IMG/VR virus record: IMGVR_UViG_3300025423_000028
Span: 1-53,086 of that record
Length of the DNA stretch: 53,086 nucleotides
DNA from: a virus
Lineage: Duplodnaviria; Caudoviricetes
Reading direction: 5' to 3' (one strand)
The notes under the pieces are model-generated. The model ran no database searches. It saw only the letters and a program-made list of their open reading frames with translations, and was not told the DNA's origin. The position numbers and the translations under genes were made by a program. Positions 1 through 53,086 of this stretch are shown one piece after another (position 1 is the first letter of the stretch; each line of letters opens with the position of its first letter).

Positions 1-55
1 TAAACACCACTCTCTGCGTCTTTAGCAATCTCTTGCAAGCAATCAGCACACACAA

Positions 56-484
56 TCATACCAACGCCTCCTCTGGCCATACGTAGGGAAGGTCATTTGG
101 CTCATCCCAAAACTGACCATACCATTCAGGGAGTTTACGTGTCAAGTTGCTTCGGTGACTCTCGTGTAAACCATAGTTACCCAGCCAGGATGGTTGTTGC
201 CATTCTGATAAAGGAATGTTAGTCACTAGAGCTTCTGTCTTCTCAAGACAAGTGTCTTTGTAACCACGAGAAGTCCATTCGTTGCAGATAGCACGTTGGT
301 ACATCATCAATGCACCACGGTGGCCTCGCCACATCTTTACAGCTGGGTGATTCTGCCAACCATAGGTCGGGTCACTTAGTGCCTTCATGATTTGCAGCGT
401 TTCTACACGTTGTTTACACAATCTTTGGCGGTCCATCACCTTGGCTGTCTCACTAAAATTTGCATAAGGCAAAAATGTCTGCAT
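56..484 (-). CDS. Pyrimidine-dimer DNA glycosylase/endonuclease V-like protein (MSMEG_6728 family)
   Basis: MQTFLPY..F, RLCKQRVETLQI, GWQNHPAVKMWRG, PSWLG..LHESHRSNL and LPYVWP motifs typical of this family. Confidence 0.85.
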   Translation of the reverse strand: MQTFLPYANFSETAKVMDRQRLCKQRVETLQIMKALSDPTYGWQNHPAVKMWRGHRGALMMYQRAICNEWTSRGYKDTCLEKTEALVTNIPLSEWQQPSWLGNYGLHESHRSNLTRKLPEWYGQFWDEPNDLPYVWPEEALV

Positions 485-486
485 AC

Positions 487-1770
487 TTACTCTCCACTAG
501 CTTCTTCATACTCTCTAACAATACTAAGGTTTGTACGATCGCGCAACTCGAAACCCATCATCCAAGACTTGAGGTCACTACGACGTGACTTCATTATATC
601 CATAACTAGTGCTTCTTGACGCTTCATCTCTGCCGTAGCACCAATACCGAGAGCAATGTCAACGACCTGCTCGATCTGAGAGCTTAGTCCAATGTTGCCC
701 AGACCGCCACGACCCTTCTTACTCTTGGTAGCTTCACGGTTGAACTGTGCCAGCCATACGGATGCCATGCCCATCTCACGGTTGATAGAAGCAACGTCAT
801 TGATTACCTCAGCCATCTGAAGTGACTGGTAGTTACTCGATGAACCAAAGTTCTTATCACCAGTAATCCATGAGAGCTGGTCACCAACAACGAGGTCAGC
901 TCCCCAGTGCTTAGCCTTGGAATAGATCTCCAGGACACTACGCTCAGACTTCTTGCTAGGAGAGTCGATTACCAAGTACTCACCGAACTCCATGATTTCT
1001 TCACGGGCTTCCTTGAGCCGCTTCAACTCGTTTGGGGTGAGCTCACCGCGTTCGTATCGAGCGTACGGCACACCACTAGCAATGCAGTCAAGCCTTGTGA
1101 GCGTCATCTCCTTACGTAGCTCTAGTGACGCAAAGTAAACCTTGTTCTTGCGTCGTGCAGCCTCGAGTGCAATCACTGAACCAATCCATGACTTACCAAC
1201 GTTAGGGATGCCGACCACTACAGCTAGCTCACCCTTCTGGATGCCATAGAGGTGATCATTCAATGCATCCCAGCCGAGGTAGATACCCTTCTTGTTCTTT
1301 GTAGGGTTAGAAACCTCATCAAGGTAGTCATTGACACGGCGGTCATAGCCTTCACCATAGACTTCGATCCGTTCACGGGTGCTGGTGTCATTCTGAATCT
1401 TTGATAAGCTACTGAGTGCTAGGGCGATACCTTCTTCTGGATCAGCTTCCAGTGCATTGGCTGCCTTCAGAAGAACACTCTGCGTTGTAGCCTTACGGTA
1501 CTTTGCAACCATCTCTTCGATAAGGACGCCTACTAGGTAGGTTTCTTCTGGCCACTCATTGCGTGCGAAATAGTCAGCAAACTTTGTCTCCAAGAAATCT
1601 TGGTCAACCGTTTGCTTGAACTCACTACGCACATAGTAATCAAGGCTGTAGTCGAAGAGCTCTCTGACACCTGGGTCAAAGAAGTGCTCGCTACGAATAC
1701 CCTTGTTCCAGATTTCGTTGAACGATTCCAGATTTGTAAAATGCTTTACGAGGCTTTTCTCTAGGTCCAT
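487..1770 (-). CDS. dnaB: Replicative DnaB-like (SF4) helicase
   Basis: Walker A GIPNVGKS, SLE motif, LAQFNRE, SSQIEQVVD, KSR arginine-finger region. Confidence 0.9.
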   Translation of the reverse strand: MDLEKSLVKHFTNLESFNEIWNKGIRSEHFFDPGVRELFDYSLDYYVRSEFKQTVDQDFLETKFADYFARNEWPEETYLVGVLIEEMVAKYRKATTQSVLLKAANALEADPEEGIALALSSLSKIQNDTSTRERIEVYGEGYDRRVNDYLDEVSNPTKNKKGIYLGWDALNDHLYGIQKGELAVVVGIPNVGKSWIGSVIALEAARRKNKVYFASLELRKEMTLTRLDCIASGVPYARYERGELTPNELKRLKEAREEIMEFGEYLVIDSPSKKSERSVLEIYSKAKHWGADLVVGDQLSWITGDKNFGSSSNYQSLQMAEVINDVASINREMGMASVWLAQFNREATKSKKGRGGLGNIGLSSQIEQVVDIALGIGATAEMKRQEALVMDIMKSRRSDLKSWMMGFELRDRTNLSIVREYEEASGE

Positions 1771-1782
1771 TTTCTTACTTTC

Positions 1783-2583
1783 TTATAGGATTTTGCGCTG
1801 GATACCGGACTTGATTTCATCAAGTGTACGGTCTCTTGCGTACTCACGGTAGTCGATGCCCTCCATCGAATGAACGATCATACGTTCTTTCAATAGCGAG
1901 AAGATAGCACTACCGTATCCTTCGTTTAGTTCTTCAATCGTCATGTTAGTCGTAATGAACGTCGGTCGGTTATCCAACGCACGCTGACGCAACACATGGT
2001 CAAACGTTGCTTCACTCAAGTTGTTCTTAGTGCGGAACTCCTTACCGATGTCGTCCAAGAAGAACACATCACTCTTGACAACCTTGCTCTCAAAACGAGC
2101 TTTGTCATCGTTGCTACCCCAGCCACGGGTGAATTCATCAACCATCTGAGTGAACGTAGCAAAGTATACCTTGTAGCCCAGCTTAACTAGCTCTTTAGCC
2201 AGAAGGCTGGTGAGCAAAGTCTTCCCTGTTCCCCAAGAACCATTGTAAAGTAGGCCCATGCCACCCTTTACGAAGTCCTTGTGCTGACCCAAGTAGATAC
2301 GAGCTAATGCCAACGCCTTCTCATCACCGTGGAAGTCATGCCAGTCAAGCTTCTGGTAGTTTAGCCCGATACCTGCACGCAGGTAGTGCTTATACAACTG
2401 TAGCTGTGTCTTGCAATCTCCGCAACTGTGGTCCTCACATGTTGGGCAACCACGCTTGTTGAAAGACTCAAATTGTGGATACTTCTGTTCTAGGTAGTCA
2501 ATCTCATCATCGTCTAAAAACTCATACTTGAGATTGACATAATCTTTCTGCCAATCAAACAGCGAATCGTTTAAGGAAGTCAT
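1783..2583 (-). CDS. DnaC/IstB-like AAA+ ATPase (helicase loader)
   Basis: CPTC..C.DC Zn site, Walker A GSWGTGKT, Walker B FFLDDIG, ITTN, adjacent to dnaB. Confidence 0.85.
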   Translation of the reverse strand: MTSLNDSLFDWQKDYVNLKYEFLDDDEIDYLEQKYPQFESFNKRGCPTCEDHSCGDCKTQLQLYKHYLRAGIGLNYQKLDWHDFHGDEKALALARIYLGQHKDFVKGGMGLLYNGSWGTGKTLLTSLLAKELVKLGYKVYFATFTQMVDEFTRGWGSNDDKARFESKVVKSDVFFLDDIGKEFRTKNNLSEATFDHVLRQRALDNRPTFITTNMTIEELNEGYGSAIFSLLKERMIVHSMEGIDYREYARDRTLDEIKSGIQRKIL

Positions 2584-3016
2584 CTGTACTCATTAACCCT
2601 TCTGAACTTGGTCGGTTCTCTTCTTTAATCTTATCTTGCTGGAGTTCAATGTACAGTGTATCTTGAATCCACTTACTACCTTTTGAGAAAGCTGTCAGCG
2701 TCATTACCTGATCATTAATCTTGCCCTTGTGCTTATCGAACAAGAGCTTAATCATATAACCAGCATCAGCGCCATAACGTTCTCTGAACGACTTAAGGAT
2801 TGACGTTTCCTTAACCCATTCTACGTTGTACTCATAACCCTGAGTCTCTTTAAACCTACTACAAAAATAGAGTAGAAGATCCCGAGCATCGGCCCTTGAC
2901 AAATCTAACTCTTTAACAAGATCTTCCTTGGTTGCTGCTTGTTGTACTTCTATTACCTCATCGTAACTATCATCATCATAGTTAGCGAGGGGTCCATCAA
3001 AGCTTTTCTCTTCCAT
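2555..3016 (-). CDS. Hypothetical protein, possibly replication-associated
   Basis: 153-aa ORF coupled to the loader gene; function guessed from position only. Confidence 0.55.
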   Translation of the reverse strand: MEEKSFDGPLANYDDDSYDEVIEVQQAATKEDLVKELDLSRADARDLLLYFCSRFKETQGYEYNVEWVKETSILKSFRERYGADAGYMIKLLFDKHKGKINDQVMTLTAFSKGSKWIQDTLYIELQQDKIKEENRPSSEGLMSTDDFLKRFAV

Positions 3017-3383
3017 TTTTGATCCCTCTCACTGACAAGAACTTATCACATACATCAGAGAACATCTGGATCTTCTTACTGATCCATTCCTGTGTCTCTT
3101 TATCATAGTCGTGCAATCCATTGCCATTTGGGCCAATGGCAGAAATGTTGCCCTTACCCAGTAGCAAAAAGCGCCACTGGATGTCAGCATTGTTCTTGTC
3201 ATTCTCTTCGTGACCATACAGCTGGATCCAGTCTTCATCCATGCCACACAGGTAGCCTTCATAAACAAAGCCATCACTGAAGATTTGAACTTCTTGGCGT
3301 CTGCTAGCAATGATAGCAATGTTTCTTTCAAACATTGTATCGTTCGCATGAGCTAACTTATTTTCTTTAACTAACTTATCCAC
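2997..3383 (-). CDS. Hypothetical protein
   Basis: 128-aa ORF tightly packed in the operon. Confidence 0.6.
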   Translation of the reverse strand: MDKLVKENKLAHANDTMFERNIAIIASRRQEVQIFSDGFVYEGYLCGMDEDWIQLYGHEENDKNNADIQWRFLLLGKGNISAIGPNGNGLHDYDKETQEWISKKIQMFSDVCDKFLSVRGIKNGREKL

Positions 3384-3385
3384 AA

Positions 3386-3682
3386 TTATTCACCTTTGTG
3401 CTTCCAACTATCAAAGTCGACATTGAAATTACCCCACTTAGAGTTTCCAAAGAAGTTTGGGGTTTCTTCTTCCTCATTCATTTTCCATGTTAATGCAGTA
3501 GCGAAATCCCACGCAAGGATAAACGGTGACAGCACTAGCATGATTGGTACTACGATTATAAAAACGATTGACATACCCAAGGCAATAAAAAACTTGAATA
3601 CACTTGAGTCTGAGTTGTTGTTGATAATTCGTTTAAATGTTTTACGTCTTTTGTGCTGCATAAAAAAATCAGTCGTAGACAT
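3386..3682 (-). CDS. Small membrane protein
   Basis: Long hydrophobic segment FFIALGMSIVFIIVVPIMLVLSPFILAW; AAGGAG SD upstream. Confidence 0.6.
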   Translation of the reverse strand: MSTTDFFMQHKRRKTFKRIINNNSDSSVFKFFIALGMSIVFIIVVPIMLVLSPFILAWDFATALTWKMNEEEETPNFFGNSKWGNFNVDFDSWKHKGE

Positions 3683-3698
3683 GATTCACTCTCCTTAC

Positions 3699-4763
3699 TT
3701 AAATAAATCCATCTTCAAATGGATCTCCAATGTCTTCTTCATCAGTATAAATGTTGAAATCATCAACGCTATCAAACTGATCAAAGAAATCTGGGAATTG
3801 CATGTAACCAACTTCGCATATCCGCATAACCATCATATCTTCTAAAAGGTACAATGATTCTACATCATCATCGCTGTTAATTGCGATGGTGCTTATGTTG
3901 TCATGCCATTCACTTATAAAATCAGTTATCTCATCGTAGTCTCTTACCTCTACCAATTTGACATCACCATAGAGATTATCAAATATTGATTCAGAGTTCA
4001 AACTATCAAGACGAACAGACTTAGATATATATATTGAGCTAAGCATACCATTGATTAGTTCACTACGTTGAGAAAAGTTTATCTTTTCCCGGTACCCGTC
4101 GATGAAACCCTCATACAAAGCAGCCATGTTTTGACTGAACTGTTTGGCATGCTTCTTTTTTATCTTTCCTATTACAAAATAGAACTTAGGGGCGAGTGTG
4201 CCTTCCCCGTAGAAAGAGAAGAAATCAAAACAGATTTGATTAATTATTGTAGGCGTTAAGTGTTCTTCACGAATGATACCGAAGCTGAACTTGTATCCAT
4301 GTTCCCACACCCGTCGATCAACAGATTCATAATCTCGGTATGTTTCCATGGTGTTTTTGTTGCCAAAAACAATTATGTCAGTAGCATTTTCAATCTCTTC
4401 AAGCCACTCCTGATCAAGTTGCATACAGTTATCTATATCTGTATACAGTTTTGTTCTTACGTCCCCAGCGTGGTAGTCAAACACATTTTGGACCATGAAG
4501 CTTTCATCTACATTCGGGGTCTTGACCACGACGCTGATTGGGCCAGCAAGTTTAAGGCAAAGGAAAACACTCTTGGCTAACATCCAGGGTGTATCTCTTG
4601 ACCCAATGATTACAAACTTGCGCTCAGTTTTTTCTACATACTCTTCAAAATCTTTTGGCACTTCTAAGTGCTCTATGATCATTCTGTAGTCGTTCTCTAA
4701 GAACCTGCCGTACTGTTCAAGAATGCTAACGGTATCCAATTCAGGATTGATCACCCATGTCAT
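3699..4763 (-). CDS. LuxC/acyl-CoA reductase-like (ALDH-fold) protein, catalytic Cys apparently replaced by Thr
   Basis: IIGSRDTP..VVVKTP, DIIVFGNKNT, HGYKFSFGII and DFFSFYGEGTLAPKFYFV align by eye with LuxC blocks (GNxP, VK, DAVIAxGxDxT, GHxxSFxV, DxxxYDQxGCLSP). Confidence 0.65.
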   Translation of the reverse strand: MTWVINPELDTVSILEQYGRFLENDYRMIIEHLEVPKDFEEYVEKTERKFVIIGSRDTPWMLAKSVFLCLKLAGPISVVVKTPNVDESFMVQNVFDYHAGDVRTKLYTDIDNCMQLDQEWLEEIENATDIIVFGNKNTMETYRDYESVDRRVWEHGYKFSFGIIREEHLTPTIINQICFDFFSFYGEGTLAPKFYFVIGKIKKKHAKQFSQNMAALYEGFIDGYREKINFSQRSELINGMLSSIYISKSVRLDSLNSESIFDNLYGDVKLVEVRDYDEITDFISEWHDNISTIAINSDDDVESLYLLEDMMVMRICEVGYMQFPDFFDQFDSVDDFNIYTDEEDIGDPFEDGFI

Positions 4764-5707
4764 CGTAGACCTCTACCAAACCTGCTTGATTCACGCCATA
4801 GATTCCCATGCTTCCAACGATCTTTAATCTGTACGAACCCAAGCTCATCATATAACTTAATAAGCTCTAACTCATTAGGATCGCCGGGTTGGATAGGGTT
4901 GAACTGTAGGTTGCCCAGTGGTGGGAACGGAATATCATTATCAATCCCCAACTCGATAAGCTGTTTAGCTTTCAGCACTGTATCTATGTGCTCAGAAATC
5001 TTTGGGTCATCCAGGCCTAGTACGGTGCTCAAGTCTCCATGCTCAGCAATAAGTTTTGTTGCTTTCTTTGGACCAATACCTGGGATACCCTTTACGTTGT
5101 CACCCTTGTCTCCCATAAGAGCCCAGATTTCAGTTAGTCTCCATGGTTCTACGCCCCACTGGTTCATAACCGCAGCAATGTCGTAGATCTCTTCTTCAAT
5201 GTCTTTAGAACTAATGCTTGGTTTTACAACAATAATGTTTTCTCTGATTAGTTGGTGCATATCGTGGTCAGCACTGACGATTACTACCTTGTCAAAGATA
5301 GGGGCTAGGCTAAGAGCAGCGGTGGCAATGATGTCGTCTGCTTCTACGTCTTGCACCCGCATAAATGGCAAACCATTACGCAAACAAACTTGCATAAAAA
5401 GATCAAGCTGGGGTCTAAACTCTTGAGAAAAAGCATCGTCGATTGGCTTTGATGAGGTCTTCTTATTCCTGTTAGCTTTGTATTCTGGGTCGATCGCCAA
5501 ACGCTTGGAGCTCTTACCTTTATCGAAGGCTATAAAAGCATGTGTTGGTTCGTACTTACGTACCATGCTAGCAACAACGTTGAAAGCACCGAACACTCCC
5601 CAGGTTCCTGAACCATCAGGTGCACTGAGACCTTGACGCATCAAACCCGCGAACGATCTAATAAAACAATTATGTCCATCAAAGATAAGCAACGTTGATT
5701 TTTTCAT
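4760..5707 (-). CDS. 5'-3' exonuclease/flap endonuclease (PolA N-terminal type)
   Basis: DGHN, AFD, YKANR, EADDIIAT, SADHD, H3TH ALMGDKGDNVKGIPGIGPKKA. Confidence 0.92.
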   Translation of the reverse strand: MKKSTLLIFDGHNCFIRSFAGLMRQGLSAPDGSGTWGVFGAFNVVASMVRKYEPTHAFIAFDKGKSSKRLAIDPEYKANRNKKTSSKPIDDAFSQEFRPQLDLFMQVCLRNGLPFMRVQDVEADDIIATAALSLAPIFDKVVIVSADHDMHQLIRENIIVVKPSISSKDIEEEIYDIAAVMNQWGVEPWRLTEIWALMGDKGDNVKGIPGIGPKKATKLIAEHGDLSTVLGLDDPKISEHIDTVLKAKQLIELGIDNDIPFPPLGNLQFNPIQPGDPNELELIKLYDELGFVQIKDRWKHGNLWRESSRFGRGLR

Positions 5708-6051
5708 GAAGGATTATTACCTTTTCTATATCTAAGTCTGTGAGCCTTAACGGGTTCTTTGAAAGCATCTACTCTTAAAACTATTAATCGAAGCTGCCTG
5801 TCGGTCATTTTATTACACCTTCTCAATGCATGAGCTATCCTAAGTATATCATTTAAGCTATACCTACGATTACCCCCGGCAGTCCTATTAATTTCAATAG
5901 GATCACCGGAGGCATCGAAAAGATATTGCTCTTTCTTTTTGAAAGTGTTTGGCTTAAGATCAAAGAATGCTGCAGCCATTGCTACTGAGAATAGCAAGTC
6001 ATCATCCCTTAGAGGGATTATTCTTTTTGGTCTCTTATAGGGTTCGGACAT
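5704..6051 (-). CDS. MerR-like helix-turn-helix protein
   Basis: SVAMAAAFFDLKPNTF..RTAGGNRRYSLNDI pattern. Confidence 0.7.
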   Translation of the reverse strand: MSEPYKRPKRIIPLRDDDLLFSVAMAAAFFDLKPNTFKKKEQYLFDASGDPIEINRTAGGNRRYSLNDILRIAHALRRCNKMTDRQLRLIVLRVDAFKEPVKAHRLRYRKGNNPS

Positions 6052-6724
6052 AGAAAGCTGAGCGAACCTTGCCAGGAGTGGTTGCCTTAACTACCTGCTC
6101 CATGCCGATGTTACCAAGCTTGAGTTCCTTCTCGAGGGCTTCCTCGTTCAGCTCACGTGTAACGGTAGTCTCTTCTACAGTCTTGCCATCAGGGTAGGTG
6201 ATGGTTCGGTAGTTGTGGATAAGGTTGGTAACAGAATGGAACTGGTCTTCATCAAGTACCTGCTCGAGCAAGTCAACATCAACTGTGAGCTTACCACCAG
6301 AGACTTCCTTAGAGAGCTTGATGCCATTCTCAGGACTAACAAGGTAACCGCTGTTCGCCAGTGGGTCTTCACCGTTCATAGAAATCTTAAGGTCAATAAC
6401 CTCAGTGGTGTACTTCTTAAGAGCGGACTCACGGCCTTCGACAATGTCCTTAGCCTTGCGCACAGCAAGCAACTCTGCTGCAATCGTGTCGACTTCAAGA
6501 GCACTGAGAGGCTTTACCTCGCTAATGTCAGCGGTGTAAAGGACATCGTTAAGTTCAGCGAACGCCTCGATAGCAACGTTAATTCCTGCTTCGTTTGCGC
6601 TAGCACGACGAATGTCGGCTCGGGTGGGAACCTTAGTAGTTTCCCCAAACGTAGGGTCCGTTACTTCCTGGAGTGGAGTAGTAGCGGGTTGCTTCCTTTG
6701 GGGCATAATGTAGTTTTGTGGCAT
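6035..6724 (-). CDS. Hypothetical protein
   Basis: 229-aa ORF with AAGGAG SD and its own sigma70-type promoter. Confidence 0.7.
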   Translation of the reverse strand: MPQNYIMPQRKQPATTPLQEVTDPTFGETTKVPTRADIRRASANEAGINVAIEAFAELNDVLYTADISEVKPLSALEVDTIAAELLAVRKAKDIVEGRESALKKYTTEVIDLKISMNGEDPLANSGYLVSPENGIKLSKEVSGGKLTVDVDLLEQVLDEDQFHSVTNLIHNYRTITYPDGKTVEETTVTRELNEEALEKELKLGNIGMEQVVKATTPGKVRSAFYVRTL

Positions 6725-6753
6725 TTTCTGTCTCCTTACTTGTTGTTATATAG

Positions 6754-6782
6754 AATCTAGCATCCCCGGTTGGGAATGTCAA
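6754..6782 (-). promoter_or_regulatory. SigA/sigma70-type promoter
   Basis: Minus strand TTGACA-17 nt-TAGATT with extended -10 (TGC), upstream of 6724. Confidence 0.75.
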
Positions 6783-6790
6783 ATAGTAAT

Positions 6791-7345
6791 TCATACTTGT
6801 CTTACGAGCAACTCAACGGTGTCAACTTCATACAATGGGCCTCCAACACCGATAGCTGTTACTGTAGCACGATGTGCTGCTTCGATCACATCTTTTTTGG
6901 TCCATTCACCTTCGTTTCCTAGGGCACCTAGAGCTTCGCTTTGGCCTGAGCCAATTGCATATCTTGCGCTAATAGGGATAGTTACACCGAAGTCTTGATC
7001 AATCACAACGAGGGTGCTGTCCCAGGCCATAATGAATGAGCTCTCGTAGTCTTCCATCTTAATACCGTTGTCAATCAAAGCATCACGCATCCGGGGAACT
7101 ACTTCTTTAACGATGAACTCTTCCACTGGAGTAAGGCCTCGGTAGTATGGCCAGGCGACATGATACTTGATGATCTGAAGCTCACGTAGATTGCCCGCAC
7201 CACCAAAGATATATCCCTCATGTACCTCGTCTACCCATACCTTACTGTAGCCATCGCTATCCCTAGTATAGGGTGTAGAGAGCTCAGAGTCACCAACAAT
7301 AACGACACCATTATCAGCGGTCACTGCTGCTGCAATCACGGTCAT
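6791..7345 (-). CDS. Proteasome beta-subunit/HslV-like Ntn hydrolase
   Basis: M-T start (Thr1 after Met removal), GDSELS, SKVW, GGAG, AIGSG, GVGGP. Confidence 0.8.
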   Translation of the reverse strand: MTVIAAAVTADNGVVIVGDSELSTPYTRDSDGYSKVWVDEVHEGYIFGGAGNLRELQIIKYHVAWPYYRGLTPVEEFIVKEVVPRMRDALIDNGIKMEDYESSFIMAWDSTLVVIDQDFGVTIPISARYAIGSGQSEALGALGNEGEWTKKDVIEAAHRATVTAIGVGGPLYEVDTVELLVRQV

Positions 7346-7467
7346 TCTTCCACCTTTTCGAAATCGCCATCCCAGTTAGTAGCACCTGACATCCATGCAG
7401 CAAATGCTGCACCAAGCTCATCAGGTTGGATGTTGTGCTTTTCTACAAACTTATCGAAGTCATCCAT
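7342..7467 (-). CDS. Small hypothetical protein, 41 aa (not in ORF track)
   Basis: MDDFDKFVEKHNIQPDELGAAFAAWMSGATNWDGDFEKVEE; TAATG overlap upstream and ATGA overlap downstream. Confidence 0.7.
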   Translation of the reverse strand: MDDFDKFVEKHNIQPDELGAAFAAWMSGATNWDGDFEKVEE

Positions 7468-7805
7468 TAGTAATAGTCATCCTCATCAGTATTGGGCTTT
7501 TCATCCTCAGGGTCACCCTCAGCAGCATCCATAAGAGCTTCACGGAACTCTTCTGCGGTCTCTTCCTTCGGGGCTTCTTCCTTGGGGGTTTGTTCGTTGA
7601 TCAGTTCTTTGACAACTGAAGCAAATTGTGGACCTACGATCTCATCCCACATAAGTGCAAACTGATGTGGTAGGGCATCTGGCTTGATTTCATCATCAAT
7701 CATTCTAATCTCACAACCAACTTCGGGCTTGATCCAATCCCATTCACCACGGGCATTCTTTACTTGGAGAGTAGCTCCAATGTTTACTGACAACTTCAAT
7801 TCCAT
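7467..7805 (-). CDS. Hypothetical acidic protein
   Basis: 112-aa ORF, AGGA SD. Confidence 0.6.
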   Translation of the reverse strand: MELKLSVNIGATLQVKNARGEWDWIKPEVGCEIRMIDDEIKPDALPHQFALMWDEIVGPQFASVVKELINEQTPKEEAPKEETAEEFREALMDAAEGDPEDEKPNTDEDDYY

Positions 7806-7814
7806 AATCTTCCT

Positions 7815-8147
7815 TTAGCTAAGTAACTTTTTGATATTTTCAACAACATATTTACTGTCTTCGAGCAATGAATGCTCAATGCTAACATCGTTGTTCGCAA
7901 TTAATTCTACCATAGATTCGACAGTGTTAACAATAATATTTAATGCACGCTCAGAAAGAACATACTCATATACAAGTGGTTCTTTTACTTCGTCGTTCTT
8001 CGGTAGGCTTTCGCCAATTTCCTTAAGCCTTTTGTTTTCTTTCTGGGCTCTCTTACCAAGCATTGCTACCTCCCAGCCAACAGCCATGCCCGCTAGAGCA
8101 TGTTGACGACTCTTCTTATAGTTTGGCTTCTTATTAATATCAAACAT
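7815..8147 (-). CDS. Hypothetical protein
   Basis: 110-aa ORF, AAGGAG SD, TATAAT at 8169-8174. Confidence 0.6.
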   Translation of the reverse strand: MFDINKKPNYKKSRQHALAGMAVGWEVAMLGKRAQKENKRLKEIGESLPKNDEVKEPLVYEYVLSERALNIIVNTVESMVELIANNDVSIEHSLLEDSKYVVENIKKLLS

Positions 8148-8181
8148 ATTTTCTCCTTACTATTTTTTATTATACACTACG

Positions 8182-8253
8182 TGCCTCCACTCAGACTCGA
8201 ACTGAGATCCCAGGGTTAGAACTCCTTTGCACTGTCCCTTGTGCTATAGAGGC
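8182..8253 (-). tRNA. tRNA-Arg(TCT) with atypical anticodon arm
   Basis: GCCTCTA/TGGAGGC acceptor, GCAC/GTGC D stem with A20, loop GT-TCT-AA, CTCAG-TTCGAGT-CTGAG T arm. Confidence 0.8.
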
Positions 8254-8259
8254 GTAAAA

Positions 8260-8538
8260 CTAATAAATAAGATCGTCCAATTCTTCTAGTGTACCATATT
8301 GTAACACTGATATGCCATTAAAAATTTCATCAAAATTTTCTTCAACAGTATTCATAATGTCATAAATTTTATCGATATCACCATACGGGCTAATTTGTGT
8401 CATGCGATGAGCTGCCCTTAGGTTGTGGCCAATGATCCACGACCTTGAATCATAATATTTATTTTTATCAAATATCATTTTGCCACAACCGCAAGCACAT
8501 TCTATTTGTTCAATTTCGACTCTATACTGCGGTGACAT
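8260..8538 (-). CDS. Hypothetical protein with CxCGCG..GHN motif
   Basis: ECACGCG and WIIGHN, a metal-binding module often N-terminal to phage endonucleases; no nuclease domain follows. Confidence 0.55.
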   Translation of the reverse strand: MSPQYRVEIEQIECACGCGKMIFDKNKYYDSRSWIIGHNLRAAHRMTQISPYGDIDKIYDIMNTVEENFDEIFNGISVLQYGTLEELDDLIY

Positions 8539-8834
8539 TAGTGCTTCACTCCATGATCATCATCAAACTTCTTGTGCTCCTTGCGCCAGAGTCGCTTACC
8601 CCAAGCAAGGCCTACAGCCAAGATTACCAGGTCTTCCACTGTAGAGTAGAACAGCTCAGCGGTAGCGTGTGGTGCATCTGTGATCAAACCTACAGCTTTT
8701 TGTAGGTAACCAGACCCACCTGGTTGTTCACCAATCCATTGAGAATGGATAAGGTGCACAGCGCCAATGATTGCAAAAAGAATGATTATTACTATTACTG
8801 GTACTGCTAGGAAAAACTTATTCCTACTCTTCAC
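8538..8834 (-). CDS. Small membrane protein
   Basis: N-terminal hydrophobic helix and a second hydrophobic segment; AAGGAG SD. Confidence 0.6.
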   Translation of the reverse strand: MKSRNKFFLAVPVIVIIILFAIIGAVHLIHSQWIGEQPGGSGYLQKAVGLITDAPHATAELFYSTVEDLVILAVGLAWGKRLWRKEHKKFDDDHGVKH

Positions 8835-8846
8835 TTCTACTCCTTA

Positions 8847-9080
8847 CTAGTTGGTATCAAAGATATTAACATCAATTCCGTTGGCACGCAAAACATTTAA
8901 TGCTTCTTCATAAACAGGATTATTAAGAGTGTTAGCTGCGGGGGCTGCACTTTTAAGTATACCCTTAATCCACATACTATTAGCTGAGTAATTACTAAAC
9001 GCCGCTACCAATTTTGGCTCAGCAGGAATCTTGCACAACTCTAGCATGATTGTGGCTGCTTGTTTTAAATTCATTGTCAT
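8847..9080 (-). CDS. Hypothetical protein
   Basis: 77-aa ORF, AAGGAG SD right after tRNA-Trp. Confidence 0.6.
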   Translation of the reverse strand: MTMNLKQAATIMLELCKIPAEPKLVAAFSNYSANSMWIKGILKSAAPAANTLNNPVYEEALNVLRANGIDVNIFDTN

Positions 9081-9090
9081 ACTAACTCCT

Positions 9091-9164
9091 TGGCCCGGGT
9101 GCTAGGAATTGAACCTAGTCGAGCGGTTTTGGAGACCGCCATGCTACCGTAACATCTCACCCGA
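9091..9164 (-). tRNA. tRNA-Trp(CCA)
   Basis: GCGGT-CT-CCA-AA-ACCGC anticodon arm, GGTTCAATTCC T loop, encoded 3' CCA. Confidence 0.92.
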
Positions 9165-9192
9165 ATATCTTATGAATTAAATCTTTTATTTG

Positions 9193-9263
9193 TGCCTCAA
9201 GCAGGAATCGAACCCACATTAGATCATTACAAGTGACCTGTACTACCATTGTACTATTGAGGC
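9193..9263 (-). tRNA. tRNA-Thr(TGT)
   Basis: GCCTCAA/TTGAGGC acceptor, GGTCA-CT-TGT-AA-TGATC, GGTTCGATTCC. Confidence 0.9.
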
Positions 9264-9266
9264 TAA

Positions 9267-9287
9267 TACCAACTGAGCTACAAGGGC
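9267..9287 (-). pseudogene. 5' fragment of a deleted tRNA gene
   Basis: GCCCTTGTAGCTCAGTTGGTA = acceptor 5' strand, TA, D stem and D loop, then truncated. Confidence 0.65.
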
Positions 9288-9294
9288 TACTGCG

Positions 9295-9369
9295 TCGGGT
9301 AGGAGGGATTCGAACCCCCGATCTCGAAGACCCAAACTTCGCGGATTAACCAAGCTTTCCTACTACCCG
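9295..9369 (-). tRNA. tRNA-Pro(TGG)
   Basis: CGGGTAG/CTACCCG acceptor, CGAAG-TT-TGG-GT-CTTCG, GGTTCGAATCC. Confidence 0.92.
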
Positions 9370-9434
9370 TTGTTGGGAAGTTTATCCTCATTCCCAGGAG
9401 TTTGCTGCATCTACGGTATTTGCTTCGTTCGGAG

Positions 9435-9508
9435 TGCTCCTGGTAGGACTCGAACCTACAACCTCGAAATTAAAAGTTTCTTGCGCTAACCAATTGCGCC
9501 ACAGGAGC
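9435..9508 (-). tRNA. tRNA-Lys(TTT)
   Basis: GCTCCTG/CAGGAGC acceptor, AGAAA-CT-TTT-AA-TTTCG, GGTTCGAGTCC. Confidence 0.92.
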
Positions 9509-9514
9509 AGAACA

Positions 9515-9709
9515 TCATTCGCTAATATCCCAATCAGATGGTTGACCCAATCGTACAACATGCATACAAGGGTCTCCACCTTCTTCCCATTCTAGCTCTT
9601 CGCTCTCGTGCATTGGTGGACCGTCGTGAGTGTTGCAGAATTGCTCTGAACAATAACCATGGCTAATGCCATATCTCAACCACTGATCATAGGATAGAAA
9701 GAAAACCAT
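9515..9709 (-). CDS. Small Cys/His-containing hypothetical protein
   Basis: WLRYG..GYC...FC.THDGPP..EEGGDPCMHVVRL; probable metal-binding. Confidence 0.65.
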   Translation of the reverse strand: MVFFLSYDQWLRYGISHGYCSEQFCNTHDGPPMHESEELEWEEGGDPCMHVVRLGQPSDWDISE

Positions 9710-9711
9710 TG

Positions 9712-10050
9712 CTATTCCTTAATAAATTTCTTATATTTGTTTTTGTTTTCGATGAGATACTTTGGGTAATATTCTTCATCAAATTCTACCAGTTTTAATT
9801 CAAAACCCCGGCCAAATACATCTGTGTTCTCATCAAAGTTACTATCCACATTGCTGTTTATAGCATCGTTGTTTAATTCTGTATGAGCAAAAGCTTTGAT
9901 CTTGTCCTTAATAAAAGCAGTATCACCAATATAAGTCCAATGCCAACCGCCATTGGGGATATGGATAGAGTTGTCACCCAAACGAAGACCTGTCGCCCAG
10001 AATCCTTCTCTACGGTATTCACCAACGCTGCATGTTACGAAGCCTTGAAC
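9712..10050 (-). pseudogene. C-terminal remnant of a GT17-like (beta-1,4-GlcNAc transferase) glycosyltransferase
   Basis: NGGWHWTYIG..IKDKIKAFAHTE..DVFGR..YPKYL; frame stays open upstream of 9981 to about 10050 without an ATG; N-terminal part missing. Confidence 0.65.
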
Positions 10051-11306
10051 TTACGGGCTGTGCGTGCCTTGTTAGTAGCTCTGTTAAAAACGTTGATCCA
10101 TTGCTTGCAAATGTTTTCCCAAGTATTTTCTTTCACCCAGGCGTAAGCATTCTCTGCTCGTTCGGCAGCTTCCTCTGGGTGTTCCATGATGTACTTGATA
10201 GTTTCAGCAGCTTCTTCTACATCCATCAGCGGGCGCATACGCTCGTTGTCGTTCTCTTTGATGATCCAGTGTGTTGGTGTGTGACCGCTCTGGACTCTCC
10301 AACCACGGTCTTCACCAAGGATTTCTGGTACTGATGTGTTGTTGGGAGCAATGACTGGAAGCTTCGTTGCCATAGCTTCGGTGATACTCAAGCCCCAACC
10401 CTCACCATGCGTTGTAGTAAGGTAAGCGTCACTAGCGTTGTAAATACCATTCAAAAATTCAATTGGAAATCCGCTGTGTGCACCAAACTGACGTGGGTCT
10501 GGGATAGTGAAATCACTATCAGGGTTTAGACCAATTGATGCGGCCATCTGCATGATGCTACCGCCAAAATCCGTTTCTTGCATATGCATATAAAGGAATG
10601 CGTTCTTCATTCCAATGTTGTGCAGCTGCTTAAGGATCATTAGGCTTCTAGAAACATCTTTACGTCCCTGGTTCCGGTTCACATTGGTGATAATAAAACG
10701 GTCTTGCAAAACTGGTGGGAAGATGGCCTTCCTTGTTTCTTGTTTCTGTTCGGGCGTAAGAGGAAAGAAGTCATTGGTATTGGTACCGTGGTAAATAACA
10801 TCCTGCTTGTCAGCAATCGCTCCAACAAACTTGCGACTTTCATCTTTAGCGTATTTTGTATAGGCGACAGGGAAGTCAAAGCTAGTAACGCATTGCTTAA
10901 CCCATTCTTCACGTGGCGTACAATCGAATGGGTAGTAATAGATAGTCGAGAAAGTATTTGGCTTCGTTCGCTGCAGCTCAAGAATCTGAGGAACAATAGG
11001 CAAAACAATAAAAGTGTCTTGGACAATGAAAACAATGTCATAATTGTTTTGACCAAGGAGGTCAAGAAAAACCTGACGACCGAATACGTCACCGTAAGGG
11101 CCCTGTGTGCGGAGTGCACTGATAGCAGGCCAAAGTCTTCCTGGCCACTTTGAGGTGTCGTATGGGCCACCATCGTAGTTAACACCGACAACATCGATCT
11201 CATAGCTTCCAGTGTTGTTGATCTCACTCATGATGTTCTTCATCACTGTACCGAAGCCAGTACTACACGCGTAGTCACCCCACGCCAATACTTTGATCTT
11301 GCTCAC
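10035..11306 (-). CDS. Glycosyltransferase, GT-B fold (GT4-like)
   Basis: STGFG, IYHG, NRNQGRKD, EGWGLSITEAMATKLPVI (EX7E motif). Confidence 0.92.
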   Translation of the reverse strand: MSKIKVLAWGDYACSTGFGTVMKNIMSEINNTGSYEIDVVGVNYDGGPYDTSKWPGRLWPAISALRTQGPYGDVFGRQVFLDLLGQNNYDIVFIVQDTFIVLPIVPQILELQRTKPNTFSTIYYYPFDCTPREEWVKQCVTSFDFPVAYTKYAKDESRKFVGAIADKQDVIYHGTNTNDFFPLTPEQKQETRKAIFPPVLQDRFIITNVNRNQGRKDVSRSLMILKQLHNIGMKNAFLYMHMQETDFGGSIMQMAASIGLNPDSDFTIPDPRQFGAHSGFPIEFLNGIYNASDAYLTTTHGEGWGLSITEAMATKLPVIAPNNTSVPEILGEDRGWRVQSGHTPTHWIIKENDNERMRPLMDVEEAAETIKYIMEHPEEAAERAENAYAWVKENTWENICKQWINVFNRATNKARTARKFKAS

Positions 11307-11308
11307 AA

Positions 11309-11998
11309 CTATCTCCAGTCTTTAGGACTTAACGTACTATCATTATAGGGTTTATTGTATACTTCATGCAAGTCTTTCTTCGCACTACCCCATTTTCTAA
11401 CATAATATTCGCCAGACTTTAGTGAGTTTATAGGTAGTGTTAACTTCTTAGTTGATTGGTGCCTAAGGTGCGCGTATGGAACATCCGTTTGAAGTGTTTT
11501 ATAACCAAGCAATTTAATGCGGTATTTCATGTCAGCGTCTTCCCACCATGCTGGGTCGAAGTTTTCATCAAATGTGCCACATAGATCAAAAAAATCTGGT
11601 CTAATAGCGAAGCAAGAAAAGCTTTGGTCTTCTGCATTCTTATTGCCAGAAAACTCTTCGTCTTCTATGAAAAGAATGTCTGTTGGGTCTGCTAACTCAT
11701 CCAGCACGTCAACTGGGAATGCCATGACAAAGTTATCTACCATGGCAAGAGTCTCTACAGCCAAGCGATCGATAGTGCCTGGTGCAAAGATTGCGTCATC
11801 GTTGCTAACAATAATGACATCACAGTTATCAAAGATAGCCTCACGAATACCTTTGTTCCAGGCTGCCGCCAATGGCACTTGGTAACGATACTGTGGGCGA
11901 ATATAAATCTTAAGTTCGTTATTACTCTTAGCTGAATAGACCAGATCAATAGCTTGATCAAAATTATTTAAAACTGGGACAACGAGTCCGATTCGCAT
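11309..11998 (-). CDS. Glycosyltransferase, GT-A fold (GT2-like)
   Basis: LVVPVLNN, AAAWNKG, SNDD, GTFDENF..WEDADMKYR. Confidence 0.88.
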   Translation of the reverse strand: MRIGLVVPVLNNFDQAIDLVYSAKSNNELKIYIRPQYRYQVPLAAAWNKGIREAIFDNCDVIIVSNDDAIFAPGTIDRLAVETLAMVDNFVMAFPVDVLDELADPTDILFIEDEEFSGNKNAEDQSFSCFAIRPDFFDLCGTFDENFDPAWWEDADMKYRIKLLGYKTLQTDVPYAHLRHQSTKKLTLPINSLKSGEYYVRKWGSAKKDLHEVYNKPYNDSTLSPKDWR

Positions 11999-12366
11999 TC
12001 TTCCTTCTTCCTTTTAGGGCCGCGCTTCTTTTTACTTGACTTGATTGCTACTGCCTGCTGTTGTTTTGTTATTTCGGCAACAACTTCTAGTGTAGATTCG
12101 TAGTCGATATCAATCAACTTAATACCAAGTTCCTGGCGTAGCACTCTACGTTGCTTAGTGCTAGTACCTGCCCAGTAACCATAATCTTCATAAAGCAATG
12201 CATGGTTCAAACAATTATCGTAAACGGGGCATGTAGTGCATAGCAACAATGCTTCTTTATCTGGGCTTTTACCTTGTCCAGGGTAGAAAGCATCGTATTT
12301 TTCAGCTGATAGCGCAGAACAAGAAGCGTCCTTTTGCCAGCTATAATCAATGGTTGTATTTTCCAT
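11968..12366 (-). CDS. whiB: WhiB-family Fe-S transcription factor
   Basis: WQ..ASC, FYP, CTTCPV..C (four Cys), GYWAGT turn, basic C-terminal tail. Confidence 0.9.
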   Translation of the reverse strand: MENTTIDYSWQKDASCSALSAEKYDAFYPGQGKSPDKEALLLCTTCPVYDNCLNHALLYEDYGYWAGTSTKQRRVLRQELGIKLIDIDYESTLEVVAEITKQQQAVAIKSSKKKRGPKRKKEECESDSLSQF

Positions 12367-12377
12367 AATTTAATGAA

Positions 12378-12464
12378 TTAAGCTGGAAGGGCCTCGGGGG
12401 GAGTCTAAGCATGATGCTGACTGCAACCCCCGAGGAAGACCAGGCCCTTCAGGAAGGGGCTTAA
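12378..12464 (-). ncRNA. Putative structured RNA element upstream of whiB
   Basis: Nested complementary segments TTAAGC/GCTTAA, GAAGGG/CCCTTC, CCTCGGGGG/CCCCCGAGG, AGTC/GACT, AGCA/TGCT in a GC-rich intergenic stretch. Confidence 0.5.
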
Positions 12465-12489
12465 GATCTGCCCGCTTCACTGACTAAGG

Positions 12490-12705
12490 CTACTTTCTCG
12501 GCTTTTTTACATTGTCCTTTCTAAATTGTTCTGCTTTCTTAAGCAGATCTACAATATATTCTGTGAATTCTTCGGCTTGTTGAAGCGTGCTTGCTTCTGA
12601 ACCACCGAGCGTGACCTGCTTTCCAACCAATGTGCTGTGCATCTCTCCCTTAAGGAGCAGGTCCATAACATCCTGGTGAATTTGGTCATACTTATTAATT
12701 GCCAT
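12490..12705 (-). CDS. Hypothetical protein
   Basis: 71-aa ORF in operon orientation. Confidence 0.55.
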   Translation of the reverse strand: MAINKYDQIHQDVMDLLLKGEMHSTLVGKQVTLGGSEASTLQQAEEFTEYIVDLLKKAEQFRKDNVKKPRK

Positions 12706-12719
12706 ATCTATTTATCTTT

Positions 12720-13073
12720 CTACCATGGGGCACAATAACCCTGTTGATCCGGCATAGCCATGTGGTATGCACGCAGGAACTTTGTCCCTATTTTAATCTG
12801 TGTTGCTCTACTACTTGGTTTTGCAACGCTTCCCCCGAATTGAATCCAATTCGGTCTATCAATTCCCAAAGCATCTGGGTACCAATAACTAAAATAATTC
12901 CAGTTGCCACCCTCTTCACAGGTAGCTATCCTTTGCCATTCGGCAATAACTACTGCGCTAAGTACAACCCTAGCAGCTACCAACACATGATGTTTTGGTG
13001 TTGCCGAGGCCGTTAAGGGAACTGCAAAAATACTTAATGATAATACAATTGTAATTATAGCTTTCTTTAACAA
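12720..13073 (-). CDS. Secreted resuscitation-promoting factor (Rpf)-like transglycosylase
   Basis: Signal peptide ending ASA; WQRIATCEEGGNW (cf. Rpf WDxxAxCESGGNW), NW..FGG, SRATQI. Confidence 0.8.
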   Translation of the reverse strand: MLKKAIITIVLSLSIFAVPLTASATPKHHVLVAARVVLSAVVIAEWQRIATCEEGGNWNYFSYWYPDALGIDRPNWIQFGGSVAKPSSRATQIKIGTKFLRAYHMAMPDQQGYCAPW

Positions 13074-13138
13074 AATTTTCCAATCCTAGAGGGATAAGTA
13101 CTCTTGGTGTTGGTTCATTTGTCACCTCCTTTTCTGCG

Positions 13139-14998
13139 TTATCCCCATAGGAACCCACGGGGTGTTAGATCAATCGTATCATTTAAATCAGCATAGTCGT
13201 CGACTACACCTCTAATTGCTTCTGCTTCGTCTCTTCTTCTAAGGATCTTAGCATCGGCACGCTCTTCAATTGTATTAGCAGCCACCGCTCGATAGATCCA
13301 AGTATGGTCAATGCCTTTGCTTTTTGAGTCCGCTCGATTAATTCTGTTAGCTCGTTGCTTGTAGTCTGAGTAAGTGCGCGGTACTTCGATGTTCCAAAGA
13401 TAAGGGGCATATAGGTTTAGCCCTTCCTGTCCTACGTCTGAAGTAATAAGTATAGCAGGTCCGCTTGTTGTATTAAACGTCTTGATATTATCAGCAACAG
13501 TTTGGCTGTCCATACCAACACCCCAGATGGGTAACACTGGGATACCGGGGAACTTCTTCTTTAGGGCCTCTAGGTAGGGGAACAATGTACCATTCGTCCA
13601 GAACGTGAACAAAACAACTTTGTCCCCCGCTTCAACGTACGTCTCAAGGTTGCTTTCAATGAGTTGGTACTTTGCACTGTTAGCGATGCTAATGTCGTCA
13701 CCAAACTCTGCAACAATTTCTTTTGCAAACTTACTGCCGCTATTCCGCAAACCTTCTGTCGTATTGCAAATCATTCTAAGCATGTCAATATATGCCCAGT
13801 TTGCAACGGGGTTGTCTGGGTTGTAGTGTTCTCGAGCCCAACCCTCAGCCCAATCATAAATCTCACGGTCTATGTCAGACAATTCATAGACAATCTTTTT
13901 AGGGATGCTTTCAGGAAACTGTGCTGAGATAATGGGGTCGCTTTTCATAGCGATGTGAGTCCATTCCTCATGCTTCTTACCAAGCAACGGAAGCTTTGTT
14001 CTATCCCATTCCTTGACATATATTTCTTGTACATAACCGTTGTTAAAGATGCCGAAATCAAGCCCGTACATGCGCTTGAATACGTCTCTTGACATGTCAC
14101 TAACATCTGTAATCTTGGGTGCTATTGCAGAAAAAATGTTTCTGATGTTTAGTGGGCTAGTTGTATAAGGCGTTGCTGTAAGAGCAAGAACCATAGTCTT
14201 TGCTTCTGATTTGTTGATAAGACGGTGGAAGCCTTCACCAAGCAAACTTACGCCACTATTAATTTTCTGGGCCTCATCAATGATGATCAGCACGCGCTTA
14301 TCTTTGATGAGCTCGAGCACTTGTAGCAAGTCTGTGCGGTCGTAAGAGAGTACTTTGTTACGCTGCCCTTTAACTTTGACCATGTTGCCTTCACGGACTT
14401 TTTCATAATTCAGCACAAGGACTTTTGACGTAGTTTGTTCATAGAACATATGACGGTTACGACGTGTCATTTTCTCAGGTACACGACTTACTTCTAGGTG
14501 AGTCATGCGGCGGAACTCTTGTTCCCAGTCATACTGTTTAATCTTCTTACAGAAAACCAACACCAAGTCAATATCGCCAGCGTCAGAAAGCTTCTGGCTT
14601 GTCAAACAACTGAGTAAGGTTTTACCAGCACCGGTGTCCCACTGGACTAGTACATGTGGGTCTTTTGAGTGCATACGATCCCACACATAGTTCAAGCCAA
14701 CGTGCTGAAATGGGAACAGTTTGTGGTCATCCAGGAACGGACTATTCACTTCGTATGGCTTTGTACTGCAGGCAAGCAGCCCGTTGTATGCACGTTCCGC
14801 CATGATATCTTCAAACTTTAAAGTGTAGCCATTTTCCCTGACCAGAGCATCAAACTCATCAATACGGTCTCTATTCCGAAGAGTGCCGTAGTTATCAAGA
14901 GAAAATAATTTCTTGACTTTTGGGTCCAAAGACGAGTATCTTAGTACTCCATTGAGTAAATTACTTTTTTGAACAAAGATTGTCTTCTCTGAAGTCAT
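13139..14998 (-). CDS. SNF2-family (SF2) helicase
   Basis: DTGAGKT, DEAQ, LTATP, EGLNL, QRANRINR. Confidence 0.9.
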   Translation of the reverse strand: MTSEKTIFVQKSNLLNGVLRYSSLDPKVKKLFSLDNYGTLRNRDRIDEFDALVRENGYTLKFEDIMAERAYNGLLACSTKPYEVNSPFLDDHKLFPFQHVGLNYVWDRMHSKDPHVLVQWDTGAGKTLLSCLTSQKLSDAGDIDLVLVFCKKIKQYDWEQEFRRMTHLEVSRVPEKMTRRNRHMFYEQTTSKVLVLNYEKVREGNMVKVKGQRNKVLSYDRTDLLQVLELIKDKRVLIIIDEAQKINSGVSLLGEGFHRLINKSEAKTMVLALTATPYTTSPLNIRNIFSAIAPKITDVSDMSRDVFKRMYGLDFGIFNNGYVQEIYVKEWDRTKLPLLGKKHEEWTHIAMKSDPIISAQFPESIPKKIVYELSDIDREIYDWAEGWAREHYNPDNPVANWAYIDMLRMICNTTEGLRNSGSKFAKEIVAEFGDDISIANSAKYQLIESNLETYVEAGDKVVLFTFWTNGTLFPYLEALKKKFPGIPVLPIWGVGMDSQTVADNIKTFNTTSGPAILITSDVGQEGLNLYAPYLWNIEVPRTYSDYKQRANRINRADSKSKGIDHTWIYRAVAANTIEERADAKILRRRDEAEAIRGVVDDYADLNDTIDLTPRGFLWG

Positions 14999-15004
14999 AT
15001 ATCG

Positions 15005-15033
15005 ATCTTAGCATGTTGACTGAATGAAATCAA
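15005..15033 (-). promoter_or_regulatory. SigA-type promoter giving a probably leaderless helicase mRNA
   Basis: TTGATT-17 nt-TAAGAT with extended TG; ATG 6 nt after the -10; no SD. Confidence 0.65.
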
Positions 15034-18000
15034 TCGATATAGAAAGTATTGATGCCTGGAGCAATTCTATTTATATTAAAGATAGACGGATGAACTTCTT
15101 TATTCAACTGAAAGTATGGCTTGTTACTAATGCTTGTATGAGCAGGTGTCTCATTAGTAAAACTACTACCAAGGTAATCAATATCTAGATTCATATACAA
15201 TGGTGACTGTTTGTAATAAGGGACAACACTTACTCCAGAAATATAAATGTTTTGATCAAGAGCAGTCATACGCACCTGGATACCACTGGCATTAGAACCA
15301 GAAGCGATAGCAATGAATTGGCTTGGGTCATTAATACCAGTTGTTATTGGGTACCATCCACTTGCGCTGGTTATACTTGCTCCACTACTGGTGGTGTATT
15401 CATAACGGACTGGGTGGTAGAACGGTGCAAGCATTGCCACATAGAATGTTTCAGCGATGGCACTATTAATTTGTACCAACTGCATTGTAAAAGTTGAGTA
15501 GTTTGTGCCAGTAAAGCTTTCGAGCTCGATGTCAAACCATGTTTTGACCGGCAAAGTATTTGGTTGATATTGTTTGTAAGTCAACTCATAGCTATTGCCG
15601 TTAACATCTGTAGAAATAAGACTTGCCCTATATGTTCCGTTGTTACTATTTGGCAAGTATGTTCTAGCAACACCACTAACCCTCATGTTGTTACGGTCAA
15701 CAGAACTTGTCCAGATTGAAGTCGGTGAATTATAAGCGCCAAACTCATAAAGCTGATATGGTATGGTTCCACTAACAACCACTTGGATAGTATTGCTTGG
15801 TATTCCAGTAGAGTAATTTGTACCAGTTAGAACATATTGTGAATATTGTGACGTACCACTGATGGCAGTGCCACTAACCAGTGTTCCTGAGATTGCTGAG
15901 TTATTATTTGGATTAATAAATTGGGTGTAAAGACTAATGTTTCCCGAGGCTGTAGCCTCAGCATTAATTAAGAAATAATAGTTGACACCACTTGCAGGTG
16001 TATACTCAGCGTAACCTATCGTTCCTAGTGCCGACGTGCCGAGTGCAACAGTCCATGGTGTTGTACCGCTAACGCTATAGGCGCCTGGCAGAGTAAAATT
16101 ATATGCAGCAACATACGGCGCTCCGGTGACAACAATCCCACTAACTGAAGTATTATAGATTGGGGAAAGACTTATAGTTGTGCCGCTTATACCATACCAA
16201 GGAGACGACGAACCGCTAGGTATAATGAAGTTTGAATCATAATAACTAAGCAGATTTGATTGACTTTTATAGGCAGGTGATTTGATGCCATATGATGTAC
16301 CCGATGCATATACGGAATACACAGAGCTTGCACCAAGGCTGGTGACGTAATTAAGGCTTGCACCAGAAATCGACATTGTAGCTAGAGAACCACTGATGTT
16401 GTTCATCAAAGTTTGATCAAGATTTATTGGTTGACCTTGAGTTAGGAAACTACGCCAATCGCTTGTCAGACCAGCAATATTAAAACTATTGAATTTATCA
16501 ATAGTTGAGAACCATGGCGATACGGCAATATCGTCGGGGTTTAATTGGACGTAATTAGTACCCTGAGCATAAAATCCGCTATTGGTACCGTTCTTTGACA
16601 ATAAAGTATTAGGAGTCGACAAGAGTTCATCGTACGTATTCTCATAAAAAGCAGTTATGTATTTGATACCAACAAAGTATGATTCATGCCAGATTTGAGG
16701 AATTGTTAGCTGGTTGTAAACGTGGACACTGTTGTTATTAAACTTACGTTGCAAGAATTGTGTATACGATTGACCATTGTAAGACCCATTCTGGTCAAGC
16801 AACTTGTAACTAATACTAGGGTCCGTGATCTGTGACGCTGTGCTTACACCAACCGTAGTTTCATTATCAATTTGTGAGGAGTTAAGTGCAGCAAGGCTAG
16901 GCCAATTGTTATTGCCAGCTACCGTCTGTGTAGCTAATCCAAAGATTGTTGAAGGGCTAATCTGATTATTTACTTGGGTTTGTGTGGTCAGATTGGGGTT
17001 ATTAATCAATGAATAGTTTGTTGCACTACCATCAACGATGCCAAGCTCGAGCTCTGAGTAAAGTTCCTCAATGTAATATGGGAAAGTATTAATAGTTCTG
17101 TTGACAGTATCGAAAGGCAAATCGTATGCCTCAGGAACCAGCTGAGTAAATTCAAACTTTAGATAAGTGCAAGAAGTTTGTGGTAATTCGTAGATACCAT
17201 TACGGAGCACAAAGTCTTGTGGTACAGGGGACCAGTAAAATGTACCGGGATCTATTGTCCCGCCAGAAGTTGTTTGCGTTGTATAGTATACGTTAAATTT
17301 ACAACCACTATAAAGCGGATCAATGTACAAACGGTTTATAGTAGTTGGGCTAGGGTCACTCACCTTGGCATAAAAATAAACGATTGCATCACCTACGGGT
17401 TGTGGTGCACTCTTCCAATAGAGCGAACCAGACGCACTGGAAAACATATTCGCAGTTGGGTAGTTCACAAAAGAGAAGTTTTCAACAAGACCGAGGGCAT
17501 TCTGGCTAACAATTGTATTGGTCCCACTTATTACACTTGAAGGGACATCAGAAACTTGTTGGATATTAAACTTTACAGAGAACTGTTGAATGCCAACTGG
17601 GTAAGATACGTTTGTATAATTACCACTATTATCGTATTGCGATACAGCCTGCTGCCTCGTGATTCTTACAGCGATATTATTTGATGAAAGTGTGTACGGG
17701 GCTGTGTACTCTATCAAGAACCAATCATCAGTTGCATAGATATTTGGCCCACCATTAATAATAAAAGTAGATTGGCCTGGCAACGCAGTCCAAACGCCAT
17801 TGTTTTCAAAACCAAGTTCAACGTAGCAAGGAACATTGAGTACAAAAAAACTTGTAAAGTTAAAATAAGTATTTGAACTAAATGTGTAAGTATTAATTAC
17901 TGGTGCACTGCCAGGGCCACCGAAATTTGGCGTTGAGTACCATACAGTATCTGCTGTGGGGTCAAAGCTCAGAAGACCATTCGGGCTGTTTGTAATGCTT

Positions 18001-18179
18001 AAATTAGGATCAGAGTAACCATTTGTGCTTGTTGTACTTAGAGAATCAATAACACCTGTGTGTGCATAAATTTGGTTGTACACAAGACCGTTAGAAGTCA
18101 AAGGTGGGTTAACACCCTGTGTTACATAATCTTTTGATGGGTCTACGTTGTTTGGGATTATTGACATATTATTGTGCAC
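15030..18179 (-). CDS. Large baseplate/minor tail protein
   Basis: 1049 aa, beta-rich, follows the baseplate J and wedge genes. Confidence 0.65.
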   Translation of the reverse strand: MHNNMSIIPNNVDPSKDYVTQGVNPPLTSNGLVYNQIYAHTGVIDSLSTTSTNGYSDPNLSITNSPNGLLSFDPTADTVWYSTPNFGGPGSAPVINTYTFSSNTYFNFTSFFVLNVPCYVELGFENNGVWTALPGQSTFIINGGPNIYATDDWFLIEYTAPYTLSSNNIAVRITRQQAVSQYDNSGNYTNVSYPVGIQQFSVKFNIQQVSDVPSSVISGTNTIVSQNALGLVENFSFVNYPTANMFSSASGSLYWKSAPQPVGDAIVYFYAKVSDPSPTTINRLYIDPLYSGCKFNVYYTTQTTSGGTIDPGTFYWSPVPQDFVLRNGIYELPQTSCTYLKFEFTQLVPEAYDLPFDTVNRTINTFPYYIEELYSELELGIVDGSATNYSLINNPNLTTQTQVNNQISPSTIFGLATQTVAGNNNWPSLAALNSSQIDNETTVGVSTASQITDPSISYKLLDQNGSYNGQSYTQFLQRKFNNNSVHVYNQLTIPQIWHESYFVGIKYITAFYENTYDELLSTPNTLLSKNGTNSGFYAQGTNYVQLNPDDIAVSPWFSTIDKFNSFNIAGLTSDWRSFLTQGQPINLDQTLMNNISGSLATMSISGASLNYVTSLGASSVYSVYASGTSYGIKSPAYKSQSNLLSYYDSNFIIPSGSSSPWYGISGTTISLSPIYNTSVSGIVVTGAPYVAAYNFTLPGAYSVSGTTPWTVALGTSALGTIGYAEYTPASGVNYYFLINAEATASGNISLYTQFINPNNNSAISGTLVSGTAISGTSQYSQYVLTGTNYSTGIPSNTIQVVVSGTIPYQLYEFGAYNSPTSIWTSSVDRNNMRVSGVARTYLPNSNNGTYRASLISTDVNGNSYELTYKQYQPNTLPVKTWFDIELESFTGTNYSTFTMQLVQINSAIAETFYVAMLAPFYHPVRYEYTTSSGASITSASGWYPITTGINDPSQFIAIASGSNASGIQVRMTALDQNIYISGVSVVPYYKQSPLYMNLDIDYLGSSFTNETPAHTSISNKPYFQLNKEVHPSIFNINRIAPGINTFYID

Positions 18180-19116
18180 CGTACATGGTTGCAGTCACGG
18201 ACAAGGATGGGTTAGCAATACTGTTAGAAGGGTTAACAGAAGAATCGGTGCTCGAACAGAACGTTATGTTGCCCGTCTGATCAATTGATTTCTCTTGGGT
18301 TAACAAGTGAGCAAAGAATGGTGCTGTGCTGCTGCTATTGTTTTTTAACCAATACCTTGTGTAAGTACCTGGTTTTGGATTAGCTGGTGGGTTGATCTGT
18401 GCAGTCTGCACTGATGGTTGCAAAAAGAAATTAATTGAGTAGCCAGACGCTGTTGCTACGTTACTCAATGGAACTTGGGTAAATGTTTGGATAGGCTTGC
18501 CAAAACTTATAACAAAGTTAGTTGGTATCAATCTTTGTGCTGTGCTTAGGATCGCATGAGCATCGCTTTGGTTCCAAGTGAAAATCCCACTATTATCCAG
18601 CAATGGTATGAGTACAATTTCTTCTTGTGTGTTTATGCCAGAGCGTCCATAACCAGGAGTTCTCCACGTTTCTACAGCATAGAACTTTATGCCAGCTAGA
18701 GCCTGGCACAGTGTAAGTATGCCCCATACAGTTGCTCCCATTTGAAAAGCTTCTGCGGCTCCCAACAAAGTTTCTCTATAGCTCGCGTCCTTTTCAGCAA
18801 CTTCTTGCCACTGAGTAGCTGTAAGCTGATCGATAAAAGGATTAGTAGCAAAGCTATAAATCTCTGGAGATGTCCTTTGTACTTCTAGGATGGTTCCAAG
18901 GATGTTATCGAGGTTGCTGAACTCTAGAGTCTGTTGACCCAAGCGGGCGACCATTTGCAAATTATTGAGCTGACCCGTCCCGCTATTCCCAAGCAAGATC
19001 TTCATCAATGTAGTGAGATTATCATTATCATTGAAGTTGTAAACGTCGTCGGGGAAGTTTCGTACCTTTTGTATAAAGGTGTTGTGAAGAGATACTGGCA
19101 GCAGGTTTGCAGGCAT
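18169..19116 (-). CDS. Baseplate wedge protein (P2 gpI-like position)
   Basis: Follows baseplate J; LDNILG..YR..L..GAT..GI pattern. Confidence 0.65.
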   Translation of the reverse strand: MPANLLPVSLHNTFIQKVRNFPDDVYNFNDNDNLTTLMKILLGNSGTGQLNNLQMVARLGQQTLEFSNLDNILGTILEVQRTSPEIYSFATNPFIDQLTATQWQEVAEKDASYRETLLGAAEAFQMGATVWGILTLCQALAGIKFYAVETWRTPGYGRSGINTQEEIVLIPLLDNSGIFTWNQSDAHAILSTAQRLIPTNFVISFGKPIQTFTQVPLSNVATASGYSINFFLQPSVQTAQINPPANPKPGTYTRYWLKNNSSSTAPFFAHLLTQEKSIDQTGNITFCSSTDSSVNPSNSIANPSLSVTATMYGAQ

Positions 19117-21617
19117 TAGAAGTTACTAGCTCCTGTGACTGTGTAAATGATGTTGTACAGGTTTGGTAGCTGATTGCTTGCCAGAATGAAATCTTTCTGA
19201 TATGAATTAATCAACGTACCATCCAAAGCAACGACGTTGATGTTTGTGATCTTAACGTTCGCTACGCCAGCTGAGGATAGGAATTGTGATGCTACATCTG
19301 CGAACGAAATCGTACCAAGGAATGAAAAGTTGTTAAAGTAATTATCGATCTGGTTAAAGATATTACTCTGCACCGTAGACAAGCTGTACCCATTAGAGAA
19401 GACAATCCTTGCATTCACAACAAGGTTAACAAAGTTCGCTTGGTGCACAAGAGTATTTGATCCGAATGGTCTACTTTGCTGCACAAGAGATTCAACCGTT
19501 GTTACATCGTTATTGTAAGAATGGTTGTATGTAGCCCAGCTTACAGAGCTTGGGAACGCAGGCCATCCATTTATCCCAGATGCCTGGACGTAAAGGCCAA
19601 GCCCTGTCATTGATTGAACACTGTTTTGTGTATTTGTGTTGTCAAATAATGGGTAGAACGCTACGCATCCAGTTAGAGTGATAGTTGTATTGATTGCGCT
19701 TGTAGTTGTAATAGCTTTATTCAAATAAACTCCACTAGAAGTTATGCTTTGAATATAGAATTGAGTTCCAGAAATTATAGAGTTGTTAGAACCAAGAATC
19801 ATACCTGGTATAAGGTTTGTCATGCTACCGCTGACTGGCAAGAAGTATCCACCAATTTGATTAGTTGTGACCGGCCCAGCGGTAAATGTTGCTGTTGGGA
19901 AAGGCGTTGCGTTTGTGCCCGGTTCAGGGTTGATAGCAATTGGGTATGTTGTGCCTGAGCTTATAGCTGTGTTATATAGATAAATCGTGTCAACGCTTGT
20001 AGGGTTTGCGGAGCTAATTTGAGATGGGAAATTTATTGCAGGCTGTACATTCAAAGGCAAGTAATAGTTACCAGACACCGAAGGGTTGGTTGCTGCTATT
20101 GAACCACTCGCAAGTGTATAGTTACGAGTATTTAAATAATTTATTGCGTTGCCAGAAGTCAATGTAAAGCTTGGGTTGAATACAATTTGTTCAGTGGCGG
20201 TATTTGGTGTCGTACCATTGATAAAAATATCAACATAGTTTCCGCTAGTTAACGTTGTAGAACGGCTCGATGCGGCATTGTATTCAGAAATAAGTTGTGG
20301 TGTGTTACCAATAAAAAGATTTGGGTTGTTAGTACTATTTGCAATGGTGATCGTCAACGGCGCTACAGGGTTTGTAGGGTAAAAGTAATCTGTTAGATTG
20401 GCGTATGTAGTTTGATTGTATGTATTTAAGTTAGTGCCAAGGAGCTCATTCCCTTGTGGGAAAAGGTAACCGCTGTTTACGCTGTTATACGACATGGTCC
20501 CCGACAAGCCAACATCAGGGTTGTTGGATACAATGTAATCATAAAAAGTGTAAACACTACCGCTGGCCAATGTGCCCGTAAATGTAGTTATACCACTAGT
20601 AGTAGAGGACCCTGATATAGTCAGTCTATATGGGGAAGCAAGGTTGGAAGAGATGTACATACCGCTTGCAATTGTGTTGGTGCCATTTGCTCCACTAACA
20701 GAGAATGAAAAACCACTGCTAGTTACAAGTGATGGGTATACCCCTGACATCATAGCGTTAAGGCCGGACGCAAGAGCCGATGCATTAGTGCTATATAGGA
20801 AACCACTGGATGCAACGTTGGTGCTTCCTGTATAGGTGACATTGTTAATAACACCGCTAGGAGCAACCAAATTAAACGTTACTGTTCCAGCATTTGATGT
20901 ACCACTAATTGTTGAAATAACCTGTGCTTGTTCACTGTAAAAGTTTTGTTGACCGATTGCATTCGCAAGGGTAACGTTAGGATCTTGCAACGCAGTAACA
21001 ACATATTTACCTTGTGTGCCTGCATTGTTACTAAATACAGTGCTCGTCCATCTATTTTGAAGAGCTGAGTCGCTCTCTGGGTCAAGACCACCAGAGATTG
21101 GATTGTAGTTATTCACAGCATTGACGCTGATGAGCGAAGTCATAAGGTTTGTTATGGTATTACTAGGGACGTTGCCAGTGGCACCGGGGAGGACTGCTAC
21201 AACAGGTACATCTACTGTGTAATCACCGATACCTATGATGGCCGGTGCAGTAGTTGAATAAATGATTGGCGTTGTGTAGTTCGTACCAATCGGTACAGAT
21301 ACCTGCGTACCGACTGGGATGTTAACTACAGTGGTCGATGCAGTGCTGATAGAAAAAGTGACGGTGCCTGAAGCACGCTTGCCTAGCTGACGATAGATAC
21401 CAAAAAGGTTGCAAAAGGCATCGAGCTCAGCGCCAGACTTTGTACTAATGTCATAGCTATATGTTTGTAGGACAGAGTTGTTATTAGCGTAAGCGATCTC
21501 TTGTGCTACAGCTTCTAAGATTTTAAATGTTGCTGTGCCAACGCTAACGTCCCAAGAGGGATCGTATACCGACAGCGCAGCTTGTAGCCGGGCAAGTACC
21601 CCAGTTGTATCAGCCAT
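19116..21617 (-). CDS. Baseplate J-like wedge protein with large insertion
   Basis: GAELDAFCNLFGIYR..ASGTVTF, IPVGT, GATGNV, GGLDPESDSALQNR. Confidence 0.85.
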   Translation of the reverse strand: MADTTGVLARLQAALSVYDPSWDVSVGTATFKILEAVAQEIAYANNNSVLQTYSYDISTKSGAELDAFCNLFGIYRQLGKRASGTVTFSISTASTTVVNIPVGTQVSVPIGTNYTTPIIYSTTAPAIIGIGDYTVDVPVVAVLPGATGNVPSNTITNLMTSLISVNAVNNYNPISGGLDPESDSALQNRWTSTVFSNNAGTQGKYVVTALQDPNVTLANAIGQQNFYSEQAQVISTISGTSNAGTVTFNLVAPSGVINNVTYTGSTNVASSGFLYSTNASALASGLNAMMSGVYPSLVTSSGFSFSVSGANGTNTIASGMYISSNLASPYRLTISGSSTTSGITTFTGTLASGSVYTFYDYIVSNNPDVGLSGTMSYNSVNSGYLFPQGNELLGTNLNTYNQTTYANLTDYFYPTNPVAPLTITIANSTNNPNLFIGNTPQLISEYNAASSRSTTLTSGNYVDIFINGTTPNTATEQIVFNPSFTLTSGNAINYLNTRNYTLASGSIAATNPSVSGNYYLPLNVQPAINFPSQISSANPTSVDTIYLYNTAISSGTTYPIAINPEPGTNATPFPTATFTAGPVTTNQIGGYFLPVSGSMTNLIPGMILGSNNSIISGTQFYIQSITSSGVYLNKAITTTSAINTTITLTGCVAFYPLFDNTNTQNSVQSMTGLGLYVQASGINGWPAFPSSVSWATYNHSYNNDVTTVESLVQQSRPFGSNTLVHQANFVNLVVNARIVFSNGYSLSTVQSNIFNQIDNYFNNFSFLGTISFADVASQFLSSAGVANVKITNINVVALDGTLINSYQKDFILASNQLPNLYNIIYTVTGASNF

Positions 21618-22062
21618 TGTTTACACTAACTCCATCATTGTCCAAATAGACGTTTAAGTTTAATTTCGTATTAGCTAAGGTTGTTAAATATATGTTAGCT
21701 ATTACAGAAGTATTTTGTATGCTTACCTGCACGGAATCAATGCTTTTTATAATCTCGCTTTTATTCCAATAAGATAGTTGAGCAGAATTTTGAGCATTTT
21801 GCAAGCTTAAGGCCTGTTGACCCTGGTATAGTTGAAGGACTCTAGATATTTCGCTTTGGATTGTGCTAGAGGTATTATACCCCTGGGCTTTACCAACGAT
21901 ATCGGTAAGCAAGCTACCAAAACCAGGCGTTGTGAACCCTGTACCCAGTGGCTCTTCTAGCCACAAAGTAAGGTCTTGTATTAGTTTATTGCTACCAACG
22001 GTGAATTGTAATTTACCGTTATTTAATTGGATATCACCATTGCTAACTGTAATCGTCTTCAT
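21610..22062 (-). CDS. Baseplate wedge/sheath initiator (T4 gp25-like)
   Basis: GDI..KLIQDL..L.EPLG..PGFGS.L motif, directly upstream of baseplate J. Confidence 0.75.
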   Translation of the reverse strand: MKTITVSNGDIQLNNGKLQFTVGSNKLIQDLTLWLEEPLGTGFTTPGFGSLLTDIVGKAQGYNTSSTIQSEISRVLQLYQGQQALSLQNAQNSAQLSYWNKSEIIKSIDSVQVSIQNTSVIANIYLTTLANTKLNLNVYLDNDGVSVNNG

Positions 22063-22098
22063 AGTATCTTAGTTAAAATACGGTCTGTAGTACATTCT

Positions 22099-22776
22099 CT
22101 AAAAACCCATTGCTAGGAACATATTGCCATTGCTTGCTGGTTTTATGGCAAAACCATAAACAGAACCAATTGGATATGCTGATGCAGACTGAGGAGAGAC
22201 GTACGATTGGTTGGTCTGAGATGATGGTGCTATTAAGTAGTCAAGAAAAACCATTCTAGTAGTACCATTACGTGCAGCAAAAGTGTCAGAAGTTCCTGCC
22301 CAAGTTCCTGAAGGAGTAAGGTTGTTCCATTGATATGCTTGGCCAAAGGCAATTAATAACTGACCAGCTGACCATGACAAATTAGTACCTGTAACAGTGG
22401 AGAAGTTATTTGTATTTGATAAAGGGCCAAATAGCTGGGTTGGTGCAGCAGAGGAAGCTCCAGAAAAAATTCCAACACCAACTGCTGTACCACTGGCAGG
22501 GTTACTAGACAGAGTAAATGTGGTATTTCCAGCAGAACATCCATAGCCAATTGCAAACCAGTTACCGTTATTACCGCTTGTAGCGGGGAGACTTTTAATA
22601 ATCCAAGAAGCGCCTAACCCAGATACTGTTACGCCAGTCCAGTCAGCACTGGGAGTACCAATGATAATAACTGCGACATCATTTGCCTTGGTTGTATAGC
22701 TGTTTGGCAATGATATTGGGGACGTACTTAAGGCAAGAGGAGTTGTGTTTGAAGTTGTGCCAACTGTAATAGCCAT
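22099..22776 (-). CDS. Fibre/spike-associated beta-sandwich protein
   Basis: Abuts the spike-fibre gene; C-terminus paralogous to 40616..40930. Confidence 0.6.
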   Translation of the reverse strand: MAITVGTTSNTTPLALSTSPISLPNSYTTKANDVAVIIIGTPSADWTGVTVSGLGASWIIKSLPATSGNNGNWFAIGYGCSAGNTTFTLSSNPASGTAVGVGIFSGASSAAPTQLFGPLSNTNNFSTVTGTNLSWSAGQLLIAFGQAYQWNNLTPSGTWAGTSDTFAARNGTTRMVFLDYLIAPSSQTNQSYVSPQSASAYPIGSVYGFAIKPASNGNMFLAMGF

Positions 22777-24612
22777 TTAAGCCACCGCCACACAGCGCCA
22801 CTTAGAAGTGGAACCATTATAAATAAAGCCAACAGTTAGGGGAAGAGTCGTTGAACCATTCGATGTAGTGGGAGCAGATACCTGTGAATTTTCAGTATTT
22901 GTCCAGCTAATAGTTTGAGCAACTGCGCTAAAATCGAGGATGCGAACTATCGCCTGCATACCGTCTACTGCACCAGTAGTAGACATAGTAATAGCTAGGG
23001 TTGCCGCAGAGTTGTTGGTTACCTTAGTAGACGTATAGGTTGATCCACTAACGGTGGCTGCATTGGATGTAGCAGTAATGCTTGCAACGTTAGGTAGATA
23101 AGCATTTGATGTAATTGTACCACTAAAAGTAGCATTACCAACATGGGTAGAGGTACCTGTTACAAATAGTGTGCCACTACTAGTTAAGCTAGATGAAAAA
23201 ACACCAGAAGTTCCATTAATATTGGCAGCAGAGACTAAACCACCTGCTCCACCAACAGTTATATAACCTGAAGTTCCTGATCCACTTACAGATACATAAC
23301 CACTACCCAGAGTAGTGGTACCGGTGACAGTAAGTCCTGATGTTACTGTAAGGGTGCTCTGGACTGATGAAGCACCCTGTAGGATAAGACCACCGGTAAT
23401 AGAATTATTATAGATTACTCCAAGTCCGGGGTTATATGTCAGTACATAGCCAGTAGCTGGACCATAACCTGAGTTATAGTTGGCAATATAGTTGGTTGAA
23501 GGAACGGTTTGCCCATTATAGGCTAGTGTACCACTAATATTTATACCACCACTAACAGTAAGACCTGAAGCAACCGTAAGGTTGCCGCTTATAGTACCAC
23601 CAGAATATGGGAATTTAGCAGCAAGATCTGTAGTTAAATTAGTTACTTGACTTTCAGAGATCTGGATGCCAGTAGCGGTTACAGTACCGCTAACTGTAAG
23701 ACCACTAGCTACAACAAGATTACCCGATACCGTAGTAGTGGCAAGTGTTTTATTACTAAGCGTTTGAGTACCATTTAGAGTTGCAAGAGTATCGGTTGAA
23801 CCAAGGCCAGGGCCAGGAATAATAATTGTTCCTGGGTTTGACCCGCTTACAGAAAGCTGGTAACCACCACCAGTTAGGAAATTTATATTTGTTGCTTGAC
23901 CAAGGGTGATACCGCTGTTGGCAGCGAGTGTGTTGTTAAGAGTGGTTGTGCCTGTAACGGTGAGATTGCCGCCAACTGTCATTGCACCAGTGTCTACTTC
24001 ACTACCAACGGTTAAAGCACCACTAACAGTTAAACCTGATGCAACAACCAAGTTGCCTGAGACTGTACCACCTGAAATAGGTAGATAATTACCAGACACG
24101 GTGCCACCACTGATGGTAGCTGGTGCCCATTGCGTACCGTTGTAGACCAACGATTGGCCATTTGTAGCGGTTACACCACCCACTAGTGGGCTAGTAACGT
24201 ACAAACCACCTTGGAGTGTTGCTGTGCCAGTTACCGTTAAGTTACCACTGATTGTTCCACCAGATATTGGCAAGTAATTACCAGACACAGTTGGTGTAGG
24301 CAATGGAGCAGTAGTGTTTATCTGGCGAGTAACTGGGTCATAAACACCACCGTATAGATAAATACGGTAAAGGCTTGTGCGTTTTTCTACCCACCATACT
24401 TGGTTTGGGCCTAGTTGGTCTATGGAAACACCAGGCGGCATAGCCTGAAGGTCAATTTCGTATTGGAAACCCTTAGTGTCTACGCCATTACAATAATAAT
24501 TCTTTGTTGCAGTCTGCACGCTACTAAATGGGTGAAGTTGTGGCCCTGTTGTAAGGGTAACTTTTCGTACGCCATTGATTCTAAAATTCTGATCTTCTGT
24601 AAAAAAGTTCAT
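22777..24612 (-). CDS. Probable central spike/tail fibre protein
   Basis: About 100-aa N-terminal domain directly after the hub gene, then repeats YLPISGGTISGNLTV, ending WRCVAVA. Confidence 0.65.
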   Translation of the reverse strand: MNFFTEDQNFRINGVRKVTLTTGPQLHPFSSVQTATKNYYCNGVDTKGFQYEIDLQAMPPGVSIDQLGPNQVWWVEKRTSLYRIYLYGGVYDPVTRQINTTAPLPTPTVSGNYLPISGGTISGNLTVTGTATLQGGLYVTSPLVGGVTATNGQSLVYNGTQWAPATISGGTVSGNYLPISGGTVSGNLVVASGLTVSGALTVGSEVDTGAMTVGGNLTVTGTTTLNNTLAANSGITLGQATNINFLTGGGYQLSVSGSNPGTIIIPGPGLGSTDTLATLNGTQTLSNKTLATTTVSGNLVVASGLTVSGTVTATGIQISESQVTNLTTDLAAKFPYSGGTISGNLTVASGLTVSGGINISGTLAYNGQTVPSTNYIANYNSGYGPATGYVLTYNPGLGVIYNNSITGGLILQGASSVQSTLTVTSGLTVTGTTTLGSGYVSVSGSGTSGYITVGGAGGLVSAANINGTSGVFSSSLTSSGTLFVTGTSTHVGNATFSGTITSNAYLPNVASITATSNAATVSGSTYTSTKVTNNSAATLAITMSTTGAVDGMQAIVRILDFSAVAQTISWTNTENSQVSAPTTSNGSTTLPLTVGFIYNGSTSKWRCVAVA

Positions 24613-27398
24613 GATACGAAGTTCAATCCATAGTGCATAATTTCACCGTTTTTGATCGGCGCTGTCAATGTAGCAGTAGTCAAAAAACCATTGCTTCTAT
24701 CGCCTTGGTGTTGTACCGAAGAGACATAGAACTGATAGTTATCAGTACCGCCAGATTCATTGTCTAACGTCAATGAGATTCTCATCCCTGGGTACAACTC
24801 AGGCATGAATGTAAGAGATACGGTGCTTACAAACTGGTTAACCCATTGCTGCATAAAGGTCTGCAGAGCATAAATGTACTCTAAAGCATGGGTGTGAATC
24901 ATGCTCTGTTGTGTGACAGAAGGTCTCAACCCGTATCTATTTAAAAAGTTAGTAATGTTCTTTTCATTGTCTGCAATGGTTTTAACATTCTGGTTGTACT
25001 TACCGAAAAGAATCTGCATAGTACTTACGTCTTGGATGCTAACAATGCCTTGATTAACCATTTGGTCAACAGTACTTACTTGTTGGCCGATGCCCGTTGT
25101 ATCACCAATAACTGAAACGTGTGTAACCAATTGAGTGTCATCATGATAGATCTGGAAGTCAATTATTTCTACTGGACTAATATCAAGTGCTGGTTGTGTA
25201 CCATAGACACCGTAGTAATCAGGGAACCAAGCAACGAAGTCGCCGTTGGGAGCACTTTGGAACATTCGTAGACCTGCACCAATGATTTGAGTTATATCTT
25301 GCATAACAGGGTTATCAAGGATAAATGCTTGGGGGTGTCCCTGGATAACAGACGCAGTTACATTGAAGTTTGGTGTCTGGAACCCTGTGTTATATGCGCC
25401 AGTAAGACTGAATGCGGAGTTTTTGCCAGAAACAGAAACGTCGTAGAATTGTGGTCCAGAATTCGGTGTTGTTTGACTTGCTGTATTGTTTGTAGAAATT
25501 GTAGGGTTGTAATTTTGCTTAGGGTTATTGCCCCAGCCAGGATGCAACGTGATTGGCCTGCGGCAACCAATAAGTCTTCCACCCCAGCTTTGTTGTTGTC
25601 CACCAACAATTTGTGACCAAATGACCTCTGACTCATTCAATGGTACACCATAAGTATTTGCTTGGATTGAGTAGCCAACGCCGGGAATTGCCTGGTTAAT
25701 ACCCTGAGCATTGTTAGAAGGAGGTGGATCTCCAAAATTAACGCTCATAATAGTTACGTGCTGGGGCGGTGCTCCAACATCTCCTGGTACTTCCCAGAAC
25801 ATAAGGTCACCAACCTGTGGTTGAACAGTGTTTGGGATCCATTGACCGTATATCTCTGGATGACTACCATCAATTGGTCCACATTCTGTCCATGTATCAC
25901 CCCAAGAGAGGCCACCAAGTTTAATGCCTATTGTTGAATAGCCCCAATAAGCCAGCCCTGAACAGTCAAAAGAACCAGTGTGCTTTCCATACACTCCTGG
26001 GTTCATACGCCCTGCGCCTGATTCTGTGTAAGAGTCTCCTATTTGCCCACGAAGATTATGGATCAGCTTATTAAGAGCATCAGTTATTGCTGTCGGTTCG
26101 GTTGCCTTAGTTGAATTATAACCATAATAGTTACTAGCATTACTTGCATTGAGGTCAGGCTGTGGTCCGGCTGTAATCTTTGCATTGTCTGCCCATTCGA
26201 ATGTTATTTCTGCATAGTCACCGGCAGCACCTGGCATATGTGGAGATGGGCTAGAAGATGACCAGGCGGTTGGGTCACCGATAGATCCATTGAGGTAAGA
26301 TATTACACCAGGGTGGCACTGCAGATAATCAACGTTGGGATCATACGCTGAGAAACCTTTAACTGCGTTGGAATATGGCGCTTGTGGGACACTCGTTGTC
26401 CTAACAGCAACAACTTTGCCCGTTTTTTGGTTGGTAATGAGCAGTAGACGACCATCGTATGAGTTCTTAACGGGGTTATACGCAAGCCAATTGATTGCAT
26501 TCTCAACAGTGACATTGTTTTTAAGCTGTAGATATGAGAACGCAGCAGAACAATAGTAAATGTCTTGGTTAATCAGCTCGAGTTTAACCGGGTTTGATGG
26601 GTTAGGACCGGGGAAGTTCGCCTTACCACCAGCCAGTGGGGAGGTAACAAGTGCTACGGCTTTAGATGCATGGATTTGTACGCCAACTCCACCGTCAGGT
26701 GCTCCAACGGCTTTTGCTGTTTGATTACCCTGGAATTCAATACTATTAGTCCCCAAGCTCTTACCCTTGGCAACACCATTGGAGCTTATAACTTTAGAAA
26801 TTGTTTCTGTAACGTGCTGATCTATCTGTGTGCTAGAGCTCAAGTTGTTTGTGAAAGCACCTGCGGCAAACTGCACAAAGTTCCATGGAATCCCTTGAAT
26901 GTGAATCGCATTCGTGTTCCAACCAACTACTTCAGTAAGCACGTTAACAATCGCCTGTGCGATACCACCATCATTTACAGTTGCCTGGCTGCTTGTAGCA
27001 CTCTTGTCCATGTAGTTAAGCAAAAGTGATTGGTACTGGATAAGGGTATCATCCCAATATGTTTGCTGGAGTATGTATAGCGTGCAAGACGCATTGATAG
27101 TTACTGGTGTTGGCACTAGAGTTTCAATAGGTGCATAGGTTACCAAACCAGTAAAACACTGAATGAAATTAGTACGCTTTAAAAATACAGTGATACGATC
27201 CATCGTATTAATTACACGGTTGTACTTACGTCTTGGGTTATTGAGTACGCAAGAGAATGTGCTTGTCTGATTTATTTCTCTACTCATATCAAAGCTAACA
27301 ATGTCTGCAGATACGTCAATGACACCGTTATTAATAGTAGATATAGCTACGCTAATGTCAGGTGAGTAGACAAATGTACCGGATTGATTAAAGCTCAT
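24609..27398 (-). CDS. Baseplate hub protein with inserted NlpC/P60 peptidase
   Basis: Hub-like N- and C-termini (FMPELYPGMRI, FYVSSVQH); FDCSGL and HV catalytic motifs. Confidence 0.8.
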   Translation of the reverse strand: MSFNQSGTFVYSPDISVAISTINNGVIDVSADIVSFDMSREINQTSTFSCVLNNPRRKYNRVINTMDRITVFLKRTNFIQCFTGLVTYAPIETLVPTPVTINASCTLYILQQTYWDDTLIQYQSLLLNYMDKSATSSQATVNDGGIAQAIVNVLTEVVGWNTNAIHIQGIPWNFVQFAAGAFTNNLSSSTQIDQHVTETISKVISSNGVAKGKSLGTNSIEFQGNQTAKAVGAPDGGVGVQIHASKAVALVTSPLAGGKANFPGPNPSNPVKLELINQDIYYCSAAFSYLQLKNNVTVENAINWLAYNPVKNSYDGRLLLITNQKTGKVVAVRTTSVPQAPYSNAVKGFSAYDPNVDYLQCHPGVISYLNGSIGDPTAWSSSSPSPHMPGAAGDYAEITFEWADNAKITAGPQPDLNASNASNYYGYNSTKATEPTAITDALNKLIHNLRGQIGDSYTESGAGRMNPGVYGKHTGSFDCSGLAYWGYSTIGIKLGGLSWGDTWTECGPIDGSHPEIYGQWIPNTVQPQVGDLMFWEVPGDVGAPPQHVTIMSVNFGDPPPSNNAQGINQAIPGVGYSIQANTYGVPLNESEVIWSQIVGGQQQSWGGRLIGCRRPITLHPGWGNNPKQNYNPTISTNNTASQTTPNSGPQFYDVSVSGKNSAFSLTGAYNTGFQTPNFNVTASVIQGHPQAFILDNPVMQDITQIIGAGLRMFQSAPNGDFVAWFPDYYGVYGTQPALDISPVEIIDFQIYHDDTQLVTHVSVIGDTTGIGQQVSTVDQMVNQGIVSIQDVSTMQILFGKYNQNVKTIADNEKNITNFLNRYGLRPSVTQQSMIHTHALEYIYALQTFMQQWVNQFVSTVSLTFMPELYPGMRISLTLDNESGGTDNYQFYVSSVQHQGDRSNGFLTTATLTAPIKNGEIMHYGLNFVS

Positions 27399-28057
27399 CG
27401 CCCTGGTATCCCTGCAATTTTTGCTTTGTTTGCATTCAACCCTTGGATATTTAACCAGTTGGAACCGAGTTGGCCTTGATCAGATGCAGTTGGCGGATAT
27501 GTCAAAGCAAGTGTTCCTGTGGTTAGTGGAGTATTTGCTACGTTTTTTGTAATTATATTCATATTATATGAAGTTGTAAATACGTTCTGGAATTTGATAT
27601 ATTGCTTTTCTGCTTGTGCTATCCAACCGCTATATTGCATTGGATCTAATGGTGCTTGGCTAATGAGAGTGTTGAACAACGGCGACGATACATCTGAGTT
27701 ATTTATATAATTCAAAGTCATTGGTAGTGTTGTTCCACCATTCACCATCAATTGTTGATGATAGCGTATTGCATCCTGGAACTTATTCATCTTAGCAAAA
27801 CCATCTCTAGGATCAATGTCTTCAAAGCCGAGTTGGGTGATGTGCTTGGGTTTTTTGTAGTTAGGTGTTGCCAATGGCCACAATGCAGTAAATTGAATAA
27901 ACATTTCTGCACGTCTAATGGGAGTCCATGACAATTTTTCGCGCACCTGTTGCGTAACGAACTCATTACTAGTTGAAGTGCTTACAATTTGTAGCCATAT
28001 TTCGTATGTAGTGGCGCCATTTGCGCCCTGTAGTGTTACGGTTGCGTTCCCAGCCAT
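27395..28057 (-). CDS. Tail/baseplate protein
   Basis: 220 aa between tape measure and hub genes. Confidence 0.6.
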   Translation of the reverse strand: MAGNATVTLQGANGATTYEIWLQIVSTSTSNEFVTQQVREKLSWTPIRRAEMFIQFTALWPLATPNYKKPKHITQLGFEDIDPRDGFAKMNKFQDAIRYHQQLMVNGGTTLPMTLNYINNSDVSSPLFNTLISQAPLDPMQYSGWIAQAEKQYIKFQNVFTTSYNMNIITKNVANTPLTTGTLALTYPPTASDQGQLGSNWLNIQGLNANKAKIAGIPGR

Positions 28058-28203
28058 TGCTGTGTACCTTGCTGTCCTAGTGTCTCATGAATCATTCCCA
28101 TGGAATTACTCCATGCAAAACCATTGAAACTAATCAACTCCGCATCTTGGTGAAGAATTGGAGTAGAGATCTTACAATTGTAATAATAATTATTTGTTTC
28201 CAT
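28036..28203 (-). CDS. Small hypothetical protein, 55 aa (not in ORF track)
   Basis: METNNYYYNCKISTPILHQDAELISFNGFAWSNSMGMIHE..; fills the gap, AGGT upstream. Confidence 0.45.
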   Translation of the reverse strand: METNNYYYNCKISTPILHQDAELISFNGFAWSNSMGMIHETLGQQGTQQWLGTQP

Positions 28204-28217
28204 AAGTACCTAACTTT

Positions 28218-28772
28218 TTATTTTGGTAGGTTTACGTTTACTGATCTTGCAGAACCAGTACCGTTCCATACGTTGTTGTAACCTATTTCGCCACCAGAGC
28301 TCTTTATAATACGCTGCAGGGCTTCAGCTGTAGCAGCATTTGTAGAGACACCGCTCACATCTTGATCGGCTTCAAAGCTCATATAGTAAGGATATGTTAC
28401 GGTTGTAACATCCCAACCAAGTTGCATCTGCTCGAGCCAGACTCTCCAGGTAAGATTCCTGCTTGGCACATTCAAAGTCATTGAAACTTTATTTTGGTTT
28501 TGATTATCCTGCATGGTTTTAAAGTTCTCATACAAATCCATGAGGTTTTTCCTACTACCTGCTTCACCCTGGAGAGCAAGCGTTGTTATCTTTACAGAAA
28601 GCAATTGCTTGACACGCCCACCAATCGTGCTAAAACTTTGCATATTCATTTCATAGTTCCATGTAAGCTGATCGATGTTATATGGGAATGAATGTGTAAT
28701 GCCCGTTGTGTTATCAATGAGGTTGGCTACCTCTACTACGTTTTGTGGTTGTCCTGTATTAGCTATGAACAT
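28218..28772 (-). CDS. Tail tube initiator-like protein
   Basis: Immediately after tape measure; FPYNI..W.Y..TIGGRVKQLLS. Confidence 0.6.
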   Translation of the reverse strand: MFIANTGQPQNVVEVANLIDNTTGITHSFPYNIDQLTWNYEMNMQSFSTIGGRVKQLLSVKITTLALQGEAGSRKNLMDLYENFKTMQDNQNQNKVSMTLNVPSRNLTWRVWLEQMQLGWDVTTVTYPYYMSFEADQDVSGVSTNAATAEALQRIIKSSGGEIGYNNVWNGTGSARSVNVNLPK

Positions 28773-28774
28773 AA

Positions 28775-31177
28775 TTATTTAGTAGAGGTTCTACCAGCTC
28801 CGCTATTTGCTGCTTTTTGTGTCGCTTTAAGCCACTTAGAGGAATCCTTGTCGAATGTTACTACGATATTAACTGCTTGAGCAAAGTTTCCTGACTTTGC
28901 AGCGTTAAGTGCTGATTGGTAAGCAGCGGTAGCTGCTGTAGCTTGTTTGCCACGGAATGTTTGGTCTTCTATATTAGTTCTTAACAAACCTAATGTATTA
29001 GCTGCAGCAGTTCCTGAAGTATCATAGTTTTGATTGTAAAGACTAATACTTTCATTACTTGTTGTATCGCTCGAGGTTTTGAATGTTGAGATTGATGCTC
29101 CTCGTTCCCCAGGTGCACCCACCATATGTTGTAACTTATTGTCTTTTTTATTAATTGCAGCTTGTTGAGCAGGTGTAAGTTTTCTATCCTTAAAAATTCC
29201 AACTCCTGGCACGGGGATAGAGCCCATGCTTGAATTCACTTTTTGCTGTCTAATAACAAGCCACGCCCATTGTACAGCTTGCTGAGGAGTCTTAATATCA
29301 GTAATGCCCAATTGTGGCAAAGCCTTAGCAAGTAGCAGTGCATACTTATACAATTGTTTAGGACCCTTAATACTATTTACATCGATACCCAACATCGTTA
29401 ACAGTTCTACGTTATCTTGCGTATTTGCTGTAAGGACTGCGCTCGGGGACATTGATGCCATTTTTGAATAAGCATCCATGTAGCCAACGCCTTGGTTCTG
29501 AGCAAACAACGCTGTACCAAGATCAGTTCCCATAAGTTCGGTACCGGTTAACCCTGCTGTCTGGGCAATGAGGTTATTAGCGCCAAAAGCAACAGCGGCA
29601 GTACCCATAGTCTCAGCAGCAGCAGTCGAAGCACCCATGCCCATCGCAGCAGAAGCACCTGTATAACTAGCAATTTGTGAATAAGCACTAGACATGCTTG
29701 ATTTATTTTGGAGGAATCTAATTTCGTTTTCCATACCGGCTGTGCCCTGTACAGACATACCGATACCGAGGTTACCACCCAAGATCTGTTGAGTTTGCTG
29801 CGCATTTAGTCCATATTGACCTTGGAATTGTAGGGCAGTACCTACATAATTATTAAGTTGATTACCTTTGAGTCCAAGAGCTGCGCCAGACATTTGGTTT
29901 TGTAATACATTTTGAAAACTAAAGTTGGGGTTCAATCCAAAGTCTGAACGCACAAGAGCATTCCATGTGTTGCCCGCTGTTCTTCCAAAGTCAGTCTCAC
30001 CGAAAACGTTACCCTGAGCTTGAGCGTATCCTGTTAATTGGCGTGCTTGTGATGCAACACCTTCTGCAAAACTGGCGGCCATTCCCGCATAACCAGTATA
30101 TTTAGTGAAGGCATTAACAAGGTTATTGCCAAATATTTTTGCGACTCTATCAGCAAGATCAAGAGCAGTTTTTTCTGGTCCACTGGATGGAATGCCATTA
30201 ATCCTTGTCGTCATAAGACGACCGTATTCATCTAGTAGAATTTGGCCTTTTTCATCTCTCATCGTAACAGTGTTGTTCGCTTCTGAATTCCTAATGGTTG
30301 TAGCGTTTACACCATTGAGGTCCAGTGCTGTACTTACTGCACCAACAAATTGTTTACCAACAACAGGAATTCTACCGACAGTTCGGTTAAGAGTCTGCAT
30401 AGCATAGCTATACGCATTAGATGCTGCTCTACCTTCTTTACCCGAGGGTATAATCGAACCGTTAGTACTATCATTTATTCTACTTAGGTTTTTGTATGCT
30501 TTTAGTTGCTCTCTGATCTGCACTTGTGCAGGTGTACCGGGTACCCTGCTAAAATCAGTAGCAACACCACTAAATGTTGCTCTGCCTCGAGAACCTTCAT
30601 AATCAACGGTTCTTCTAGAACCAAAAGGAGTTGCTTCTTCCGGTTCAGTACCAGGGAAGGTCCATCCTGAGCTTTGGGCAGAATCGGCAGCACTCTGTTG
30701 TGCGCCCATCCGCATTGCACCATTTAGAGTAGCTTGATCGTAACCAGTTTGTACGCCAGCTCTCCCACTAAAGTCCTGGGAAGCAGTAGCGTAATTTGGC
30801 ACACCACCAGTTGTACCGCCCGTAACCATACTCATGGCGTCAAGAGCTTGGCCCATATTGCCACCGAGGGCCTTCGCTCCAGCAAGAGCTTCTCTTAGCG
30901 CCTGTAGGTTGCTACTAATGATCGATGCGTTGGATTGAGCAATAGAACCAATGATTGTTAATACGTCTTTGCCAGCAGTGAGTGCCTCTACTAAGTCTTT
31001 TGCTGCACTAGCCAATTTGTTAGCACGCTCAATGGTCCCATCGAGAGAATCATTCATTTTCTCTGCTGATTCAGCAGAATCACTCATCAATCGTGATACT
31101 GAACCTAGATCATCTTTGGCTTTGCCAGCTTCAATATTTAAACCAGCATTAATTTCAATGGAATCATCGTTTGCCAT
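28775..31177 (-). CDS. Tape measure protein
   Basis: 800 aa, Ala/Gly-rich helical, follows the chaperone pair. Confidence 0.8.
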   Translation of the reverse strand: MANDDSIEINAGLNIEAGKAKDDLGSVSRLMSDSAESAEKMNDSLDGTIERANKLASAAKDLVEALTAGKDVLTIIGSIAQSNASIISSNLQALREALAGAKALGGNMGQALDAMSMVTGGTTGGVPNYATASQDFSGRAGVQTGYDQATLNGAMRMGAQQSAADSAQSSGWTFPGTEPEEATPFGSRRTVDYEGSRGRATFSGVATDFSRVPGTPAQVQIREQLKAYKNLSRINDSTNGSIIPSGKEGRAASNAYSYAMQTLNRTVGRIPVVGKQFVGAVSTALDLNGVNATTIRNSEANNTVTMRDEKGQILLDEYGRLMTTRINGIPSSGPEKTALDLADRVAKIFGNNLVNAFTKYTGYAGMAASFAEGVASQARQLTGYAQAQGNVFGETDFGRTAGNTWNALVRSDFGLNPNFSFQNVLQNQMSGAALGLKGNQLNNYVGTALQFQGQYGLNAQQTQQILGGNLGIGMSVQGTAGMENEIRFLQNKSSMSSAYSQIASYTGASAAMGMGASTAAAETMGTAAVAFGANNLIAQTAGLTGTELMGTDLGTALFAQNQGVGYMDAYSKMASMSPSAVLTANTQDNVELLTMLGIDVNSIKGPKQLYKYALLLAKALPQLGITDIKTPQQAVQWAWLVIRQQKVNSSMGSIPVPGVGIFKDRKLTPAQQAAINKKDNKLQHMVGAPGERGASISTFKTSSDTTSNESISLYNQNYDTSGTAAANTLGLLRTNIEDQTFRGKQATAATAAYQSALNAAKSGNFAQAVNIVVTFDKDSSKWLKATQKAANSGAGRTSTK

Positions 31178-31608
31178 TACTCATCCCCAATCTGATCTAG
31201 ATCGATGCCGCCAAGTAAGTTCATCAGGCTTACTTGTTTTACAAATTCATCGTCGGCTTCTTTGTTCTGTTCGCTCTTCCTTGCTGATTCAATCTCAGCA
31301 AAGATCTTTTCCAACTCACGGGCTTCTTCAATCGTTTCTGGAGCAGACCAGACGATTGGTTGACCATCGTTTTCTTCTTCTTCTTTTTTCTTTTCCATGT
31401 ATGCGCGGTACATGTCTGGGTTATTTATTACCATGTTTTGCTCAAAATGGGCTTCTTCAAGCTCAGATTCTCGCTTACGCTTTCTCATCTCTACTGTAAT
31501 GAGAAGTTTTTCTTGTAAAACGTTAAGGTCTTCTCTGTGGAAAATTCCTCTGAGCGCAGCAATTTCGCTTTGCTCAATAACGTATGGGTCTACTTCCCAT
31601 CTTTTGGG
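31177..31608 (-). CDS. Tail assembly chaperone extension (gpT-like), reached by -1 frameshift
   Basis: Frame of ORF 31177..31488 is open back to the slippery site (RWEVDPYVIEQSEIAALRG..). Confidence 0.75.
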   Translation of the reverse strand, partial: PKRWEVDPYVIEQSEIAALRGIFHREDLNVLQEKLLITVEMRKRKRESELEEAHFEQNMVINNPDMYRAYMEKKKEEEENDGQPIVWSAPETIEEARELEKIFAEIESARKSEQNKEADDEFVKQVSLMNLLGGIDLDQIGDE

Positions 31609-32114
31609 GTATCCTTTTCCTCTTCTGTCTGCTCAAAGATATTGAAGTCAACAAAAGGTTCTAGGATCCCTAACTCTTGCAACACAAAAATAACTCGGTT
31701 TTCTAGCGAATCAACTTCTTCATAAAGCAAGTCGATAGTACTGTCATACCAGTTATCGATAACGTAATCATACTTTTGTCTTACTACGTTGATGTTCCTA
31801 TTGCTAGGTACCAACTGTTTGCCATCTACGCTAACCAAGCTAGCGGCGACTATTGCTGCCTTATAAGCACGACCAAAGCCAGAACTATCCATGTAAGGCT
31901 TAGTGATCAGACTAACTTCCAGCTTATCATTGATATTAAGAGTCTTAATCACGAACTTGTGAAAAGGAATCTTTGTTACTTCACGCTGAAGATAACCTAG
32001 GAACAATAAACCTTCAAATTCATCCTTCCATTCATCGGGGAAGGATTCTGGTGTTTTAGCCACGGTCTGGGGGAGGTCTTCAGTCCCCCATCCGTTATCA
32101 GTAGCTTTTGTCAT
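31590..32114 (-). CDS. Tail assembly chaperone (gpG-like)
   Basis: Between tube and tape measure genes; ends across C CCA AAA. Confidence 0.8.
   Translation of the reverse strand: MTKATDNGWGTEDLPQTVAKTPESFPDEWKDEFEGLLFLGYLQREVTKIPFHKFVIKTLNINDKLEVSLITKPYMDSSGFGRAYKAAIVAASLVSVDGKQLVPSNRNINVVRQKYDYVIDNWYDSTIDLLYEEVDSLENRVIFVLQELGILEPFVDFNIFEQTEEEKDTPKDGK
31602..31608 (-). promoter_or_regulatory. -1 programmed ribosomal frameshift heptamer C CCA AAA
   Basis: X XXY YYZ form in the correct phase (ACC CCA AAA GAT). Confidence 0.8.
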
Positions 32115-32169
32115 ATTACCTTTGGATCTAGGGTTATACCGATAGTATATAACCTACCAACTTATAATA

Positions 32170-33153
32170 CTAGTTCTTGTTCAAGAAACGGTTGTAAGGC
32201 TTCTTGACACGGCGGCTACGAAGCTCAACCTGTGCAAAGAATTGACCGTTAGTACCGGAGGCAGGAACAGTGAGTGATGTACCAGCAATGTTGTTGGCCA
32301 GAGCGGAACCAGTGACGATACCACCGCTGACGACTGTGGTAGTCGAAGCAGGAGCAGCAAGGTAACCAGCGTTGCTTGTACCACTAACACCAACCGCTGT
32401 ACCAACTGGAGTACCAGAAGCAACAGCAACAGCTGGGTGGATACCCTCAATCTGAACAAACCCGAAGTTACCAGCGGGGATGTTAACCAGTGTAACACCG
32501 GCGAATTCACCCTGCTTAGTACCAACTGTGGTAACAGCACCATTAACACCACTCAAGGTAGTGTTGGCACTGATTAGGTAGGAAGTACCCAGACCATCCT
32601 GGCGTACCTGGAATGTGATACCAGAAGCCGTTGAGATGTAACGGTTGTTATAGTCCTGCCACACAGTAGCCCAACCACCAGAGATGGTTGAAGCGGTACC
32701 ATTGTAAACAAGGGTGTAACGGGCACCGTCTGGGCCAATCAACGAGTAGTTGTTAGCAGCACCACTCAGTGTGGACTGAGGTGTACCAATACCGGCACCA
32801 GCGCCAACAGCACCACCGGCAGAAGCACCTTGTGCAGCGAAGCCAGCAATACTGAACGATGTGAGTGTTGGGCTAACCGAACCAAGCAGGCTAAGGAAGC
32901 TAGTACCGCTACCCGCAACTTGCTGGTTAAGGCCAGTCTGTGATTGTGCTGGCAAGTAGCCACCGCTAGCCGTGGTCAGGTCAGTATTAACCGTGACAAC
33001 GCTGATGACGTTCTGACGAGCACCAAGGCTAATCTTTGAGAACGTATCGGCGTCGACGGTGTACTGGAGACCAGGAACCATCTTGCGGTGGTCGGGAAGA
33101 ATAGCCTGCCCAACTCCTGCCTTTAGCTGAATTACATATGAACGTACGGACAT
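32170..33153 (-). CDS. Virion structural/decoration protein
   Basis: 327 aa, Gly/Ser/Thr-rich, strong codon bias, next to tail tube. Confidence 0.6.
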   Translation of the reverse strand: MSVRSYVIQLKAGVGQAILPDHRKMVPGLQYTVDADTFSKISLGARQNVISVVTVNTDLTTASGGYLPAQSQTGLNQQVAGSGTSFLSLLGSVSPTLTSFSIAGFAAQGASAGGAVGAGAGIGTPQSTLSGAANNYSLIGPDGARYTLVYNGTASTISGGWATVWQDYNNRYISTASGITFQVRQDGLGTSYLISANTTLSGVNGAVTTVGTKQGEFAGVTLVNIPAGNFGFVQIEGIHPAVAVASGTPVGTAVGVSGTSNAGYLAAPASTTTVVSGGIVTGSALANNIAGTSLTVPASGTNGQFFAQVELRSRRVKKPYNRFLNKN

Positions 33154-33177
33154 TTTACTTCATTTCCTTTCTTAGAA

Positions 33178-33654
33178 TTAGCTCTGAAGTTCGGTTCTCT
33201 GACGATACATGATAGTAATCGTCTTAGGGATTGTCATGGTACCGATCTGGATGAGCTCGTCAATCTGAACGTTGACTACGACACAACCAGTGTAAGTAAT
33301 CTTACGTTGGGTGCCATTGGGGTTGTTAATGATCTTGATGCAAGAAACTTCGCCCTGAGCCAACTGTGCCTTAAAAACATCCAAAAGGTCAGCTGCACCT
33401 TGGAAGTTAGCTCCAAGCTGTGCCCAAACTTCTTGGTTCCATTGTTCCAGGAATGTGATTTCCAACATACCGGCTTGCAAAGCGGCGGGCAATGCAATCT
33501 CGATTGGATAAGCTGAATCGAGTGGTTGGATAGGCTGTGGTTGAGCAACAGGCTGAGGCGCCCGCTCATTAATCATCTGTGCGTAGATCAGTGGTTGACC
33601 ATTATAAGTGAAAGCTGTATAATGTCCACCTACGCGAAATTGTGAATTAGCCAT
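33178..33654 (-). CDS. Tail tube protein
   Basis: 158 aa right after the sheath gene; IQPLD..PIEI, G.LEITFLEQW, TYTGC. Confidence 0.8.
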   Translation of the reverse strand: MANSQFRVGGHYTAFTYNGQPLIYAQMINERAPQPVAQPQPIQPLDSAYPIEIALPAALQAGMLEITFLEQWNQEVWAQLGANFQGAADLLDVFKAQLAQGEVSCIKIINNPNGTQRKITYTGCVVVNVQIDELIQIGTMTIPKTITIMYRQRTELQS

Positions 33655-33663
33655 AAGTTACTC

Positions 33664-35214
33664 CTAGTAAGTTACGAGGTTGGTCTGCTGGTTAGTATTA
33701 ACAATCGTTCCAGTCTGAGTGTTAAGACTGATTGTTACCTGGATATAGTTAATTGGGTACGTAGGCGAGTACTGGAACGAAACGTTTACCGTAGTAGGCG
33801 TAGCAGGGTTAACAGAGTAAACAACATTCTGGTAACTCTGAATCAGACCGTTTGCCAAATCATTAATCAATGTATTCTGCACTGTACCAATGACGCTAGC
33901 CAGCGTGTTCTGCGTCAAAGGTCCACCAATGAGAGCACTGTTAAGCAGCCCATTGTAAATGTCGTTAGATAGCTGGTCACCAACAGCGTTGATCGAGATC
34001 TCTTGTGTGATCCAGTTCTGCACGTTTGTAGTAAGGCCTTGAAGGACGTACAGGTTACCGTTACGCTTTTGGAACACAGTAGTAATACCATATGGCAGGT
34101 AGTTTGTAGCTGCGTCGTTGAGACTGATCTGGTTTGGTATCGTGTTCGATACAGATGTATTGAACCCAGCCAGAGTCTTGTTCGTAATTGGTGTGGCAAC
34201 AGTTGGCTGACCGACGAACAGACCAGCGATAGCAGCAGCAACATAGTAACCGGGGATATTGAAGCTTGTGTTAGTCAAAGCAGTCGTTGTGTTCAAACCG
34301 GGGTTGTAGTTTATAGCAGCTGGGTACAGGAGTGTAACTCTTGTGCTGTTAAAACCACTCGCAAGTGTTTGCAAGCTAGACGACGTTACTTGGTTGCTAG
34401 TGCCATCAACACCAACGAAAGCACGCTGATAGATACCATAGTTAGCTTGCGAAGTAAGGTAAGTGTTAATACCGCTTGTGACAGCAGAAGTAACGGGGAC
34501 ACCGTTGCTAACAAAGCCATACAGAGGAACAATCGCATCAGCACCAGTAAGGTTCGACAGAATTGTTTGGTCACTACTTGCGCCAGAAGATGTTACCGTG
34601 AACACTCTAGCCCAGTCAGCAGTACTAGCGGCAGCTGTACCACTGCTAGAAACTCTGGCAACAGGCAGGATTTGGACAATATTAGCACCATTCTGGAAAG
34701 CAAGTTGTGCAGCCAATGTTGCTGGGTTAATAACTGTAGTACCGCTAACGGTTGCACCGATGGCGTTCTGAACAGTATTCAAGTTGTAATATGTGCCGTA
34801 AGCGCCCCACTGGTTAGCATAAGCAATGTTTACAGTACCACTTGGAAGGAGAGCGCTTTGGCTAATACCACTTGTGGTAAGGAAAGAGTATGGCTGACCG
34901 CTAGGTGTACTGATGCTAAAGTGCGTACCATAAACACCGGAGACAGTCGTCCCGCTCGATGATGTCCATGTAACTGAGAAACCGGAGTATGAAGCGTATG
35001 TACCCGTGCTGGTCGTAATCACCATAGGGGCAGAAAGTTGACCAACTGTTACACCACTAGCTGGTGTAATGTTGTAGAAAGTATCGGTCTTAGCGTTAAG
35101 GGTAGGCTGGTCTGCTACAATGGCAACGTTAAGAGGCGTCGTATTGATGTTGTTGAGCGACGTCCCAGTCTGTGTGACATAAACACCAGGGACCTGGTAA
35201 TTAGAAATAGGCAT
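33664..35214 (-). CDS. Tail sheath protein
   Basis: YQVPGVYV N-terminus; YVAAAIAG, QGLTT, QEISI, YSPTYPINYI C-terminal motifs. Confidence 0.88.
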   Translation of the reverse strand: MPISNYQVPGVYVTQTGTSLNNINTTPLNVAIVADQPTLNAKTDTFYNITPASGVTVGQLSAPMVITTSTGTYASYSGFSVTWTSSSGTTVSGVYGTHFSISTPSGQPYSFLTTSGISQSALLPSGTVNIAYANQWGAYGTYYNLNTVQNAIGATVSGTTVINPATLAAQLAFQNGANIVQILPVARVSSSGTAAASTADWARVFTVTSSGASSDQTILSNLTGADAIVPLYGFVSNGVPVTSAVTSGINTYLTSQANYGIYQRAFVGVDGTSNQVTSSSLQTLASGFNSTRVTLLYPAAINYNPGLNTTTALTNTSFNIPGYYVAAAIAGLFVGQPTVATPITNKTLAGFNTSVSNTIPNQISLNDAATNYLPYGITTVFQKRNGNLYVLQGLTTNVQNWITQEISINAVGDQLSNDIYNGLLNSALIGGPLTQNTLASVIGTVQNTLINDLANGLIQSYQNVVYSVNPATPTTVNVSFQYSPTYPINYIQVTISLNTQTGTIVNTNQQTNLVTY

Positions 35215-35267
35215 ACATTCTCCTTCAATGCCTTGTGCAAAATTATTGTTGTTTTACAGCGTTTTTT

Positions 35268-35936
35268 TTATAATTCTTGGATGTTCATTGTCCCAGAAGT
35301 CGTTAAAACATTGACAACTGGCACTCCCGAAGCGGTAATATTCGTGATTGCAGGTACTGTGTACTGGTATTTGCTCTCGTAGAAATCACCAACACATTGG
35401 ATCCTTATACTTGCTTCATATGTTAATTCTTCTGGGCTCCATGGCGTTCCTGCACTGATGGAGTCCCCAAGCGGGGTAAACGTATCCAAAAGGAACGTTA
35501 TGCCTACTAGGGTATTATTTAAAATACTTGCATTGAATGCAGTGCTAGCAGGGCTGCCCTGACCCATAAGGATAAGGTTGGCAACGCTGTCATATAGTCG
35601 ATCTCGTTCTTCGGAGTGCATGGCCATAATTTGGAGATCAACGCTACCCTCAAAGTAATTGGTTCTATTACTATTGAACCCTGAGTAGGTTGTCCCGCTG
35701 ATGGTTGTACCTGATGACGAGACCGTATAAATATCAGGGTTTAAACCCGACCATTGCACCTTGCTTGGCCTGAATTGGACAAGAATACAAGGCCACTCAA
35801 CAGCTTCAAGGGGGTATTCGATAACGATGCTATTAGGAGTTAAATCTAAGCTGTTGTTGCTTGGGCTGGATGCTAACGCGGAAAACCCAGCGTTTAGTGC
35901 TTCTATGATTGTAGTTTTAACGGCAGTAGTAAACAT
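35268..35936 (-). CDS. Tail terminator/neck protein
   Basis: EYP..WP.I, SEERDRLYD; directly upstream of the sheath gene. Confidence 0.65.
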   Translation of the reverse strand: MFTTAVKTTIIEALNAGFSALASSPSNNSLDLTPNSIVIEYPLEAVEWPCILVQFRPSKVQWSGLNPDIYTVSSSGTTISGTTYSGFNSNRTNYFEGSVDLQIMAMHSEERDRLYDSVANLILMGQGSPASTAFNASILNNTLVGITFLLDTFTPLGDSISAGTPWSPEELTYEASIRIQCVGDFYESKYQYTVPAITNITASGVPVVNVLTTSGTMNIQEL

Positions 35937-35938
35937 AT

Positions 35939-36457
35939 TTAAATAATCGTTCTTCCGTAAATTATGTGGCTAAGGTCGTCTTTCGCATCAGTTTGCATCA
36001 TGACGTTAACGATATCTTTACTTGTAGCTGTTCTTTTCCATTCATCTACGCTCATTTCTATTGATTTGAGCATAAAGTGTAAACCATCTTTTTTAGGGTA
36101 TACCCAGTTAGGCTTACCATCAGATAGACGCCCATCGCTAGCGAGCCTTGTGATTATCGGCATTGTTCCTATTTTATTCGCGCTAGCTCTTCTGAACTTA
36201 ATATTTCCATAGTTATCTCTAATTGGAATAACTCTTCCTTTTAGATCAACCATCGCATGCTGTTGGATGCCTTTTTCAAGGTCGAATAGGTAAGCAGCAC
36301 CATCAGGTATTTCTAAACCAATTATTCCAGGTTGTGATAAAGGTATAAGGCTATTTAGGCCCTTACCAGACTTACGTGGTCCAATAACTTGTGCGATTTG
36401 TAGGGCACGACGTGCCAACATTGATGCTAATGATTCTGGGATTTGGTAGTCTGTCAT
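35939..36457 (-). CDS. Neck/tail-completion protein
   Basis: Basic protein, GPRKSG..L, W.YP..GLHFM; neck position. Confidence 0.55.
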   Translation of the reverse strand: MTDYQIPESLASMLARRALQIAQVIGPRKSGKGLNSLIPLSQPGIIGLEIPDGAAYLFDLEKGIQQHAMVDLKGRVIPIRDNYGNIKFRRASANKIGTMPIITRLASDGRLSDGKPNWVYPKKDGLHFMLKSIEMSVDEWKRTATSKDIVNVMMQTDAKDDLSHIIYGRTII

Positions 36458-37179
36458 ATAATTGGCACGTTGTAGTAAGGGTGGCCCGGCCAGACGTTCT
36501 CGAGGGTAGTCTGTTGGTTAACAACTATTGTGGTATTAGAGAATGGTTGTGTTGTTCCTACGCGGTATGGATATTGTGCGCTTGGTCCAGGACCAGTTCT
36601 AATAGTCTGTGGTGAAACTGCACTGACTTGGAACCTCTCACTAGTAGAAGTTGGAGAGCCATTTGACCATGTTTCTACCCGAACAACAAGGTCACCAACA
36701 CGGATCTGTGGGAACCAAGAAAACTGCACTCTAGGGTTCTGCTTCCAGAATTGACCGGTTGATAAGTTAGCACGAGCGTCTTCCGTATCAGCAGCAAGCA
36801 TATACAAGTGGTAACAAGTAGGCTGAAAACCACCTGAGAAAGTAGTGCCATAGCAAGTGGGACAATAACTATTACCTGTCTGCTTATATACGTTGCTTAC
36901 ACGGTTTTGAATTGATGCTGTTGGGTTAGCAGGGTTAGGGCTATCCTGACATTGCTGGCAATAGCCGACTAGTCCTGCGGCAGCATCCTCAGCACGCCAC
37001 ATTAAACGAACGATGCATTCTTCCCCAAACCATTGGAGCGTTTCATCGTGAAAGCGTTGTTGATTGACTTGAGTAAATGTTTCCCGTTGTTTTACAACAA
37101 GCAATGGGCTCTCGAGCTGTGTGTTTAAACCACCACTGCCAGATACAACTGGCCCTGGTACTGGGTTAATACCACTCAT
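36454..37179 (-). CDS. Head-tail joining protein with Zn motif
   Basis: CQQC..CPTCYGTTFSGGF, GDLVVR. Confidence 0.65.
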   Translation of the reverse strand: MSGINPVPGPVVSGSGGLNTQLESPLLVVKQRETFTQVNQQRFHDETLQWFGEECIVRLMWRAEDAAAGLVGYCQQCQDSPNPANPTASIQNRVSNVYKQTGNSYCPTCYGTTFSGGFQPTCYHLYMLAADTEDARANLSTGQFWKQNPRVQFSWFPQIRVGDLVVRVETWSNGSPTSTSERFQVSAVSPQTIRTGPGPSAQYPYRVGTTQPFSNTTIVVNQQTTLENVWPGHPYYNVPII

Positions 37180-37538
37180 TATTTACTCGCTTCATCAATG
37201 GCTTTTTGTCTAGCTTCTAAGGATAGGTTGTACCACATTACGTGATCATTGTGTGCTTTTTTGCAATCTTCGCATGCGCCTTCATTCTCCCTAAGGTGCT
37301 TCATATAACCACCATTAGTTCCACAGGCTGCGGGCTTGAACTCTTGCACACCGCGTTCTCTGTTGCGATTGTTTGCATAATTATTAACAGCTTCTTGGCA
37401 AAGGATACAAGAAGGCTCACTGTTTTTACGGTGCAAGTCATAGCCATACCTAGAGCCACATTGCTCACGATACGTTATTTCGTTAGTAGGCTCTGTTAAC
37501 CTTTTTCTACCAGCTGAATAGCGTTGGTTCCAATTCAT
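37179..37538 (-). CDS. Protein with two Cys/His Zn-binding repeats; probable start MNWNQRY at 37538
   Basis: CGSRYGYDLHRK.EPSCILC and CGTNGGYMKHLR.EGACEDC; the longer 37583 start overlaps the previous gene. Confidence 0.6.
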   Translation of the reverse strand: MNWNQRYSAGRKRLTEPTNEITYREQCGSRYGYDLHRKNSEPSCILCQEAVNNYANNRNRERGVQEFKPAACGTNGGYMKHLRENEGACEDCKKAHNDHVMWYNLSLEARQKAIDEASK

Positions 37539-37551
37539 ATCATACTCAAAA

Positions 37552-38010
37552 CTACCAGTCTTTTGGCACTCCGTCTGGAACATTGTAATCTCTTACATGT
37601 TCTCTTACCGGGATGCCGAGATCTTCTGCATGACTCCCAACAAAATCAATATATGAATCCATGTATGCTTCGTTCTGTTCACGTTGTTGGTCTGATTTCA
37701 TGCACTTTGTACAGTGAGGGAATAATATTTTATGAGAATTTCCCATTGAATGTGCGTCCAAAGAATCGTTACCGCGTTTAGAAATATTTCCCATCTCAGA
37801 CTCAGGGAACCCAGTGCTTTCTGCAAGCCTTAAAAGGATTTTTTGCCTATGATCGTGAAAATCAACAATGTCTTGTACTCGATCGTGGTCTAATTCAGCA
37901 ATCATATCATCATGGACGTGAGGATGCTTTAAATGGCAATTCATAGATGAATTCATTTCATCTTCCCATCCATCATGCTCGCTAGCGTATCTCTTATTCC
38001 AATTCATCAT
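37552..38010 (-). CDS. His/Asp-rich hypothetical protein starting MNWNKRY
   Basis: 152-aa ORF, GGAGG SD, ATGA overlap. Confidence 0.6.
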   Translation of the reverse strand: MMNWNKRYASEHDGWEDEMNSSMNCHLKHPHVHDDMIAELDHDRVQDIVDFHDHRQKILLRLAESTGFPESEMGNISKRGNDSLDAHSMGNSHKILFPHCTKCMKSDQQREQNEAYMDSYIDFVGSHAEDLGIPVREHVRDYNVPDGVPKDW

Positions 38011-38870
38011 ATTCCTCCCATATTGACTGCGGCGTAGGCAAAGTGCGGACGACTCGGATTGGTGTACATACGTGGGATAAGTCCACCAGCAACCAGGAGG
38101 CTTCGCTTCGATCCAACCATGTATTGACGCTTCATTTGGCGAAGCTGCTTGTCAGCGACTTCCTTGTCAAACAAGTACAGCTGCCACCAGCGGTTGTAGT
38201 AGTCTCTGCGGTCCATCCAGGCAGCGTTCATCCCTTGTGGGGTGGGCTGCTCAATATAGTTACGAGCAATGTGCTTTAAGAAGTGAGCATATGTCTGTGT
38301 GGCCAAGACACCATAATAAGTGGTTGGGAATGGAACTGTAGCATTTAAACCAATATTATAGGCAGGACTGAAGATTGGCTGGAATTCAAAGTTAATGTAA
38401 TCCATGGTTTCATCTTGCATAACCATAGCTACTTCTTCGTAGATAAGGAACCCACTCTGATTAAGCTCTTGCAGGTATGGACCACCAGCGGTGCTATCAA
38501 AACTCTTGTCAATACGGTGAACAATTCCAGTTACAAGTTGACGGGTATCAGTATCAAGATTGCTCCAATATGGCATCTGATCAGTAACAACAAAATTGTC
38601 TACATAGGTTCTAGTACCACTGTTAATAGTATAATTCCAGGTTGCTGCGTAATTACCTTGGATAGCAGTCTGGCTAGAATTAAGTGTATATTGGTACGTT
38701 CCAGTGCTTTCATATGTAGCTTGACCTGATGCAAGTACAACCGTACCATTATCAGCGTTCGTTATATTAACCCAAACGTATTGATTGTCAGGATCGGCCA
38801 GAGAACCACTGATGTACGTTGTTATACCCAATGGCTCAGCGGCATACTGTGGTATTGGGCGTACTCTCAT
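38007..38870 (-). CDS. Head-tail adaptor protein
   Basis: Ig-like N-terminus (LADPD, TGTYQY), YIEQP..DRRDYYNRW C-terminus; neck position. Confidence 0.65.
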   Translation of the reverse strand: MRVRPIPQYAAEPLGITTYISGSLADPDNQYVWVNITNADNGTVVLASGQATYESTGTYQYTLNSSQTAIQGNYAATWNYTINSGTRTYVDNFVVTDQMPYWSNLDTDTRQLVTGIVHRIDKSFDSTAGGPYLQELNQSGFLIYEEVAMVMQDETMDYINFEFQPIFSPAYNIGLNATVPFPTTYYGVLATQTYAHFLKHIARNYIEQPTPQGMNAAWMDRRDYYNRWWQLYLFDKEVADKQLRQMKRQYMVGSKRSLLVAGGLIPRMYTNPSRPHFAYAAVNMGGI

Positions 38871-39743
38871 TTAACATCCCATGAATGTAACATCAAGACG
38901 GTATGAACCACCACCGCCTACATAACTTCCACCAGGTGTCATTAAGTTCACATAAAAACCGTTATAGGCCCAACTTGATCCACCCAGTGGTGTTTGAACA
39001 ACAATTATTTCATTATCAGAACCGACATTTATTTGTGGGTAAGTATATACATTGGGTACCAATGATTGAATCCCAGTGGGAAATGCTACAAAAGTAGCAG
39101 TGCCTGTAGCAGCAGTAACTACTGCGCTAAATGTAAGTATAGACCAGTTAGGATTACTGGGGATAGAAGCACCGTTAGGAATTGAAGTAGAGTCTACATA
39201 CAATGGTGCTATTACACCATTTGGTGATGTAACTCTACCGCTAACGGATACTGTACCAGTAACAGTTAAGTTACCGCCAACGACTACGCTCGAAGAAAAA
39301 GTTCCATACTGACCTATATATGATTGTGCACCGCTAATGGTTCCGTATGAACCAGTGAAAGATATACTTTCACCGTTGTTAGGAAGTGTCAAACCATTAT
39401 TAACTGTCAATGCACCACTAGATGTAAGGTTACTTACATCGAAGTCAGATACAAGAGGGCCAGCTACCCATGGAACATTTGTACCAGTTGCAACAACTGA
39501 GCTTTCAAGAACACGAGTAACGTTAGCGACCGTGCTTGTGCCACCCGATGTAATGTAAGCAATCTCTGGGCCACTAGAGTTAGTGGCGCCAAAATATCCT
39601 GGGTTCAACGTAATTGGTACATAGTACCCCGATGGTGGTGTGGGGAAGTTATTACCAGTGATAGTGGTAGTTGTTCCTGGAGAAGAGGTTGCCAGTGTAG
39701 TAACCGTTCCCGCTTTAAAGTTAACTCTTTGACGAATAGTCAT
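38871..39743 (-). CDS. Minor virion/fibre-like protein
   Basis: Ser/Thr/Gly-rich, EI.YIT..VTR motif, GNLTVTG repeats. Confidence 0.6.
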   Translation of the reverse strand: MTIRQRVNFKAGTVTTLATSSPGTTTTITGNNFPTPPSGYYVPITLNPGYFGATNSSGPEIAYITSGGTSTVANVTRVLESSVVATGTNVPWVAGPLVSDFDVSNLTSSGALTVNNGLTLPNNGESISFTGSYGTISGAQSYIGQYGTFSSSVVVGGNLTVTGTVSVSGRVTSPNGVIAPLYVDSTSIPNGASIPSNPNWSILTFSAVVTAATGTATFVAFPTGIQSLVPNVYTYPQINVGSDNEIIVVQTPLGGSSWAYNGFYVNLMTPGGSYVGGGGSYRLDVTFMGC

Positions 39744-39749
39744 TTAGTA

Positions 39750-40304
39750 CTACTTTGTTGTAGGAGGAAGACGAACGGGCTTGTTGTTATTCGTAATATT
39801 GCGCAGATATGTCTGTGGCGTACGACCGTCCGAGGGATAACCACGTGATGGAGCGACCTTCGGAGGGTTGACCCAGCAATAACCGGGGCCACCCTGCTGA
39901 CCGTGGCTAACGGTAAGAACGTCCGTGCCGTAAATCTCAACGATGATCGCCACGTGCTCGCCAGGAGCATCGCCATATACCACGTAGTCACCGACCTCGA
40001 TGTCGTCAACGGTGATACCCTTCAGGGTCTTAATCAACAGAGGGATGTGTTCCTCGTGGGTCAAGAATGTGCCGGTCCAGCCCTCGTGGTCAAAGCCCAA
40101 ACCGTTCGGGTCATTGCCGTTGGCGAGCCAAGCGTACAGCGTGCACGAGCCGGAGCAGTCGGTGTTGATTGGGAACTTAATAGGCCAGACACCGATGGCT
40201 GCCATACGGTCGCTGCCTTCAGAGTAATTAAAGTGTTGGTGGTTAGCAACGGCCCAGTTGGCCCATGCAACCTCTGCTTGGCGGTGGTCAATAGGTGTAG
40301 TCAT
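39750..40304 (-). CDS. Peptidoglycan hydrolase (NlpC/P60-CHAP superfamily), probable endolysin
   Basis: TDCSG, GDYVVYG..EHVAII, SHG; AAGGAG SD favours the ATG at 40304 over 40325. Confidence 0.75.
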   Translation of the reverse strand: MTTPIDHRQAEVAWANWAVANHQHFNYSEGSDRMAAIGVWPIKFPINTDCSGSCTLYAWLANGNDPNGLGFDHEGWTGTFLTHEEHIPLLIKTLKGITVDDIEVGDYVVYGDAPGEHVAIIVEIYGTDVLTVSHGQQGGPGYCWVNPPKVAPSRGYPSDGRTPQTYLRNITNNNKPVRLPPTTK

Positions 40305-40352
40305 TTTATCTCCTTGTTCTACCATCTATGGTAGAAACAGAGTAGTTTTACA

Positions 40353-40616
40353 TTAAGAAGGGACAACATCCTCGCCAGAGGGGTTGTTTGGCTCTGCGTA
40401 ATCGGCTTCATTTTGGTCATTGTTTGCAGCGAAATCGCCAACACTGTCTAGGTTGCTATTGTTGTCAAGTGAATAACTGTTTACAGATAACAGCATCTGT
40501 GTACGCCCAGATTCCACCAAGGTAATGTTTAATAAGTATGCTTTTATGGAGCGGATACCGCGATAACCTTCATATACTTTTGCATTGGGGCTATAATATC
40601 CTCTATTACCTAACAT
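40353..40616 (-). CDS. Hypothetical protein
   Basis: 87-aa ORF with TAATG coupling to 40616. Confidence 0.45.
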   Translation of the reverse strand: MLGNRGYYSPNAKVYEGYRGIRSIKAYLLNITLVESGRTQMLLSVNSYSLDNNSNLDSVGDFAANNDQNEADYAEPNNPSGEDVVPS

Positions 40617-40930
40617 TAGAACCCCATTGCTAAAAACATGTTGCCATTCGAAGCTGGGCTAATAGCGTATCCATAAACTGCTGGGACTAAATAGGCAGAG
40701 CTGGATTGTGGAGAAACATATGTTTGATTAGTTAGTGTTGAAGGTGCTAAATAATAGTCAAGATATGAAACTCTAGAAGTACCAGAACGTGCACCAAATG
40801 TGGCGTTGTAGTTGGCGTTTGATGCGCCCTCCACCGTGCCTGGTGAGGTCTTGTGACCCAGTTTGCCGAGAAACCAACCGACGAAGCCTGCGCCGAAATA
40901 GGGGCGCGTGTAATTCTTGCGCGAGGTCAT
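40616..40930 (-). CDS. Chimeric/remnant fibre-associated protein
   Basis: GC-rich N-terminal part joined to a C-terminal part paralogous to 22099..22776 (both end PASNGNMFLAMGF). Confidence 0.6.
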   Translation of the reverse strand: MTSRKNYTRPYFGAGFVGWFLGKLGHKTSPGTVEGASNANYNATFGARSGTSRVSYLDYYLAPSTLTNQTYVSPQSSSAYLVPAVYGYAISPASNGNMFLAMGF

Positions 40931-43900
40931 GACAGACCGACCCAGATGGGCGAGCCGCTAACTGCTGGGGTTCCCGAGATGGTCGTGGGGAGCGAGGTAA
41001 AGCCGGTCAACGTACTGCAACGCTGGTTGAGGGTGTTCGCCGCGACCGTGTTGGGGCCGACGTTGATGGCTGCCGCCGTGGTCTGGTTGTAGGCGAACAG
41101 GTGGCTTGCCGCCGTCGACGTAATTATGCCGAGCCAGTAGACACCCGAGTTGGTCGGGGTGTAGGCGGTGCCGAAACTGCCGGAAGCCTGCGTGTTGCTC
41201 GGTGGCGTCGTGGCGATGTTACCCGTGACAGCCAACTGCGTCGTGGCATTGTAGAGGCCGACCGTGACGTAACTGCTACCGACACCCGTGGCGATGATGA
41301 CATAGACGTTGGAGTAGGTCACGCCCGCTTGGAGGTAGACCGCCATGAAGTAGACCGTGCTGGTCGCCAGCGTTAGACCACCCGTAGCCACCGTGTTTGT
41401 TGCTGCGTCATACGTCCATGCAGTTAGACCGTTGAGCGACGGTGGGGTCATGGCGACTGGGGTGGCGTAGGAGAGCGATGAGCCGTTTGAGGTCAACACC
41501 GTGCCGTTAGAGCCGACGGAGGTGAGGTTCGTGCCACCGTTAGCAACTGCGAGCGTTCCGGTTACGTTGCTGGTAAGCGACAGCGTTCCAATGAGGTTTG
41601 ACAAGTTGTTGCTGTTTGTCATGTACCAATTGCCGCCGTTGTAGTTCACAAAACTCAACGTGCCATAGGCGGACAAGGTGTAGGTGGTAACGCTTGAGCC
41701 CGAACCGAGTGGGTACATAGAGTTAGCAAAACTCAACGTAACTGGGTTGGCGCTGTTGTTAATGAGTGTCCAGGAGGAACCGTCAATGGGGTTGCTGGGT
41801 GTCGAAAGCGTTTGACCTGCGGCTCCGGTGAATACCGTTATCTCGTTGCGTCCGACCGTTGCCGTTGCCGAGCGCAGGACAAGGTGGTTCGAGATAGTGG
41901 TAGACCAGCCAGCCGTTGAGCCGGTGTAAACCCACACGGTTGCGGTCTGGTCAACAACAAAGTCACCAACCGTCCACGTTCCTGAAGCTGGTGCGCCGTT
42001 AACCGTGCCACCGACGAAGCGAGCGCCAGCCGTTGCACCCGTGAGACCAGTAGACGAGGAATATTGACCAGTAATACCACTTGTGACTGCAACGGTACCA
42101 CTAAACGTAGCATTGCCAATCTGTGTAGCTGTGCCGGTTACAGTGATGTTACCGCCTACGTTTAAGTTGCCTGCATCCATTTCACTACCAACGGTGATGG
42201 CACCTGTCACGGTCAATGATCCAGATATTGTTCCACCAGATGTCGGAACAAAGTTTCCTGTCCATGCTGCTGTGGCTCCATTAGATACGAGAGCAGTACC
42301 GCTTGTACCAATTGCTAAGTTAGTGTAGACAGATCCATTACCAATAAGCATTGAACCACTTGTAGCAGTAAGCTGAGAGCCCGTACCACCGTTATTGACA
42401 GAAAGCTTACCGGCAGAAGTGTTTGACATGTTGTTGGAGAACAACATGTTCCAGAAAGTACCGTTATATACAAAGAAAGACATTTCAACACCAGCATTCT
42501 GCGTTGAATATGTTGTGGTTCCGCTTGTCGAGTTAAATGGAGCAATGGTAGTTCCATTGCCGTTCAATGTAATTGGACCACTAGCTGGGTGAGCATAAAT
42601 ACCATAGGTAGAACCAGATGGTGGGTTTGATGGCAAATAGAATGTTAAACCACTGCCTGTAGTCCAGGTGAACTCATCAACTGTGCATGGTGATCCTGAT
42701 GTTGTGCTCGTAGTACGCACAACGAAGTTATAACCATTAACTAGTACACCAGAAGGTACTGTTGATCCATTGAAGGTGATTGCACCGCTAGCAGTTAAAC
42801 CACTAAGGACTGTCAGAGCACCAGAGATTGTGCCACCAGAACGTTGTAAAGCATCGTAAGCTACACCACTAACGGTGTTAAGATTGCCTGAAATTAGAGC
42901 GATAGAGCTCGTGTGTCCAGTAACAATACCAGATGTTGTGTTGTATGCACCGCTCAAAGTAACGAACTGACCTGAAAGCGTAGCAAGATTAGCAACAGTC
43001 CCTGTTACCGTTGAGTTGGCATTGATGATGGCATTAACAACACCGCTAACTGCTGTGGTGCCAACTAAGGTTGCAGCTACAGCTCCTGTCCCAGTTGCAG
43101 TAACGTCACCAGTAAGTGAAGTGATTCCTCCACCGCTTCCTCCACCGCTAACCGTTGCTGGCACCCATTGTGTGCTATTCCATACGATAGCTTGCCCGCT
43201 GGTAGCAGTTACACCACCAATGATGGGGCTGGTGATGTTCAATGCACCACTGATCGTACCGCCTGATCTTTGCAGAGCTCCATATGCCACGCCGCTAACA
43301 GTATTGAGGCTACCCGACGTAGAAGCGTATGAACCGCTTAGCGCTACAAACTGACCAGAAAGAGTTGCCAAACTACCTGACAAGCTGACAATATTTGCTT
43401 CATCTACAATTTGTTTGTTAGCAACGTATTCCAGCTGAATTGAAATGTTATTGATGTTTGTCTCATCAACAATTTGATTATTCGATATGGTTGTAATTTG
43501 GCTACCCTGGCCACTTACGGTGCCACTAAGGGCTATGTAGTTGTTAGTTAGCATAGACGCTGATGTGTTGAATTGAAGATCATCTACAGCTGTTCTAACA
43601 GGGAATACATTGAATCCCGATGAAGTGCCGATAGCGTGAGCGTAAGGAGTCGTTCCATCCCAGCCACGTCCATTGTATGTGCCATCAGTCCATACAGGGA
43701 TTACTGCGTTTGCACCAATAGTGATAGCACCTGAAGCACAAAGGATCTTCTCTTCCGTGCCCAAGCCGTAGTCAACTACAAGGGTGAAAACACCACTAGT
43801 TCCAAGGGGGTTAGTAGTGGCAGTGCCGCTCGAGCTTACTTCGTACCAACCTGCTGTATTTGCCAAGGTCAATGCTTGACCGCTTGTGTACCCACTGATA

Positions 43901-43974
43901 AGCGTTGCAGAAAGGTACGTGGGTGTAGCAGCACCTGCGAGAGATCTAGGAGTTGTGTAGTCTGGGTAAGCCAT
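40927..43974 (-). CDS. Tail fibre/receptor-binding protein
   Basis: 1015 aa; coiled-coil heptads, GTLAVANGGT repeats, GC-rich C-terminal tip. Confidence 0.75.
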   Translation of the reverse strand: MAYPDYTTPRSLAGAATPTYLSATLISGYTSGQALTLANTAGWYEVSSSGTATTNPLGTSGVFTLVVDYGLGTEEKILCASGAITIGANAVIPVWTDGTYNGRGWDGTTPYAHAIGTSSGFNVFPVRTAVDDLQFNTSASMLTNNYIALSGTVSGQGSQITTISNNQIVDETNINNISIQLEYVANKQIVDEANIVSLSGSLATLSGQFVALSGSYASTSGSLNTVSGVAYGALQRSGGTISGALNITSPIIGGVTATSGQAIVWNSTQWVPATVSGGGSGGGITSLTGDVTATGTGAVAATLVGTTAVSGVVNAIINANSTVTGTVANLATLSGQFVTLSGAYNTTSGIVTGHTSSIALISGNLNTVSGVAYDALQRSGGTISGALTVLSGLTASGAITFNGSTVPSGVLVNGYNFVVRTTSTTSGSPCTVDEFTWTTGSGLTFYLPSNPPSGSTYGIYAHPASGPITLNGNGTTIAPFNSTSGTTTYSTQNAGVEMSFFVYNGTFWNMLFSNNMSNTSAGKLSVNNGGTGSQLTATSGSMLIGNGSVYTNLAIGTSGTALVSNGATAAWTGNFVPTSGGTISGSLTVTGAITVGSEMDAGNLNVGGNITVTGTATQIGNATFSGTVAVTSGITGQYSSSTGLTGATAGARFVGGTVNGAPASGTWTVGDFVVDQTATVWVYTGSTAGWSTTISNHLVLRSATATVGRNEITVFTGAAGQTLSTPSNPIDGSSWTLINNSANPVTLSFANSMYPLGSGSSVTTYTLSAYGTLSFVNYNGGNWYMTNSNNLSNLIGTLSLTSNVTGTLAVANGGTNLTSVGSNGTVLTSNGSSLSYATPVAMTPPSLNGLTAWTYDAATNTVATGGLTLATSTVYFMAVYLQAGVTYSNVYVIIATGVGSSYVTVGLYNATTQLAVTGNIATTPPSNTQASGSFGTAYTPTNSGVYWLGIITSTAASHLFAYNQTTAAAINVGPNTVAANTLNQRCSTLTGFTSLPTTISGTPAVSGSPIWVGLS
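42833..42883. repeat. 51-bp direct repeat, copy 1 (copy 2 at 49687..49737)
   Basis: ccaccagaacgttgtaaagcaYcgtaagctacaccactaacggtgttaaga, 50/51 identical. Confidence 0.9.
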
Positions 43975-43984
43975 CAGTTATTTC

Positions 43985-44521
43985 CTAAGAAAATTGGACA
44001 ATTACTTTAAACAGAACGCTATCTTCAGGAAACAAATGGATACCAGCAAAAGTACTTTTGATATACATGTTGCTATTTGGCAACACTACTGGAGTAAGCG
44101 AAGGAATAATACTTGTCACCTTACTAGAGCCATTTGTAGCCCTAATTACATTGAAGCTATTGGTCCCATTACCAGAAATTACAGTCATTACTTCTGAAGT
44201 GACTTGGATATTGAACGGGAACGTAGCTGGAAAAAGGTTGTAACCGCTGACAGTAATTGTGGTATCTGTGGGGTTAACTTGATTTGACAATGAACTAACG
44301 GTTGAACTAGAATTACTATCAAAAAGGCCGACCTCGGTAATTGAGTAGAGATTGTTCGCAGTCAACAAACCAGTAGATATAAAAGTATCTCCAGAAGTAG
44401 AGGTAGTAAAAGCGCTGGTCGTACCAGAAATAACTGTTCCTACGGGGTTAAAAAGAGATATGTCTGTTGCTGAAGCGGTACCACTACCCGTTCCCCAACC
44501 AATATAAAAATTATTTGCCAT
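43985..44521 (-). CDS. Minor virion protein
   Basis: YIGWGTG..ITEVGLFD pattern seen in fibre-anchoring proteins. Confidence 0.6.
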   Translation of the reverse strand: MANNFYIGWGTGSGTASATDISLFNPVGTVISGTTSAFTTSTSGDTFISTGLLTANNLYSITEVGLFDSNSSSTVSSLSNQVNPTDTTITVSGYNLFPATFPFNIQVTSEVMTVISGNGTNSFNVIRATNGSSKVTSIIPSLTPVVLPNSNMYIKSTFAGIHLFPEDSVLFKVIVQFS

Positions 44522-44526
44522 ATTAT

Positions 44527-47500
44527 CTAGCCCAATCTTTGCGTGTAATACATCGGGAAATTGCTTGTAAGTACGTTATTGTTGGTACCTTTGAGTGTTG
44601 AATTCAAAGCGTATATTGGATTACCACTGGCAGTAACACCATTCAAGACAACGTAATTCATAGTTGCAACGGATGCTACTGATAATGTTCCACCATTTAT
44701 GATCAATGCACCGTCACGGTTAGAGATTGTGTTCCATACAGAACCATATTTTGATGATTCATTGAATGAATAAGTGCCAAATGGAACAGTTGTAAAATTC
44801 AAATCGAGCACAGGACCAACGTATGTTCCTGATGGTGGTTGGGTTGTTGTACCAGAAGTGCTTGAAGTTGAAGGCCACCATGCAGTAATTATTGATGCTA
44901 ATGCATAAAAATCCTGGTCAGGGCCTGGAAAATCACCAACTGTTGCAGTCGGGACACCACTACCTATTACCGAGAACGTAGTACCACTAACGACAGCATT
45001 GCTAACAACATAAGATCCGTTATATGGATTGCTAGCTGGGTTAACACCGCCACTAAACCCAGTCACGTTAACATTTGCACCAATGTGGAAATCGTTAGTG
45101 TTTGCAAGCGGACTTACAAGTTGGTAAATATAAGTATATGCTCCAGAAGTAATCGTGTAAGTTGCTCCTGAAACAGACACAGAGCTACCAATATAGTAAG
45201 GTGATGGATTATACCCGCTAATTCCGTTGTATACTTGTGCTCTCAGGAACTGACCAAAGTTGGTTGATCCAGCAATAATAGCTGGTTTTTGCCCCATTGT
45301 AATCGACCCAGTTGCTGATGTCACTGAAACCGAATATGGCCACGTTATTGGTAAATCACCAGTGCCTGGATCTGGAGAATAGTTAAAAGTAACGACTCCA
45401 GTGCTTTGCGATCTTGTTACATTAACCCAACTAGCATTTGTTGGGATGCTATTAAGTGATAGAGTGCCACTTACAGTATTGATGATCCCAGTTGAATCTT
45501 TATAAGAAAAGTATAAACCTAAGTTATTCCCTGTGGCTGGATTAAGTCCGAATGTCCAGCCATCTGCCCCAGTGCTATCTTTGATAATTGCTGTAGCAGT
45601 AGTTGGCTGCCATGAAACTGGATTTATAAACGTACGAACATCTACGTCGCCATTTGTTTGATACTGAGAAGCATTGCCAGAAACATTCGTGATAGTGTTA
45701 TCAAATATGTTACCATATGTTCTAAAGCTGTTTGCATTTAGATAGTTTATGGTTTGCTTTGTACCTTGGAAACCTACGGTTGTCATTGGGTAAAAAAGCA
45801 ATGAATTAAATGAATTGTTACCGTTAAAATTAACTGTCCAACCAAATCCATTTGTTTGTTGCAATGGCGAAGGGCTAGGTGAGGTTGCTGTCTTTGGACC
45901 AATAAAATTAGTAAATGAATTGTTCCCACTAATTGTAAAAGTTGTATATGCAGTGTATGACGCACCGCTAGGCATAGTCAGTGAATAATATTGTTGGTTA
46001 CCGCCATAAAAAGTTGAGGTACTTAAGTTAGTTAATTGAATTGATCCATAGTTACTTGTTAGTGCACCTGATGAAGTATTTTTAAACGTCCAAGTACCTG
46101 AAACAGCCCACGCTTGGGGGTTAGATGAAGTGCCACCCATAATAACTTTACCGCTAGGTCCAACGGTAAAGTTTTGCAAAACAACTGAGTTAATATTGGG
46201 ATTATTAGCAGATAGTGTTCCACTATTAACTGTTAAAGCTAATGCGGTAGAGAAATTGTCTTGCAACATTACAGTTGATCCGGGGTATAGATCAATATAA
46301 GTAGCACGCGGCCATTTATATCCATTTGAGGTAATTGTATTGACATTGCTACCAAGCAAAATCCAGTTAGGACTGCCCGTAGTTTTTGACCCCAATGAAA
46401 TACTACTAAAGATAAAATAGTTGGGGTTAAAAAAGTTTAAAGTCCCTGTAAAAGTTGTTGCATTAAACCCAGGGATTAATGGTGGATCTACTTTGATTGT
46501 TGCGTTCGATTTAGCTGAATTTTTGTCAAAAACAGCAATATCTTGTGGCAATGGATTGCGAACTACCCCACCGTTTCCGCTAGTAGATGTATACCATTTG
46601 GCGTCAGACCAGTTTCCTGAAGTTACTGCTGCGTTGTAAAAATACCCTGATATAGAAGGACTAAAAGTAATACCACTATTACCGCCGCCATCTCCCCAAC
46701 CGGTTGCATCTGGTGAAGACCAGTTAGCAACTCCTGATACTTTAATATTTTGAAAAATAACATATTTGATTGCAAGACTACTTGCTGTAATTGTTGATGG
46801 TGTGTATGACCAACTAGGTGTATACACAATAGATTGATCACTGGCGATATAAGTTGGTACGTGTCCAACCCCATTAGTAAATTGATTGATGCCAGATACG
46901 GTGAAAAGCCCATTGATTACGAGGTTTGATCCACTAGAGATAATTAAATTATTGCCTGATGTAGTGGTTGACAGTGTTGGAGAGAATGTCAGGTTGGAAA
47001 GAGGGAATGTAGAACCTGTACCAGTAGCATCATAGAAATACAAAGGGCCTTGACCACTATACGTAATCGGAGGCAATGTAGTTGATGTGCCGTTATAACT
47101 AACCACAGAACCATAAGGGAGCGTATTGCTAAGAACGATTGATGCGCCTGCTGAGTATTGACTTGTAACACTTCCATTAATTGCAATAGTTGGAGTTAAG
47201 TCTCCAGATGATGTTGGACCGCTATTGATAACAATATTGGAAGACCCAAAATTAATAGTAGATAAGTTATTTGCAGTTAACGTTGATAATGTACAGCTAT
47301 TGTTGTTAGTTGTAAAATTACCATTGGTATCTAAATAAAGATTACCTATATAAGAGCCACTCAACGATAAAGAAGAGTTATTATATATGCTAATACTACC
47401 ATTGCCAAGGTTAATGTTTCCGGAAGTTGTCACTGGTGCCGAAAGCCCATAAAAGGTAACAGAGTCGCCATTCACTGGGAATACAGATGCAATACCACCT

Positions 47501-48519
47501 GATGAGTATCCGCTACTAGGAACTGAAGTGGGAAATATTTGAAAACCACCGCTAGTGGTTCCTACTATCTGTTGGTTTTGGTTGTAATCATTTGGAGTCG
47601 TTCCAGTGATTACAACGGTTTGGCCAACTACAAAATTATTAGATCCTAGATATGTTACAGTTGGGGAAATTGAAGGGTTACCACCTGACACATAAAGGTC
47701 AGTTACATAGTTGTTATATGCAACATAAAAACTTGATGCTGTACAAGAAGTAATTGGCAGAGCCGTAATGTTAAAAGCTGTCCCAGATCCAGCATTTCCT
47801 GTAGCACCAGTTACAGTAACCAATTGACCTGGGATGAAGTTGTTGTTACATATATATAGTGCACCACCATTAGAATCAGCAAACCCACCAGAACCAGAAA
47901 TGCCAGCAAAAGCTGACGATGTAGACTGCACACTAAAAGAGGAAGCAGTAACTGAAGTTACCACCCAGTTATCACTAAATATAGTCGGAGATGTTTCAAA
48001 TACGCTTATTGGCTCTCCGACCACAAATGGATTGGCATACCCACCGGCTGTATTAAAAGTAATTGTATATGGACTGCTACTACCGCTTACAGTGATGTTA
48101 TTAATGTTTACAGTGCTTTGCCCATAAGCAAAACCACCAGAACTATAACTATCACCAGAAACTGTTGCGTTTGTAGTAAAAGAAGATGTTGTTACACGCG
48201 TTATGGTTGCAAAGACGTTAAACAACCCACTTGTTGAGACAATGTTTTTTGTTCTTACAAGTTGTCCAACTACAAAAGGATTGGTTCCACTAACAAAATA
48301 AGTAGGGGTTGAATTGGATAAATTTGCGCCACTGATCGTAGCGGAGACACCAATGTTATAAGAAATAGCATTGGTAATTGGACCACCCGTATACGTAACC
48401 GGGTTGTTATAGTATGCACCAGTAATGGTTACGTCAGGATAACCCCAGTTAACCTGTGGTTGATTCCAGTACCAAGTGTTAGGGTACCCACTAACAATTT
48501 GAAAAGCGTAGTCAGCCAT
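44527..48519 (-). CDS. Large virion surface/adhesin-like protein; probable start MADY at 48519
   Basis: Five FxxGxxVx(I/V)-type beta repeats, a beta-helix-like middle and a LamG-like region; TAATG coupling at 48519. Confidence 0.65.
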   Translation of the reverse strand: MADYAFQIVSGYPNTWYWNQPQVNWGYPDVTITGAYYNNPVTYTGGPITNAISYNIGVSATISGANLSNSTPTYFVSGTNPFVVGQLVRTKNIVSTSGLFNVFATITRVTTSSFTTNATVSGDSYSSGGFAYGQSTVNINNITVSGSSSPYTITFNTAGGYANPFVVGEPISVFETSPTIFSDNWVVTSVTASSFSVQSTSSAFAGISGSGGFADSNGGALYICNNNFIPGQLVTVTGATGNAGSGTAFNITALPITSCTASSFYVAYNNYVTDLYVSGGNPSISPTVTYLGSNNFVVGQTVVITGTTPNDYNQNQQIVGTTSGGFQIFPTSVPSSGYSSGGIASVFPVNGDSVTFYGLSAPVTTSGNINLGNGSISIYNNSSLSLSGSYIGNLYLDTNGNFTTNNNSCTLSTLTANNLSTINFGSSNIVINSGPTSSGDLTPTIAINGSVTSQYSAGASIVLSNTLPYGSVVSYNGTSTTLPPITYSGQGPLYFYDATGTGSTFPLSNLTFSPTLSTTTSGNNLIISSGSNLVINGLFTVSGINQFTNGVGHVPTYIASDQSIVYTPSWSYTPSTITASSLAIKYVIFQNIKVSGVANWSSPDATGWGDGGGNSGITFSPSISGYFYNAAVTSGNWSDAKWYTSTSGNGGVVRNPLPQDIAVFDKNSAKSNATIKVDPPLIPGFNATTFTGTLNFFNPNYFIFSSISLGSKTTGSPNWILLGSNVNTITSNGYKWPRATYIDLYPGSTVMLQDNFSTALALTVNSGTLSANNPNINSVVLQNFTVGPSGKVIMGGTSSNPQAWAVSGTWTFKNTSSGALTSNYGSIQLTNLSTSTFYGGNQQYYSLTMPSGASYTAYTTFTISGNNSFTNFIGPKTATSPSPSPLQQTNGFGWTVNFNGNNSFNSLLFYPMTTVGFQGTKQTINYLNANSFRTYGNIFDNTITNVSGNASQYQTNGDVDVRTFINPVSWQPTTATAIIKDSTGADGWTFGLNPATGNNLGLYFSYKDSTGIINTVSGTLSLNSIPTNASWVNVTRSQSTGVVTFNYSPDPGTGDLPITWPYSVSVTSATGSITMGQKPAIIAGSTNFGQFLRAQVYNGISGYNPSPYYIGSSVSVSGATYTITSGAYTYIYQLVSPLANTNDFHIGANVNVTGFSGGVNPASNPYNGSYVVSNAVVSGTTFSVIGSGVPTATVGDFPGPDQDFYALASIITAWWPSTSSTSGTTTQPPSGTYVGPVLDLNFTTVPFGTYSFNESSKYGSVWNTISNRDGALIINGGTLSVASVATMNYVVLNGVTASGNPIYALNSTLKGTNNNVLTSNFPMYYTQRLG

Positions 48520-50117
48520 TATACGATTCCAACAATGCGCCAAGCTCCACTAGGGTTAATCGTTAGATCCCAAACAAATGCGTAATCTACACGACCTGAA
48601 GAGGGTGGAACTGTAGGCAGTGCAATGCTAGAAGGCTCAAAACTTCCCGCTGTCCAAGCAGAACCAGGAATGTTAAATGGCCCTGCAATATTGGTGAAGG
48701 CAATGCGTATTGTTTTTTCACCTGATACTGTATTGCTTGCAAATGCCATGGATGTAACTGAAACGCCTTGTCCGCTAACTAATACTACATCATAATTAGC
48801 AGGGTTTACAGAAGATAAAGGTGTTGCTGAGCCCGGGACTGTAATTACACGGGGATTACCATCGATAATACCGGTGACAATTCTTCTTACGTTTGCTGTG
48901 TCGTTTAGGATTGGAGCTGGGTAAGTTCCAATCAAGTCACCAGCGGCAGAAATGCCACTGATAGTGGTAAGAACGTTATTTCCGCTTACAGTCAAACCAC
49001 TTGCTACAGCAAGGTTGCCAGTGATAGAACCACCGGCTGATGGCAACGCTGCATAAGCTACACCACTAACTGTATTCAAGTTGCCTGATGTAACTGCGTA
49101 TGATCCACTCAAGGCTACAAACTGGCTGGTTAGCGTGGTTACATTGCCGCTAGTTACAACATACTGGCCACTAAGAGTTGTCAAGCTCCCTGAAGTAGAT
49201 ACGTACTGGCCACTAAGTGTAGCCAAATTAGAATTGGTAGTCGTTATATTCCCACTAATATTAGTAAGATCAGTTACAAGACCAGTAACTTGGTTTTTGG
49301 TAATCTGAATACCAGTTGCTGTTACCGCACCGCTAACGGTCAAACCGCTGACAACTGTTAAGTTGCCTGATATTGTTCCACCTGAGATTGGCAAGAAATT
49401 GCCTGATGTCCCACCAGAAATTGTAATTGGTGTCCACGCAGTGTTATTCCATACCAAGCTTTGACCGCTAGCTGGAGTAGAAGACGAAATGGGGTAGCCT
49501 TGTAGAGTAGTGGCATTGGTACCACTGGCTCCACCACCACTAATTGAGATTGGCAACCATTGCGTGCCATTGTAAACTATTGACTGGCCAGAAGTTGCTG
49601 CTATGCCACCAACATAAGGACTGGTGAAATATACACCACCTTGGAACGTTGAAGAACCAGTAACCGTTAAGTTACCAGTGATAGTTCCACCAGAACGTTG
49701 TAAAGCACCGTAAGCTACACCACTAACGGTGTTAAGACTACCGCTTAGAGAAGCAATGTTGCCTGTTGCGGTAGTTACAATCCCGCTAGTAGTGTTATAC
49801 TGACCAGATAACGTAACAAATTGACCGCTTAGGGTTGTTAATGATCCACTAAGGTTGGCAATATTATTGGCGTTCGTATTCAGTGCGCCTGAAATATTTG
49901 TTAAGTCAGAAGTAAGATTTGTAACTTGGCTTTCAGTGATTTGGATACCAGTTGCAGTAACTGTTCCACTAACAGTTAAACCTGAAACAACTACTAAGTT
50001 GCCACTAATCGTGCCGCCAGTAAGAGGAAGATAGTTGCCTGATGCTGTACTAAAATTACCCAAAAATGCTTGAACCAGGTTACTTCTGGTAGCACTAGTC
50101 AATACCGTGTTCATCAT
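48519..50117 (-). CDS. Fibre protein with SG heptad coiled coils
   Basis: Repeats shared with the 22777 and 40927 fibres; ends WRIVGIV. Confidence 0.7.
   Translation of the reverse strand: MMNTVLTSATRSNLVQAFLGNFSTASGNYLPLTGGTISGNLVVVSGLTVSGTVTATGIQITESQVTNLTSDLTNISGALNTNANNIANLSGSLTTLSGQFVTLSGQYNTTSGIVTTATGNIASLSGSLNTVSGVAYGALQRSGGTITGNLTVTGSSTFQGGVYFTSPYVGGIAATSGQSIVYNGTQWLPISISGGGASGTNATTLQGYPISSSTPASGQSLVWNNTAWTPITISGGTSGNFLPISGGTISGNLTVVSGLTVSGAVTATGIQITKNQVTGLVTDLTNISGNITTTNSNLATLSGQYVSTSGSLTTLSGQYVVTSGNVTTLTSQFVALSGSYAVTSGNLNTVSGVAYAALPSAGGSITGNLAVASGLTVSGNNVLTTISGISAAGDLIGTYPAPILNDTANVRRIVTGIIDGNPRVITVPGSATPLSSVNPANYDVVLVSGQGVSVTSMAFASNTVSGEKTIRIAFTNIAGPFNIPGSAWTAGSFEPSSIALPTVPPSSGRVDYAFVWDLTINPSGAWRIVGIV
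49687..49737. repeat. 51-bp direct repeat, copy 2
   Basis: Matches 42833..42883 with one mismatch. Confidence 0.9.
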
Positions 50118-50133
50118 CTTCCTTTAAAGTAGT

Positions 50134-50175
50134 AGAACCAATGGTGCCGAGCTCTTCCCGGTCACCATTGGCTCT
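50134..50175 (-). terminator. Stable hairpin (terminator or 5' UTR stem)
   Basis: AGAGCCAATGGTG..CACCATTGGTTCT 13-bp stem with one G-U on the minus strand plus CCG/CGG; weak U tail. Confidence 0.55.
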
Positions 50176-50219
50176 AATAATTACTGCTTCTACCTTTACA
50201 TTAAAAGGTACGTGTTCCA

Positions 50220-50921
50220 TTAGGATTGCTGACGGTACGTTCTCTTCTGACCAGTCTGGTACAAGTTACCGCTGTAGGTAGCAAAGTAACCAGCGTAGCT
50301 TTGGTTCTCAGAAACATTCGTTTGGATCTGACGAACCTGAGTTTGAACAACGTTTGCACCTGAGATAGTACCGTTGTTGTTAACAACGAGCTGACCAGCG
50401 AAACCAACCTGGTAAGCGTGGACTGTTGCGTCGTCGATCCAGGTAGGAACAGCGTTGGGGGTACCAACGTAGCTTGGGTAAGACTGACCCTCAGTACCAG
50501 AAGGCACGAAGGCGGTCAACGTTGGAACAGCACCAGTACCACTGATAACTGTGAGCACAGCACCGCTAGGCACAACAATAGTTGTTGTCGTGTCGTACAG
50601 GTAGTTAGCACCACCACCGTTCACGTAGAACGTTGTGTTAGAAAGAGGACCGGCTGCAAGAGCAGAGATCAAGTTGTTGATGTTGCTACCAGTAGAGGTA
50701 CCAGTCAAAGTCGTTGTGACCTGACCATTGCTACCACTGATTGTGAACGTAGTAACACCAGTACCGACTGAGAGCTCGAGGATACCGCTAGCCGTGTAGG
50801 CAGCGTTAACCATAATTGCTGGGTCAATAGCCTCAAAGTATGCGTTAGCACCACCGCGTGTTACACCACGGAGTGCGGCCTTTGTAGACTGCTCGTTTGG
50901 GACGTTTGGAGTAGTCGCCAT
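50220..50921 (-). CDS. Virion structural/decoration protein
   Basis: 233 aa, strong codon bias, in the head region. Confidence 0.6.
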   Translation of the reverse strand: MATTPNVPNEQSTKAALRGVTRGGANAYFEAIDPAIMVNAAYTASGILELSVGTGVTTFTISGSNGQVTTTLTGTSTGSNINNLISALAAGPLSNTTFYVNGGGANYLYDTTTTIVVPSGAVLTVISGTGAVPTLTAFVPSGTEGQSYPSYVGTPNAVPTWIDDATVHAYQVGFAGQLVVNNNGTISGANVVQTQVRQIQTNVSENQSYAGYFATYSGNLYQTGQKRTYRQQS

Positions 50922-51100
50922 TATATATCACCTATTCTGTTGAGTGTTTGTCCGGTTTGAAAAGTGCTGGCATGTGTTGCAACAGCTGCGTATGTTGTTG
51001 CAGCTTTTACATCAGGCAAGGCAACACCTTGTGAAATAACCGTATTTGGTTTTGGTTGGGTAGAAACGACAGCGTTCTTAGAAAGCTTCGTTGTCGACAT
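50921..51100 (-). CDS. Small hypothetical protein, 59 aa (not in ORF track)
   Basis: MSTTKLSKNAVVSTQPKPNTVISQGVALPD..RIGDI; starts just after the 51102 stop and ends in a TAATG overlap. Confidence 0.65.
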   Translation of the reverse strand: MSTTKLSKNAVVSTQPKPNTVISQGVALPDVKAATTYAAVATHASTFQTGQTLNRIGDI

Positions 51101-51101
51101 C

Positions 51102-51371
51102 CTAGAAACCTCGTACAGTTGTGTTGTATTGATCGTTCTGAAAAACCAAACCAGTATTAACTTGGCCAGACCAACCCGAACCGCTTAAAGTAGGTGCAGC
51201 GTAACCACCGCTGACAGTACCGGCGAACGTCTGTGGTACCCAAACGTTGAACCATGGCTCATTGTAGATTGTTGTACCACTCAAAACCGTACCACTGGGG
51301 ATAATTGCGCCCAATGGTTCGGCAGCAGCCTCAACATCAGGCTTCACTGTGTTCTTGATCTCGTCGCTCAT
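51102..51371 (-). CDS. Small virion protein, SG-rich
   Basis: 89 aa, AAGGAG SD; 6 of 7 serines are followed by Gly. Confidence 0.6.
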   Translation of the reverse strand: MSDEIKNTVKPDVEAAAEPLGAIIPSGTVLSGTTIYNEPWFNVWVPQTFAGTVSGGYAAPTLSGSGWSGQVNTGLVFQNDQYNTTVRGF

Positions 51372-51413
51372 CTAAGCTCCTTCTAGAGGTGGAGCTTTAC
51401 AGTCCACCGGTTG

Positions 51414-51980
51414 TTATACGTTCTTTGGCTTCGGAGTGCTAGTACTCGAGTTCCAAATCTGTTCCCAAGACTGTGATGGGCCTTTAGGCTCAGCTTCGTC
51501 AGGAAGAGGAATCTTGTAGAGACCTGTGTTCTCGCTAGCTCCTGCAGCGAGGCTCTCACGGAGGTGATCCATGTGGCTTTCGCTTGTGTTACTTTCATCC
51601 TTAAGTTCAGCGATCTTTTCCATTGCCTCATCGGAAGTGATGAACGCAATTCTTCCACGCTGCACTGCTCTCAGCAAGTAAGGATCCTTTCGGATCTCTT
51701 CTGCAATTGGCTGGATACTATTGTGATAACCAGCACCAGCTAGCTTAAAGCTACCCTTATCGCTAGCAAACACTGTAGAACCAGACATCAGGTTCTCGAT
51801 CCAGTCTGCAGTCTGAATGTCTTGCATATCCTTGAACGAAGCTGGTGCACGCTTTTGGAGTGCTGCTGCTCTGTCTGCTGGGTCTGCTTTGTGCTCTTCG
51901 TAGTGACCACCAAGGTCCACAACTGGGACTGGGGTGCTCTCTGACGAAACATCACTTGACTTCGATACTGTTCTTGCCAT
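51414..51980 (-). CDS. Hypothetical head-region protein
   Basis: 188 aa, AAGGAG SD, first native gene after the capsid gene. Confidence 0.65.
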   Translation of the reverse strand: MARTVSKSSDVSSESTPVPVVDLGGHYEEHKADPADRAAALQKRAPASFKDMQDIQTADWIENLMSGSTVFASDKGSFKLAGAGYHNSIQPIAEEIRKDPYLLRAVQRGRIAFITSDEAMEKIAELKDESNTSESHMDHLRESLAAGASENTGLYKIPLPDEAEPKGPSQSWEQIWNSSTSTPKPKNV

Positions 51981-52066
51981 TTTGTTTCTCCTTGTTTCAA
52001 GGCAATGTGCACATTTTGCACATTGCTAACAGATCTAGGAAATCTGTAGTTTTTAATGCGAATTTG

Positions 52067-52118
52067 GTACGAGTGCCGGGGGCGATTTGCTTTCGCAGGG
52101 ATCGTCCCCCGGCCGTAC
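52067..52118 (-). terminator. GC-rich hairpin with GAAA tetraloop, probable ancestral post-capsid terminator/stabiliser
   Basis: GTACG..GCCGGGGG..CGAT..TGC-GAAA-GCA..ATCG-CCCCCGGC..CGTAC just after the orphan KIVKA-stop. Confidence 0.55.
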
Positions 52119-52129
52119 GGTTGTTAAGA

Positions 52130-52149
52130 CTAAGCCTTAACGATCTTGC
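52130..52149 (-). pseudogene. Orphan original 3' end of the capsid gene
   Basis: GC AAG ATC GTT AAG GCT TAG encodes KIVKA-stop, identical to the capsid C-terminus. Confidence 0.75.
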
Positions 52150-52158
52150 GCTTACCTG

Positions 52159-52782
52159 CTAACCTCTAGTGCGGTTAACCTGATAAGTTACATCAAAGTG
52201 TTCTCCATTAATAGTCCCATGTTCTTCGAACTCAATGAGCTCTTTCTCTGTTATTACAAGGTATTTATCACCCAGTAATCTTTGAGCAGTTTCGATTTTT
52301 ACAACCGAATCAAAGTTCATGTAACCTTTAACTTCAACAATGCGTTCATCTCTGCCAGCAATGAAGTCTGGGCGGTAAGTCCCTACGGGAGTCTCAATGT
52401 CGTCACCGTCATATCTTCTCCATGCGATTCCGTATCTCATGCAGCAAGCTGCAAAACGGATTTCCCATGTTGAGTGGAATACAACGGCGGCATCATTAAG
52501 TTCCATAACGAACTTGTCCCTAATGCTCTTTTGTTCCTTGTGAGAACATTTGTTAGAGCAGTATTTCATTGCTGATCGATAGGTTTCAGGTCTAGTAAAA
52601 GATTCACCACAGCCTACACAAATAGCCGATTTAGTTCTCGGCACTTGTTTTAAACCCTTTCTCCGTCCTTCATCTGCACAGCGTTTTGAGCAGTACATCG
52701 TCTTACGTGAATAAGCGAGATAATCTTTCTCGCATACCATGCAGATGAAGGGTTCGGAGTAGGGAGTAGTTCTGTGAGCCAT
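52159..52782 (-). mobile_element. Free-standing putative homing endonuclease (two Zn-finger repeats + PD-(D/E)XK domain)
   Basis: CxxC..YCSxxC twice; STWE..FA, YRPDF, EVKGY; flanked by duplicated capsid C-terminus. Confidence 0.8.
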
Positions 52783-52802
52783 TTATGGTACCTGATCAGG
52801 TA

Positions 52803-53086
52803 CTATGCTTTGACTATTTTGCCTAGGCCACGTGGATTAAGCACTATCTCGGAGACGAGCTCGTCCATGACCCAACCCTTGTGGAACTTCTCTGGGGTGT
52901 GGTTCTCTTCGACGTCGAGCGAGTACATGACGGGGAACACACCGAGGAACTCGGGGCTTGGGGTCATGTAGACAGTACCCTGAGGCACTTCGATCGAACG
53001 CTGAACCTGGAAACCACCGAACTGCACGATGCGCTCACCAGCAACAACACGGTCCTTGAAGGCCCAACCGGTCTGGTTGATGTCCC
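52803..53086 (-). CDS. Major capsid protein, C-terminal part (runs off the window)
   Basis: Frame open to the window edge; PQGTVY..PEFLG.FP..GWVMDE..LNPRG; strong codon bias; upstream of head/neck genes. Confidence 0.8.
   Translation of the reverse strand, partial: DINQTGWAFKDRVVAGERIVQFGGFQVQRSIEVPQGTVYMTPSPEFLGVFPVMYSLDVEENHTPEKFHKGWVMDELVSEIVLNPRGLGKIVKA

Follow-up and report, generated by a model that had tools for sequence, protein, structure and literature searches.

The question raised by this locus is why serine is so often followed by glycine in the tail proteins of one uncultured phage, and whether such pairs could be sites of modification. The window, the whole stretch of 53,086 nucleotides analysed here, carries between positions 15030 and 51371 a block of 31 proteins (11,859 residues pooled) in which the dipeptide SG occurs 299 times against 125.6 expected (O/E 2.38, z 15.5–17.7). 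An earlier note on this DNA had read the pair as a virion-wide sequon for a glycan coat, probably built by the phage glycosyltransferases. Its hand counts for the fibre, the sheath, the baseplate J-like protein and the 89-aa protein were all correct, as were the loop that it reported in the 222-aa protein, the lack of SG in the tube and gp25-like proteins (Table 1) and the low numbers in DnaB (2 SG) and SNF2 (3 SG).

The SG excess is real, and selection on the pair acts at the protein level. When all 400 dipeptides were ranked SG came first by far, followed by GT (z 5.1), and SGT accounts for the whole of the GT excess (59 of 198 GT; the remaining 139 match the 138.4 expected). GS (116) is at expectation, and the observed and expected values for TG (121/138.4, O/E 0.87), NG (103/95.6), DG (30/33.7) and PG (50/54.0) show no enrichment either, nor do GG and SS. 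This lack of enrichment in GS, GG, SS, NG and DG means that the SG excess does not stem from Ser and Gly gathering in loops, and so strict an order, S before G, suggests a reader that is directional. No count above 154 SG arose in 500 within-protein shuffles. Hexamers coding for SG number 299 in frame 0 against 18–49 for any of the remaining five frames, and the Ser of the pairs is encoded by all six Ser codons, so that the protein-level selection proposed earlier is confirmed. With the three repeat-bearing fibre proteins removed SG still reaches 168 against 69.7 (z 13.3), and the 22 proteins beyond the 31 have no excess (17 against 17.2). The wider context of the pairs is T-[V/I/A]-S-G-[T], with Asp depleted at positions −3, −1, +2, +3 and +4 (0 of 298 at −1, one at −3 and one at +3). 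A megablast search of annotated phages with 20 kb of sequence gave no match, and a literature search, supplementary files aside, found no Ser-Gly sequon or SG excess in phage virions.

Table 1. Features of the window with their SG counts; expected numbers are given as exp or after vs.
Feature	Coordinates	Strand	SG content and remarks
GT4 glycosyltransferase, 423 aa, candidate writer	10035..11306	-	Pfam PF00534; 52-84% identical across clade
GT2-like protein, 229 aa	11309..11998	-	Pfam below cut-off; adjoins GT4
1049-aa minor tail protein	15030..18179	-	25 SG (exp 9.2)
Baseplate J-like wedge protein, 833 aa	19116..21617	-	25 SG (exp 7.9), mostly residues 238-680
gp25-like baseplate protein	21610..22062	-	Ser 10.7%, yet 0 SG (exp 1.3)
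611-aa fibre-like protein with NYLPISGGTISGNLTV modules	22777..24612	-	29 SG (exp 9.7)
929-aa hub-like virion protein (inner control)	24609..27398	-	6 SG vs 7.1
800-aa protein, tape-measure position (inner control)	28775..31177	-	9 SG vs 7.4; S 8.8%, G 10.6%
327-aa protein after tube	32170..33153	-	10 SG (exp 4.8)
Tail tube, 158 aa (inner control)	33178..33654	-	0 SG; Ser 2.5%
Tail sheath, 516 aa	33664..35214	-	12 SG (exp 4.3), 0 GS
222-aa protein	35268..35936	-	6 SG (exp 1.7); directly upstream of sheath; phrog_2748, function-unknown family; loop SSGTTISGTTYSG
1015-aa fibre-like protein	40927..43974	-	46 SG (exp 16.9); repeat modules common to 532- and 611-aa proteins
1338-aa non-repetitive virion protein	44527..48543	-	44 SG (exp 20.3); no Pfam or PHROG family match
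532-aa fibre protein	48519..50117	-	37 SG (exp 9.7), GS 9; many in internal repeats (LSGQY.., ISGGTISGNLTV..); weak PHROG tail-needle match
233-aa protein	50220..50921	-	7 SG (exp 2.2)
89-aa protein	51102..51371	-	6 of 7 Ser in SG (exp 0.9)

The excess is restricted to the outer proteins. The proteins were divided into those expected to face outward and those expected to face inward: the 21 outer tail, baseplate and fibre proteins contain 280 SG against 106.0 expected (about 2.5 times chance), whereas the 10 inner proteins (tube, tape measure, hub, gp25-like and others), with a similar Ser and Gly content, contain 19 against 19.5. Its absence from these inner proteins bears out the earlier suggestion that SG lies on surfaces expected to be exposed. 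The 800-aa protein matched no family, and its tape-measure role is assigned from synteny to Myrna gp128. The 222-aa protein is a putative tail terminator by position only, and its orthologues in two relatives lacking the GT4 gene (G046 and G044) have 0 SG. No capsid gene is present in the window, and the capsid was judged on relatives, whose major capsid protein has only 2 SG, the same number as in G046. The term virion-wide was therefore overstated, since the capsid shell of the relatives is not enriched; this unenriched shell also counts against reading the pairs as sugar sites.

The sheath allows a closer view of the pairs. It is recognised as a contractile-tail sheath by its family match (phrog_2839, E 5.6e-31) and by its fold, the Foldseek matches of the model including the sheaths of phage 812, pyocin R2 and AFP. 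Charged residues make up 3.7% of the protein. All 12 SG fall within residues 53–286, in the outer domains, and in the predicted model they are placed mostly in loops, in hairpin turns, before strands and at helix ends. The 114 homologues contain 1257 SG and 442 GS (544.5 expected), and in 108 aligned sheaths the outer N-terminal half accounts for 1157 SG and the core for 58. Where SG was lost, Gly was retained 361 times and Ser 108 times, with TG (199) and NG (66) as the most usual replacements, a pattern expected for a turn and one that counts against the sugar reading. Such a pattern would suit a close rival of any reading by modification, to which we lend appreciable credence: S-G would end beta-strands in loops of this lineage's fibre repeats and beta-rich outer domains, the pair forming a type II-like turn or else a Gly capped by Ser, and would have spread by duplication of domains and repeats together with selection for folding or assembly, while the GT4 enzyme would serve DNA, the cell wall or a small molecule. 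The placement of SG in the sheath model, the modules common to three fibre proteins, the preference of high-GC relatives for other X-Gly turn pairs (PG, GG and DG, z 4–5.5) and the small-molecule enzymes among the fold neighbours of GT4 are all consistent with it. The T-hydrophobic-S-G context is also found inside tandem beta domains of unrelated phages, which likewise favours a structural role and counts against sugar attachment.

The relatives of the phage speak on both points. Within the clade the excess is conserved as a unit, and over the orthologues compared it is clade-wide: all 44 loci of GT4-bearing lineages have an SG O/E of 1.62–2.51, calculated on five to seven tail orthologues, fibres excluded (the GT4 gene was found on 30 of these contigs, the other 14 being fragments; 30 of 46 with the sister clade). 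By the same measure two sister-clade loci give 1.20 and 1.22. With the long fibre counted once, the virion orthologues of G019 contain about 225 SG against 92.2, the top excess among the relatives fully compared, and those of G029 about 210 against 93.3. The excess is missing from eight relatives with no detected GT4 copy, among them two sister phages, one of these with a complete genome. In this complete genome (G046), where no GT4 homologue was found, the virion orthologues contain 72 SG and 72 GS (57.8 expected), and those of the other sister, G044, 86 and 99 (84.0 expected). Two more relatives with no GT4 match (90% and 87% complete) give O/E values of 1.11 and 1.37, and Myrna, Skog, E3 and LE2-3 give 1.07–1.27 (Myrna 1.10) over all ORFs within 10 kb of the sheath, a noisy measure that mixes inner proteins and differing fibre content and in place of which the main comparison uses orthologues.

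Composition fails as the cause, since the two GT4-less sister sheaths, the same in S, T, G and charge as that of the window (3.5–4.3% charged, S 12–13%, G 7.5–8%), have 7 and 7 SG against 6 and 8 GS. AT-pressure turning PG or GG into SG is ruled out as the sole cause by the low-GC sister phages, which have no excess. A Fisher test on records (8/14 vs 0/6, p 0.024, becoming 0.084 with lineages collapsed) was not relied on, as it mixes in Thr-Gly cases and ignores kinship. Equal enrichment in relatives lacking glycosyltransferases, set beforehand as a refuting outcome, was not seen. Since the excess occurs only in the lineage keeping GT4, the pairs may be sugar-attachment sites; real, not compositional and absent where no GT4 was found, the excess lets the sequon reading survive its refutation tests, and overall that earlier interpretation is partly supported by the sequences. 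The co-occurrence of SG enrichment and glycosyltransferases that it proposed to test holds for GT4, but it amounts to a single evolutionary event, because the GT4-less sisters G046 and G044 group as one clade in a quick tree.

The aligned positions weigh against strand-closing turns as the whole explanation. The excess is lacking in the sister phages, whose folds are homologous and whose composition is the same. At 95 SG sites of the window, the 185 aligned cells of the GT4-less relatives show SG 14 times and a Gly, whatever precedes it, only 46 times (25%). In these relatives the Gly of SG is retained at 0.32 and other Gly at 0.53; the corresponding values in GT4-bearing relatives are 0.65 and 0.72, and there the Ser of SG is retained at 0.51 against 0.39 for other Ser. 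The SG glycines, conserved less than any others across the clade boundary, are thus clade-specific on these alignments and not ancient turn glycines. With GS, GG, SS, NG, DG and PG not enriched, a general preference for turns, which the earlier note had named as a possible cause, also fails, and the size of the effect (O/E 2.4, z >15) is far above any turn-pair bias in the controls.

The candidate writer matches PF00534 at 40.2 bits (cut-off 26.4), and PF13692 and PF20706 as well. An E-x7-E motif in the C-terminal Rossmann domain is a feature of GT4 enzymes, and here its two Glu, E302 and E310, are kept in every one of 16 homologues (50–100% identity). The AF2 model (pLDDT 86.4) has a predicted GT-B fold of two Rossmann domains, with GT4 enzymes as the top Foldseek matches (TM 0.63–0.73); the best solved match is the putative glycosyltransferase B736L of chlorovirus NY-2A (PDB 3oy2; E 6.7e-5, TM 0.73, identity 17%). 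Most of the fold neighbours are transferases for small molecules or glycans, MshA, BshA and GlgM scoring nearly as high as 3oy2, a near-equality that counts against the GT4 link; no protein O-transferase was found among the high-ranking ones. When the GT4 and GT2-like proteins were scanned against NCBIfam no BAHT model was matched, no GT14-type enzyme was seen, and tblastn with the GT4 of the window found no counterpart in Myrna. The GT2-like gene is probably not required, because G019, G024, G027 and G029/G030 keep the excess with no detected copy of it; it was dropped as a second writer given that it was not found in G019, where the virion-orthologue excess is highest, and the plural glycosyltransferases of the earlier note are reduced to one candidate.

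The presence of a GT4 homologue is by itself no predictor of the excess, which counts against the GT4 link: Tetrasphaera phage TJE1 carries one 38% identical and has an SG O/E of 1.10, and among nine unrelated carriers (identities 32–50%) only G049 and G050 have a single SG-rich protein each, that of G049 being a giant repeat protein, and in five there is no excess. With such low identities and an excess confined to single proteins, these carriers were uninformative as independent contrasts. The Thr-Gly excess of G047 was rejected as kin of the SG motif, as it consists of collagen-like G-x-T repeats.

Eighteen genes are common to three GT4-bearing genomes and absent from G046, and GT4 alone among them has a recognisable transferase domain. 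Its phyletic pattern is thus common to 17 other genes, which counts against the GT4 link; of the 16 that were scanned, 14 lack a Pfam family. They leave room for a different agent reading SG, one adding phosphate, an acyl group or another Ser modification, or a writer or binder from an unannotated clade-specific gene or from the host. The preference for Ser over Thr and the strictness of S before G do suggest an enzyme-like reader; neither the window nor the clade-specific genes scanned yielded a kinase, acyltransferase or similar domain, and no precedent was found. We regard this agent as unlikely. An artefact of composition, mutation bias, repeats or chance, which the repetitive fibres and plentiful Ser and Gly might have favoured, is refuted, with hardly any probability left to it, by shuffles that never come near the observed count, by the frame-specificity of the excess and its persistence without the fibres, and by its absence from equally Ser/Gly-rich inner proteins and sister sheaths.

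O-glycosylation of the SG serines by the cytoplasmic GT4 of the clade is the most likely reading, tentative as it is. SG is a selected motif in loops at the ends of beta-strands of outward-facing tail proteins, in the outer domains of the sheath, the insertion of the baseplate J-like protein, the distal tail proteins and the fibres; GT4 would O-glycosylate these serines before or during tail assembly, and a dense sugar cover on tail and fibres would result. We infer that the serines may be modified at all, that the modification may be a sugar and that GT4 may be the enzyme. The carriers are uncultured myoviruses, probably of actinobacteria. Stated in full, and then a little more tentatively still, a clade of abundant uncultured actinobacterial myoviruses may sugar-coat its contractile tail, baseplate and fibres, and not its capsid shell, at hundreds of loop serines in a T-hydrophobic-Ser-Gly sequon, using one conserved cytoplasmic GT4.

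Glycosylation of phage virions is known from a few mycobacteriophages, at the terminal tails of capsid and tube proteins as cited in PMC12619734. A dense, sequon-directed glycan cover on a contractile tail would be a modification of different scale and logic, bearing on adsorption, particle stability, escape from recognition by host or grazer and the engineering of phage surfaces. Were the motif purely structural, it would be a striking lineage-wide, order-specific dipeptide rule over unrelated folds, whose absence from sister phages of identical composition would itself need explaining.

The xylosylation sequon of eukaryotic proteoglycans is Ser-Gly flanked by acidic residues. The phage motif shares the core dipeptide and, putatively, the Ser-only acceptor; its context is T-hydrophobic-S-G-T, and acidic residues are depleted, not enriched, around it, so that the likeness drawn in the earlier note is superficial. 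Chlorovirus NY-2A also encodes a GT4 (B736L), but the identity to that of the window is low, with MshA and BshA almost equal matches. The autotransporter heptosyltransferases TibC and AAH, which act on TibA and AIDA-I, are described in PMC4358343 as cytoplasmic GT-B enzymes hyperglycosylating many Ser and not Thr, with mapped sites at Ser-313 in N-S-G-G and Ser-322 in S-A. Here a bias of sequence (SG enriched, TG not) may parallel that choice of Ser on a beta-rich surface protein, but by that account TibC and AAH belong to a separate family of enzymes, which have an iron finger and form a dodecameric ring, and to which the BAHT-negative GT4 of the window gave no match, and their substrates are autotransporters, not virions.

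The nearest comparison is with the mycobacteriophages Che8, Corndog and Myrna, whose virions are O-glycosylated by phage-encoded glycosyltransferases (Freeman et al. 2023, Cell Host Microbe, as cited in PMC12363180 and PMC12619734). These are actinobacterial phages, as that of the window probably is, and like it they have a transferase of their own; virion proteins made in the cytoplasm are decorated there and putatively here. Myrna is itself a distant relative (sheath 27% and capsid 66–67% identical to the clade), yet its tail module has no SG excess, unlike that of the clade. PMC12619734 places the glycans of these phages on capsid and tail-tube subunits, at their C-terminal ends. In the present case SG is lacking from the tube, the capsid of the relatives shows no enrichment, and hundreds of internal loop serines on sheath, baseplate and fibres would be the putative sites instead.

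The 31 proteins encoded at 15030-51371 (11,859 aa pooled) showed an excess of the dipeptide Ser-Gly (SG) that is real, strong, order-specific and selected at the protein level. SG was found 299 times against 125.6 expected from the composition of each protein, being the most deviant of the 400 dipeptides (z 15.5), and the hand counts of the earlier note were all reproduced. The reverse dipeptide GS, with the identical expectation, occurs 116 times, and TG (121 vs 138.4), NG (103 vs 95.6), DG (30 vs 33.7) and PG (50 vs 54.0) also lie at expectation. The runner-up, GT (z 5.1), owes its excess to SGT alone (59 of 198), the other 139 matching 138.4 expected. The 22 proteins encoded outside this range contain 17 SG (17.2 expected). 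Hexamers coding for SG number 299 in the reading frame and 18-49 in each of the five other frames, and all six Ser codons are used; AGY codons are over-represented (54% vs 39% for other Ser in 15030-51371, p 4e-6), which fits a recent origin of SG from Asn-, Gly- or Thr-Gly via single changes. Around the motif, Thr is found at -2 (100/298) and at +2, and Val, Ile or Ala at -1 (138/298), while Asp is absent from -1 and rare nearby.

Only outer tail proteins show this signal, and only in the lineage that has retained the GT4 glycosyltransferase gene. Proteins were sorted as inner or outer according to where in a contractile tail each should sit, as inferred from family matches and synteny. The ten inner or non-virion proteins (tube, tape-measure-position protein, hub, gp25-like protein, chaperones and others) carry 19 SG (19.5 expected), and their Ser and Gly contents are not low (8.8% and 10.6%, respectively, in the tape-measure-position protein); the remaining 21 carry 280 (106.0 expected), or 168 against 69.7 (z 13.3) when three fibre proteins sharing repeat modules are left out. 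The near-identical modules of these three (NYLPISGGTISGNLTV.., LSGQFVALSGSY..) suggest module exchange or duplication between fibre genes. The sheath carries its 12 SG exclusively within residues 53-286, in domains that supplement the conserved C-terminal core, and its AlphaFold model (pLDDT 80.7), whose fold matches solved sheaths, places them in hairpin turns, in loops immediately ahead of strands or at helix ends. Among ORFs of at least 150 aa, 6 of 38 in the window and 2 or 3 in each of three clade genomes reach Poisson p<0.001 for SG; none of 197 does so in six records without the window's GT4.

The window is an entire IMG/VR virus record (53,086 bases, estimated completeness 35%), with all its genes on the minus strand and no capsid gene. 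Published work takes whiB as a marker of actinobacterial phages (PMC6802176), and the WhiB-like genes and the Rpf-type domain taken together point to a probable actinobacterial host despite the 43% GC.

Coordinates of the features in the window and in related or compared contigs
Feature	Contig	Coordinates	Strand	Remark
DenV-like pyrimidine-dimer DNA glycosylase	window	56-484	-	early region
Phage Hfq-like protein	window	2997-3383	-	early region
LuxC-like acyl-CoA reductase domain	window	3699-4763	-	early region
Replication block	window		-	DnaB, loader, 5'-3' exonuclease, SNF2 helicase
Five tRNAs (Arg-tct, Trp-cca, Thr-tgt, Pro-tgg, Lys-ttt)	window	8181-9508	-	directly downstream of GT4
GT4 glycosyltransferase	window	10035-11306	-	423 aa
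Weak GT2-like neighbour	window	11309-11998	-	229 aa
WhiB-like genes	window	11968-12366, 37179-37583	-	one mid tail module
Rpf-like transglycosylase domain	window	12720-13073	-
Contractile-tail module	window	from 15030 upward	-
Tape-measure-position protein	window	28775-31177	-
Sheath	window	33664-35214	-	516 aa
Fibre-like proteins	window	22777-24612, 40927-43974, 48519-50117	-	shared modules
Sheaths, GT4-less sister phages	L051; L049	9014-11182; 9233-11188		almost uncharged
GT2 (PF00535, above cut-off)	G046	~34520-34924	-	between capsid and sheath genes
1968-aa and 611-aa proteins	G047	40212-46118, 53224-55059		collagen-like repeats

The tail module is syntenic with genes 97-138 of mycobacteriophage Myrna. 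Conservation is very uneven between head and tail: the window's sheath is only ~27% identical to that of Myrna, but in four members of the clade (G027, G029 and G037 with GT4; G046 without it) the major capsid protein shares 66-67% identity with Myrna gp99 (capsid genes L187-L191 of G019, G029, G027, G046 and G037). This capsid protein has normal charge; the copies extracted from three GT4-bearing genomes have 2 SG, as does that of G046, so that the excess, described earlier as virion-wide, does not extend to it. Because of this lack of enrichment in the relatives, any coat would be limited to tail, baseplate and fibres, leaving out the capsid shell.

A mild SG excess of 1.1-1.3 seems to be the general background, with the value of 2.4 outside it. 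The observed/expected ratio (O/E) is 1.10 in the tail module of Myrna, 1.07 in Gordonia phage Skog, 1.27 in Rhodococcus phage E3 and 1.27 in Eggerthella phage LE2-3, where the top dipeptides are PG, GG, NP or DG (z 4-5.5), and 0.91-1.67 over all ORFs of nine unrelated phage records. A homologue of the window's GT4 was found on 30 of 46 related IMG/VR contigs (52-84% identity, better conserved than the sheath). Of the 16 others, 14 are fragments of GT4-bearing lineages and two are the sister phages G046, a complete genome with terminal repeats, and G044 (61% complete), neither with any GT4-family match. Virion orthologues in these two show SG/GS/expected values of 72/72/57.8 and 86/99/84.0, respectively, vs 124/72/63.9 in GT4-bearing G037 and, with one fibre counted once, about 225/86/92 in G019 and 210/92/93 in G029. 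Equal enrichment in relatives without the enzyme was not seen: measured on a fixed set of five to seven tail orthologues other than fibres, O/E is 1.62-2.51 for every one of the 44 loci from GT4-bearing lineages, and 1.20 and 1.22 for the two sister loci. L045, a GT4 carrier equally far from the window (sheath identity 36%), gives 2.13, and two yet more distant relatives without a GT4 match (90% and 87% complete; GC 0.46 and 0.50) give 1.11 and 1.37.

The sister sheaths are as extreme in composition as that of the window (3.7% charged, Ser 10.3%, Gly 8.1%): G046 has 3.5% charged residues, Ser 13.2%, Thr 15.0% and Gly 7.5%, and G044 4.3%, 12.1%, 16.6% and 8.0%, yet they contain 7 and 7 SG against 6 and 8 GS. 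Composition as the cause of the excess is excluded by these matched sheaths, and the Ser/Thr-rich, almost uncharged surface therefore predates the SG rule and is independent of it. Charged residues amount to 7.3% in the outer tail set of the window and 27% in its non-virion proteins; sheaths of Myrna, Skog, E3 and LE2-3 (15-21%) lack the near-absence of charge that the window's sheath has in common with those of the sister phages. From its GT2, G046 may have its own, different modification.

Among 114 sheath homologues in the protein collection (28-99% identity), SG occurs 1257 times and GS 442 (544.5 expected); an alignment of 108 assigns 1157 SG to the N-terminal part and 58 to the core. Some columns are near-fixed (S115 in 92/107) and many others show intermediate frequencies, so that individual sites come and go and the total in each protein holds at about 11-13. 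Where SG is lost at frequent columns, the commonest replacements are TG (199), NG (66), SS (40) and AG (37); Gly is retained 361 times vs 108 for Ser, favouring a turn-like role of Gly. For 95 SG sites drawn from nine proteins of the window, GT4-bearing relatives keep SG in 106 of 285 aligned cells; the 185 cells of GT4-less relatives hold 14 SG, 32 Gly after a non-Ser residue, 36 Ser before a non-Gly residue and 43 gaps. Over eleven proteins, SG retention in GT4-bearing relatives is 0.43 (all dipeptides 0.325, other Ser pairs 0.11-0.21), with Ser kept at 0.51 within SG vs 0.39 elsewhere; in GT4-less relatives SG retention is 0.10 vs 0.168 overall, and that of Gly 0.32 within SG vs 0.53 elsewhere. 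From this contrast, and subject to alignment error in divergent loops, most SG glycines are additions by the GT4-bearing clade, inside which SG is conserved as a unit.

The candidate writer is a bona fide GT4, as it passes the Pfam cut-off and has the invariant E-x7-E motif and a predicted GT-B fold. Among solved structures it comes closest to a chlorovirus putative transferase, with MshA, GlgM and BshA close behind, and no protein O-transferase is prominent among them. Of the 162 ORFs in G029, eighteen also occur in G019 and G037 but not in the complete genome G046; GT4 alone among them has a recognisable transferase domain. A Pfam scan of 16 of the other 17 gave one weak NlpC/P60-like match and one AAA_5 ATPase, with no Pfam family for the remaining 14. 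The link between GT4 and SG is weaker than it appears, given these 17 genes of like distribution and the structural neighbours just named, and on two further grounds. A quick tree of the sheath groups the sister phages as one clade, in a three-way split of unsettled branching order with two GT4-bearing clades, and the outgroups have neither GT4 nor SG excess; the co-occurrence is thus a single evolutionary event. Homologues of GT4 at 32-50% identity in unrelated phages, including cultured Tetrasphaera phage TJE1, come without a tail-wide SG excess. G019, G024, G027 and G029/G030, all with the excess, gave no match to the adjoining GT2-like gene. In G047, an unrelated 95-kb phage with a 50%-identical GT4, the 1968-aa and 611-aa proteins contain G-x-T repeats that are long and collagen-like (TG 266 vs 97 expected).

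The proposal that SG is a glycosylation sequon withstood both computational tests, on composition or turn preference and on enrichment in relatives without the enzyme, and is unproven; we consider it the leading candidate, at somewhat less than an even chance. Close behind it, and likewise tentative, ranks a structural strand-turn habit, in agreement with the location of SG in loops, the persistence of Gly over Ser in sheath alignments and the occurrence of this local context in beta domains of unrelated phages. Another reader of SG, or another modification at it, is unlikely, and an artefact is highly improbable (SG never exceeded 154 in 500 within-protein shuffles). The window contributes a GT4-less sister clade of matching composition, a site-retention contrast and a screen of clade-specific genes. 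The sequon reading would most resemble two known systems and belong to neither, because the enzyme family differs from one and the target sites from the other. With TibC/AAH (PMC4358343) it would have in common a hyperglycosylation that is cytoplasmic, specific for Ser and aimed at beta-rich surface proteins, with an enzyme family in TibC/AAH unlike the window's GT4; glycosylation of mycobacteriophage virions is likewise phage-encoded, but its reported sites are at the C-termini of capsid and tube.

What the first reader, a model, noticed from the sequence alone, without database searches (positions are those of the whole stretch)
49050..49866. Coiled coils with Ser-Gly fixed at the e-f positions of nearly every heptad
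Seen: IANLSGS-LTTLSGQ-FVTLSGQ-YNTTSGI-VTTATGN-IASLSGS-LNTVSGV, repeated later in this gene and twice in the 1015-aa fibre. Established: Gly destabilises helices and f is the most exposed coiled-coil position. Inference: beta-turn preference cannot explain this, making it the strongest sign that SG is a modification site, giving a bottle-brush fibre.
Basis: partly seen in the sequence, partly recalled or inferred. Interest (0 to 1): 0.7.

Follow-up and report, generated by a model that had tools for sequence, protein, structure and literature searches.

The report
Charge-free Ser-Gly heptads in phage fibre
A tail-fibre gene of an uncultured freshwater phage holds two stretches of seven-residue repeats that most likely form a three-stranded helical rod with Ser-Gly on nearly every turn, an unusual uncharged version of a known phage rod, with no evidence so far that the Ser-Gly pairs carry sugars.

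Summary
The 532-aa gene (48519..50117, minus strand) has two heptad arrays, residues 58-134 and 270-353. [ST]G sits at positions e-f in 8 of 11 and 8 of 12 heptads. The 1015-aa fibre has two more arrays. Sixteen [ST]G pairs lie exactly 7 apart, against a mean of 0.73 (maximum 6) in 10,000 shuffles.

A trimer model (score 0.85, best control 0.00) gives in-register a/d contacts and leaves Gly(f) outside. An AlphaFold2 segment model is helical over residues 62-107. The nearest solved sequence is the coiled-coil shaft of the P22 tail needle gp26, aligned in register, which itself has E-G and D-G at e-f. Indels inside arrays come in multiples of 7.

The sugar-site reading is not supported. Distant relatives keep Gly at f with Q, E, A, N or D at e, so the Gly does not depend on a Ser. 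Ser looks like the uncharged substitute in a lineage whose virion proteins have only 4-9% charged residues.

It is not excluded either. A GT4 glycosyltransferase is present in 12 of 12 large related records, so no transferase-less relative could be examined. A beta-roll fold is a minority rival. Verdict: a new variant of a known kind, of moderate interest.

The parts
48519..50117 (-). 532-aa modular fibre protein carrying the two heptad arrays
   Evidence: ORF. No Pfam family reaches its cut-off. Matches PHROG 'tail needle protein' phrog_1219 at E 3.4e-6 over residues 62-135. 27 metagenomic relatives. DEKR 3.9%, S+T+G+N 49.6%.
49716..49946 (-). Heptad array 1, residues 58-134, 11 heptads, [ST]G at e-f in 8
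   Evidence: Trimer model contacts fall at a, d, e and g only. AlphaFold2 gives a helix over residues 62-107 at pLDDT 82-98. Hydrophobic periodicity peaks at 3.5 residues.
49059..49310 (-). Heptad array 2, residues 270-353, 12 heptads, SG at e-f in 8
   Evidence: Aligns with array 1 with gaps of 7 residues.
49947..50033 (-). Gly/Ser/Thr-rich module before array 1 (residues 29-57, motif GGTISGNL...SGLTVSG), probably beta
   Evidence: Repeated at residues 241-269. It holds nearly invariant columns of alignment A1. The pattern [VI][AT]SGLTV[ST]G matched 194 stretches in viral contigs, of which 26 (20 loci) were confirmed as relatives.
49311..49397 (-). Second copy of that module before array 2 (residues 241-269)
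49647..49715 (-). Array exit motif (residues 135-157, VAYGAL..SGGTITGNL), intertwined in the trimer model
   Evidence: All residues 143-166 are in the interface. Invariant in the four window arrays. Weak match to a fibre protein, 2wst, E 0.19.
48963..49058 (-). Second exit motif (residues 354-385)
48522..48962 (-). C-terminal domain (residues 386-532), beta strands in a low-confidence model; possible receptor-binding head (inference)
   Evidence: AlphaFold2 strands at 424-428, 444-448, 468-475, 513-520 and 526-531, pLDDT about 40-59.
43288..43392 (-). Array A of the 1015-aa fibre (residues 195-229, SG in 5 of 5 heptads)
42862..42987 (-). Array B of the 1015-aa fibre (residues 330-371, SG in 5 of 6 heptads)
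10035..11306 (-). GT4 (GT-B fold) glycosyltransferase, the candidate enzyme of the sugar hypothesis; target unknown
   Evidence: PF00534 40.2 bits against a cut-off of 26.4. phrog_2170 E 1.1e-43. Orthologue at 63-82% identity in 12 of 12 related records of 71 kb or more.
11309..11998 (-). Second, GT-A-like transferase next to the GT4; accessory
   Evidence: phrog_29879 'galactosyl transferase' E 5.6e-12. PF00535 17.8 bits, under the cut-off of 23.3. Found beside the GT4 in 2 of 6 relatives' loci.

Best explanation
The gene encodes a modular tail-fibre protein of an uncultured myovirus of low-GC, probably freshwater, Actinobacteria. Its two heptad arrays most likely form parallel, in-register, three-stranded alpha-helical coiled-coil rods. 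Each rod is entered and left through Gly/Ser/Thr-rich beta modules.

The heptad consensus is h-[AVTN]-T-h-S-G-[QSN]. Positions a and d make the core. Ser(e) and the polar g residue line the seams between helices. Thr(c) and Gly(f) face the solvent.

The arrays act as length-setting spacers. Relatives carry from 4 to 45 heptads per array, and they gain or lose whole heptads.

Ser-Gly is best read as two separate things. Gly at f, together with Thr at c, is an inherited trait of this class of phage fibre heptads. It is also seen with E, D, Q, N or A at e in distant relatives and in the solved P22 gp26 shaft. Ser at e is the uncharged replacement used by a lineage whose virion-exposed proteins are almost free of charged residues.

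Shown: the pattern, its statistics, its conservation and the heptad-unit indels. Modelled, not measured: the helix and the trimer. Inferred: the spacer role and the reason for Ser. Why Gly is kept at f remains unexplained.
For: Pattern and statistics.

Trimer of residues 52-168 (ESMFold2, three copies): score 0.85 in all three runs, best of 3 controls 0.00. This mark was reached by 21 of 30 proteins solved as pairs and by 0 of 23 solved as single chains. The runs agree in at least 97% of contacts, and the partner's pLDDT is at least 93. The least-error contacts are same-residue or i+/-3/4 pairs at a and d (86-86, 89-89, 93-89, 103-107, 124-128). Gly at 91, 98, 105, 112, 119 and 126, and all b and c positions, are in no interface list.

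AlphaFold2 on the segment gives a helix over residues 62-107 at pLDDT 82-98. The ESM Atlas's own model of this protein matches long-helix proteins over residues 52-168. That is the same model family as the trimer, so it is not independent.

Hydrophobic power at period 3.5 is 70.9 (array 1) and 27.0 (array 2), against 1.7 and 0.3 at period 2.0.

The best PDB sequence match is P22 gp26 (4lin_A, E 0.026), aligned heptad on heptad, with E-G and D-G at e-f. Passages of PMC3741392 describe that shaft as a three-strand coiled coil with 11-16 heptads.

Indels inside arrays: 28 residues between P0007 and P0009 (520 of 555 columns identical), 7 residues between P0015 and P0019, and 7-residue gaps among the window's own four arrays.

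With arrays defined by a/d alone, 65 of 121 stored proteins gave 1173 heptads. Gly at f occurs in 814 of 911 heptads with S/T at e and in 102 of 262 with another residue at e. Four proteins with no S/T at e keep Gly at f in at least half of their heptads.

The 17 low-charge virion proteins have 3.7-12.6% charged residues (fibres, sheath and baseplate 4-9%) against 22-37% in replication and other non-structural proteins.
Against: No experiment exists; helix and trimer are predictions.

AlphaFold2 on the full-length monomer (13-sequence alignment) gave no helix in either array, with mean pLDDT 42. In the segment model the second half of array 1 is low-confidence, at pLDDT about 40.

A profile of the arrays matches the Lolium ice-recrystallisation-inhibition beta-roll (3ult, itself made of ..TVSG.. 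heptads) about as well as gp26: E 0.073 against 0.053.

The arrays are rich in Thr, Ser, Gly, Asn and Val, which are poor helix formers (established propensities, my reading).

In the SG-anchored arrays positions e and f are less variable than the core (entropy 1.18 and 0.85 bits against 2.53 for a and d). That count was ascertained through [ST]G anchors. A plain 'uncharged surface' rule does not predict this, and the explanation gives no reason for Gly.

The distant hits were retrieved with a profile that contains S and G. They prove that x-G heptads exist, not how common they are.
Confidence: 0.6

Rival explanations
1. The arrays are coiled coils whose Ser(e) is O-glycosylated in the cytoplasm by the phage GT4, with or without the neighbouring GT-A enzyme. 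Gly(f) gives the enzyme or the sugar room, so the fibre is a sugar-coated 'bottle brush'. The same h-S-G motif elsewhere on the virion would then be part of a glycan coat.
For: A GT4 gene lies in the window. It is a core gene of the lineage, present in 12 of 12 array-bearing records of 71 kb or more at 63-82% identity, whereas the fibres are only 35-43% identical.

A second transferase lies beside it.

The GT4's best solved relative is the chlorovirus glycosyltransferase B736L (3oy2, E 6.7e-5). Its best cultured relative, in Tetrasphaera phage TJE1 (38% identity), sits in a nucleotide-sugar gene cluster just upstream of the terminase genes.

S-G is enriched directionally in the 17 low-charge virion proteins: 268 observed against 108.5 expected, with G-S at 0.89 and T-G at 0.84 of expectation. 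In 18 other proteins it is not enriched (16 against 15.7).

Virion glycosylation is reported for mycobacteriophages Che8, Corndog and Myrna. I saw this only as passages in PMC12363180 and PMC11256854; the primary paper, Freeman 2023, is not held.

In the array counts, e and f are the least variable positions.
Against: No direct evidence of any glycan.

Gly at f persists with Q, E, A, N or D at e in relatives and in gp26, so it needs no Ser.

T-G is not enriched, although O-transferases often take Thr as well (general knowledge).

TJE1 carries the closest cultured GT4 but has no array of 4 or more [ST]G heptads (no row for L027) and only mild S-G excess in some tail proteins.

The stretch of Myrna around its sheath gene shows S-G near expectation in most proteins, with the sheath at 2 against 1.9.

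The GT4 matched no mycobacteriophage among 13 phage records. It scores 14-15 bits against the protein O-glycosyltransferase models GtfA and SdgB, whose cut-offs are 574.6 and 800.

The co-occurrence of GT4 and arrays lies within one lineage, so it counts as a single event.

The second transferase is missing beside the GT4 in 4 of 6 relatives, and those four records have long arrays.

Other roles have been proposed for such transferases in freshwater actinophages, namely DNA or cell-wall modification (PMC10202952, part 1 of 2 of the text read).
Confidence: 0.15
2. The arrays are not helical. Each heptad is one short strand plus an S-G turn of a beta-roll or triple beta-helix, as in the grass ice-binding protein. 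S-G would then have the same turn role as in the rest of the fibre.
For: Pfam LbR_Ice_bind gives a sub-threshold hit (17.1 bits, cut-off 30) on residues 282-353, and PF21300 is precomputed for 5 of the 27 relatives.

The array profile matches 3ult at E 0.073. In that alignment positions c, d, e and f (T, V/L, S, G) correspond.

The composition favours beta (my reading of established propensities). The full-length AlphaFold2 model has no helix there. Some relatives show a 14-residue alternation (L028).
Against: There are two hydrophobic positions 3 and 4 apart (a and d, with large L/Y/F/I/V at a), where the beta-roll repeat has one.

Hydrophobic power sits at period 3.5, not 2.0.

Two predictors give helices.

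Single-heptad indels occur and arrays have both odd and even heptad counts, whereas a roll of two heptads per turn should prefer even numbers.

The arrays align in register with the gp26 coiled coil.
Confidence: 0.18
3. The pattern is a by-product of low-complexity composition or of recent tandem duplication of DNA, without selection on Ser-Gly.
For: The protein is 49.6% S+T+G+N.
Against: Shuffles never come near the observed phasing: maximum 6 against 16 observed. No DNA tandem repeat was found. Codons differ between heptads. The pattern is kept in relatives of 35-50% identity.
Confidence: 0.02

Closest known systems
Coiled-coil shaft of the P22 tail needle gp26 and its relatives (PDB 4lin, 4zxq; 2POH as cited in PMC13580157)
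   Same: It is a trimeric phage fibre built of heptads with V/I/L at a and L/A at d. Thr is frequent at b and c, and Gly occurs at f (VTTAEGE, VSALDGR). The window's heptads align with it in register. The heptad number varies between relatives, 11 to 16 (PMC3741392 passages).
   Different: gp26 has charged or amide residues at e and g, and Gly at f in only 2 of the 6 aligned heptads. Here e is Ser and f is Gly in about 80-90% of heptads, and charged residues make up 42 of 3948 array positions. The similarity is marginal (E 0.026-0.05) and limited to the heptads. There is no gp26 N-terminal plug domain. The host phage is a myovirus, and the protein is a side or baseplate fibre, not a podovirus needle.
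Lolium perenne ice-recrystallisation-inhibition protein beta-roll (PDB 3ult; Pfam PF21300 LbR_Ice_bind)
   Same: It has seven-residue repeats ending in S-G, with T and V before them. E-values are comparable to those for gp26.
   Different: It has only one hydrophobic position per heptad. The Pfam cut-off is not reached. It is a plant monomeric protein. Models of the phage arrays are helical.
Segmented fibre proteins with a coiled coil followed by a beta domain (reovirus sigma-1, PDB 6gaj; T4 fibritin, recalled)
   Same: A trimeric coiled coil alternates with non-helical segments inside one fibre. Sigma-1 appears among the weak profile matches (E 2.1).
   Different: There is no significant sequence similarity. 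Those proteins have ordinary charged heptads.
Repeat adhesins hyper-glycosylated on Ser by cytoplasmic GT4 enzymes (staphylococcal Ser-Asp repeats with SdgA/SdgB; serine-rich repeat proteins with GtfA/GtfB); recalled, apart from the NCBIfam models named
   Same: This is what the sugar hypothesis would work like: a short Ser-containing repeat, many copies, and a soluble GT4 transferase.
   Different: The window's GT4 scores 14-15 bits against those models (cut-offs 574.6 and 800). Those substrates are disordered stalks, not coiled coils. No glycan is shown here.
Virion glycosylation in mycobacteriophages Che8, Corndog and Myrna (Freeman 2023, seen only as cited in PMC12363180 and PMC11256854)
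   Same: It occurs in actinobacteriophages with their own transferases. Myrna's sheath is a distant relative of this phage's sheath (27% identity).
   Different: The reported targets are capsid proteins, and also tail tube as I recall, not fibres. The GT4 here matched no mycobacteriophage. The Myrna stretch examined shows no S-G excess.

Membership tests
Trimeric alpha-helical coiled-coil fibre shaft (gp26-like heptads) | Unbroken heptad register with hydrophobic a and d | tested here: met
   All 23 heptads have I/V/L/F/Y at a. Position d is L/I/V/A/T in 22 of 23, with one N. Hydrophobic periodicity is 3.5.
Trimeric alpha-helical coiled-coil fibre shaft (gp26-like heptads) | Alpha-helical secondary structure | tested here: inconclusive
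   By prediction only. The AlphaFold2 segment model has a confident helix at 62-107 and a low-confidence one at 122-142. The full-length AlphaFold2 model has none. The ESMFold2 contact pattern is helical.
Trimeric alpha-helical coiled-coil fibre shaft (gp26-like heptads) | Parallel in-register trimer | tested here: met
   Model only: score 0.85 against a best control of 0.00, with same-residue a and d contacts between chains. It may partly reflect likeness to solved coiled coils.
P22 gp26 tail-needle family | Significant similarity over the protein, including the N-terminal virion-binding domain | tested here: not met
   Only the heptads match: PDB E 0.026, and phrog_1219 E 3.4e-6 with no single stretch passing. 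Not filed as a member.
Grass antifreeze beta-roll (PF21300) | Pfam gathering score | tested here: not met
   17.1 bits against a cut-off of 30.
Grass antifreeze beta-roll (PF21300) | One inward hydrophobic residue per heptad (repeat xxNxVxG, recalled) | tested here: not met
   There are two hydrophobic positions, a and d, spaced 3 and 4 apart.
Protein O-glycosylation system with a GT4 enzyme (GtfA/SdgB type) | Transferase belongs to the GtfA or SdgB equivalog | tested here: not met
   TIGR02918 15.3 bits (cut-off 574.6) and NF047881 14.3 bits (cut-off 800).
Protein O-glycosylation system with a GT4 enzyme (GtfA/SdgB type) | Glycan attached to the repeat Ser | not testable with these tools
   Needs mass spectrometry of virions or of co-expressed protein.
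Mycobacteriophage-type virion glycosylation | Transferase related to those of Che8, Corndog or Myrna | tested here: not met
   A tblastn search of the GT4 against 50,697 phage records gave 13 records, none of them a mycobacteriophage.
   The GT4 is in 12 of 12 array-bearing records of 71 kb or more. The 7 records without it are fragments of 19-56 kb. One of them, called 85% complete, is a tail-module fragment.

The most novel reading that the evidence does not exclude
Ser at e of each heptad, and the several hundred other h-S-G sites on the sheath, baseplate and fibres, are O-glycosylated by the lineage's conserved GT4. These freshwater actinophages would then replace surface charge with a dense glycan coat. 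The coiled-coil fibres would be regular 'bottle brushes', with one sugar per heptad per chain about every 1 nm.
Probability: 0.15. Interest if true: 0.8.

Novelty: new variant of a known kind. Interest (0 to 1): 0.42.

Why it matters
If the rods are helical, this is a natural three-stranded coiled coil with almost no charged residues and a Gly in nearly every heptad. Standard helix-propensity rules disfavour such a sequence, which makes it a useful test case for coiled-coil stability and design.

It also belongs to a wider, lineage-specific oddity: virion surfaces with 4-9% charged residues and a directional 2.5-fold excess of Ser-Gly. That raises a testable question about how phages of very abundant freshwater Actinobacteria keep their particles soluble and adsorb to their hosts.

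If the sugar reading were right, it would extend phage virion glycosylation to fibres and define a simple sequon.

Tried and rejected
1. Looking for transferase-less relatives. Scans of viral contigs with the protein, with alignments A1, A2 and A3, and with two distant proteins gave only one phage lineage plus small fragments. Searches found nothing. One scan of 185,579 bacterial and archaeal genomes with A2 found no relative.

2. Cultured phages. A tblastn search of the fibre against 50,697 phage records gave no match at 1e-5, and only 7 weak matches outside the arrays at E up to 10. BLAST's low-complexity filter probably hides the arrays.

3. Record G016 looked like a nearly complete (85%) 36.8-kb phage without the GT4. 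Its ORFs show it is a tail-module fragment of the same kind of large myovirus, so it was rejected as a GT-less case.

4. The primary paper on mycobacteriophage glycosylation is not held, so the reported attachment sites could not be compared. Literature searches for charge-poor virions or Gly-at-f fibres found nothing relevant.

5. The 229-aa neighbour of the GT4 was compared with the gene before the TJE1 transferase. There is no similarity.

6. Earlier notes of this scan: none on this genome or sequence.

7. Recent DNA duplication as the source of the repeats was rejected.
Full report
WHAT THE WINDOW IS. All long ORFs lie on the minus strand. The genes include a tail sheath, a tube-like protein, a tail assembly chaperone, a tape-measure-sized protein, a hub with an NlpC/P60 domain and baseplate J. 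There are also a SNF2-type helicase, DnaB, a 5'-3' exonuclease and two WhiB-like regulators. The sheath is about 27% identical to those of Mycobacterium, Gordonia and Rhodococcus myoviruses such as Myrna and Skog. GC content is 39-53% along the window. The record is a 53-kb virus fragment, estimated 35% complete, and relatives reach 132 kb. WhiB together with low GC fits the freshwater actinophages described in PMC10202952. The host assignment is an inference.

THE OBSERVATION. The gene is 48519..50117 on the minus strand, 532 aa. The quoted heptads are residues 86-134.

Read in the a-g register, array 1 (residues 58-134) has 11 heptads and array 2 (residues 270-353) has 12. Each has [ST]G at e-f in 8 heptads, and the first two heptads of each array lack it. 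The 1015-aa fibre has arrays at residues 195-229 and 330-371, with S-G in 5 of 5 and 5 of 6 heptads.

Sixteen [ST]G pairs lie exactly seven residues apart. The mean was 0.73 (maximum 6) in 10,000 shuffles, and 3.8 (maximum 12) for the same number of dipeptides placed at random. There is no DNA tandem repeat, and codons differ from heptad to heptad. The pattern is therefore held at the protein level.

IS IT A COILED COIL? Evidence for:
- All 23 a positions are I/V/L/F/Y, and 22 of 23 d positions are L/I/V/A/T.
- Hydrophobic power peaks at period 3.5 and is absent at period 2.
- A three-copy ESMFold2 model of residues 52-168 scored 0.85 in each of three runs, with a best control of 0.00. This mark was reached by 21 of 30 proteins solved as pairs and by 0 of 23 solved as single chains. 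The runs agree in at least 97% of contacts, and the partner's pLDDT is at least 93.
- Its interface lists hold a, d, e and g positions only. The best-defined contacts are same-residue or i+/-3/4 pairs between chains, which is the geometry of a parallel in-register coiled coil. Gly at 91, 98, 105, 112, 119 and 126 is never listed.
- The tool warns that such a pass can come from likeness to solved structures. The calibration also used two copies, not three.
- AlphaFold2 on the segment, with the window's four arrays as the alignment, gives a helix over residues 62-107 at pLDDT 82-98 and a low-confidence helix over 122-142.

Evidence against:
- AlphaFold2 on the whole monomer gave no helix in either array, with pLDDT 42.
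- The composition is poor in helix formers.

Sequence neighbours: the best PDB match is the engineered P22 gp26 needle 4lin (E 0.026), aligned heptad on heptad. Passages of PMC3741392 describe that shaft as a three-strand coiled coil of 11-16 heptads. A profile of the arrays matches the Lolium beta-roll 3ult about equally well, E 0.073 against 0.053. That protein has one hydrophobic position per heptad, not two.

Indels inside arrays are multiples of seven. The closest pair, P0007 and P0009, differs by one 28-residue gap. P0015 and P0019 differ by one 7-residue gap. The window's own arrays differ by 7-residue gaps. Array lengths are both odd and even. Over the 9 pairs aligned, 18 of 87 internal gaps are multiples of 7, and the other 69 are of arbitrary length. 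I did not tabulate gap positions against the array limits.

I put the coiled coil at roughly 0.75-0.8 and a beta structure at about 0.2.

HOW WIDE IS THE PATTERN? A word-indexed search found 27 relatives, all metagenomic. A profile search of 1.84 billion representatives found 106 at E up to 0.001. This is a small family.

In arrays anchored on [ST]G (36 arrays, 564 heptads, 24 proteins) the consensus is:
- a: L/Y/V/I/F
- b: A/V/T/N
- c: T (62%)
- d: L/T/I/V
- e: S (80%)
- f: G (87%)
- g: Q/S/N

Only 42 of 3948 residues are charged. This count is biased by its anchors.

When arrays are defined by a and d alone (65 of 121 proteins, 1173 heptads), e is S in 70% and f is G in 78%. Relatives carry 4 to 45 heptads per array.

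The arrays are joined to at least two different N-terminal anchor domains. One is shared with the window's 1015-aa fibre. The other is shared with its 611-aa baseplate-module protein at 22777..24612. They are therefore shuffled modules.

IS SER-GLY A MODIFICATION SITE? Three results weaken this.

1. Gly at f exists without Ser. Gly follows a non-S/T residue in 102 of 262 such heptads. Four distant relatives with no S/T at e keep Gly at f in at least half of their heptads, as Q-G, A-G, E-G and N/D-G. gp26 has E-G and D-G in a solved coiled coil. These hits were retrieved with a profile that contains the Gly, so they show existence, not frequency.

2. Ser at e fits a virion-wide rule. The sheath (3.7%), baseplate J (5.6%) and the fibres (3.8-5.1%) have hardly any D, E, K or R, and the 17 low-charge virion proteins span 3.7-12.6%. 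Replication and other non-structural proteins have 22-37%. The same holds in related contigs. It does not hold in Myrna, whose sheath has 21%.

3. The nearest cultured carrier of the GT4, Tetrasphaera phage TJE1 (38% identity), has no array of 4 or more [ST]G heptads and little S-G excess.

- S-G is enriched 2.47-fold (268 against 108.5) in the 17 low-charge virion proteins, while G-S (0.89) and T-G (0.84) are not. 243 of these S-G pairs lie outside the arrays, mostly after V, I, A or T.
- The GT4 is a conserved core gene, at 63-82% identity in 12 of 12 records of 71 kb or more.
- A second, GT-A-like transferase sits beside it, though in only 2 of 6 relatives' loci.
- The GT4's best solved relative is a chlorovirus transferase.
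- Virion glycosylation is reported in other actinophages. I saw this only as passages citing Freeman 2023, which is not held.

The co-occurrence of GT4 and arrays lies within one lineage and cannot count as independent support. That includes one that CheckV rates 85% complete but which is a tail-module piece. PMC10202952 proposes DNA or cell-wall modification for such transferases.

Here I find the excess is specific to Ser-Gly and extends into the heptad arrays.

VERDICT. The arrays are most likely coiled-coil spacer rods of a modular tail fibre. They are an uncharged Ser-Gly variant of the gp26-like heptad. The reason for Gly at f is not explained. Glycosylation remains an open minority reading, at about 0.15.

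Noticed in passing
window 15030-50921, minus strand (17 virion genes): Virion-exposed proteins are almost free of charged residues: sheath 3.7%, baseplate J 5.6%, fibres 3.8-5.1% D+E+K+R, with 40-50% S+T+G+N. Replication and other non-structural proteins have 22-37%. Related contigs share this. Myrna's sheath has 21%. I found no mention in the two literature searches run.
   Followed up: partly
same 17 genes: The dipeptide excess is directional. S-G is 268 observed against 108.5 expected (2.47-fold), G-S is 0.89-fold and T-G is 0.84-fold. 243 S-G pairs lie outside the heptad arrays, mostly after V/I/A/T and before T/G/N/A/S. In 18 other proteins S-G is at expectation.
   Followed up: partly
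window 10035-12366, minus strand: A GT4 transferase, a 229-aa GT-A-like transferase and a WhiB gene lie in a row. GT4 next to WhiB is kept in all 6 relatives' loci examined; the GT-A gene is kept in 2 of 6. The closest cultured GT4 is in Tetrasphaera phage TJE1, inside a nucleotide-sugar gene cluster.
   Followed up: partly
window 43393-43476 (residues 167-194 of the 1015-aa fibre); L028: Heptads with polar core positions (Q at a, D at d, as in QIVDE.N) precede array A. They alternate with S-G heptads in a 1666-aa relative. This is reminiscent of the ion-binding polar layers described for gp26 in PMC13580157. Not examined further.
   Followed up: no
window 8181-9508, minus strand: Five tRNA genes: Arg-tct, Trp-cca, Thr-tgt, Pro-tgg and Lys-ttt. 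None is for Ser or Gly.
   Followed up: no
window 48517-48543: The 1338-aa ORF is listed from a TTG at 48543. An ATG at 48519-48517 overlaps the TAA stop of the 532-aa gene by one base (TAATG). This is a likelier start and suggests coupled translation.
   Followed up: partly
window 52159-52782, minus strand: A 207-aa gene matching an HNH endonuclease family (phrog_1271, E 5e-19) sits just upstream of the fibre genes. It may be a homing endonuclease.
   Followed up: no
window 37179-37583 and 11968-12366, minus strand: There are two WhiB-like genes. One lies among the structural genes (PHROG match only, E 3.9e-14). The other lies next to the transferases (Pfam WhiB, 51.5 bits).
   Followed up: no
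L053 and L054 (record G016): A 36.8-kb viral record rated 85% complete is in fact a tail-module fragment of a myovirus of this lineage, whose relatives reach about 130 kb. It has a sheath, a tape-measure-sized protein, a hub and baseplate J, and it ends inside a 1055-aa gene.
   Followed up: yes
window 49647-49715 and 48963-49058: The motif after each array (..AL..SGGT[IM][ST]G.L.V..) is invariant in the window's four arrays. It weakly matches a solved fibre protein, 2wst (E 0.19). It may be the start of a beta-spiral.
   Followed up: no
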